Shown: piece after piece, positions 1 through 32,000 of the stretch | Position numbering within the stretch: the stretch's first letter is position 1 | Layout: the number at the start of each line of letters is the position of its first letter | NCBI RefSeq assembly: GCF_051307035.1 | Contig: NZ_CP195536.1 | Location: 1,380,001 to 1,412,000, forward strand | DNA from: Psychrobacter sp. DM4 | GTDB lineage: Bacteria > Pseudomonadota > Gammaproteobacteria > Pseudomonadales > Moraxellaceae | Direction of reading: 5' to 3' | Length of the DNA stretch: 32,000 nucleotides | Translations under genes and position numbers: made by a program | The notes under the pieces: generated by a model | Seen by the model: the letters and a program-made list of their open reading frames with translations, nothing else | What the model was told of the DNA's origin: nothing | Database searches by the model: none

Positions 1-247
1 AGGGTTATCAGGGGTGACAAGATCAGCCGGAAAAGAGCAAGCTCGCGCTAGTGCGGGTTATTTTCTAATGGCTTATATGGGATTTAGTGTGCCGGTAATT
101 TTTACTGGTTTAATCGTTGATCGCTATGGCGCTGCTGTTGCATTTTACGCTTTTGGGTTGTTTTTACTGCTTGGCGCGTTAATATTATTTGCAAGTGGGT
201 CTATTTTGCAAGTAAATCAAGCGAGGTTTGAACCAAAAAATTTGTAG
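1..247 (+). CDS. C-terminal end of a membrane transporter (MFS-like); 5' part lies outside the window
   Basis: The frame is open from the window edge to TAG at 245-247. The tail is hydrophobic helices (GFSVPVIFTGLIV, AFYAFGLFLLLGALILFA). The family call is inference from composition only. Confidence 0.45.
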   Translation, partial: GLSGVTRSAGKEQARASAGYFLMAYMGFSVPVIFTGLIVDRYGAAVAFYAFGLFLLLGALILFASGSILQVNQARFEPKNL

Positions 248-420
248 ATATTAATTCATAGAAAGTTATGTTGGTAAGAATAGCTTTTATAGAGTTGAAT
301 TTTCTGTTAGATATCTGGCGTGAGTGACTATTAGTTCTTGAAATAGCTGTAATAAGACTCAATGAGAATTGACTTTCGAAGAAAATATATCAAATTAGTC
401 TCGACTTAAAAAGTTACTTT

Positions 421-1332
421 CTATCTACCAAACACTTCGCCCAACCACTCTGCGACTGCGCTCACTCTTGCAGAGCGGCGGACATCAGGATGCATAACGA
501 CGTATAGAGGCTGCGATTGGCTCAAAGGTATCGTATTCTTATCCTGATTGGTAGGATTCTTATCAGGTGCTATTTCGTGTTCTGTTATTACTACTCTGTT
601 AATAGGATTAATCGGCAGTAAATCTGGATTGTTAGCTGCTAAAAAGTAAGGCAAGATAGCAATACCCAATTGTTGATACACGCTACTATAGGTTACGTAC
701 AAGTCGTTACTACTAAAAATAATGGGGTAGTGATGCTGTTGTATTAGGTTTTGTGACCAATGTAGTAAACGTGCATTAGCGTGAAACTCAATGAGTTGCC
801 ACTGCTTGGCTGGCGTGCACTCAATATAGTCTTTATGGGCAAAAAAACCATATTTGACGTGAGATATCGCACGGATCAGTAAGTCTTCTTGGGTGGGCCG
901 GCTTAGGCGTAGAGCAATATCAGCTTCTTTGCGATGCAAGTCACTAAAATGAACATCGCCGCGTAGATGTAGCACGATATCAGGGTAGCGCTTACGAAAA
1001 GCGGATAGCTTAGCTATTAATACTTCGTTAGCCAACACTGGCGGCGCAGAGATGACAACGCTACCTTGCATCGCGTTTTGGTCAATCGCCATACGTTTGA
1101 AGGTGATAATTTCTTTTTGTACCTCAGCAGCTTGCGCGTATAAGAGCTTACCTTCTTGAGTAAGAATATAACGCTTTCCCAAACGCTCGAACAAAGTTAA
1201 AGACAGGACTTGTTCAAGGCGTGCAATACGTCGAGACACAGTGCTATGCTGCACGTCCAACTGCTCTGCACAAGCCGTTAGGGTTTGTTGTTCTACTAAG
1301 CAAACGAAATATGCTAAATCATGCCAATCCAT
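421..1332 (-). CDS. LysR-family transcriptional regulator
   Basis: The N-terminal wHTH (MDWHDLAYFVCLVEQQTLTACAEQLDVQHSTVSRRIARLE) and a ~300-aa substrate-binding body are typical of LysR. The start was moved to the ATG at 1332 (MDWHD), which fits the family N-terminus better than the ORF-track start at 1368. It is divergent from the 1509 gene. Confidence 0.85.
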   Translation of the reverse strand: MDWHDLAYFVCLVEQQTLTACAEQLDVQHSTVSRRIARLEQVLSLTLFERLGKRYILTQEGKLLYAQAAEVQKEIITFKRMAIDQNAMQGSVVISAPPVLANEVLIAKLSAFRKRYPDIVLHLRGDVHFSDLHRKEADIALRLSRPTQEDLLIRAISHVKYGFFAHKDYIECTPAKQWQLIEFHANARLLHWSQNLIQQHHYPIIFSSNDLYVTYSSVYQQLGIAILPYFLAANNPDLLPINPINRVVITEHEIAPDKNPTNQDKNTIPLSQSQPLYVVMHPDVRRSARVSAVAEWLGEVFGR

Positions 1333-1508
1333 TGTTCTAACTCTCCTTATATCTAGTATCCGAGACATGCCTACCTCTGTCGTTGTAACACAAGCTATTG
1401 TGCATTATTGCACAGTAGCTGGTTTTCTGTCGTCTATTGTTTATGTAAGGTTTGGATTAGACTGATTCTAAGGTACTGGCCTATATAATAATGCAAAGGA
1501 GATAAACG

Positions 1509-1880
1509 ATGAGTGATAGTGCGCTTACCGAGCACGGCAAATCTATTATGAACCAGTTACAAGAGGGTCTTGCTGATAGGGTATCTAATAGTCTGGCTGA
1601 GCTAGATACTGACTTGCCGGCATTGATTACTGATTACGCTTTTGGCGCAGTGGTCGGTCGCCCAGGTCTTGATCTAAAGTCCCGAGAGATGATAACGGTA
1701 GCCTCATTGATTACCTTAGGTCACCCTGCGCCGCAGCTCAAACTACATATGCGGGCAGCCTTAAATATAGGTGTCAGCCAGCAAGAGTTATTGGAGATCG
1801 TTATCCAAATGGCAATTTATGCCGGTGTACCCGCCTGTATGAATGCGTTGACTATTTATAGAGAAGTCATCGAAGTGTGA
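1509..1880 (+). CDS. carboxymuconolactone decarboxylase (CMD/AhpD-like) family protein
   Basis: It is 123 aa with a CMD-like helical core (REMITVASLITLGHPAPQLKLHMRAALNIGVSQQELLEIVIQMAIYAGVPA). An AAGGAG RBS lies 7 nt upstream of the ATG. Confidence 0.7.
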   Translation: MSDSALTEHGKSIMNQLQEGLADRVSNSLAELDTDLPALITDYAFGAVVGRPGLDLKSREMITVASLITLGHPAPQLKLHMRAALNIGVSQQELLEIVIQMAIYAGVPACMNALTIYREVIEV

Positions 1881-1922
1881 TTGATAGGAATGACTTTAAA
1901 CAACCTTAATACGGAGAATAAG

Positions 1923-2915
1923 ATGCAAACAAGACTATTGCAGCAAATGAATCAGCCCGTTTCAGCTATTGGGCTGGGTTGTATGGGTATGAGTGAGTTC
2001 TATGGAGACAGTGACGATAGCCAGTCGTTAGCTTTATTGGATAAAGCACTGGAGCTTGGTATTAATTTCTTTGACAGTGCTGATACTTATGGCTTTGGAC
2101 ATAATGAGACGCTGCTGGGACAGTTCTTAGCCAATCATAAAGCGCAGCGTGAGCAGATTGTAATGGCTACTAAGTTCGGTATTGTCCGCGCGAAAGGTCA
2201 ATACGAGCGCCGTTTGGATAATAGCCCTGATTATATTAAGCAGGCTTGCCATGATTCTCTACAGCGGTTGGGTACAGAATATATCGACCTATACTACTGT
2301 CATCGCCGTGACCATAAGACGCCAGTTGAAGACATGATGCAGACTTTGAGCGCTTTAGTGAAACAAGGAGATATACGCGGTATTGGTCTCTCTGAGGTCT
2401 CAAGTGCGACTCTGCGTCAAGCGCATGCCATACATCCTATTACGGCAGTACAAAGTGAGTATTCGCTTTGGTCACGCCAGCCAGAAGAAGATCTATTACA
2501 GACCTGCCGTGAGCTAGGTGTCAGCTTCGTTGCTTATAGCCCGTTAGGACGTGCTTTTTTGACAGGCAAGCTCGAAACTGAGAATTTAGCAGCCGATGAT
2601 TTTCGCCATGCTGTACCACGATTACAGGGAGAAGCGCTCATAGATAATCAACAGATAGTGCAGCAGTTTAGTCAGCTAGCTGGCAAGTGGCAATACAGTA
2701 ATGCCCAGCTATGTTTGGCATGGATGCTAAATAAACATCCGCATGTCATTCCTATCGCAGGTACGCGCCACGAAAAGTATCTTATGGAGAATGCAAAAGC
2801 TGCAGATATTGTACTCAAATCTCAGCAAATAGATGAATTAGATAAATTATTTAGTCCTAATAAGATAGCTGGCGCGCGTTATCCAAAAGCTGGGTGGGGC
2901 GGTATTGAGAAGTAG
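1923..2915 (+). CDS. aldo/keto reductase
   Basis: AKR motifs are present: GLGCMGMS, DSADTYG, ATKFG, LYYCHRRD. The start was set at ATG 1923 (MQTRLL). The ORF-track start at 1881 (TTG) abuts the upstream stop codon and is an unlikely start. Confidence 0.85.
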   Translation: MQTRLLQQMNQPVSAIGLGCMGMSEFYGDSDDSQSLALLDKALELGINFFDSADTYGFGHNETLLGQFLANHKAQREQIVMATKFGIVRAKGQYERRLDNSPDYIKQACHDSLQRLGTEYIDLYYCHRRDHKTPVEDMMQTLSALVKQGDIRGIGLSEVSSATLRQAHAIHPITAVQSEYSLWSRQPEEDLLQTCRELGVSFVAYSPLGRAFLTGKLETENLAADDFRHAVPRLQGEALIDNQQIVQQFSQLAGKWQYSNAQLCLAWMLNKHPHVIPIAGTRHEKYLMENAKAADIVLKSQQIDELDKLFSPNKIAGARYPKAGWGGIEK

Positions 2916-2953
2916 CGATGATCTGGCTATTCTATTTTGATTCTGAGAATAAA

Positions 2954-2980
2954 AGCTACAGAGTAACGTGTGGCTTTTTT
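2954..2980 (+). terminator. rho-independent terminator after the AKR gene
   Basis: Stem AGCTACA/TGTGGCT (one G-U pair) is followed by TTTTTT. Confidence 0.5.
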
Positions 2981-3184
2981 GGTTTATAGCTGCGATGTAA
3001 TTTTGTTATATAGCCGATACTAAATAAAACGGATACATTGTTTAACAACGCGGAACTAGTATAAATTTTGGGCTTGCTGTGCCTACGCCGCTCGATGCTG
3101 CAAAACTGATATTAAACAATAAGCATCCCAGTCTCGCTATATTTTTTTATATTGGACTGACTATACCACTTGTCATCTTTGCGC

Positions 3185-3886
3185 TTTCTAAGTCACCTAT
3201 GCGGTGATATTTATATTATCAGGTTTCGTTTGAAGTCATAACTTCTGATTTTTGGAAACTCTATTTAAAGAGTTTCCCTTGCAAGCCTTGAGTAGGAGTA
3301 AGCAAAACACTGTTTTGCCCGACGCAAGACAAGAGCTATGCTCGCAGTTAGCAGTGCTTTGTTTAAACGGCTCTCATATTTAAAGGTGAGCAAGGATCAG
3401 CAAGCGTGTGGGGTACGTTTGTCCGCAGCGCAAGGCGAAAAGCTCCGCTTTAAGTGTGAGTTGCGCAGCTAAAATTGGTATGTCATCTCAATATAAGTCT
3501 TAACGCTGCTCATAAGCCACTTGTAAGTGTGTGAGATGGGGTTTTTTTGAACTTTTGAGTGAGGCGCGTTAAGAAACAGTCTGGGAGACTGTTTTAGCGG
3601 TGCAAGACGGAGCAATAGCGCAGTGAGTCAAGCCCATCACAAGGGAAAATCTATGATTTTCCTATTGAGGTCTACTAGGTGTTGTGACTTCTTAATTCAG
3701 AAATTCTATCTAAAGAATTTCTCTTGCAAACCTAACAAAGCAGTGCTTTGTTTAAACGGCTCTCATAAGCCACCTGTGCGGTGGTATCTATTTTATCAAA
3801 TTTCGTTTGAAGTCATAATTCCTGAAAATCCTATTTAAAGGATTTTCCTTGCGCAGCTAAAATTGGCATGCAATTTTTTAACGCTG
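3185..3886 (-). repeat. decayed distal part of the CRISPR locus: repeat relics at 3185-3212, 3509-3536 and 3762-3789, separated by non-spacer modules
   Basis: On the + strand 3185 reads TTTCTAAGTCACCTATGCGGTGAT and 3762 reads CTCATAAGCCACCTGTGCGGTGGT; 3509 is only about 16/28. Spacing is 324, 253 and 125 nt instead of 60. The intervening DNA contains recurring blocks (see findings). Confidence 0.6.
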
Positions 3887-4025
3887 CTCATAAGTCACCT
3901 ATGCGGTGATGAAGGATGTAAACAGACTAGACAGTCATTTTAAAGATTTCTAAGCCACCTATGCGGTGGTGAAGTATTTTTTGACCGTATTATGACCCGT
4001 ATTTATTTTCTAAGCCACCTATGCG
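3887..4025 (-). CRISPR. residual type I-F CRISPR array: 2 spacers, 2 full repeats and 19 nt of a third repeat
   Basis: Repeats start at 3887, 3947 and 4007 with an exact 60-nt period (28+32). The + strand reads TTTCTAAGCCACCTATGCGGTGGTGAAG, so the sense strand is CTTCACCACCGCATAGGTGGCTTAGAAA (hairpin CCACC-GCATA-GGTGG, CTTAGAAA handle), which is I-F-like. Spacers are 3915-3946 and 3975-4006. The repeat at 4007 stops matching after nt 19 (4025). Confidence 0.85.
4019..4025. repeat. left copy of the 7-nt junction core CTATGCG (attL side)
   Basis: It is identical to 24859-24865 and corresponds to repeat positions 13-19 (loop plus closing base pair). Confidence 0.75.
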
Positions 4026-4088
4026 TTATATCTAGTAGATAGCATATAAATAAAATACAAGCTATATATTTATAGGTTCTTAGAGATA

Positions 4089-4129
4089 AATAGTTTTTAT
4101 ATATATAATATATATGTATAAAAACTATT
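4089..4129. repeat. 13-bp perfect inverted repeat in the AT-rich left terminus of the island
   Basis: AATAGTTTTTATA (4089-4101) and TATAAAAACTATT (4117-4129) are separated by 15 nt of alternating AT. Function is unknown; an operator for the downstream gene pair or an accessory recombinase site are possibilities. Confidence 0.35.
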
Positions 4130-4342
4130 CACTCAGTGTATGATTTGCAAATCATGGCTTATCATAGCGATAACAAAATACGTAAAGCTCTGTGTATCTA
4201 ACCATCACCTATAATTGTTTATATGAAACATTGTTTAGTATTCATGATTAACGTATATTGACCAAATATTTTAAAAAAGAACATTTTGAATAGTAGAGAT
4301 TTTAGTTGGTTTGCCAGTACTATAGAGAGAGGTAAGGTCACT

Positions 4343-6256
4343 ATGATTTTAAAAAAAATGCGCTTATCTAATTTCCAATCCTTCGGTGAAGAAACAACAG
4401 AGATACAACTTGATAAAATAACTTATTTAATCGGCCCTAATGGTTCTGGAAAAACAGCTGTATTACAAGCACTTTGTAAAATGTTTTCTGTTGACCCGTC
4501 AATACGGAGATTAAAAAAGTCCGATTTTCATGTTTCTCATAATGAATCTGAAATTCCTGATGAAAGGAAGCTTTGGATAGAAGCAGATTTTGAGTTACCC
4601 GAAGCATCTGATTCTTCAGATCATACATCAACTACTATTCCGCCTATGTTTAATCATATGAGACTTAGTAGTATTACAGGACTTCCTATTATAAGATATC
4701 GGCTTGAAGCCACTATGGGAATAGATGGTGATATTGATGATCCAATATTACTATATGTCTTAGAGTTTGATCATATAGGTAATCCGACAAATACAAGTAG
4801 AGTATCTCGCTCAGATAGAAATCAAATTCAGATCCATTATTTACCTGCTAAACGTGATCCTTCTGAGCATGTCGCTTTTAGTACGAATGCCTTACTTGGA
4901 CGCTTACTAAGATCAGTAAACTGGTCGAATGAGCGGGAGCAAATCAAGACACTTACAGATGAAATTAGTAATAGCTTGTCTAAAAACAGTTCTGTAGATT
5001 TAGTAAGTTCTACACTTAAAGACGTATGGAAAAACTTGCACAAAGGAAATTATTTTACTGATCCTAAAATTAATTTCTCTAATTCTGAAATCGAAGCTTT
5101 GCTTCGCCATATGTCTGTCTCCTTCTCTCCTGGTCATGATCAAAACGACGTGGATTTCTCACAGCTCAGTGATGGTCAGAAGTCTATGCTTTATTTATCT
5201 TTAGTACTTACTTCTCAAGCTGTTGGAAGAAAAGTATTAAGTGGAGATGATGCTACCTTCGATCCTGATAAACTTAATCCTCCTATATTTACTATTGTAG
5301 CTCTTGAGGAGCCTGAAAATAGCCTATCACCTCACTTTCTTGGCAGAATTGTAAGCTCATTAAACAGGTTGACGAATGGAGCTGATGCTCAAGCATTGAT
5401 AGCCACACATGCGCCTTCTATATTAAAAAGAGTAGAACCTGAGAATATACGTTATTTAAGACTTGGAATAGATAGACAAACTAAGATTAGCTACATCACA
5501 TTACCAGACAAGTCTGATGAAGCCCATAAATTTGTAAGACAAGCGGTGCAAGCATATCCTGAAATATATTTTTCAAGACTAGTCATTCTTGGAGAAGGCG
5601 ATAGTGAGGAAATTGTTATTCCAAGACTACTACAGGCTAAAGGTATCCCAGCTGACGAATTTGCAATTACTATTGCACCATTAGGCGGGAGACATGTAAA
5701 TCACTTTTGGAGACTTCTTACAGGACTGAATATCCCTCACGTTACTCTCCTTGATTTAGATATAGCTCGGTATCATGGAGGTTGGGGAAGAATTAAATAC
5801 GTTAATGATCAACTTGCAAAATATACGCCAAGTAAAGTATTGCCACAAGATTTTGGTATACCAAGCTGGAATGATGTGACTGAGAAAGTTAGAAACTATC
5901 CAAACTATATTGAAGAGCTTGAAAAAAGAGGTGTTTTTTTCTCATCTCCATTAGATTTAGATTTTTCAATGTTGAAAGGATTTCCACAAGCCTTTCGTGC
6001 TGAAAATGAAATTTGCGATGACTCAACATTTAAAGCCGTTTTAGGTAAAGCCCACTTTGATCGCTTTCAATATACTGATGATGAACAACTATTATTTAGT
6101 CGTTACCATAAAAAGTTCAATTTAGGTAGTAAGCCAGCAAATCATATTGAAGCGCTAGCAAATCTATTAGACACAGATATTCTAAATAACATGCCCGAAT
6201 CTTATTCTAGAATGATCGATGCAACTGAACGCTTAATTAATGAGCTACCTGAATGA
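4343..6256 (+). CDS. gajA: OLD-family ATP-dependent nuclease (ABC-type ATPase + TOPRIM), Gabija GajA-like
   Basis: Motifs: Walker A LIGPNGSGKT, Q-loop/signature region QLSDGQKSM, Walker B ALEEPENSLSPH, C-terminal TOPRIM LVILGEGDSEEIVIP and LLDLD. The start was set at ATG 4343 (MILKKMRLSNF), preceded by GAGAGAGG. It is stop/start coupled (ATGA) to a UvrD helicase gene, which is the class-2 OLD/Gabija architecture. Confidence 0.75.
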   Translation: MILKKMRLSNFQSFGEETTEIQLDKITYLIGPNGSGKTAVLQALCKMFSVDPSIRRLKKSDFHVSHNESEIPDERKLWIEADFELPEASDSSDHTSTTIPPMFNHMRLSSITGLPIIRYRLEATMGIDGDIDDPILLYVLEFDHIGNPTNTSRVSRSDRNQIQIHYLPAKRDPSEHVAFSTNALLGRLLRSVNWSNEREQIKTLTDEISNSLSKNSSVDLVSSTLKDVWKNLHKGNYFTDPKINFSNSEIEALLRHMSVSFSPGHDQNDVDFSQLSDGQKSMLYLSLVLTSQAVGRKVLSGDDATFDPDKLNPPIFTIVALEEPENSLSPHFLGRIVSSLNRLTNGADAQALIATHAPSILKRVEPENIRYLRLGIDRQTKISYITLPDKSDEAHKFVRQAVQAYPEIYFSRLVILGEGDSEEIVIPRLLQAKGIPADEFAITIAPLGGRHVNHFWRLLTGLNIPHVTLLDLDIARYHGGWGRIKYVNDQLAKYTPSKVLPQDFGIPSWNDVTEKVRNYPNYIEELEKRGVFFSSPLDLDFSMLKGFPQAFRAENEICDDSTFKAVLGKAHFDRFQYTDDEQLLFSRYHKKFNLGSKPANHIEALANLLDTDILNNMPESYSRMIDATERLINELPE

Positions 6257-7896
6257 TTTCCACTTATGAATGGAAGCCAGCTAATGGTCTTATATTAGAA
6301 CCTAATGCTATGGCTGTAGTTACATCCACTAAAAAATGTTATGCATTGACCGCAGGACCTGGTGCTGGAAAAACTGAAATGTTAGCACAAAGAGCTGACT
6401 TTCTTCTAAAGACACAAGCTTGTCGATATCCTAAAAGAATATTAGCAATATCTTTTAAAGTCGATGCTAGCAAAAATTTAAAAGAAAGGGTCATAAAACG
6501 TTGCGGTAGTAGTCTAGCCACAAGGTTTGATAGTTATACCTTTCATGCGTTTGCTAAAAAAATTATTGACCGTTTTAGAATAGTTTTAACTGGTCAAGAA
6601 GCGCTAGATTTTGACTATCAAATTGGTGAAAGAAGGGTTCACCGGAAGCAGATAACTTTTAATGACTTAGTTCCATTTGCCATTACTATTTTAGAAAGCT
6701 CAGAGATAGTAAGAAATATAATTAAGAGCACATATACTGATGTTTTCCTCGATGAATTTCAGGATTGCACTACTTTACAATATAAACTTATTAAGCTGGC
6801 TTTCTTAAATACTAGCGTTCGAATAGTATCAGTAGGTGATAGCAAGCAAAGAATAATGGGTTGGGCTGGCGCTCTTGAAGGTATATTTAAGTACTATACT
6901 GATGATTTTTCAGCTATTTCATTAGTTTTATATAGAAACTTTCGCTCTAAGCCTAGATTGCTTAGATTACAAAATGAAATTATACGCATTCTTGAACCAG
7001 ACTCGGTAATGCCTGAAGCTTTGATTGCTGGTAATGAAGGTGAGGTTTCCATACAGTCATTTGCTGATGCAAAGCTTGAAGCTACATACTTAGCAAGTAA
7101 AATACAGCATTGGCTTCAAGTAGAGAAAATTCCTGCTTCTGAGATAGCTATTCTTGTATCTAAACAGATAGACTTATATGCTTGGAGCTTAATGAATGAG
7201 TTGAATACCCTAAATATACCTTTTCGTAATGAACAGCAATTACAGGATTTAAGCAGTGAGCCTATAGCTCAATTATTTGTTGACTTTTTAATGTGTATTT
7301 ATAGCCCCAATGAGCCCGATTCTTGGACAAGACTCAACGAAACAATATCACTCTTTGATAATGAGAACCAATCCAGTCAGACTTTAGAAATAAGCAGATA
7401 CATTCAAAATGAATGGAGACTTTTTAAGTCAACTAAAGACTACTCAAAATGGTGGGAAAACGTTCGTTTTTTATTGAAGACTTTAGGAGTTCAAAGATTA
7501 ATAACATTATCTCCATCTTATGAGTCAACTGATTATCTGTATAAGCTCATTATCGATTTTAAGAATGAAATTGAAAGGACAATGATATCAGCATCAAACT
7601 TAATTAAAGCATTACTCAGTTTTTCTGGAGATGACGCTATTAGACTGCTAACAATTCATAAAAGTAAAGGTTTGGAGTTTGATACAGTCGTTATTATGGC
7701 TGTTGAGCAAGAGATATTTTTTGGAAATGTAAATGATGAAAGATGTGCTTTCTTTGTAGGAGTTTCACGAGCTAAACAAAGATTACTTTTGACACATGTA
7801 AGTAGACGTGAAGTTCCTCCTAGTCATTTTAAAAGATGGGATGTACGGAGAACACCACATCATGAGTTCTTAAGTTACTGTAGATTAGTATATTAG
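6253..7896 (+). CDS. gajB: UvrD/PcrA/Rep-type superfamily-1 helicase, Gabija GajB-like
   Basis: Helicase motifs: AGPGAGKTEML (I), DEFQD (II), RNFRS (IV), IHKSKGLEFDTVVI (V), VGVSRAK (VI). Its start overlaps the upstream stop codon (ATGA at 6253-6256). Confidence 0.75.
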   Translation: MISTYEWKPANGLILEPNAMAVVTSTKKCYALTAGPGAGKTEMLAQRADFLLKTQACRYPKRILAISFKVDASKNLKERVIKRCGSSLATRFDSYTFHAFAKKIIDRFRIVLTGQEALDFDYQIGERRVHRKQITFNDLVPFAITILESSEIVRNIIKSTYTDVFLDEFQDCTTLQYKLIKLAFLNTSVRIVSVGDSKQRIMGWAGALEGIFKYYTDDFSAISLVLYRNFRSKPRLLRLQNEIIRILEPDSVMPEALIAGNEGEVSIQSFADAKLEATYLASKIQHWLQVEKIPASEIAILVSKQIDLYAWSLMNELNTLNIPFRNEQQLQDLSSEPIAQLFVDFLMCIYSPNEPDSWTRLNETISLFDNENQSSQTLEISRYIQNEWRLFKSTKDYSKWWENVRFLLKTLGVQRLITLSPSYESTDYLYKLIIDFKNEIERTMISASNLIKALLSFSGDDAIRLLTIHKSKGLEFDTVVIMAVEQEIFFGNVNDERCAFFVGVSRAKQRLLLTHVSRREVPPSHFKRWDVRRTPHHEFLSYCRLVY

Positions 7897-7916
7897 ACGT
7901 ATACCCCAGCATAATC

Positions 7917-7982
7917 AGCTATTTAAGCCCTAAAACGTATTAATAGACTACTGAAAACAGACCCCTAAGATGGAACCACTTA
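7917..7982 (+). repeat. copy A of a ~66-bp direct repeat (partner at 11944-12008)
   Basis: AGCTATTTAAGCCCTAAAACGTATTAATAGACTACTGAAAACAGAC...ATGGAACCACTTA aligns with the partner at roughly 80% identity by eye, with one indel. Confidence 0.55.
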
Positions 7983-8358
7983 GAAAACTGTAACACTTGT
8001 AGGATTTTTCTCGATGCAAAACATTAAAAAACAGACCACAATATCGAGCCTAGACTTTAATAATCTACGCAAACTCATGGATGCCTTAATTAATCTAAAA
8101 AAATTGATAATCTGGATTCTCTTGATGCATATTACAGCTTTGAATGGCAAGAAGATGCTAATGAGATAATTGATGGTATCAATAAGTATGTAGAGCAAAC
8201 GTTAGCTAGCCTAGAGGTAGAGAGCTACCAAAATTCTCACTGTAGTCTGATCTCTTTGAGAATATATCTACAGGATTTAAGGGTACAATAGATGGAATCA
8301 CTAACGATGCCATTTTAACGAATGATGATAATGAAAAATTCACTTGGCTACCATTGAC

Positions 8359-8382
8359 GAGCGCATCCCAGATTCTGTGTAA
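8359..8382. repeat. solo terminal-inverted-repeat-like sequence, same family as 10504 and 19824
   Basis: GAGCGCATCCCAGATTCTGTGTAA compares with GAGACCATCCCAGATTCTGTGTAA at 10504. Confidence 0.45.
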
Positions 8383-8740
8383 CTGCTATTTAGATTTGTA
8401 ACTATCCCCTAAAATAGCAAAGCTCTTCTTTGTACATGTTTTGCCGACGTGTATAACTGCGCGATAGTGCTTGTCTGTTTGATTTGTTTTCTATGAATAC
8501 AGCTGAGACCCATATATATAGCATTGCTAATTTGATACTCGTTGTCGAGAAAATTTTGGTAAAACGATGCTAATGCTTCGTAAAATCACACCTAAACATT
8601 GTCAGATATTAGAGATGTAATGCTGCAAAGCTTTTTTGAGTACGCTTATAATCATAGAATGTTATTCTACTAATTGATATCGCGCGCGTGGGTAAAATAG
8701 AATTATGCCGCCAACGGCACAACCTACAAGGATCTAACAT

Positions 8741-9181
8741 ATGAAACCGACAGTCGAATACACCGAAGATAAAATTTTTATTCATCATGCGATGGGCACT
8801 GTGTCGATGAATCGCACTACTAATGAAGCGCGCGATAAGGCGATACTTGCAGATAATCTCGCGATGTTTGAGCAGGACGATTTTTACAAGTCGGAAGAAT
8901 TCACTGCTGAATTCAATCAGCATCTGGAAACGGTAATTCTTGCTACGCGTGGCGGTGGTGCTGGTGCAGTAGCGTGTCGCGACACGCTGTTGAGCTTATA
9001 TAACGGCTATGCATACAAAGCTAATCTGTCGAAATGGTATAGCTTAGACAGCACAAAACGTAAGGCTCTGCTCTTCGTGCTAGAGCATCAAACGACTTGC
9101 AATAGAAAAGACATCGACTTATATTTGCCCGAATATAAGATCGACTTCACGCGTATGAAAGAAGAAGTTTCGCACGACTAG
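8741..9181 (+). CDS. hypothetical protein (146 aa)
   Basis: It has an ATG with an AAGGA RBS and non-repetitive composition. I recognise no motif, and it sits in a decayed region. Confidence 0.45.
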   Translation: MKPTVEYTEDKIFIHHAMGTVSMNRTTNEARDKAILADNLAMFEQDDFYKSEEFTAEFNQHLETVILATRGGGAGAVACRDTLLSLYNGYAYKANLSKWYSLDSTKRKALLFVLEHQTTCNRKDIDLYLPEYKIDFTRMKEEVSHD

Positions 9182-9509
9182 GGATGTTGTATATGCCCGA
9201 ATATAAGGCTTTAAATAATCAGTACCAACAGCTATCAGCCAATGATCATACAAAGCGAGAGTTAAAATAGGTTTTAAAGTTTTAGAAGACACATAAGATA
9301 GCTCAAACATTGCAAGATTTGTTATCTAGTCACTCTCCAGAGAGCCAAGCTTGTACTCAAGAAATAGCGGACTGCTTACTATTAGCTATTTCCAAGAAAA
9401 AAAGTATTAAAAACACTAAATGACGCAAAAATCGAGAGCCCAAAAAATAATGAGAAATGATTAATGGGCAACTATTGCAGATTTTGCGACAGTTAAACCT
9501 TCTTCTAAA

Positions 9510-9542
9510 AGGCAGTTGTCGCAAAAATTGCGACAACTGCCT
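9510..9542. promoter_or_regulatory. 33-bp perfect palindrome, candidate operator upstream of the antitoxin-like gene
   Basis: AGGCAGTTGTCGCAA-AAA-TTGCGACAACTGCCT ends 24 nt before the ATG at 9566. A half-site-like TTTTGCGACAGTT lies at 9482-9494. Confidence 0.45.
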
Positions 9543-9565
9543 CAACTTATGAAATGGAAAGAAAA

Positions 9566-9789
9566 ATGTCTGATGACCCCCTATCCTTGTAAGTAAAGCT
9601 GAAATTGCGAAGCGCCGGCGCATCACTGCAGATACGCTTGCTAGTTTTGCAGTTGATAACATCCCCGTGAATCCTAAGATTCAATATATCTTTGACGACT
9701 TTGTAGAAGGTAAGATTGCGACCAGTGCAGAAGTGAAAGCTCTTTTGCTCAATCATTATTCTAAAATTGCAAAGCTATCTAAGCCCTGA
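9566..9789 (+). pseudogene. VbhA-like (Fic-associated) antitoxin gene broken by a frameshift in a C5 tract
   Basis: ATG 9566 gives MSDDPLSL then a stop. One extra C in the run 9577-9581 would give a 74-aa product ...SKAEIAKRRRITADTLASFAVDNIPVNPKIQYIFDDFVEGKIATSAEVKALLLNHY, which resembles VbhA-type antitoxins from memory. No Fic toxin gene follows. Confidence 0.4.
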
Positions 9790-9900
9790 TAGTTTAAATG
9801 CATGCGCTTTTAGTCTCCACTGGTTATGCTTCTGCTTTACTAATAACAATTCAAAATCGAGGATTTACAGTCGGAGCCTGCAGGCGTAAAAAAGTTAAAA

Positions 9901-9971
9901 ACACTAAATGACGCAGGAACGTATTCTGTTTTTAGAGCGTCTATTGCTCCTCTGAATTTTATTGAGTATAC
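9901..9971 (+). repeat. copy 1 of a 71-bp direct repeat
   Basis: ACACTAAATGACGCAGGAACGTATTCTGTTTTTAGAGCGTCTATTGCTCCTCTGAATTTTATTGAGTATAC matches 10258-10328 at 70/71. Confidence 0.8.
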
Positions 9972-10257
9972 ATAGATGCATATTTTGCTAATTTACATAA
10001 TGTACAAGCATTGCGAGCACTACATTTTAATTTGATAAAGTCGCTTTTTTCTACACCATAATAATAATATTTACAATTAAAACAGAGGTTTGCGGATAGA
10101 ATCATAGTTGTACAGAGTTTGAAAAGTCCTTAGTCGGTAGGAATATTACCGCAGCTTGGTAGGAGTTTGTTCACGGCTATATCTTATAAGTGTGCTCTCT
10201 AGAATCTTGTAAACCTTTCGTGCGTATTCAGCGTTTAATTATCATTTGTACGCTATC

Positions 10258-10328
10258 ACACTAAATGACGCAGGAACGTATTCTGTTTTTAGAGCGTCTA
10301 TTGCTCTTCTGAATTTTATTGAGTATAC
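10258..10328 (+). repeat. copy 2 of the 71-bp direct repeat
   Basis: It has one mismatch to 9901-9971. A third partial copy (AAAAAGTATTAAAAACACTAAATGACGCA) is at about 9398-9427. Confidence 0.8.
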
Positions 10329-10503
10329 CTATGGCTAACCAATCAGGTGCTTTCATTGGTTCGGTTCCCTAGTGAGGACTTGAATCTTTGGCTGTGAGCT
10401 AATGGTATTAAGGTTTCAACTTGCTGAGATAGCCACAGTGTACTTCATGATGTACTTACCATAGATATTCTATCTATGATCGGTGCGCTAGTGAGGACTT
10501 GAA

Positions 10504-10571
10504 GAGACCATCCCAGATTCTGTGTAACTGACGTTTAGATTAAATACTTACACAAAATTTAGGAAGGTCTC
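10504..10571. mobile_element. 68-bp MITE-like element or empty IS ends
   Basis: The 24-nt inverted termini are GAGACCATCCCAGATTCTGTGTAA and the reverse complement of TTACACAAAATTTAGGAAGGTCTC. There is no coding capacity. Confidence 0.5.
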
Positions 10572-10944
10572 TGAAAATTAACCACCTGACACAACTCGTC
10601 ACCTACTAACAGATCTTGGCGGTCATAAAAGTTGCCCCAACGCTTATAATTATTATCCGTTCTCGACTCAGGGTTATAAGTAATGGCGATGTAGGTTTGA
10701 ATTTTATTAGTGTCCTAAATTAGTTGACCACCACCAGATTCTTATCAAAGACTTCATCATCTATTATTCGCCAAACGGCAACTTGCTGATGGTCTTTGGT
10801 GGTGACTAGATTTAAAGTTTGTTCAATCATTGCTTGAGGTCTCATATCCTTATGATGTTTATTTGCTTCAAACCCAGTTACTTTACACTTAGCGGTTTAA
10901 TTAAGCTACTTACTTGAGCTATTTGCTTCAGTTATTAGGCTTGG

Positions 10945-11778
10945 CTACTTACTCAACTTCAATATTCTAAAGGCGCCCTGAATAACTAAAGCAAATACGA
11001 TGCTACCAATAATCAAATCAGGCGTACTAGAGTGTAACCAATTAACCAAAATCCCTGCAACAATTACCCCTAAATTGATAATCACATCGTTTGAAGTGAA
11101 AATCATACTGGCTTGCATATGGGCTTCTTCTTTTTTGCTTTTCGATTTTTGTAGTAAATAGAGGCAAATCGAGTTTGCAATTAGCGCAAGAATCGATATG
11201 ACTATCATGGTAGAAAAGTCAGGTAACTGCTCATTGCCAAAGAAACGTCTTAGTACTTCTAAAAAACCAAGAATCGCTAGCGTAATTTGAAAATATCCGG
11301 CAATTCTAGCAATCCGTTTTTTCTTAATGACCGTTCCACCGACCGCAAATAAGCTAATTCCGTACACGAAGCTATCTGCTAACATATCTAAGCTGTCGGC
11401 GACCAACCCCATCGAACGAGAAATCAGTCCCGTGCTCATTTCAATAATAAAGAAAGCAAAGTTAATGACCAGCACTATCCATAGTAGCTTTCTTTGCTCA
11501 GCATCTTTTTTGTGACTAGAATCAGCATCAATTTTAAAATTATTGTTGGGATCAGAGGGGTCAATGGTTTCGGTCGAGAGTAGGGTGTCTCCTAATTTTA
11601 GGTCATGAATAGCAGTCTCTATCCCTTCTATATTGTCATGATGAAACACAGTTAATTGACGGTTAGGAATGTCGAACTCAAGATGTTTAATATTCGAGTG
11701 GCCCTCTAATTTCATTCGGATTAGGTTTTCCTCCGAAGGGCAGTCCATCTTCGATATTTTAAAAGTTGTTTTATTCAT
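10945..11778 (-). CDS. cation-efflux (CDF-type) transporter with an N-terminal heavy-metal-associated-like domain
   Basis: The N-terminus FKISKMDCPSEENLIRMKLEG resembles HMA, followed by CDF-like TM helices with ADSLDMLADS and repeated hydrophobic segments. The start was set at ATG 11778 (MNKTTF). The ORF-track start at 11922 is a TTG that adds a 48-aa hydrophobic extension. Confidence 0.7.
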   Translation of the reverse strand: MNKTTFKISKMDCPSEENLIRMKLEGHSNIKHLEFDIPNRQLTVFHHDNIEGIETAIHDLKLGDTLLSTETIDPSDPNNNFKIDADSSHKKDAEQRKLLWIVLVINFAFFIIEMSTGLISRSMGLVADSLDMLADSFVYGISLFAVGGTVIKKKRIARIAGYFQITLAILGFLEVLRRFFGNEQLPDFSTMIVISILALIANSICLYLLQKSKSKKEEAHMQASMIFTSNDVIINLGVIVAGILVNWLHSSTPDLIIGSIVFALVIQGAFRILKLSK

Positions 11779-11943
11779 AGCTACATTTATATCCGGGTGG
11801 TGGTTCAAAAAGTAGGCTGGAAAAAAACAGGCTGAGAAATTGATAAATAGTGAAATGCAAATGACACTATACATCAAATGCCCAGCCTGTCTAAGTGACA
11901 ATATAAAGAAAAATGGTTTCAAAAGCTATACCCTAGCGGAACT

Positions 11944-12008
11944 AGCTATTTAACCCTTCAAACTTATTATCAGACTACTTAAAACAGACTTTAATATGGA
12001 ACCATTTA
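11944..12008 (+). repeat. copy B of the ~66-bp direct repeat (partner at 7917-7982)
   Basis: AGCTATTTAACCCTTCAAACTTATTATCAGACTACTTAAAACAGAC...ATGGAACCATTTA lies about 190 bp upstream of the serine recombinase gene. Confidence 0.55.
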
Positions 12009-12196
12009 TAACAGACTTTTGGATTATAGGACAGGTTACTACGCTTTTTCCCTATCATTAGCCTATACCCAAAACATAAAACCTCTAAACAATAACTTAT
12101 CTATCATTAGACTTGTTTATATTATTAAATGATAGTAATATCTTGCTATTATCAATGGACATTAATTATTAAGTATAAATGATAAAAAGAGGCGTT

Positions 12197-12787
12197 ATGA
12201 CTGTTCGTATTTATGTGAGAGCCAGCACTAAGGATCAAGACGCTAAGAGAGCCTTGTCTAACTTGATTAGCTTTAGCCAAAGCTATGATGATAACCATGT
12301 TGAGTACGTTGAGCATTTCAGTGGTACGAAGCTTGATAGGCCAGTATTAGCTAAGCTATTAAAGGACGCTGATCAAGGCGATATTCTGCTGGTTGAAAGC
12401 GTGGACAGATTAAGCAGGCTATCTCAAGATGATTTTGCAATTCTAAAGCAGCGTATTAAAGACAAGGGCTTGCGATTGGTGGTGGCCGATCTACCAACCA
12501 CGCATACGGTAAGTAAGGGCATGACAGGTGACATCCTTAGAGTCATTAACGATATGCTAATCGATTTACTAGCGACGATGGCAAAGCTTGATAACGACAA
12601 GCGCAGAGAGCGTATTAAGCAGGGGTTGGCGAACAGTGGTTATAAGCCCACTGGTAAGAAGCCTAATACAACGAAACACAATCGTATTAAAGAATTAGCC
12701 AGTCAAAACAATATGACAAAAGAGGAGATCGCTAAGGCGGTTGGTGTTGGGGTAGCTACGGTTTATCGGGTGTTAAAGCAGGGCTAG
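12197..12787 (+). CDS. serine recombinase (resolvase/invertase family)
   Basis: The catalytic N-terminus is RIYVRASTKDQD, followed by VESVDRLSR and a C-terminal HTH IAKAVGVGVATVYRVL. The start was set at ATG 12197 after AAGAGG. Confidence 0.85.
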   Translation: MTVRIYVRASTKDQDAKRALSNLISFSQSYDDNHVEYVEHFSGTKLDRPVLAKLLKDADQGDILLVESVDRLSRLSQDDFAILKQRIKDKGLRLVVADLPTTHTVSKGMTGDILRVINDMLIDLLATMAKLDNDKRRERIKQGLANSGYKPTGKKPNTTKHNRIKELASQNNMTKEEIAKAVGVGVATVYRVLKQG

Positions 12788-12831
12788 ACGACACTATGTC
12801 GGAGGGTCTCCAAACCCGGTACGGTTCACTC

Positions 12832-12861
12832 AAAAAATAGGAGCTTAGAGCTCCCATTTTT
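12832..12861. terminator. bidirectional hairpin terminator between convergent genes
   Basis: AAAAAATAGGAGCT-TAG-AGCTCCCATTTTT has an A-run on one side and a T-run on the other. Confidence 0.6.
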
Positions 12862-12924
12862 ATGTTAGCTTTCTAAGTCTCTATGTTAATTTGAAGAATA
12901 CTTCATCATAACGTCCGAATACAG

Positions 12925-13209
12925 CTATATTTTTTTGATTTCTACAATATCACTTGATTCAATGAGCGATTGGATATTACCAAATAAACTTTGAATATAA
13001 TCAGAGGCCATATGGATATCTAAATCCTCCCTGCTACGCCATTCTTCTAAGAAGAAATATCTACTCGAGTCATTTTCGCTAATATAAAGCTCATATTTCA
13101 AGCACCCTTCTTCTTGAAGCGTAGGCTCTATTACACTTTTTAAAAGCGCTTCTAACGTCTCTTTTTGATCTGATTTTGCCTTAAAGTTCGCAATTATTGA
13201 AATAGTCAT
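12925..13209 (-). CDS. ABM-domain protein (putative quinol/antibiotic-biosynthesis monooxygenase)
   Basis: It is 94 aa with an ABM-like pattern (IANFKAK...EEGCLKYELY...FFLEEWRSREDLDIHMAS). Confidence 0.7.
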   Translation of the reverse strand: MTISIIANFKAKSDQKETLEALLKSVIEPTLQEEGCLKYELYISENDSSRYFFLEEWRSREDLDIHMASDYIQSLFGNIQSLIESSDIVEIKKI

Positions 13210-13401
13210 TATTTCACCTTGAATTTGTTTTAGGGCTTGTCCCTATTTTAAAAATGGCGATAAAAATGAGATAAATTAAAGGCAAACAAGGAAAATAACG
13301 CAGGTAATATCAAGATATTGGTCAGCTATTTGACACCGTTTGCCAAAGATTTAGCCATTTTTAGCCCATTTAGTCATAAACGCTTGAATTAGGGACACGC
13401 C

Positions 13402-14400
13402 CTAGAAGTTTTCTAGTACAATTTTGCCTTTTGACTTGCCTGATTCAAGCAACTTATGCGCCTTCTCCAAGTTTGCAGCGTTAATTTTGCCTAGATTTTG
13501 GTTGAGGGTACTTCTAATTTTTTGCTGATCAACTAATTGGGCAACCTGTTGCAAGAGATCACCTTGCTTTTCAATATCATCGGTTTCATACATTGAACGG
13601 GTGAACATCAACTCCCAATGGATAGAAATAGATTTAGTCTTAAACGGCATAATATCAAATGTTTGTGGATCATCGATCAATCCAAGCTTGCCTTGTGGTG
13701 CAATCAGAGAAACTATTTGCTCGATATAGGTGTCTGTATGATTTGTAGAGAATACGTATTTTGGTTTTGCAATGCCTAGTGTCTCGATTTGTGCATTTAA
13801 ATCTTTGCTATGATCAATGACATGGTCGGCACCAAGTGATTCCACCCAAGATTTCGTTTCTTCACGTGAAGCTGTTGCTATAACGGTCAGATTTGTTTTT
13901 GCTTTTAGGAGTTGGATAGCGATTGATCCTACACCACCTGCACCACCAATAATTAAAATACTGCCAACTTCTGTTTCTGAAATTTGAAACCGATCAAACA
14001 GCATTTCCCATGCCGTTATTGCAGTTAATGGCAATGCTGCTGCTTCTGCATTAGATACTGTAATTGGTTTAAGACTAATAATTCGTTCATCGACTGCTTG
14101 ATACTCAGCATTACTACCATCTCGGGTTAAATCGCCAGCATACCAAACAGAATCTCCTACTTTAAACGAAGTAACTTTTGAGCCAACTTCAATAATTTCC
14201 CCAACGGCATCCCAACCTAAAATACGATTATTTGCTTCAGACGAATTTTTTCTCACTTTGGTATCAACTGGATTCACAGAGATTGTCTGAACTTTTACCA
14301 GTACATCACGCTCCTTAAGCGTAGGCTTCGCTTTTTCAATATCTACCAATGAATTTTTAAAATCATCATGGTTATTTATAACATACGATACGGCTTTCAT
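13402..14400 (-). CDS. zinc-type alcohol dehydrogenase / quinone oxidoreductase (MDR family)
   Basis: It has a GroES-like N-domain and a Rossmann motif IIGGAGGVGSIAIQ. The start was set at ATG 14400 (MKAVSY), preceded by GAGGA. Confidence 0.85.
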   Translation of the reverse strand: MKAVSYVINNHDDFKNSLVDIEKAKPTLKERDVLVKVQTISVNPVDTKVRKNSSEANNRILGWDAVGEIIEVGSKVTSFKVGDSVWYAGDLTRDGSNAEYQAVDERIISLKPITVSNAEAAALPLTAITAWEMLFDRFQISETEVGSILIIGGAGGVGSIAIQLLKAKTNLTVIATASREETKSWVESLGADHVIDHSKDLNAQIETLGIAKPKYVFSTNHTDTYIEQIVSLIAPQGKLGLIDDPQTFDIMPFKTKSISIHWELMFTRSMYETDDIEKQGDLLQQVAQLVDQQKIRSTLNQNLGKINAANLEKAHKLLESGKSKGKIVLENF

Positions 14401-14427
14401 AGATTTGTCCTCAACTTTAAAAAAATA

Positions 14428-14696
14428 TAGGGCGTGTTGAACATTCAAATATTAGGACTGCTGATAGATAAAATCGCACCAAACTAGGCGTAAACCGACG
14501 ATAATGTCGAGGCCTTAGCTAGGTTTACAACACCGTTTGGGGTGATTTTAGCATCAGCCCTTTGGGGCGGGGCTCTTTTTTGCCAATACATGGCGAAATT
14601 GTCTATCCTAGAATGACTAGGCTTCGAAAATTTCACTGCGTATTGCCTGTAAAATAGCCGCCGCCAGTGCCACATTTGAATGTTCAACACGCCCTA
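14428..14696. mobile_element. 269-bp MITE-like element with 23-bp perfect terminal inverted repeats
   Basis: TAGGGCGTGTTGAACATTCAAAT (14428-14450) is the exact reverse complement of 14674-14696. A related solo end (TTGAATTAGGGACACGCCCTAG) is at 13384-13406. Confidence 0.6.
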
Positions 14697-14697
14697 G

Positions 14698-14727
14698 TAA
14701 AAATGGGAGCGAAGTGCTCCCATTTTA
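14698..14727 (-). terminator. hairpin terminator downstream of the SDR gene
   Basis: AAAATGGGAGC-GAAGT-GCTCCCATTTTA belongs to the same sequence family as 12832 and 18806. Confidence 0.6.
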
Positions 14728-14740
14728 TGTTATTCAATAA

Positions 14741-15481
14741 TTAAAACTCTTGGCTCGTTGGGCGCAAAACAATTTCATTAATATCTACATCCGCAGGCTG
14801 TTCAATTGCATAAGCAATTGCTCGAGCGACTGAGTCAGCTGGTATGGCTTGTTTGTAGAAGTCAGTAACAAACTCTGAACTTTCTTTATGAGAAGAACCG
14901 AATTTTAGTTCTGACTCAATTGCACCAGGCTCAATAGTAGTCGTTCTAATTGTTCCCCCAACTTCATGACGAAGGCCTTCTGAGATGGCTCTTACAGCAA
15001 ACTTAGTACCGCTATAAACAGTACCTCCTGGACTAAATACTTTTACCCCTGCAACAGATGAGAGATTAATAAAGTGTCCAAAGTTTTGTTTTTGGAAAAC
15101 AGGTAGGGTAGCTGCTATTCCATAAAGAACACCTTTAATATTAATGTCGATCATACGATCCCATTCATCAACTTTTAGCTCACTTAATGGTGCAATAGAC
15201 ATCAATCCAGCATTGTTTACCAATACATCGATTTGACCAAATGCGCTTAATGCCTTTTCAATAAGTGCTTGCACTTCATGTGGTTTGGTTACATCCACAC
15301 CAATAAATTCAGCTTGACCACCTTCAGCACGAATGTCGTGAACAATAGCCTCTAATTTTTCAGTACGTCTAGCACCAATTACAACCTTTGCACCTTTTTT
15401 AGCAAGTAAGCGAGCAGTAGCTTCACCTAAACCACTACTTGCACCAGTGATAACAATAACTTTATTTTCTATATTATTCAT
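14741..15481 (-). CDS. short-chain dehydrogenase/reductase (SDR)
   Basis: Motifs: TGASSGLG cofactor motif, NNAG, catalytic YSGTK. The start was set at ATG 15481 (MNNIENKVIVITG). Confidence 0.9.
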   Translation of the reverse strand: MNNIENKVIVITGASSGLGEATARLLAKKGAKVVIGARRTEKLEAIVHDIRAEGGQAEFIGVDVTKPHEVQALIEKALSAFGQIDVLVNNAGLMSIAPLSELKVDEWDRMIDINIKGVLYGIAATLPVFQKQNFGHFINLSSVAGVKVFSPGGTVYSGTKFAVRAISEGLRHEVGGTIRTTTIEPGAIESELKFGSSHKESSEFVTDFYKQAIPADSVARAIAYAIEQPADVDINEIVLRPTSQEF

Positions 15482-15615
15482 ACAAGTAACCTTCAACCTA
15501 TTTGTCAATCATATTTGAGGGTTAAGTATTACAGCCTTGTTAGGTATAATAAATGAATAATATTATCTTTCAGAATTCCTATTTACGGAATAATTACTAT
15601 AACACAGGATTGGAC

Positions 15616-16515
15616 ATGCAGAACAAATTGGAAATGATGCGTATCTTTTGTGTCGCAGCAGAGTCTCGAAATTTTAAAGAGGCAGCAACTCAGCTGGGTA
15701 TTTCCCCACAGGTAGTGACACGGGCAATAAAAGAGCTAGAAGAGCAGCGCGGAGAGATTCTGTTCTACAGGAGTACTCGACAAATTAAAATTACTGCTGA
15801 TGGTGAGCGTCTGGCAAAGCAAGCACGTCTTGCGGTGGAATCGATCGATACTTTGCTTGTAAAAGACACCAAGGAAAAACGAGATGAAATGCGTGGGACT
15901 GTCCGTCTTACTGTGTCGTCTGTGTTAGGGCGTAAAGTGGTAGTACCTGCACTAGCAGAATTTGCCATACGTTATCCAGATATTGTCGTGGATTGTGTGC
16001 TAACAGATTCACACTCGGATGTGATCGATGAGCGGATAGATATCGGGATCAGATTTGGATTTTTGCCGGACAATCGATATGTGGCAAGGGAATTGGCGAA
16101 AGTGAACTTTTATTCTGTGGGTACGCCAGAGTTAATTGATAAGGTTGGAATGCCCAAAAAAATTATTGACCTTGATAAATACCCTCTAACAGCACTATTC
16201 GATCATAAAACAGGGCGTTACTGGCCATGGACATTCACCGAAAGTCGAAGCTTTACGCCATCAAAGCCTCGTTTTATTACAGATGATCTAGAAGCTGAAT
16301 TTCAAGCTATTCTCGCTGGAGTTGGATTCGGACACATGCCTGGATTTCTAGTTTTGCCGTGGCTTAGGAGTGGTAAGCTCATTCAGATACTTCATGAGGA
16401 AACCTCTCCCGTTTGGCGCCTGTATTTATATCGTCCACAGCGGGGCCCGACACCTTTGCGAATCCGAGCATTGTTTGATTACTTAGTGGAAGTGCTGGGC
16501 CATATAGAAACCTGA
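15616..16515 (+). CDS. LysR-family transcriptional regulator
   Basis: The wHTH is MRIFCVAAESRNFKEAATQLGISPQVVTRAIKELE. The gene is divergent from the SDR gene. The start was set at ATG 15616 after AGGA. Confidence 0.85.
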   Translation: MQNKLEMMRIFCVAAESRNFKEAATQLGISPQVVTRAIKELEEQRGEILFYRSTRQIKITADGERLAKQARLAVESIDTLLVKDTKEKRDEMRGTVRLTVSSVLGRKVVVPALAEFAIRYPDIVVDCVLTDSHSDVIDERIDIGIRFGFLPDNRYVARELAKVNFYSVGTPELIDKVGMPKKIIDLDKYPLTALFDHKTGRYWPWTFTESRSFTPSKPRFITDDLEAEFQAILAGVGFGHMPGFLVLPWLRSGKLIQILHEETSPVWRLYLYRPQRGPTPLRIRALFDYLVEVLGHIET

Positions 16516-16529
16516 ATTAGATAAGACCA

Positions 16530-17546
16530 TCATGTATTTAGGGTAACTACAATTTTTCCTATTTGCTGATTTGATTCAAGATAGCGCTGAGCGTCATGCA
16601 TGTCCTCAAAGTTAAAGCAACGGTCGATCACTGGACGAAGATATCCTGCACCTATACTGCTCAGAATAAATCGTCTGGCTTGCTCCCTTAGAACAGGGTC
16701 ATGGAGAACCTCAAGGAACAAAAAACCTCGCATGGTTAAGCTCTTGCGTAATGCAATTTTAAGGGGAAATGGTGTGATCTCCGGGCTAAGCGCACCATGC
16801 ATAACCATAGTTCCTCCCACAGACATCGCTTTTGCAATCTGTTCAATATGCGGCCCTCCTACAGCATCGAAGGCGACATCAAGATGTTCTCCACCTAAAC
16901 GTAAAACAAGCGCCTCATACAAATCTGGTTCGTCTTCACTGGCTATAACATCTTTAACACCAAGATCCAGTAAACGTTGCTTTTTCTCTATCGTCTGTGT
17001 ACTTGCAATAACCTTAGCTCCCGCTGCTTCAGCTATCTGTATCGCAGCTAGTCCTACGCTACTTGAAGCTGCTGTGATGAAGATCGTTTTTCCTTTCGAT
17101 AATCCACCAGCATGGATTACACCACCCCAAGCCGTCAAATACTGCATCCAGATTGAAGAAGCTTCTTCCCAGCTTAAACTATCGGGTTTGTGAACTAAAA
17201 AATTTTCTGGAATCAGAAGCTTGTCCGCATATGTCCCATATTTGGCTAGATTGTCAGTCGGAAGAATCGATACTGCATCTCCTGGAGAAAATTGGCGTAC
17301 ACCTTCACCTACCGCAAGAACTATGCCTGCTCCCTCATATCCCAGACGAGAAGGGAATACTGCCTTTTGAATATAAGTACCACGCCGAAACATTACATCA
17401 GCCCGGTTGAGTCCGATCGTTTTAATCTGTATTAGAACTTCTCCTGCGGCTGGTAAAGCAACAGGAAGTGTTTCTAATGTCAGAACATCTGTATCTCCAA
17501 TACAATTGAAGCGCCAAGTGTTGGCCTGAAGTGCGTTAAATGACAT
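16530..17546 (-). CDS. NAD(P)H:quinone oxidoreductase-like MDR protein
   Basis: It has the zeta-crystallin/QOR pattern (GLNRADVMFRRGTY, AASSSVGLAAIQIA). Its start overlaps the upstream gene end by 11 nt. Confidence 0.85.
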   Translation of the reverse strand: MSFNALQANTWRFNCIGDTDVLTLETLPVALPAAGEVLIQIKTIGLNRADVMFRRGTYIQKAVFPSRLGYEGAGIVLAVGEGVRQFSPGDAVSILPTDNLAKYGTYADKLLIPENFLVHKPDSLSWEEASSIWMQYLTAWGGVIHAGGLSKGKTIFITAASSSVGLAAIQIAEAAGAKVIASTQTIEKKQRLLDLGVKDVIASEDEPDLYEALVLRLGGEHLDVAFDAVGGPHIEQIAKAMSVGGTMVMHGALSPEITPFPLKIALRKSLTMRGFLFLEVLHDPVLREQARRFILSSIGAGYLRPVIDRCFNFEDMHDAQRYLESNQQIGKIVVTLNT

Positions 17547-18531
17547 CGATAACTACCTTAATATTGGCAGAGCGATCTTGAACAGCATCATGAGCCTCAA
17601 TCGCTTGGTCTAGAGTAAAATGACGAGGATCAACAATAGCACGCAGTTTACCTTCCTCAACGAGACGAGTCGCGGTCTTAAGGATATCACCATGATGAGA
17701 ACGGCGATTGCCTGTTAACGTCGGCATTAGGACGAATACGCCAGACACTGTGGCACACCGTAGAGATGAATTCGCTAAATTATGATTGCCAAATGCAGCA
17801 CAGCTGGTGATGTGGCCATAGTGAGTCGTCATGGAAAGTGACGCTTCGAGTACTGGACCACCCACAGTGTCGTAAACAATGTTAAAACCTTGACCCTCAG
17901 GGCTTGCAGCAATAATGTCATCGGAAGATGCTGTCGTGTAATCGAGAGGTGTTGCACCGAGTTCTGAAATCAGTGATTGATCAGCTGTACGACCAGTCGC
18001 CCAAACATTTGCATCAAGTGCTTTTGCAAGCTGAACAACCATATAACCAACGCCACCAGCACCACCCTGAACCAGTACAGTTTGTCCTGGTTGGACCTTA
18101 GCATTATCCACTAAACCTTCCCAAGCGGTGAGGAACGTCAATGGTAGTACTGCTGCCTCGCGCATAGAGATATTCCGTGGCTTTAATGCGATCAGATCAG
18201 CATCTGCTACAACATATTCTGCTAAAGATCCTTGAAGACCACGAACGCCACCTATCAGACCGTAAACTTCATCTCCGACGTTGAAGTGGGTGACACCTTC
18301 ACCAACAGCAGTTACAACTCCAGCCATATCCGTTCCCAACACGGCAGGAAGCTCTGGCATAGCATATGTTGCTTCGCCAAGACGAATTTTATAATCAATA
18401 GGGTTTACACCACTGGCATGAATACGTACTAGAACTTGCCCAGCCTCTGGTTGAGGTATAGGGAGTTCTACACGTTTAAATTCATGATCACCAAAATTTT
18501 CTAGGATAAGCGCATTCATCATCTTATTCAT
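17536..18531 (-). CDS. zinc-binding dehydrogenase / quinone oxidoreductase (MDR family)
   Basis: Motifs: GVNPIDYKIRLG and VQGGAGGVGYMVVQLAK. Confidence 0.85.
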   Translation of the reverse strand: MNKMMNALILENFGDHEFKRVELPIPQPEAGQVLVRIHASGVNPIDYKIRLGEATYAMPELPAVLGTDMAGVVTAVGEGVTHFNVGDEVYGLIGGVRGLQGSLAEYVVADADLIALKPRNISMREAAVLPLTFLTAWEGLVDNAKVQPGQTVLVQGGAGGVGYMVVQLAKALDANVWATGRTADQSLISELGATPLDYTTASSDDIIAASPEGQGFNIVYDTVGGPVLEASLSMTTHYGHITSCAAFGNHNLANSSLRCATVSGVFVLMPTLTGNRRSHHGDILKTATRLVEEGKLRAIVDPRHFTLDQAIEAHDAVQDRSANIKVVIDVI

Positions 18532-18805
18532 AGTTGTTCCTTATTCTTAACTGGGGGATGATATGCACAATACCAAAGTAAATTAATCCAATAAATGATA
18601 TTTATAGGATTTAATAATTCCTAAATAATGAATAATGAATATCATCCGCTCACTAAAAATATTCTAGTACAGTCTGTAAAGGCAGTTTAATCTAAACTGT
18701 CGGTAGTATTTTCAAGGCTTGAAACGTTCAAAATATCTACAAAGTGGCTAAAATTTGAAACATAATTCTAAAAGGTCACAGCATTACAAAGAACATTAGC
18801 CAAAA

Positions 18806-18837
18806 TAAAAAATGGGAGCTAAAAGTCCCATTTTTTT
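18806..18837. terminator. hairpin of the AAAATGGGAGC family
   Basis: AAAAAATGGGAGCTAAAAGTCCCATTTTTTT has a 5-bp stem TGGGA/TCCCA and sits in an intergenic region with no adjacent gene end. Confidence 0.4.
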
Positions 18838-18950
18838 GTGACTTTCGCATAAGCTCTATGATGTTAATTTAAAAAAAACTAAAAACAGGGATAGAAAATT
18901 TTCGCTAAAGAGCTTTTTGATTTTCGATTTATAAAAAATATTGCTCTTTT

Positions 18951-18974
18951 TATACTATGGGGTACTATAGTATA
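18951..18974. promoter_or_regulatory. candidate CsoR/RcnR-type operator
   Basis: TATACTAT-GGGGTACT-ATAGTATA has 8-bp perfect inverted arms around a G-tract and lies 25 nt upstream of the regulator-like ORF. The G-tract-in-palindrome layout matches RcnR/FrmR-type sites from memory. Confidence 0.4.
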
Positions 18975-18998
18975 AAAGCTAGCAAATAAGGAGGTCTG

Positions 18999-19124
18999 AT
19001 GCCTAATCAGGTTGAAGACAAAAAAAAGATTCTTCTACGCGTCAGAAGGATCAAAGGTCAGACGCAAGCGATTGAAAAAGCGTTAGAAGACAATGTGGAA
19101 TGTGGTGCAATTCTGCAACAATAG
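18999..19124 (+). pseudogene. truncated CsoR/RcnR/FrmR-family metal/formaldehyde-sensing regulator (41 aa, about half length)
   Basis: [41 protein letters not shown] then a stop. This matches the N-terminal helix and conserved Cys region of the DUF156 family; the C-terminal half is missing. A strong AAGGAGG RBS is present. Confidence 0.5.
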
Positions 19125-19263
19125 CATTATGTCGAAATAAAAACCCAGATTTTGGCTCAGCTATGGGAAATTGTTTTAACTTTTGTACAACAAAACTGTC
19201 TGACATGCATATATTAGAAATGTCAGAATCAGTTTTAATTCTAATAATTATGGAGTTTTAGTC

Positions 19264-19578
19264 ATGCTTAAAACAGCTTTATATGTCCGTCTTGAAGCTA
19301 AACCGGGTAAAGAAGACGAAGTGGAAGCTTTCCTTAAAGCCGGTTTACCTATTGTAATGGAAGAACCTGCGACAGTTGCGTGGTTTGGCCTACGTCTTGG
19401 ACCTACAACATTTGGTATTTTTGATGCATTTCCTGATGAGGCGGGTCGCGAAGCACATTTATCTGGCAAAGTTGCAGCTGCTTTGATGGATCAGGCCGAT
19501 GAGCTATTTTCAGAGCCACCGTCTATTGAAAAAGTAGATGTTTTGGCTAGTAAACTACCAGGTCATACCGACACTTAA
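19264..19578 (+). CDS. ABM-domain putative monooxygenase
   Basis: It is 104 aa (YVRLEAKPGKEDEVEAFL...WFGLRLGPTTFGIFDAFPDEAGREAHL) with locally higher GC than its neighbours. Confidence 0.65.
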   Translation: MLKTALYVRLEAKPGKEDEVEAFLKAGLPIVMEEPATVAWFGLRLGPTTFGIFDAFPDEAGREAHLSGKVAAALMDQADELFSEPPSIEKVDVLASKLPGHTDT

Positions 19579-19588
19579 ATGTATGAGG

Positions 19589-19621
19589 GTGCTGCCTGAA
19601 ATTTTGAATGAAAGGCAGCAC
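19589..19621 (+). terminator. stem-loop after the ABM gene
   Basis: It has a 9-bp stem GTGCTGCCT/AGGCAGCAC with a 15-nt loop and no clear T-run. Confidence 0.35.
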
Positions 19622-19676
19622 TTCAACCCTGTGAGGTTTGTCAGAGGCTTTTTATTCAAGTTGGGCTACTTTATTT

Positions 19677-19808
19677 GGTGGTGTTCTAAAAAGTATGCTG
19701 GCGATAGAAGTCAATAAGAAATCTATGCTAAGTTCTCTGATTCTATAGGGCTTTCAAGGCTTCAAAAATTGTTCAAGTTTTAATCAGCATACTTTTTGAC
19801 ACACCACC
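19677..19808. mobile_element. 132-bp MITE-like element
   Basis: The 24-nt termini GGTGGTGTTCTAAAAAGTATGCTG and the reverse complement of CAGCATACTTTTTGACACACCACC match 21/24. Confidence 0.5.
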
Positions 19809-19823
19809 TGTAAGCTTAATAAT

Positions 19824-19897
19824 GGAGAGCATCCTATATTCTGTGTAACAGCTATGTGGCTTTCATCAATAATTACACAAAATGTAGGATGCTCTCC
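19824..19897. mobile_element. 74-bp MITE-like element, same family as 10504-10571
   Basis: The inverted termini are GGAGAGCATCCTATATTCTGTGTAA and the reverse complement of TTACACAAAATGTAGGATGCTCTCC. Confidence 0.5.
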
Positions 19898-19970
19898 GTT
19901 TTGCGCTTTATCTGTAAAAACTGTCACTGAATAAGATGATTTATTTGGAAGATATAAAATTTATTTACTA

Positions 19971-20642
19971 TTAGACTTGAGCTAATACTTTTTGTATAGC
20001 TAAAACAAAACCAGTTTTAAATAATGTTCGACCAACTTCATCTTTAATTGCACCATACTTTGATACAGTCCAGCCTAGCTTATTAATTTTCTCTTCCTTA
20101 ATAGCATCCTGTAGGGCTTCAATATCACTATCTAACAGCATCCCACTTAATGAAGGTAATACTTGCACAACTTGTGAATTTTGATTTATAGGAGCTATCT
20201 TATTAGGACGCATATCTATGTTCACCTCAATGTTCTGTTTAAGGATGCGATTTTCTGACTTTAATTTATTTTTTTCTGCAATAATTTGACCAAAAACAGC
20301 TCGCATTGCAGGGTCAGACAGATATTTTAATAACTCCATATCTGATGCGACATCATATTTCCTAGATTGAGGAGAGGGTGGTTTTTTCATGGTAGTATTG
20401 GCTTTAGTTGCCCAAGCGTCAATCAGAAGCCTGTAGTGACTACCTGACTTATTACGAATGCTAACAGTGCTGATACCACCACTAGCTTTCGACAGTCTTC
20501 CAATATGAGCAATAGAATAATCGTGCTCATCTTTATTAAATTCAGTTTCTAGTAAAGTATTCAGATTGTCTAACGAATCTTTCGTACGTTGACTTTTACC
20601 TTCCTTTAAATCATCTAAAATTATGTCGATATTGATATCCAT
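19971..20642 (-). CDS. 223-aa accessory protein of the recombinase trio (TnpC-like position; possibly GmtX-type)
   Basis: It is the third gene of the operon, 24 nt after the 861-aa gene, with a strong GAGAGGAG RBS. It has a coiled-coil-like centre (AEKNKLKSENRILKQNIE) and no catalytic motif that I recognise. Confidence 0.55.
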   Translation of the reverse strand: MDINIDIILDDLKEGKSQRTKDSLDNLNTLLETEFNKDEHDYSIAHIGRLSKASGGISTVSIRNKSGSHYRLLIDAWATKANTTMKKPPSPQSRKYDVASDMELLKYLSDPAMRAVFGQIIAEKNKLKSENRILKQNIEVNIDMRPNKIAPINQNSQVVQVLPSLSGMLLDSDIEALQDAIKEEKINKLGWTVSKYGAIKDEVGRTLFKTGFVLAIQKVLAQV

Positions 20643-20665
20643 AAGATATTTCTCCTCTCATTTAC

Positions 20666-23251
20666 TTAGGTTAGGGATTTAATATTGATATAATTAATAG
20701 GCTGCTTAACGGTTTCCTGTAATACACTCATACTGTCATCTAAGAGTTTACTATCTTGCATAAACTCTTCTAACTCAATATAGTTTGCCACTTTACTAAG
20801 GCCATCTAACTTGTCTTTTGAATTAACTTGTAATGCCATTTGTCTAACCATAGCGTTCGCAGCAATAAGTTGCTGATTCTTATTTAAACTTAGAAACGGT
20901 GGCATATAACCCTGACGTATCATCATTCGACTGATAATTTGAGTCATATCTTGAATGATTGAAGTCTTCTTAACATCATCAAGCATATCTGGATAAATTT
21001 CTGCATCATCGCAAATTAAGGATAGTTGTAGCAACTCAGATTTTGTTTCTATAAATCCAATTCTGATATCGTTCTTGGAACCAACTGCTACTATTTTATT
21101 TTTATGATCATCTTTATCCCGTTCTTGCTCAATTTCAACCAAACGATAAATGAGATTGAGAGTTGCAATTAAGTCCTTAGTATACTCATCTGCTTCTAAC
21201 GATTGCTTCTCACGTCGTCGCTGCAATTCTTGTAATTTGTTATGATGAGTAAAAGGCTTACCTTTAGCTTCTGCTTCGTACTTTATTTCCTCAATATTTT
21301 CTATCTCTCCCTCTAGTTCTATAGCTAAATTTGCAGCTTCAGAGGCTTTGTAACTCATAAAGTTCAAGTGTGCAGTGAGTGCTGGTAAGTATTGAGCGTC
21401 AGTGATAAACCAGCGACAGCGAACGCAATTTTCAGGACCATGAGGCACAACTCCGTAAATTTTTCGCGAAACAACACTTGAGTCCTTAATAAGCTCTCCA
21501 CCGTTCCAGCACCCTGCTACAGTTCCAACTTCATCAGATTTAACTGTATTGCCACCAACTAGACATAGACCATGATGTCGTTTTTCCCATCCTATAGGAT
21601 TACGATTAACCAAAGCAGCTTGAATCGAATTATTATCGTGGTAAGCCATTTTACATTCGATCTGACTCATTTCAGCATTCTTAAGAAAAGTTTGAACACT
21701 TTTTTTTGACACATCTTCAAGACGATCTTCCGCCTCAATCATTTTTTCTTTCATGACTGCTGGGGTAAGTTTGGCGTAGTAAATAGTCATAAGTAGGCGT
21801 GAGTGACCTGCTAACAGCTTAGAAACCACTGGCAAAGGTAATTTTGCATCCATGATATAACATGTTATGAGGGAGACTCTAAGGCTATGCAGAGGGAACT
21901 CAGTTTTAGTTTTAGTAGTCTTATAACCCTTACCATAATCGTGAACTAGTTTAAAAAATGTACCATCGGATAATGTGTCTCCTGATAGACGAAGATTATC
22001 TTCAAGTTTAGATAGAAGCTTGTACCAAAGAGTTGGAATTGAGGCATCATTGATTGGTTTGCTCCTATCCTCCAAGTCAGTTGCAGTCGCATCACGCATC
22101 AAAAAACAACTATCATTCATTGCATCAAGATATGATTCAGATACTTTACGTTGTGTATGTTTAAGTGTTAATTCATTACAATCTGTAGGCTTACTGATAG
22201 GATTATATTTTTCTTGCCAATTTCTCAATTTTTCCAACCAATATAATACATCTTCGTTCTGCCATGGAATTTCATAGCCTCGCTCTACTTCATCTATGTT
22301 TTGGTCTGCGGTCTTGTTAGTGCTGATGTATAATCCTGTAGACTCCATTTCCATTACATTATTTTTAAACTGACGAAAAACTCCTTTTTTATAATTTCTA
22401 TATGCAAATGAATGCTTAGTATTTCTTATCCATTTGCCATTTTCATAACGCATAGTATCTGCTTCACCTGAGTCCAACATCCTAACTTGATAAGTTCGAA
22501 GAGGCAGATGTAATTTGATGAATAAGCACATTGCGACAACAGGTGACCAAATTTCATAGATAATAATATTTTGCTTGTCTTTTCTAATATTTCTACTACG
22601 CCATATACAGTCGTTATCATTATTATCAATAAGTTTCTGTTCAACTTCAAACCAATTACTATTAGACACTCGTCCTTCATGCGTCAATTTTTCATGTGCC
22701 CATATCCAGTCTTTAAAATCACCCCTAGGTTCAGGGCATAAAATATTGCGAAGGTCGCATATATAACGATAGGGTAAAGGGTTATAAACAGATTCAGTAT
22801 ATTGTTTTTTTCTCTGTTGCTTCTCGAAGGGGTTCGTATATAGCTTAATGACAGACCCATTATCATCTTCTTCACTAAAATGCTCTGTCAACAACCATTC
22901 AATAAAATCAAAAATATGATTCATTAATACTACAGTGGATGAATTATCTGAGCGTTTGGTATTTTCAAATATTGAAGTCTTAAAATCATCAGTTGAGATT
23001 TGCCAACCATTCTGCTTGGCTTCAAAGAATGTAACTATGTCTGACGCCCAAAGTGCATTAGAAGTTAAATAGACGTCAAAAAATATACACAAAGCGTCTA
23101 ATTTAGTGTGTTGCGATGTGTCCTGAGCATTCATCCATTCTTCTGCAAATTCACGCCACGATTCCCAAGCCTTACCATGCCTTTTCGTCAGCCATCCAAG
23201 AGTGAGGTCACTAGTTCTGCCATCGTATTTAGCTTGTACAGTTGCTTTCAT
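20666..23251 (-). CDS. large (861 aa) tyrosine recombinase, second of the trio (Tn554 TnpB-like position; possibly GmtY-type)
   Basis: The candidate catalytic set is R in HLPLRTYQVRML, H-x-x-R in LHSLRVSLI, and H and Y in LAGHSRLLMTIYYAKL. It has long N- and C-terminal extensions. Its start overlaps the upstream gene by 23 nt. Confidence 0.75.
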   Translation of the reverse strand: MKATVQAKYDGRTSDLTLGWLTKRHGKAWESWREFAEEWMNAQDTSQHTKLDALCIFFDVYLTSNALWASDIVTFFEAKQNGWQISTDDFKTSIFENTKRSDNSSTVVLMNHIFDFIEWLLTEHFSEEDDNGSVIKLYTNPFEKQQRKKQYTESVYNPLPYRYICDLRNILCPEPRGDFKDWIWAHEKLTHEGRVSNSNWFEVEQKLIDNNDNDCIWRSRNIRKDKQNIIIYEIWSPVVAMCLFIKLHLPLRTYQVRMLDSGEADTMRYENGKWIRNTKHSFAYRNYKKGVFRQFKNNVMEMESTGLYISTNKTADQNIDEVERGYEIPWQNEDVLYWLEKLRNWQEKYNPISKPTDCNELTLKHTQRKVSESYLDAMNDSCFLMRDATATDLEDRSKPINDASIPTLWYKLLSKLEDNLRLSGDTLSDGTFFKLVHDYGKGYKTTKTKTEFPLHSLRVSLITCYIMDAKLPLPVVSKLLAGHSRLLMTIYYAKLTPAVMKEKMIEAEDRLEDVSKKSVQTFLKNAEMSQIECKMAYHDNNSIQAALVNRNPIGWEKRHHGLCLVGGNTVKSDEVGTVAGCWNGGELIKDSSVVSRKIYGVVPHGPENCVRCRWFITDAQYLPALTAHLNFMSYKASEAANLAIELEGEIENIEEIKYEAEAKGKPFTHHNKLQELQRRREKQSLEADEYTKDLIATLNLIYRLVEIEQERDKDDHKNKIVAVGSKNDIRIGFIETKSELLQLSLICDDAEIYPDMLDDVKKTSIIQDMTQIISRMMIRQGYMPPFLSLNKNQQLIAANAMVRQMALQVNSKDKLDGLSKVANYIELEEFMQDSKLLDDSMSVLQETVKQPINYINIKSLT

Positions 23252-24719
23252 TATTTATCCCTAACCTTGGATTCTTTCCTGTAAATAGTCCACTAGGATC
23301 AATATCATCAAAACCATGGCGCATTAATGCATTCCAGCTCAAGTTATTATTTTGTTTAGAGTCCTCTTTAGAAAGCATAAGTCTTTCTGTAGCATCATTT
23401 AAATCTGCCGTAATTTCGATGGACGTTGGGGTAGTGTAAACAGCTTGCGATTCTATAGATGCATGATGTAAGCACTTCTTAATGACTATCTCTTGTACAC
23501 CTGCGCGACGCAAACGTCTTCCGTAGCTATGACGGTGAGAATGTGGTGATAAACCGTCAGGTTTACTGGGATTAAGACCAATTCGCTTAAGACCTCGATG
23601 ATAACTGTCATGAAAAGCATTTAAAGTATAAGGGTTACCAAGATGACTGTGGTGAAAGCTTACGAAAGCGTAAGGATGATGACGATCAACACTTATTAGA
23701 AGTCGAATATAATCTTGCCAAAGCTTTGCAAATACCTTACCAAAAATTGTAGGGAACCAATGTACTTCAATGTATTCGTCTTTACTATCTGTAACTCTTG
23801 CTTTCCATCCAACACGTTTTTTACCTATTAATTCATTACGGGGACTTAGAGCATATTTTTCTTTTAGGTAAGCAGCTCTAGTGGTCTTTCCAGAGCGTCC
23901 ACGCCACCCATTAGGAGCTTTTCCATCTTCAGGATGATAAATACGAACTTTCACATTATCAGAGTCAAAGGGATCTATAAGAACATCTTCAATCCAAAGG
24001 TGTAAAGCTTCGGACTCTCTTAAACCACCACCGTGTAGAAGTAATAGAATCAGCTGATCACGAATAGCAACCCTAAGGTCTTTTGCACCTCCTAAGCCAT
24101 CAATATAAAAACTTTCGAAATAGTGCTCTGGAAATTCTATCGCTTCTTGTTTTTGCTTACCTAATGAACGTTTACCTTGTACCCTACGAGCATTTCTAGA
24201 GGTGGAATTAATCTGCTTATCTTTAATATGACCTAGAAAATCATACTGATTTTTACGAAACCAAGCTGCGTAATTGAGCCTTTGCGTAACACTATCTGCT
24301 TCAACCATTGGGTTGATTGAATTTAGATTATATTCTTCTACCATCCAATCGGTTAATCTGCTTAAAGCATTTATGTGTAACCTTGCAACCTGCTTACTAC
24401 AAGGTAACCAATATAAGCCTGATGGATCTAAACCTTCTTCATTAATAGTTCCTGTGTACAAGCGACTACTAAATATTTCAAATAAGTTTCCAGGCGACTC
24501 AAAGCCACTTGTATTAGCAGTCATATATTCAATTAGAAGCTGAGTAGCTTTTATATAATTATTGATTGTGGAATGACTCTTACCATCTCTTTTTAACTTT
24601 AATGCATAGTCCATTAATGGTTTTAAGATTTCATTACTGTCACTAATTAGAACAGGAATCTCTGAATAGACTCCCGAATCATCTTGAATTACTTTTGCCC
24701 TAACTCTGACAGTCTTCAT
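23229..24719 (-). CDS. tyrosine recombinase/integrase (496 aa), first of the trio (Tn554 TnpA-like position; possibly GmtZ-type)
   Basis: The catalytic set is R in GGGLRESEALHL, HSHRHSYG (H-x-x-R), and LHHASIESQAVYT (H...Y). It is the gene closest to the island's right junction. Confidence 0.85.
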   Translation of the reverse strand: MKTVRVRAKVIQDDSGVYSEIPVLISDSNEILKPLMDYALKLKRDGKSHSTINNYIKATQLLIEYMTANTSGFESPGNLFEIFSSRLYTGTINEEGLDPSGLYWLPCSKQVARLHINALSRLTDWMVEEYNLNSINPMVEADSVTQRLNYAAWFRKNQYDFLGHIKDKQINSTSRNARRVQGKRSLGKQKQEAIEFPEHYFESFYIDGLGGAKDLRVAIRDQLILLLLHGGGLRESEALHLWIEDVLIDPFDSDNVKVRIYHPEDGKAPNGWRGRSGKTTRAAYLKEKYALSPRNELIGKKRVGWKARVTDSKDEYIEVHWFPTIFGKVFAKLWQDYIRLLISVDRHHPYAFVSFHHSHLGNPYTLNAFHDSYHRGLKRIGLNPSKPDGLSPHSHRHSYGRRLRRAGVQEIVIKKCLHHASIESQAVYTTPTSIEITADLNDATERLMLSKEDSKQNNNLSWNALMRHGFDDIDPSGLFTGKNPRLGINNESNCTS

Positions 24720-24795
24720 GTATTTAACTCTATATGCTTTAAGCTAATCTATATATTATACACTTTTTACTAGAACTAATGTGTTTAATGTTATC

Positions 24796-24822
24796 TAAAA
24801 AAAGACTCTTTAGGAGAGTCTC
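24796..24822 (-). terminator. rho-independent terminator just inside the island's right end, facing incoming leader transcription
   Basis: The minus strand reads AGAGACTCT-CCTAA-AGAGTCT followed by TTTTTTT. Confidence 0.5.
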
Positions 24823-24858
24823 TTATATGTTTTATACACTTATCAGTACTAGTAATAA

Positions 24859-24874
24859 CTATGCGGTGATGAAG
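24859..24874 (-). CRISPR. 5' 16 nt of the leader-proximal CRISPR repeat (the other 19 nt are at 4007-4025)
   Basis: The minus strand reads CTTCATCACCGCATAG, which equals repeat nt 1-16 in the sense orientation with one variant base shared with the repeat at 3887. It is followed by unrelated island DNA. Confidence 0.8.
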
Positions 24875-25052
24875 AGGAATTATACCTCAAAAAAATCAAT
24901 TACGACAAGGCTTTGAGGGCAAAATACCTTATTTTACCCTCCATTTTTGACCCTGTCGTAACTGGTTGATTTTATTACAAGTTTTTAAGTAGTATAAAAA
25001 AAGGGTTTTTATGCCTAATTTTTAGGTAATTCATCATTACCTCTATGATCAC
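24875..25052 (-). promoter_or_regulatory. CRISPR leader with candidate promoter
   Basis: This is the AT-rich region between the cas6f stop and the first repeat. On the minus strand, -35 TTGTCG (24903-24908) is followed by an 18-nt spacer and a perfect -10 TATAAT (24879-24884), 4 nt before the repeat. Confidence 0.55.
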
Positions 25053-25670
25053 CTACCAATGTGGCACGGTAACCTCATCTACCGCATTATTGATACCATA
25101 ACTATTAAACGATCCTTGAGTCTCGTCATCTACCATTTCTTGAATAATAGACAACGCATAGGGTTGATTGTTGCTGATGCTTCGTAAGCTAATATAGGGA
25201 TAGGGTTTATTATCCTGCTTGTGTTTGGCGCAGTGTATCAGCGCCGCATCCAGCGTAATGCCTTTATACTCAGCGAATGCTTCGGCTTGCTTGAGCACGT
25301 TTTTATGGCGGTAGCGTCTGACTATGACGTGCCCTTTGGCTTTGTCACCAACCTCAGCGATGCGCTTCACATGCACGTAGTCGGTTAATCTCTCTAACCA
25401 TTTATCAAGATTAAGGGTTTCTAGATCCTGTTGACTGATAGCTAAAACGCGAAGTTTTAGTCCCAGCTTTGAGGATTTACCTTTTTCATCGAAATGATAA
25501 TCAGGGAAGCTTACCCCTATTGATTTAATGCTATGTACATTGCGAGCTTCAGCCAGTGCAATATGCAACTGAGTAAACAGCTTACTCCAAATAAAATAAG
25601 GCGCTATTTCAGGATCGGGGATGATGGTTATCTCTTGATAATGGGTCAGACTTGAGCGTGAGTCAGTCAT
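25053..25670 (-). CDS. cas6f: Cas6f (Csy4) pre-crRNA endoribonuclease
   Basis: It has Csy4-like landmarks: HYQEITIIPDPE at the N-terminus, IGVSFPD, and the C-terminal VTVPHW. It is 205 aa and is the last gene of the csy operon, next to the leader. Confidence 0.92.
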   Translation of the reverse strand: MTDSRSSLTHYQEITIIPDPEIAPYFIWSKLFTQLHIALAEARNVHSIKSIGVSFPDYHFDEKGKSSKLGLKLRVLAISQQDLETLNLDKWLERLTDYVHVKRIAEVGDKAKGHVIVRRYRHKNVLKQAEAFAEYKGITLDAALIHCAKHKQDNKPYPYISLRSISNNQPYALSIIQEMVDDETQGSFNSYGINNAVDEVTVPHW

Positions 25671-25673
25671 GTA

Positions 25674-26693
25674 TTACTCCTTACCACTAGCACCAAAGAC
25701 GCCGCCACGGATCAGTACGCCCATGACATAATGTTGTTGTTCAACCTCAGGTATTTTGTCTTGTAACACCCAGCTATCGAACAAGCTATAAAAATCCATA
25801 TTATCTTTTGGTTGACGAAACGCCGTACCCAAAGTAGTTACCGCACCATATGGTTCAATAGCAATGGGAAACTGGGCATCAGGATACCAGTTGTCTATAG
25901 TACGAATGGCATTACTAACCTTTTGGGAGTGCATGCCAGCTTTGTCATTGACGGTATAAAGTATTTTACTTTTAGTCTTGCCCGTATCAAGGACTAGCTC
26001 TTGTGAGGGGTAGACCTCTTGACCATAGCCCATAACTGCGGAAGCTTTGACATAGAGTATGATAAAGGCGCTGCCATCAAGCCCTTGTTCAATAAGGCTG
26101 GCAAGTTGATTTAGATCATCACTACTCTTGGAACTACCATCAAAGTCATGCATTGATATAGATTTTGCATCAAAATTAAGACTGTGTTCTTTTTCACCTA
26201 CTTTGCAGCTAACTTCAACCTTTACATGCTCAGCACCAACACGGTTACGCCATAACCAACGAGCGTTTGCGATGTTAGTGGCATAACGACGAGCCAACTC
26301 ACTCACGCCTTGAGTCTCGATGTAGCTTTGCACAGCAGCTACTAACGCTTTCTGGTAATCTTGATCGTTACAGACACTTGGCTTACCTGTGAATGGCAAT
26401 ACCTTGCAGCTCCAAGTCACTACTAAAGTATCACTGGTTTCATCTAAGGACGCCGAATCTACCGTTTGTAAATTGGCTTTTTGAATCTCGGCATCTAGTT
26501 TGGCAGGATCATTAGCGATAGCCTTTTTCTGACGATTACTAATCGTACCGCGAACCGATTTTTCATTCACTTTGACAGGAATGGTTTTGGTAGTGGTGTT
26601 TTTACTATCGTTTTGAGCAAAAAAGGCATCTGAGATGTCTAAGTTACGCTCAAACGCTAATACTGAGGCGGTTTTTAGGTCGGATTTTGACAT
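25674..26693 (-). CDS. cas7f: Cas7f (Csy3) Cascade backbone subunit
   Basis: It shows close similarity from memory to P. aeruginosa Csy3: TASVLAFERNL, EKSVRGTISNR, DPAKLDA, ANARWLWRNRVGAE, GQEVYPSQELVLD, EQQHYVMGVLIRGGVFG. The start was set at ATG 26693 (MSKSD), with GGAGAA upstream. Confidence 0.95.
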   Translation of the reverse strand: MSKSDLKTASVLAFERNLDISDAFFAQNDSKNTTTKTIPVKVNEKSVRGTISNRQKKAIANDPAKLDAEIQKANLQTVDSASLDETSDTLVVTWSCKVLPFTGKPSVCNDQDYQKALVAAVQSYIETQGVSELARRYATNIANARWLWRNRVGAEHVKVEVSCKVGEKEHSLNFDAKSISMHDFDGSSKSSDDLNQLASLIEQGLDGSAFIILYVKASAVMGYGQEVYPSQELVLDTGKTKSKILYTVNDKAGMHSQKVSNAIRTIDNWYPDAQFPIAIEPYGAVTTLGTAFRQPKDNMDFYSLFDSWVLQDKIPEVEQQHYVMGVLIRGGVFGASGKE

Positions 26694-26789
26694 GTAATTC
26701 TCCATTTTGTTAAAGGTAAGTTTTAGATCGTTTTAGGATAAGGGTGTAAAACTAAATTTTAAAAACTAGGTATTAAAAACATTTACGTA

Positions 26790-27764
26790 CTACGACAAAT
26801 CTTGATCTTGCGTGACTAAATATAGCGATCGATCAGCATCATAGTGATAGCGCCAAAACGCATTGTTAATTGCGTTCTTACCACTGATATCGTTTAGACG
26901 CTGCGGATAGACCCATTTGCCAAGACTATAAATGGCTTCAACATATTGACTGGCATATTCAGGATTACGTACATTTTGCATCACGCTAGCATCGTATAAG
27001 TCGGAGATACCTTGATAGCCTATAGGCATCGGTACGACCCAACCATGACCACTTTTGCGTGACATCGTAGACCATTTAGTATCACCATTTTTCTGTGTCT
27101 CAGGAATATGATGTAGGGCACAAACGTCTATGAGCGCATCTAAGGTAGTGGCTTCAGGATTATCTTGTTTGATCTCATTAATAATATCTACAAAATCATC
27201 TTGAGCATCCATCAATACAAAGGCGGGTAATAACTGCGGCGTCAGCATACTGATGTCATCTTGATCAACATACTGTACGGGATCAAATCGAGCTAAGCCC
27301 TGTACGCTGCCACCTGCCATACGCTGCTGTTGAATCCATTGAGTCGTTTTTTGAATAAGTTGATTTTGCTGCTCAGGCATTAACTCATCATCGGCTAATA
27401 CCTCTACCACAAAACTCACCACTAATCGGCATTTGCCTTCTTCGATAATAGAAGCCGTTTTGCCATCTTTTTTGATAGGATTGCGCGTTTGATTAAAGGT
27501 GTAATTACTATAACTATTCTGACGATATACTTGCGGCTGGCAGTCATAGCAGGCAATGAGCACACCGCCCAATGATACGCCTGCTAGCGCATCATCCTCT
27601 GTCATCTTGCGCGACATAGCATGGAAGCTACCCACAAACCCAGTGATAGCAGGAAAACCATAGGTAATAGGGCTAGATATGCTATTAGCGCCTTCAATCA
27701 TGACTTTTTTGAACATCAAATAGCCTTTGACACCGATACTGACTTCATCAATTACACGGCTCAT
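26790..27764 (-). CDS. cas5f: Cas5f (Csy2)
   Basis: Csy2-like blocks are present: NSISSPITYGFP, FNQTRNPIKKDGKTASIIEEGKCRL, PEATTLDALIDVC. Its start overlaps the cas8f stop (ATGA). Confidence 0.9.
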   Translation of the reverse strand: MSRVIDEVSIGVKGYLMFKKVMIEGANSISSPITYGFPAITGFVGSFHAMSRKMTEDDALAGVSLGGVLIACYDCQPQVYRQNSYSNYTFNQTRNPIKKDGKTASIIEEGKCRLVVSFVVEVLADDELMPEQQNQLIQKTTQWIQQQRMAGGSVQGLARFDPVQYVDQDDISMLTPQLLPAFVLMDAQDDFVDIINEIKQDNPEATTLDALIDVCALHHIPETQKNGDTKWSTMSRKSGHGWVVPMPIGYQGISDLYDASVMQNVRNPEYASQYVEAIYSLGKWVYPQRLNDISGKNAINNAFWRYHYDADRSLYLVTQDQDLS

Positions 27765-29143
27765 AAAAATACCCCTTTGCCTGCGCGCTCATATCGTTTT
27801 ATCATCTCTTCAATTTCACGCTCCCATTCCAAATGTTCAGGATCACCGAAGTCATTGGCTTTTTGTTTAAACTTATCCTGTAGTAGCGCATTTAGCCAAC
27901 GAGCGAAACCATGAATAATTGATTTATGCCAATCATCACCTGATTCACGTTCCGCTTTAAAGTCCTCTTCACCTTCCAAATCAGCACGTTTAGGATCAAG
28001 CCAAAGCATCTGAGCGCGCTCAAGCTCAGAGTCTTTTGACCAGCCAGCAGGCAAGCTATTACGCAGCTCATCGCTCGCTGAAAATATCTGAAACAAAAGC
28101 TCATCAATGGCATGTTTGCGCGCGTCTCTGACATCGATGATATTGCGAGCTTCTTTGACTGATTGAAAGATATCTTCAATCGCTTCGCGTGCATGATATT
28201 GCAGGCCAGCACCAAAAATACTACGGGCAAATTTAGAGAGTCTAAAGCCTTTGGAGTCTTCGATGGTAGGTGGTGGTAGAGAGGGCAGTAGATAGTTACG
28301 ACCGCCTTGTTTACTCATTAATAAACTGACGTTTTGCGGTTTAGTTCCGCCTAACTGTAAAGTTGCTAATTGGTTTAGAGTCACATAAGGTTTTTGTTCA
28401 GCCGTTTTCTTAAAACGATTATCCCTTGCTGCTTTGTTTTCATCTGAAAATTTTAGATGATTGATTCTTTGATAAACTTCATGGGTAAGTACAGAAGGGT
28501 AGAGTGGAACAATAGTAATGTAGTCAAGCCGCTCTAAATCGATATCTTGATACGCATTGGTGACCCATAATGTTTGTTTGTTACGCTCATGAGCACTAGG
28601 TTGAGTAATGATATTTTGTAGAGCCGTCTTAAAACTATGATGATAGTCTTTGGCAATAGAGGACTCACTAGCTAGTGAGGCAATAAAGTCCGTATTGTCC
28701 ACTAAGATAAGATCACGAATTTTAGTCGTCTCATCAACTTCAAAGTCAAAAAAAGCAGCAAGCGGTAGGGCAGCGGCATTACCATTAGCATCGATATAAT
28801 GACTTTCTATTGAATGCGTGCCAACTAGCGTTTCAGAAAGATTTTCTGTAGCTTTAAAGCTAATATTGTCGCCTTTCACATCAGGATGAACCCCTTTTGA
28901 GATATGCGTACCGAAGTTTAGTTGCTTTGCCATACGAGTGGCTGCATCAGGAATCCAACTAGCGACACTGTATTTTTTTTGAGCGTCTGCTAAAGTTGTC
29001 TTTAACTCTGTAACCTTGTCATAGTCATCACTTTCAATCGCTTTTGCGAGCTGCTTTTGCTCTGTTTCAGTTTTCTTATCGTATTGACTGGCTAGAAATG
29101 CTGTAACAGCAGCGCTTGCCAGCTCTTTAGATATATCTGTCAA
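27761..29143 (-). CDS. cas8f: Cas8f (Csy1) large subunit
   Basis: The Csy1-like block LQLGGTKPQNVSLLMSKQGGRNYLLPSLPP is present (compare FGGTKPQNISQL...WLLPSLPP in P. aeruginosa, from memory). It is 460 aa, with a TTG start 6 nt after GGAG. Confidence 0.9.
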   Translation of the reverse strand: MTDISKELASAAVTAFLASQYDKKTETEQKQLAKAIESDDYDKVTELKTTLADAQKKYSVASWIPDAATRMAKQLNFGTHISKGVHPDVKGDNISFKATENLSETLVGTHSIESHYIDANGNAAALPLAAFFDFEVDETTKIRDLILVDNTDFIASLASESSIAKDYHHSFKTALQNIITQPSAHERNKQTLWVTNAYQDIDLERLDYITIVPLYPSVLTHEVYQRINHLKFSDENKAARDNRFKKTAEQKPYVTLNQLATLQLGGTKPQNVSLLMSKQGGRNYLLPSLPPPTIEDSKGFRLSKFARSIFGAGLQYHAREAIEDIFQSVKEARNIIDVRDARKHAIDELLFQIFSASDELRNSLPAGWSKDSELERAQMLWLDPKRADLEGEEDFKAERESGDDWHKSIIHGFARWLNALLQDKFKQKANDFGDPEHLEWEREIEEMIKRYERAGKGVFL

Positions 29144-29214
29144 AATTGACTCCTTTTATAATAAACAAAAGTTAGTAATAAATTTATTTAAGCACAGAAT
29201 GACATTTATGTAAA

Positions 29215-29236
29215 CCATGTTATAACAAGTATAAGG
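29215..29236 (+). promoter_or_regulatory. CC-PAM plus 20-nt partial target of the mini-CRISPR spacer, in the cas8f upstream region
   Basis: The sequence CC|ATGTTATAACAAGTATAAGG compares with psi-spacer ATGTTATAACTAGTATAAAA. That is 17/20 identical, with 10 contiguous PAM-proximal matches. It lies 74-95 nt upstream of the cas8f start and overlaps the palindromic TGTTATAAC (extended -10-like on both strands). On the minus strand it abuts TTTACA (29209-29214). Confidence 0.5.
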
Positions 29237-29338
29237 TATTGACGTATAAAGTAGTTTTAAACGAATAACGATGTTCCTTAATCAACAGCATGGCTTGGGT
29301 GAACAATCATGTTTGTATAAAGGCGCTCTGTTATAATC

Positions 29339-29414
29339 TTATGACAGCGTATAGCTGGCTTAGAAAATGTTATAACTAGTATAAAATTTCACCACCGCAT
29401 AGGTGGCTTATATC
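29339..29414 (+). ncRNA. degenerate mini-CRISPR (psiR1, 20-nt psi-spacer, psiR2): candidate CreR/CreA-like crRNA-like RNA gene
   Basis: psiR1 (29339-29366) is TTATGACAGCGTATAGCTGGCTTAGAAA. It matches the consensus 19/28, keeps the exact CTTAGAAA handle, and preserves the hairpin through a compensatory C-G to G-C swap. The spacer is 29367-29386. psiR2 (29387-29414) is TTTCACCACCGCATAGGTGGCTTATATC, matching 24/28 with an intact hairpin. An extended -10 TGTTATAAT lies at 29329-29337 and a terminator follows directly. The orientation is opposite to the cas genes. Confidence 0.6.
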
Positions 29415-29417
29415 AAA

Positions 29418-29442
29418 AGCACGGTTCACGCCGTGCTTTTTT
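29418..29442. terminator. bidirectional hairpin terminator shared by the mini-CRISPR (+) and cas3 (-)
   Basis: AGCACGG-TTCACG-CCGTGCT is followed by TTTTTT on the + strand and TTTT on the - strand. It lies 12 nt from the cas3 stop. Confidence 0.6.
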
Positions 29443-29453
29443 ATATCTAAAAT

Positions 29454-32000
29454 TTACTGACGAACAAATCCAAAAAACTCATGAAACCTCCAGCCTCGGC
29501 TATTATGAGGCGTAATACGGTCAAGCGAGGCAGAGGAGTAAGTAATGGCAAGCGAGCGCAAGCTTTTATCAGGTTGTAGCTTTTGGATATCTAGCAGTGC
29601 TGTATTTAGCGAAGTGGTTAGCCATGGCTTAATCTGACTGTGAGTAAATTCAAAATCTAGATGCTGTATGACTGAGTTGTGGACAGTAGAGCGAGCTAAG
29701 CCTTTATCAAACACATCTTCTGCGTAATAGGCATCTAATCCTAAGCTTGGCTCATCGGTTTCGTCATCATGTACCATGCGTGGTATCAATAACCAATCCT
29801 CTTGCGGTGCGCCAGCTCGAAAGGGCGTGATCTGTTGCAAATGGGTATGAAAACGATTGGCATCGGCTATATCATCCCAATAGGCATTGACATAGTTGAG
29901 TTTGGGATTATTCAATAAATGACGCATGACTTGATGTTCAAGATCGCTTAAGGTCTCAATCGATTTATTTGAAGAGCTTATAATTCTAGCTCTAGCATCG
30001 ACTTGCTGGAGCTGTTCTTTGGTTAGCAACTCGTTCAGATCATAACTGGCTGGTTTGAATAGTGCAGTCTCAAAACCTGGATGGGTAAATACTGGTCGAC
30101 TACTCGCGTTTTTGAAATAACGAATATTGTATTGCAGTAGTAGGATATTAGGCTCAGAAGCCACTTTGTCAGGACGATGACGCCACACTCGACCAGCTAG
30201 CTGAATAATAGAGCGCATCGACGAGGGTTCTACGATTGCCCAGTCATAATCATGATCACGGCCTACTTCGGCAACAGGTGTCGCCAACACTACAAAAATA
30301 TGTTTTTTGGTAGGGTTAGCCGCTAACGCTTGCTTAATTTCAGGATGATCAGAGAGCGCAATTTTATTGTTGTTACTAGTACTATCACTACGATCTAAAA
30401 TACGATCTAGCTTGTTCTCTAGAGTATTTCTTAGCAGTAAATTTTGTTTGGCGTGATAACACACCAGATGGATAATGGTGTCGTCAGGAATATTTATTAG
30501 ATCAGCCTTAAATAATTGCATGGCAATGTGATTAATATTATTGACGTTAGCAATTCTGACCAGTCCTATACTTACTTGCGACTCTACATCAGACTGAGTG
30601 CATATTTCATGATGATCATCATGCAAGCTGATAGCGCCATCGATTAGTGTTTGTGCTAGCGCATTGTAAAAAGAATTTTCGGTATCCTTGGTATATTTGG
30701 CACAAAAAGGCAGAACTTGCGCTTGCCGTCTGACAGGTTGCTTGGTCAAATACAGCGCCCGCTTTTCACAAAACGCATTGTGCTGAGTCTCAAAAGCTGC
30801 AATATCATCACATTGCTCAGACATCATGGCTTTGGGCTGCTCATCGAACCAGGCACAAACTACTTTTGGTACTGGCTTATTTTGACTTTGGTTAAACAGT
30901 TTGCGTCCCTCCATATAAGCTTCAAACAGTCCCGCTACCAAATCAGGGGTCAAAGTTGCGGAGGACAGTAGAACGCGCGTGCCAAAAATCCCAGCGAGAT
31001 GCACCAAACGCGTGAGCGCTGGCAAGTCCGCTTGGTCAAAATCATCAGGCTCATCTAAGATTAAATCACTACTAAGAAGGCGTAGCATCGGCGCAATGTA
31101 TTTGCCGCCTCGCTTGCATTCGCTCGCTTGAATAATATGATCAACCGTACAGGTTACAACGGGCGCAAATATTAGGTCACGCGCTTTGGCACTAGCGATA
31201 ACAGTACCGAGATTTAACGCCTCAAAGTCTTGATAATCAATGTCGCTGTTTACGATCTCATCTAACAAGTCCTCGCTGGACTCACTACCGAAACTTTCGC
31301 AATCCTCAACAGGTTTATCGTCACCTGTATATTCACCGATAATATTGGCATATTGATTTGATTGACTATCATATGCCATCTCAAACAACTTTCGGTTAGC
31401 GCTACCACCTACCAATATAGCCAGTTGATCGCCTTTTAACTTTAAATCTTTACGAAAGCTTAGACCTGTTTGCAGGGTCAAAATCCGTAAACCTAATGCA
31501 ATGGTAAAACGAGCGCCTTTTTTTGGATCAGCCAAGGCATACATAATACGAGCGTTACCAATCGTCTTACCAGCCCCTGTCGATGCCATATTCACTCCAA
31601 AAAATCCATGTTCTTGGGTGGTCTCTTGTAATGCATAGGCCATCTTAAACGCTTGATTCTGCCATTTAAAACGCTCAACGCCAGTAGGTTTGGCTAGAGG
31701 ATCATGATTTTTTAGAGTTGGCATCTCATTAGCAATAATAGGCAGTGCGCGGCAGAAATGTGCGGTAAAAGCACCCACGCCTAGTAGATGCTCCTCAAGA
31801 GACTGCTTGATAGCCGATTGACCTGCCGTGCGATCAGTGTTGGCTGCTATATGGTCAAACGATCCATTAACTTTCAGACAACGTGCGTCGTCTTGCTTGA
31901 GGCTAGAGTAGTTATGGTCACCCACCATGAGACATAGGCGAGATAAATGCAGTAAAAAAGGGTCGCTAATGGCTTTTTTATTCCTAACCGCTTGCTGACT
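29454..32000 (-). CDS. cas3: Cas3 (type I-F Cas2-3 fusion expected); N-terminal about 230 aa lie outside the window
   Basis: The frame stays open upstream of the ORF-track Met to the window edge (...FLLHLSRLCLMVGDHNYSS, HD-domain-like). Helicase motifs are present: MASTGAGKT (I), ILDEPDDFD (II), SATL (III), QLAGRVWR (VI). It lies immediately upstream of the csy genes. Confidence 0.9.
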   Translation of the reverse strand, partial: SQQAVRNKKAISDPFLLHLSRLCLMVGDHNYSSLKQDDARCLKVNGSFDHIAANTDRTAGQSAIKQSLEEHLLGVGAFTAHFCRALPIIANEMPTLKNHDPLAKPTGVERFKWQNQAFKMAYALQETTQEHGFFGVNMASTGAGKTIGNARIMYALADPKKGARFTIALGLRILTLQTGLSFRKDLKLKGDQLAILVGGSANRKLFEMAYDSQSNQYANIIGEYTGDDKPVEDCESFGSESSEDLLDEIVNSDIDYQDFEALNLGTVIASAKARDLIFAPVVTCTVDHIIQASECKRGGKYIAPMLRLLSSDLILDEPDDFDQADLPALTRLVHLAGIFGTRVLLSSATLTPDLVAGLFEAYMEGRKLFNQSQNKPVPKVVCAWFDEQPKAMMSEQCDDIAAFETQHNAFCEKRALYLTKQPVRRQAQVLPFCAKYTKDTENSFYNALAQTLIDGAISLHDDHHEICTQSDVESQVSIGLVRIANVNNINHIAMQLFKADLINIPDDTIIHLVCYHAKQNLLLRNTLENKLDRILDRSDSTSNNNKIALSDHPEIKQALAANPTKKHIFVVLATPVAEVGRDHDYDWAIVEPSSMRSIIQLAGRVWRHRPDKVASEPNILLLQYNIRYFKNASSRPVFTHPGFETALFKPASYDLNELLTKEQLQQVDARARIISSSNKSIETLSDLEHQVMRHLLNNPKLNYVNAYWDDIADANRFHTHLQQITPFRAGAPQEDWLLIPRMVHDDETDEPSLGLDAYYAEDVFDKGLARSTVHNSVIQHLDFEFTHSQIKPWLTTSLNTALLDIQKLQPDKSLRSLAITYSSASLDRITPHNSRGWRFHEFFGFVRQ

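Follow-up and report, generated by a model that had tools for sequence, protein, structure and literature searches.

The window, that is, the whole 32,000-nucleotide stretch of Psychrobacter sp. DM4 DNA analysed here, holds a type I-F CRISPR-Cas locus with five cas equivalog matches, a leader, 28-nt repeats, 32-nt spacers and a 60-nt period. Direct reading shows that the first (leader-proximal) 28-nt repeat is interrupted by 20,833 bp (4026–24858). The features, from the cas genes through the interrupting DNA to the distal end of the array, are as follows.

29454–32000, minus strand: cas3f (Cas2-3), 3' part, running off the window with its frame open to the edge (NCBIfam TIGR02562, 746.9 bits)
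27761–29143, minus: csy1/cas8f (NCBIfam TIGR02564, 382.8 bits)
26790–27764, minus: csy2/cas5f (NCBIfam TIGR02565, 319.6 bits)
25674–26705, minus: csy3/cas7f (NCBIfam TIGR02566, 431.1 bits)
25053–25670, minus: cas6f/csy4 (NCBIfam TIGR02563, 162.9 bits)
24875–25052, minus: CRISPR leader, aligning with the leaders of loci L008 and L001 that adjoin intact first repeats
24859–24874, minus: first I-F repeat, 5' part (nt 1–16, CTTCATCACCGCATAG), with the left 7-mer copy at 24859–24865
4026–24858, minus (strand of the gmt genes): Gamma-Mobile-Trio (GMT) genomic island, 20,833 bp, with boundaries common to relatives
24847–24858, minus: near-end terminal inverted repeat TTATTACTAGTA, with TTATTACTAGT invariant in 13 of 13 aligned relatives
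24803–24821, no strand assigned: hairpin then T run (T run on the minus strand), about 40 nt inside the island and facing transcription from the leader
19897–24858, minus: conserved GMT module (blastn identity 90.6% to L001 and 99.9% to L002)
23229–24719, minus: gmtY, tyrosine recombinase (NF040693, 534.2 bits, cut-off 340; PF00589)
20666–23251, minus: gmtZ, Integrase_2-type recombinase (NF047926, 987.3 bits, cut-off 600; PF13009)
19971–20642, minus: gmtX, small partner protein (NF040692, 229.9 bits, cut-off 40)
10945–18531, no strand assigned: other cargo (Pfam and reading of translations)
4286–7896, plus: Gabija, gajA 4286–6256 and gajB 6253–7896 (PADLOC GajA 1007 bits and GajB 778 bits, both end to end; Pfam)
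4026–4037, plus: far-end terminal inverted repeat TTATATCTAGTA (direct reading and the far ends of relatives)
4007–4025, minus: split repeat, 3' part (nt 10–28, CGCATAGGTGGCTTAGAAA), with the right 7-mer copy at 4019–4025
3887–4006, minus: array remainder (spacer 3975–4006, repeat 3947–3974, spacer 3915–3946, degenerate terminal repeat 3887–3914)

A promoter-like site in the leader (TTGTCG-18-TATAAT, consensus scan) ends at 24879. Rfam assigns the repeat to CRISPR-DR4 on the minus strand, and the full repeat at 3947–3974 is the sole match to the 28-mer in the window (0 expected by chance); cas1 lies outside the window.

On the minus strand, repeat nt 1–16 occupy 24874–24859 and nt 10–28 occupy 4025–4007, with CGCATAG present twice. 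The corresponding plus-strand letters are CTATGCGGTGATGAAG (24859–24874) and TTTCTAAGCCACCTATGCG (4007–4025), with CTATGCG at 24859–24865 and 4019–4025. The flanks rebuild one repeat with this 7-mer at both junctions (16 + 19 − 7 = 28), as a sequence-only reading of the window had proposed. In a DNA fold, the 7-mer (repeat nt 10–16) comprises the C10–G16 closing pair and the 5-nt loop. The island lies between nt 16 and nt 17, with nt 10–16 on both sides and the hairpin dyad at the centre of the 7-bp duplication; its borders are formed by the stem arms CCAC and GTGG, and insertion between such arms is a mark of GMT islands. Just inside the junctions, 4026–4037 (TTATATCTAGTA) and the reverse complement of 24847–24858 (TTATTACTAGTA) are identical at 10 of 12 positions, which bears out the imperfect inverted repeats noted earlier. 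An alignment of 13 relatives makes the near-end boundary exact, with TTATTACTAGT invariant and the flanks diverging from the next base outward. The edges of the conserved element in relatives match both 4026 and 24858, in agreement with the earlier claim of an integrated island bounded there.

An in silico join of 3940–4025 to 24866–25060 aligns without gaps to the intact first repeat and leader of plasmid pA11BP5 and of Psychrobacter sp. 4Bb, which identifies the split repeat as the leader-proximal one, as had been claimed. The plasmid, in which a related leader adjoins an intact first repeat, provides the homologous empty site that the sequence-only reading had suggested searching for. The rebuilt window repeat pairs T6 with G20, a mismatch absent from the intact repeats seen: this pair is C6–G20 in the neighbouring window repeat, and T6–A20 in the window terminal repeat and in all other arrays seen. 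The two halves, judged from these bases, may therefore not derive from one identical repeat, and rearrangement or mutation after insertion is possible. One such history is that recombination between island copies in two arrays fused the cas–leader side of one to the distal side of the other. It would explain a near half with T6 and a far half with G20 beside an intact C6–G20 repeat and a T6–A20 terminal repeat, in a position that is complementary in every other array examined. Two island copies in one cell are expected because GMT transfer is replicative, and I-F arrays with the window-type leader also occur on plasmids. However, one point mutation also yields T6/G20 and a second island copy was not seen, so that we regard this origin as rather unlikely. 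The register of 16 + 19 − 7 = 28 is expected of any GMT junction pair and thus does not discriminate between the two histories; with a one-repeat origin, an uninterrupted first repeat next to the same two spacers would read CTTCATCACCGCATAGGTGGCTTAGAAA.

The trio at the leader-proximal end of the island is the described GMT system (GmtY, GmtZ and GmtX): its proteins match the Gmt models and no others at family level. The two tyrosine recombinases and small partner recognized earlier are thus gmtY, gmtZ and gmtX by NCBIfam equivalogs; the gene content stood, and its status as an unknown module did not, since this is a published system with known insertion between inverted repeats. The genes (24719–19971) are adjacent or overlapping at one island border, with the gmtY start 139 bp from the junction, and the gmtY product is identical to WP_435980587.1 of Psychrobacter sp. 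DM4. In a Pfam profile search, GmtX yields neither an integrase domain nor any other match, and a recombinase-in-trio (RIT) element, which has three tyrosine recombinase genes, was accordingly rejected. The module 19897–24858 is the only part common to the islands of the window, L001 and L002. The cargo beyond 19897 differs: with Gabija in the window, two Pycsar systems in L001/L010, and an MmeI-like enzyme, a helicase and a T5orf172 protein in L002, it shows the variable content with anti-phage systems typical of GMT islands.

Recurrence was assessed in the loci recovered from the GmtY 90% cluster, whose named members are all Psychrobacter. Every recovered locus has the same junctions in one constant orientation, with the gmtY end always toward the leader-proximal repeat half. 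The near-end junction (repeat nt 1–16 followed by TTATTACTAGTAC) occurs in at least 12 unrelated array contexts, among them repeat 16 of Psychrobacter sp. 4Bb (L001), repeat 2 of a mini-array next to genes of copper homeostasis in P. glacincola (L002), repeat 13 (L006/L009), repeat 30 with the loop GCTCA (L010), repeat 4 (L040), repeat 1 with a different leader (L041), repeat 1 with an L001-type leader (L042/L045) and a different I-F repeat, ATTACCCGCCGTATAGGCGGCTTAGAAA (L048); it is also present in L011 and L047. The far-end junction (TACTAGATATAA followed by repeat nt 10–28) occurs in six contexts (the window, L029/56/57, L055, L054, L050–52 and L053). The window is the only sequence with both junctions of one insertion; elsewhere, the two ends were found on separate contigs. 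No spacers are shared among the window, L001, L002, L008, L009/L006, L010 and L011, and the independence of L029 and L040–L059 was judged from the spacers next to the junction and from the leaders, which vary from one context to the next. Further copies of the element thus interrupt I-F repeats at this very nucleotide, the outcome for which the sequence-only reading had proposed to look. The first repeat is a target at three independent loci, but not the sole site, given that repeats 2, 4, 13, 16 and 30 are also used.

Five repeat variants are targeted, with the 7-mers CGCATAG, CGCTCAG and CGTATAG. Both junction types in GCTCA arrays carry CGCTCAG (the L050–53 far ends lie in such arrays), and an identical GmtY protein is found in repeats unlike in stem, loop and 5' arm. 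The 7-mer is therefore the loop and closing pair, as first described, but not a fixed core of the island, because it tracks the host repeat variant; a classical integrase island with an element-borne core was rejected on the same ground, the same GmtY being flanked by any of the three 7-mers according to the host repeat.

Psychrobacter and related bacteria can take up DNA by natural transformation, and a single ancient insertion might have spread by homologous recombination together with its half-repeat flanks, for instance after such uptake, without the recombinases choosing repeats. The flanking repeats offer some homology, and the hybrid T6/G20 window repeat hints at recombination. Yet no two contexts have the same adjacent spacers, which leaves a common homology of only 16 and 19 nt, and the junction 7-mer and 5' arm, including ATTACCCGCC, match the host variant. 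The L001 and L010 islands are 99.9% identical, against only about 80% identity in the matched cas DNA of the two loci. Together with the experiments in which GMT islands insert site-specifically between inverted repeats (bioRxiv 10.1101/2023.03.28.534373), this makes such a spread extremely unlikely.

Placement or assistance by the CRISPR machinery, either Cas1–Cas2/3 with IHF at the leader–repeat junction or Cas6f, would account for the several accepted repeat variants, with one GmtY in repeats differing in stem, loop and 5' arm, and for the use of repeat 1 in three independent loci. Cas1–Cas2 integration, however, duplicates the whole repeat at its borders, not 7 bp at the dyad, and spacer-like capture of the island was rejected for this reason. 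Internal repeats up to number 30 are used, as is a mini-array without nearby cas genes. Relatives with 62–79% GmtY identity retain the same island ends at non-CRISPR sites; L007 (79%) lies in the loop of a terminator hairpin, typical GMT behaviour. In Vibrio, the trio and a 30-bp site suffice for GMT insertion (bioRxiv 10.1101/2023.03.28.534373). We consider such placement very unlikely.

We conclude, with a probability of roughly 90%, that 4026–24858 is a GMT island in the Psychrobacter sp. DM4 chromosome, and that it belongs to a Psychrobacter lineage that has the type I-F CRISPR repeat as its natural insertion site. That the lineage uses CRISPR repeats as attachment site follows from the insertion nucleotide that close relatives share in many other arrays; from this comparison and from experiments on distant relatives we infer that the island is mobile. 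The nearly identical islands of unrelated arrays lend indirect support to replicative transfer by way of a gmt-dependent circle. In Vibrio, GmtX, GmtY and GmtZ are each required for the circular copy, which inserts replicatively into the spacer between short inverted-repeat arms, and altering that spacer abolishes insertion (bioRxiv 10.1101/2023.03.28.534373). In the proposed mechanism, the two recombinases would cut with a 7-bp stagger symmetric about the hairpin dyad, the half-sites being the stem arms and adjoining repeat sequence, and the island ends TTATATCTAGTA and TTATTACTAGTA would form a matching palindromic site in the circle. Within the 7-mer, the outer CG..AG would be required and the central three bases would be free; the 7-mer itself may be a target-site duplication or a crossover core reset at each transfer. 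About 40 nt into the island, leader transcription would meet the terminator-like hairpin, which compensatory changes preserve in all relatives, and the two remaining spacers would be cut off from their promoter. With the first repeat split, spacer acquisition would probably be blocked. The arrangement of the locus makes it plausible that the orphaned spacers are silenced and that adaptation is lost; the cas genes would remain intact, with a Gabija system delivered beside them.

The Tn554-type elements (tyrosine recombinases TnpA and TnpB with a small TnpC), RIT elements and GInts also insert site-specifically and, like the GMT island, carry more than one tandem tyrosine recombinase gene, with or without a small accessory gene. 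In the profile searches, the trio has no family-level match to them and, as GmtX has no Pfam match, no third recombinase as in RIT elements. With published GMT islands such as VPaI-6 of Vibrio parahaemolyticus (Mahata et al., bioRxiv 10.1101/2023.03.28.534373), the window island shares gmtY-gmtZ-gmtX at one border, defence-rich cargo, insertion between short inverted repeats with apparent spacer duplication, and a lineage-specific site. Dataset S2 of that work lists chiefly terminator-like hairpins, tRNA genes and greB as insertion sites, whereas the Psychrobacter island sits in a multi-copy element belonging to an immune locus, which the insertion splits. CRISPR and Psychrobacter are unmentioned in the text of that paper and in the accessible parts of its supplements, and our literature search found no report in which I-F repeats are the target of GMT or any tyrosine-recombinase island. 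The novelty lies in the target; the GMT class and insertion between inverted repeats were already known.

Streptococcus pyogenes prophages integrate into CRISPR repeats (Varble et al., Nat Microbiol 2021, as cited in PMC11837452), likewise using the repeat as attachment site and thereby interrupting the array. As described in that citation, they are temperate phages with a single integrase, a Gram-positive host and a different CRISPR type, whereas the Psychrobacter island is non-phage, with two recombinases and a partner protein, defence cargo and I-F repeats. For cyanobacterial Tn7-like transposons, too, the repeat is the recognition element, and plasmid and chromosomal arrays are both targets; unlike the GMT island, these minimal elements with little cargo use DDE transposition guided by TnsD, and leave the repeat intact because their insertion point is fixed within the adjacent spacer (PMC11837452).

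More broadly, and only as a doubtful extrapolation, this lineage may be specialised on I-F repeats as a multi-copy landing pad on plasmids and chromosomes, with a leader-proximal bias. Gain of an island would then switch off adaptive immunity (distal crRNAs and spacer uptake) and install innate systems (Gabija, Pycsar) beside cas. If true, recombinases would drive both anti-CRISPR by integration and the physical growth of defence islands; DNA structure imposed at the leader–repeat junction may help in targeting.

The GC content is 32–39% across the Gabija and gmt ends, versus 39–45% in the flanks. Profile matches to gajA begin at residue 20, with homologues of 637 aa. The other cargo includes a CzcD-like cation efflux protein with an HMA domain (10945–11922) and a serine resolvase (12179–12787), both identified by Pfam, and, from reading of the translations, a LysR regulator, an SDR and three quinone-oxidoreductase-like genes (within 10945–18531).

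The first repeat of the type I-F array, adjoining the leader, is split by an island occupying 4026–24858. On the + strand, positions 4007–4025 read TTTCTAAGCCACCTATGCG and continue into TTATATCTAGTAGATAGC, and positions 24847–24858 read TACTAGTAATAA, followed by CTATGCGGTGATGAAG at 24859–24874. The intact repeat, TTTCTAAGCCACCTATGCGGTGGTGAAG, is present as a single copy in the window (3947–3974; 0 expected by chance) and corresponds to CRISPR-DR4 on the minus strand (Rfam). The frame of cas3f stays open up to the window edge.

Organization of the locus
Minus strand: cas3f, csy1, csy2, csy3 and cas6f, in this order (NCBIfam equivalog matches)
Minus strand, after cas6f: leader, 178 nt
Minus strand, after the leader: repeat nt 1–16, insert of 20,833 bp, repeat nt 10–28
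Minus strand, after repeat nt 10–28: spacer, repeat, spacer, degenerate terminal repeat

The duplicated 7-mer, CGCATAG (nt 10–16), comprises the loop GCATA and the closing pair C10–G16 of a 5-bp hairpin in the predicted fold, and the terminal inverted repeats of the island agree at 10 of 12 positions. The sequence-only reading had proposed a split first I-F repeat with a 7-mer duplication and inverted island ends, and this proved right in all details by direct reading, repeat search, Rfam and folding; its interpretation as an integrated island is supported by an empty site, recurrent junctions and a shared boundary. The split repeat carries T6 in its near half (gmtY and leader side) and G20 in its far half. 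The adjacent repeat has the pair C6–G20, and T6–A20 is the pair in the terminal repeat and in every other array; a single point mutation would give the T6/G20 combination, as would recombination between two island copies sitting in different arrays.

The three leader-proximal genes of the island are the Gamma-Mobile-Trio (GMT), a class of element that is already known. The Pfam domains of the trio are Phage_integrase and Integrase_2. The window GmtY is identical to WP_435980587.1 (Psychrobacter sp. DM4); neither Cas6f nor GmtY of the window had an exact match in the contig index, and the GmtY sequence is present in the protein collection.

Trio genes at the leader-proximal end of the island
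GmtY, 534 bits (cut-off 340)
GmtZ, 987 bits (cut-off 600)
GmtX, 230 bits (cut-off 40)

Loci with GmtY relatives were drawn from genomes, metagenomes and exact protein look-up. As anticipated, close homologues are flanked by split I-F repeats, the members of the GmtY 90% cluster sitting at the same repeat nucleotide: repeat nt 1–16 followed by TTATTACTAGTAC was found in every member with upstream DNA available. The contigs of four loci (L043, L044, L046 and L049) begin within the repeat. The 5′ repeat parts used are CTTCATCACCGCATAG, CTTCCTCACCGCATAG, CTTCACCACCGCATAG, CTTCATCACCGCTCAG and ATTACCCGCCGTATAG, the last of which comes from a different I-F repeat, ATTACCCGCCGTATAGGCGGCTTAGAAA.

Repeats occupied at the near end in relatives
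L001, Psychrobacter sp. 4Bb: repeat 16
L002, P. glacincola CCUG 34874: repeat 2, in a mini-array next to copZ, cueR and copA
L006/L009: repeat 13
L010: repeat 30
L011: repeat 11 at least
L040: repeat 4
L041: repeat 1, behind a different leader
L042/L045: repeat 1, behind a leader of the 4Bb type
L047: repeat 6 at least
L048: repeat 4 at least

Repeat 1 is occupied in 3 independent loci of approximately 12 contexts, counted by present repeat positions rather than array lengths at insertion, which hints at a preference for this repeat. The P. glacincola mini-array (L002 9786–9861) has two repeats and no cas genes within 10 kb, indicating that solitary or remnant repeats serve as sites too.

The near-end boundary of the island was borne out by alignment of 13 near ends, which share an invariant TTATTACTAGT and diverge from the next base outward. 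No spacers are shared among the window, L001, L002, the plasmid locus L008, L009/L006, L010 and L011, and among the loci recovered later (L029 and L040–L059) the junction-adjacent spacers and leaders differ between contexts. Over 11.6 kb the islands of L001 and L010 share 99.9% identity; for the matched cas DNA of the two loci the figure is approximately 80%. The spacers of the first set of arrays, those recovered before the later loci, gave no match to the recovered islands, and thus no hint that CRISPR targets the island. Island orientation is identical in all contexts, which implies that an asymmetric cue is required in or around the palindrome. A second CTAGT motif lies approximately 88 nt inside the near end (24749–24771; alignment columns 111–133). 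It forms a direct repeat with the terminal motif, does not vary among the 13 relatives and is a candidate internal recombinase-binding site.

Since 260 bp separate gajA from the far end (Gabija side), the 90% cluster of this gene was used as bait for far-end junctions. Repeat nt 10–28 is joined to TTATATCTAGTAGATAG in six contexts.

Contexts of the far-end junction
The window
L029/L056/L057
L055
L054, in a CTTCCTCACC-type array
L050–52, Psychrobacter sp. NPDC078370 (contig JBNNGR010000014.1), in an array of the GCTCA-loop type, where 23 intact repeats lie on the distal side of the island
L053, in a GCTCA-type array with a different spacer

In the GCTCA arrays, CGCTCAG is found at both junction types, so the 7-mer matches the repeat of the host array. 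Its outer CG..AG is the same in all contexts, and the central three bases are variable. This pattern fits a true duplication of target sequence; it also fits a crossover region in which central heterology is tolerated and which every new target resets.

As judged from the junction positions, the cuts would be offset by 7 bp and placed symmetrically around the hairpin dyad, as in the core site of a tyrosine recombinase whose half-sites are inverted. Joined with one 7-mer between them, the island ends CTACTAGATATAA and TTATTACTAGTAC are predicted to form a palindrome with the same loop. In GMT islands the trio defines one border, and defence systems are abundant in the cargo; the circular form needs all three gmt genes, transfer is replicative, and the site is a spacer between the short inverted repeats of a lineage-specific 30-bp sequence, a change of the spacer abolishing insertion (Mahata et al., bioRxiv 10.1101/2023.03.28.534373). 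By analogy with these Vibrio experiments, we infer that insertion into CRISPR repeats would depend on the trio.

An uninterrupted leader and first repeat, sought in related DNA, is present in both the Psychrobacter plasmid pA11BP5 (NZ_MN657021.1, L008) and strain 4Bb, and the window flanks joined in silico align to both without gaps. The plasmid carries a complete I-F locus with a 24-repeat array, an intact first repeat at the leader and a leader closely resembling that of the window, and plasmid-borne attachment sites therefore exist for these islands. pA11BP5 has a size of 27 kb and is predicted to be non-mobilizable. A megablast search of PLSDB with the GMT module found no such island on plasmids and recovered a homologous leader; the viral contigs scanned for the junction gave no match.

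The leader contains a promoter-like site whose end lies 4 nt ahead of the repeat. Approximately 40 nt inside the island, a hairpin with a T run faces leader transcription and is kept in all relatives via compensatory changes, and no outward promoter-like site was found at the island far end. Given this arrangement, the two remaining spacers are probably cut off from leader transcription. Spacer acquisition at the leader has probably been lost as well, as the first repeat is not intact.

More distant relatives, with 62–79% GmtY identity (Photobacterium and metagenome contigs), keep the island end at non-CRISPR sites, and two Acinetobacter relatives are without the end motif. GmtZ is more divergent than GmtY between lineages. 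The island of locus L007 (79% GmtY identity) lies in a terminator-hairpin loop, GCCCGGAG-7 nt-CTCCGGGC. Its flanking 7-mers are unequal at three positions (CGTTATG and CGCTTCG; 9846–9860 and 17365–17380), whereas the duplications in CRISPR repeats are perfect. The motif CTTTAG adjoins the island end in three otherwise unrelated flanks of 62–76% relatives (L013 115–120, L016 100–105 and L017 9835–9840), which points to a short core, either preferred or carried, in this sub-lineage.

The cargo of the window island includes a complete Gabija pair with end-to-end matches (GajA, 1007 bits; GajB, 778 bits), a CzcD-like transporter and a serine resolvase (gene at 12179–12787; Pfam), and the translations suggest redox genes too. 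GajA homologues with approximately 76% identity have type I restriction-modification genes as neighbours, in defence islands unrelated to this one. The cargo looks mosaic: the region 16000–18000, with quinone-oxidoreductase-like genes, has 44–46% GC, compared with 32–39% at the Gabija and gmt ends. A stretch of approximately 3 kb (7897–10944) has almost no convincing ORF and no Rfam match; its sole family match is a 146-aa DUF7673 protein (8741–9181), which adjoins Gabija in L050 and L051 as well. A search for anti-CRISPR candidates among the small ORFs at 7.9–10.9 kb and 18.5–20 kb gave only poor ORFs.

Only the 5-kb GMT module (19897–24858) is common to the window, L001 and L002, and the cargo differs. 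A second island type (L001 and L009–L011) carries two Pycsar systems, PycC+PycTM and PycC+E2+PycTIR (L010 15631–21479), separated by an IS3-family element. Judged from cyclase-sharing contigs (L019–L022), a Wadjet-like cluster comes next after Pycsar; walking through the cyclase gene towards the far end of the L001/L010 island yielded this further cargo and did not reach the end. In P. glacincola, an IS of approximately 1.3 kb with an rve-type transposase lies inside gmtZ (L002 12113–13387), which is otherwise 99.9% identical to the window gmtZ, and this island copy is probably immobile. It carries a different cargo, encoding a T5orf172 protein, a helicase of the DEAD-box type and an MmeI-like enzyme.

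The sites catalogued in the GMT paper are mostly terminator-like hairpins, tRNA genes and greB, and CRISPR, Psychrobacter and I-F repeat strings have no mention in its text and the accessible portions of its supplements (10.1101/2023.03.28.534373). Precedents are the S. pyogenes prophages that target CRISPR repeats (Varble 2021, as cited in PMC11837452) and cyanobacterial Tn7-like elements, which insert into the spacer adjoining a repeat (PMC11837452). Literature searches on GMT and CRISPR, GmtY, Psychrobacter CRISPR islands and insertion into repeats found no report of such a case. What is new is the I-F repeat as target, the breadth across repeat variants and the recurrence. CRISPR repeats thereby join the known GMT attachment sites, and a Gram-negative tyrosine-recombinase island joins the very short list of mobile elements targeting CRISPR repeats. 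With n+1 site copies per array and I-F arrays on plasmids, the target is harbour and vehicle at once, in agreement with the demonstrated shuttling of GMT islands by plasmids (10.1101/2023.03.28.534373). The landing of Gabija or Pycsar islands within a CRISPR locus offers a specific mechanism by which defence systems come to cluster, and raises the testable question of whether array splitting, above all at repeat 1, is neutral, costly or selected as a shutdown of CRISPR immunity. The accepted repeats, with three 7-mers, two stems and several 5′ arms, constitute a natural specificity map for recombinases recognising a 28-bp hairpin site.

Beyond the array, the window contains degenerate repeat-like units, each followed by a conserved stretch (...TTTCGTTTGAAGTCATAACTTCTGA...TATTTAAAG...).

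Repeat-like units beyond the array
3187–3213
3500–3520
3762–3789
3887–3914

Two of these units lie 125 nt from each other and share 72% identity over 83 nt. The units (3187–3914) were considered as scars of earlier insertions, and this was rejected: both stem arms are kept, and the NPDC078370 array ends likewise, in a similar repeat-like pair, also 125 nt apart, with a similar stretch after it (L050 8099–8260). The units thus appear to belong to a conserved trailer and not to be a scar. Beyond the trailer, L050 encodes a 233-aa ORF and umuDC-like genes (5262–7938), and its positions 1–4861 hold three genes in one orientation, encoding 1112 aa (weak Phage_integrase match), 832 aa and 169 aa; together they may form a further recombinase module of several genes near the CRISPR locus.

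Follow-up and report, generated by a model that had tools for sequence, protein, structure and literature searches.

Autorepression by CreR has been demonstrated for CRISPR-Cas systems of types I-B, I-E, and V-A, and creA-like elements have been noted in type I-F (Liu et al., bioRxiv 10.1101/2023.03.10.532045). According to Shmakov et al. (2023, bioRxiv 10.1101/2023.03.03.530964), regulatory mini-arrays of type I-F1 occupy the gap between cas3 and cas8 in Pseudomonas aeruginosa YL84, Acinetobacter, and Moraxella osloensis; their main text makes no mention of Psychrobacter. Acinetobacter and Moraxella are, like Psychrobacter, members of the Moraxellaceae. A type I-F CreTA has been described in Acinetobacter sp. 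WCHA45, in which the 20-nt psiS guide is mismatched with its target at positions 6, 11, and 18 (Wang et al. 2023, PMC10097628). In P. aeruginosa, a mature CreA1 RNA of 48 nt, with a 20-nt psiS, has been detected (Wang et al. 2026, bioRxiv 10.64898/2026.06.02.729485). [quoted passage not shown]

The Type I-F cas Locus

The 32,000-nt stretch of DNA that was analysed (the window) comes from Psychrobacter sp. DM4, and its cas8f product is 100% identical to Csy1 of this strain. The 3′ part of cas2-3 (Cas3f; 29454-32000, minus strand) matches the NCBIfam profile TIGR02562 (cas3_yersinia; E = 3.8e-224, profile positions 323-1109); its frame has no stop codon up to base 32000 and runs past the end of the window. 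The cas8f gene (csy1; 27761-29143, minus strand; TIGR02564, E = 1.6e-114) is the first gene of the putatively regulated operon. It starts with a TTG codon at 29143 and has a Shine-Dalgarno sequence, AAGGAG, at 29155-29150. The genes csy2, csy3, and cas6f occupy 25053-27764 on the same strand (TIGR02565, TIGR02566, and TIGR02563, respectively). Together with Cas8f, their products Csy2, Csy3, and Cas6f form the complex that would carry the guide of the mini-array, with Cas6f as the would-be processing enzyme.

The gap between cas2-3 and cas8f is 310 bp long (29144-29453) and contains the mini-array unit on the plus strand. Because the type I-F cas genes lie on the minus strand, transcription of the unit diverges from that of cas8f and converges with that of cas2-3. 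The true CRISPR array (3887-4024, minus strand; repeat CTTCACCACCGCATAGGTGGCTTAGAAA) is located approx. 25 kb from the mini-array.

The first repeat of this CRISPR array is interrupted in its hairpin loop by a 20.8-kb gamma-mobile-trio (GMT) island, which separates the array from its leader; the sequence flanking the split repeat is GTTATTACTAGTA. The island carries gmtY, gmtZ, and gmtX at 19971-24719 and a Gabija-like pair at 4286-7896. In Psychrobacter sp. 4Bb, the same island end is found in the 16th repeat of the array, and relatives of the GmtY encoded in the window are found in the loops of other GC hairpins.

Anatomy of the Mini-Array

The mini-array consists of two degenerate repeats separated by a single short guide. 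The proximal repeat, psiR1 (TTATGACAGCGTATAGCTGGCTTAGAAA, 29339-29366, plus strand), forms a 4-bp hairpin, CAGC-GTATA-GCTG (29345-29357), and ends with the exact 8-nt handle CTTAGAAA (29359-29366). Its stem reads CAGC/GCTG, compared with CACC/GGTG in the array repeat; thus, the pair C9/G17 has been exchanged for G9/C17 and pairing is retained. The guide, psiS (ATGTTATAACTAGTATAAAA, 29367-29386, plus strand), is 20 nt long and is recognised by its match to a nearby target and by its covariation with that target (see below). The distal repeat, psiR2 (29387-29414, plus strand), has retained the whole Cas6f hairpin and has lost the 3′ handle; over its nucleotides 2-24 (23 nt), it is identical to the array repeat. 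The sole Rfam match is that of psiR2 to CRISPR-DR4 on the plus strand, at E = 0.009 and under the gathering score. When folded, the mini-array RNA gives the two repeat hairpins and an 11-bp terminator (z = -3.65).

The unit is bounded by its own transcription signals. An extended -10 element, TGTTATAAT, is located at 29329-29337 (plus strand) and belongs to a conserved motif, TG(T/C/A)TA(T/G)(A/T)AT, which in most lineages ends 6-8 nt before the psiR1 stem. With this spacing, transcription should start at the hairpin, and in the window the start is predicted at approx. 29344, the foot of the psiR1 hairpin. The drift of the first approx. 6 nt of psiR1 would then be explained by these nucleotides acting as promoter or start-site DNA and not as RNA. 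At the other end, a terminator scan detects a bidirectional intrinsic terminator (29415-29440), with 11 pairs and a T-run on the plus strand and a hairpin on the minus strand. This hairpin, which is also present in the RNA fold, is kept in relatives and ends both the mini-array transcript on the plus strand and cas2-3 on the minus strand. Applying the Cas6f cleavage rule (a cut after repeat nucleotide 20) gives a predicted mature crRNA-like RNA of 48 nt (29359-29406, plus strand), which would comprise the 8-nt handle, the 20-nt psiS, and a 20-nt hairpin.

This organisation is unlike that of a canonical type I-F array, since the two repeats are identical neither to each other nor to the array repeat and the spacer measures 20 nt vs. 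32 nt; moreover, no leader similarity was seen at the mini-array. It corresponds instead to that of CreR elements: a degenerate repeat-spacer-repeat unit lies inside the cas locus, apart from the CRISPR array, and combines a proximal repeat with a hairpin and 5′ handle with a distal repeat that has a hairpin.

The Guide and Its Target

The putative operator (29215-29236, plus strand) is composed of a CC PAM at 29215-29216 and the protospacer ATGTTATAACAAGTATAAGG at 29217-29236. The guide matches this protospacer at 17 of 20 positions, with ten contiguous PAM-proximal matches and mismatches at positions 11, 19, and 20. A shortened guide with a partial match to a PAM-flanked site in its own locus is a property of both CreR and CreTA elements. 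Position 11 is not among the flipped positions, and the same holds for the mismatch at this position in Acinetobacter CreA. When shuffled spacers were compared with any CC site in the gap, a match of 17/20 was reached by one in 20,000 and a 10-nt seed by three in 20,000; in shuffles for seven other lineages, the match between guide and target was comparably rare. Measured from the TTG start of cas8f at 29143, the target lies at 74-93 nt and the PAM at 72-73 nt.

These results largely agree with the preliminary description of the locus, which had been made from the letters of the window. Its coordinates for psiR1, psiS, psiR2, PAM, target, extended -10, and terminator hold to the base, and the compensatory swap in the psiR1 stem, the exact 8-nt handle, and a psiR2 intact over nucleotides 2-24 with its handle lost were all recovered. 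The match of 17/20 with a 10-nt PAM-proximal seed and a CC PAM was likewise reproduced and now has the shuffles behind it. Of the placement of the site at 74-95 nt upstream of cas8f, the part that concerns the target is correct, and the PAM is closer to the start codon than that range implies.

Conservation and Covariation in Related Loci

Relatives of Csy1 were gathered from genomes, metagenomes, and an exact-protein look-up. A mini-array is carried at the equivalent position by 13 related loci, with approx. eight guide (seed) families among them. The carriers include Psychrobacter nivimaris and its allies (L002, L003, L010, L011, L021), P. proteolyticus and FME6 (L001, L008), P. urativorans (L004), the closest relative (L023/L024, 87% Csy1 identity), L025/L026, L012, L013, L014, L016, L017, and L027; outside the family, the element is found in Phocoenobacter atlanticus of the Pasteurellaceae (L005). 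No mini-array is present upstream of cas8f in eight further Csy1 relatives. A readable cas3-cas8f gap is available in three of these (L006, L009, L015); as for the others, L007 has no gap, L018 and L019 begin inside the gene, and an upstream cas3 is lacking in L020 and L022.

Across the 13 loci, every guide pairs solely with its own CC-flanked target. In the closest relative (L023), seed position 4 is altered in guide and target alike, a double change that, as read from the two sequences, is direct guide-target co-evolution. Pairing with the own target is found at positions 1-8 in 13/13 loci and at positions 13-17 in 11-13 of 13, but at position 12 in only 5/13 and at position 18 in only 7/13. 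According to the rule cited in bioRxiv 10.1101/2023.03.03.530964, every sixth position of a type I-F guide remains unpaired, and the relaxed pairing at positions 12 and 18 fits this rule. The repeat hairpins covary as well: in an alignment of 17 repeats, pairing holds in 92.9% of cells and double changes occur in four of the five pairs, a result equalled by none of 500 shuffles. Guide length varies, from approx. 14 nt in L016 through 20 nt in most loci to approx. 24-25 nt in L025 and L017.

A guide of this kind might act mainly on genes elsewhere, as does the Francisella scaRNA, so that the match next to cas8f would be secondary. Short seeds may have several targets, and the search made here covered 32 kb of the genome; furthermore, the authors of bioRxiv 10.1101/2023.03.03.530964 allow for trans targets. 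However, the 32-kb window offers the guide no further CC-flanked site at which the seed reaches 7 or more, and the local target covaries with the guide in every lineage and keeps a fixed position relative to cas8f. Regulation chiefly in trans is thus considered very unlikely.

It may also be asked whether the element is a functionless remnant of an ordinary array or carries a spacer that targets its own locus by accident. Both psiR1 and psiR2 are degenerate, and the mini-arrays of three relatives (L004, L013, L014) each contain one ordinary 32-nt spacer; those of L014 and L004 have no convincing phage match. Neutral decay, however, would not be expected to keep the handle, compensated hairpins, seed pairing in 13/13 loci, and the PAM, and a dedicated promoter and terminator have been kept as well. 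Moreover, L006, L009, and L015 retain the gap without a mini-array, which indicates that the element can disappear where it is not maintained. With the covariation data already against it, decay or accident appears to be an extremely improbable origin of this pattern.

Copies of the guide were also sought in phages. An exact 20-nt scan of viral contigs gave no phage-borne (Cracr-like) guide copies. A 16-nt scan gave 66 matches, which were rejected as guide copies since none lies in an I-F repeat context; one candidate with CT before the handle (L039) was rejected as unrelated, GC-richer DNA without a repeat hairpin. A blastn comparison of the gap with 50,697 phage records matched the terminator hairpin alone, in an Acinetobacter phage.

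A Candidate cas8f Promoter Adjoining the PAM

The predicted cas8f promoter (29186-29214, minus strand) consists of a -35 hexamer, TTTACA (29214-29209), a 14-nt spacer, and an extended -10 element, TGC TTAAAT (29194-29186). On the cas8f strand, the -35 hexamer directly adjoins GG, the complement of the PAM. In ten of eleven lineages, the columns GGTT.A and TG.T..AAT are invariant and the 14-nt spacer between them is variable. The window has TTTACA as its -35-like hexamer; relatives have TTGATT, TTTACT, TTTATT, or TTGAAA. This conserved motif appears to mark an extended -10 promoter with a spacing of 17 nt, from which transcription of cas8f is predicted to start near 29179; the remaining 36 nt would form a leader that contains the cas8f ribosome-binding site. 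In the eleventh lineage (L025), the target is 45 nt from the cas8f start and contains TATAAT on the cas8f strand; its layout differs, yet it points to cas8f too. The proposed -10 (TTAAAT or TTTAAT) has T or C as its second base and not the usually essential A, which is why a generic promoter scan missed it. Since the -10 is non-canonical and escaped the scan, this promoter is a prediction from conservation.

A second candidate promoter, situated inside the protospacer on the plus strand (target positions 2-10, TGnTATAAC), was rejected because most loci lack the final T and because those with the motif in common are closely related.

The position of the target also bears on CreTA, according to which the mini-array would act as a CreA antitoxin: through its target, it would control a small toxic RNA, so far unrecognised, in the gap, and the cell would depend on Cascade as a result. 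Both bacterial I-F elements that have been dissected experimentally at the cas3-csy1 position, those of Acinetobacter WCHA45 and P. aeruginosa (CreA1/CreA2), are CreTA. Furthermore, the target and the mini-array promoter of the window are separated by 92 nt of filler (29237-29328) that includes a 21-codon ORF from 29271. [quoted passage not shown] In the two known I-F CreTA systems, creT is read in the direction of csy1 and occupies the interval that separates this gene from the target; here, this interval is 70 nt and is taken up by the promoter motif and the leader of cas8f. The filler itself is not conserved and has no counterpart in relatives: their target-to-mini-array interval is only 25-50 nt, so that the window carries approx. 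45-60 nt extra within 29237-29328, and a blastn comparison of window positions 29144-29312 with the relatives gave zero matches. The ORF from 29271 is missing even in the closest relative.

Two 21-codon ORFs, at 29271 (plus strand) and 29218 (minus strand), were evaluated as toxins and rejected, as they have no ribosome-binding site and are not conserved.

Taken together, the lack of a creT module, the lack of room for one in relatives, and a target that adjoins a promoter-like motif of cas8f favour CreR over CreTA, which is regarded as unlikely for this locus. The preliminary description had proposed a regulatory mini-CRISPR that guides Cascade and had suggested aligning related I-F gaps in search of covariation between psi-spacer and target. 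That comparison, now made, supports the proposal: in 13 loci the position is conserved and both the guide-target pairs and the hairpins covary. Its view that CreR and CreTA could not be told apart from sequence has been narrowed toward CreR on the three grounds just named, and its failure to see a convincing creT in 29237-29328 agrees with the scan and with the absence of this stretch from relatives.

A Model of Autorepression

The CreR-type model, in which transcription starts, processing, binding, and repression together with its direction are what we infer, would operate as follows. The extended -10 promoter would start the mini-array RNA at the foot of the psiR1 hairpin, and Cas6f would cut past both repeat hairpins and release the 48-nt RNA, composed of the handle CUUAGAAA, the 20-nt guide, and the psiR2 hairpin. 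This RNA would join Cas8f, Cas5f, fewer Cas7f subunits than usual, and Cas6f to form a shortened Cascade, which would read the CC PAM at 29215-29216 and pair over approx. 18 nt with 29217-29236. As so short an R-loop could not license or recruit Cas2-3, the complex would remain bound without cutting. With the PAM placed directly against the -35 hexamer, Cas8f seated on the PAM would cover that hexamer and bound Cascade would block RNA polymerase, and the operon cas8f-csy2-csy3-cas6f would thereby repress itself. By analogy with CreR, repression would ease when canonical crRNAs or anti-CRISPRs draw Cascade off the guide.

For a P. aeruginosa I-F mini-array at the equivalent position, it has been shown that Cascade alone represses the target promoter, without interference. 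Initially, this P. aeruginosa element was taken for an autoregulator; the tiny toxin under its guard had escaped notice and was shown later (bioRxiv 10.64898/2026.06.02.729485). This reassignment, and the ease with which small toxins are overlooked, call for caution in reading the Psychrobacter element as toxin-free.

DUF2188 Genes Downstream of the Operator

In two separate lineages, L001/L008 (74-75% Csy1 identity) and L016 (60%), a gene encoding a DUF2188 protein is found between the operator/promoter and cas8f. DUF2188 is linked to defence from genomic context only. Placed between the PAM-adjoining promoter and cas8f, it would be the first gene under control of the guide. Its product might be the equivalent of CreT in protein form, or an accessory monitored by Cascade. 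A broader role of the cas8f-promoter operator, as a general docking point for genes under Cascade control beyond cas autoregulation, is conceivable though rather unlikely; if it were true, the window would represent the cargo-free ground state of the circuit.

Comparison with Known Systems

The Psychrobacter element shares with CreR a degenerate mini-CRISPR upstream of the effector operon and a shortened guide that partially matches a PAM-flanked site next to a candidate cas8 promoter. As in CreR, no toxin gene was found, and autorepression by Cascade is the predicted function. In contrast to the CreR systems characterised to date, it belongs to type I-F, whereas the toxin-free CreR elements shown experimentally in the literature found are of other types, and its PAM adjoins the -35 hexamer with zero gap. 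The guide is 20 nt long, compared with a reported median of approx. 25 nt for bacterial I-F CreA/CreR.

The element closely resembles the I-F1 mini-arrays described by Shmakov et al.: it occupies the same gap, is transcribed opposite to cas3, and keeps the proximal handle while its distal repeat is degraded. A CC PAM, mismatches at every sixth position, and a target upstream of cas8 are also common to both. However, the sequences are unrelated, and the P. aeruginosa case of that report has since been reassigned to CreTA.

The CreTA of Acinetobacter sp. WCHA45 comes from the same family, the Moraxellaceae, and from the same gap. Both elements have a 20-nt psiS with 17 paired positions and a mismatch at position 11, a divergent psiR1 and a conserved psiR2, and creA divergent from csy1. 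However, downstream of the target, the WCHA45 gap of approx. 400 bp has a mini-ORF of 33 bp that is conserved and is accompanied by a Shine-Dalgarno sequence and a hairpin at the start codon, none of which is seen here. Moreover, the creT promoter of WCHA45 lies upstream of the target, and Cascade acts there as a roadblock, which is not the arrangement in Psychrobacter. CreTA1 and CreTA2 of P. aeruginosa resemble the Psychrobacter element in position, in the logic of their orientation, in a guide of 20 nt (CreA1) or 26 nt (CreA2), and in the 48-nt mature RNA. In P. aeruginosa, the -35 is located approx. 30 bp past the target and has under its control a Shine-Dalgarno sequence, a mini-ORF of 15 nt that includes two proline codons, and a GC-rich hairpin; in contrast, the -35 of the window is in contact with the PAM, and the ribosome-binding site of cas8f comes next.

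Since the class and its type I-F examples have been in print since 2023, the general understanding of mini-CRISPR regulators is unchanged by this locus. The series of covarying guides and targets could nevertheless be used as a test case for the distinction between CreR and CreTA at the sequence level, and its approx. eight orthogonal seeds, combined with a fixed operator geometry, could serve as natural orthogonal operator/guide pairs. Relative to the systems described above, the zero-gap geometry of PAM and -35, the 20-nt guide, and the apparent absence of a toxin seem to be specific to this clade. The Psychrobacter locus thus adds a comparatively well-supported, toxin-free example of predicted type I-F Cas autoregulation to the CreR and CreTA elements already known.

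Gene content and spacer turnover around the mini-array

In the window, the regulatory mini-array carries the 20-nt guide of a predicted cas autorepressor. A 77-aa DUF2188 gene occurs upstream of cas8f and in cas8f orientation in two separate lineages (Pfam E = 5e-21 and 5e-23). In P. proteolyticus and strain FME6 (loci L001 and L008), it lies approx. 250-480 nt upstream of cas8f (start 7001), and in the comparison locus L016, it lies approx. 200-430 nt upstream (start 824). Located between the operator/promoter recognized by the guide and cas8f, and oriented in the same direction, the DUF2188 gene would therefore be the first gene under the predicted crRNA-like control. In the literature, DUF2188 is tied to defence by genomic context only. 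On the usual cas2-3 side of the mini-array, the metagenomic locus L017 contains, downstream of the mini-array and on the minus strand (locus approx. 1-420, read by eye), the start of a gene, MTDNPLTKKTDISHLV..., which we take to encode a putative YhcG/DUF1016-type nuclease; its position suggests that DNA has been inserted between cas2-3 and the mini-array.

Upstream of cas8f, L013 and L014 are near-identical to L012 except that they have one more repeat and an ordinary 32-nt spacer, which precede the regulatory spacer on the promoter side; thus, the mini-array can gain or lose ordinary units. The three-repeat form is also found in P. urativorans (L004, approx. 6740-6870). In mini-arrays with ordinary units, the regulatory spacer keeps the last place. 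A comparison of the ordinary 32-nt spacers of L014 and L004 with phage sequences gave no convincing match.

Positions 2-10 of the guide and its target resemble an extended -10 element on the guide's own strand (TGTTATAAC, window 29218-29226). This motif is similar to the promoter of the mini-array (TGTTATAAT, 29329-29337), and the likeness occupies the same positions in the closest relative (L023), in L025, and in the P. nivimaris group (L002). At several loci, the guide/target motif and the mini-array promoter share the same variable middle base, which is T in both for the window, A in both for L023, and C in both for L025. The likeness could reflect a common origin by duplication, or it could be due to chance among close relatives.

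A gamma-mobile-trio island in the first CRISPR repeat

The gamma-mobile-trio (GMT) island of approx. 20.8 kb (window 4025-24858) carries a Gabija-like defence pair on the plus strand (4286-7896), in which the gene for an OLD-family ATPase/TOPRIM protein (656 aa) stands immediately before that for a UvrD-type helicase (547 aa). Further cargo includes a resolvase (12179-12787), a cation efflux protein, three Zn-dependent dehydrogenases, a short-chain dehydrogenase, and a LysR regulator. Segments of 43-74 nt recur at the borders of cargo blocks, i.e., right after the helicase gene, beside the efflux gene, and just past gmtX. They form three sets (8354-8396, 10499-10541, and 19820-19862; 7900-7962 and 11927-11989; 9901-9974 and 10258-10331) and may be sites of recombination or module exchange.

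The island is inserted in the first I-F CRISPR repeat, within its loop (junctions 24874-24859 and 4024-4007, minus strand). At the leader-side junction, the conserved leader is followed by CTTCATCACCGCATAG and then by island DNA, which starts with (G)TTATTACTAGTA; the remaining part of the repeat, GCATAGGTGGCTTAGAAA, is found 20.8 kb away, past the island. The loop GCATA(G) is seen at each of the two junctions. Because the island inserted in the first repeat, the array of the window is separated from its leader and the cas genes.

Beyond the two-spacer array, three or four extra repeat fragments lie on the minus strand of region 3185-3914 (3185-3210, approx. 3510-3530, and 3760-3787). Every fragment adjoins both TGAG(C/A)GC.GTT.AA-type sequence and repeated modules of approx. 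30-60 nt (families D4, D6, D8, and D11). They resemble decayed remnants left by further insertions into repeats.

In Psychrobacter sp. 4Bb, the 16th repeat holds the same island end at the same point (L009, 12116-12135). In relatives with 72-79% GmtY identity (L094-L097), the insertion likewise lies in a hairpin loop, but of GC hairpins other than the CRISPR repeat. In the paper on GMT islands, the reported insertion sites lie between short inverted repeats, and CRISPR is not mentioned.
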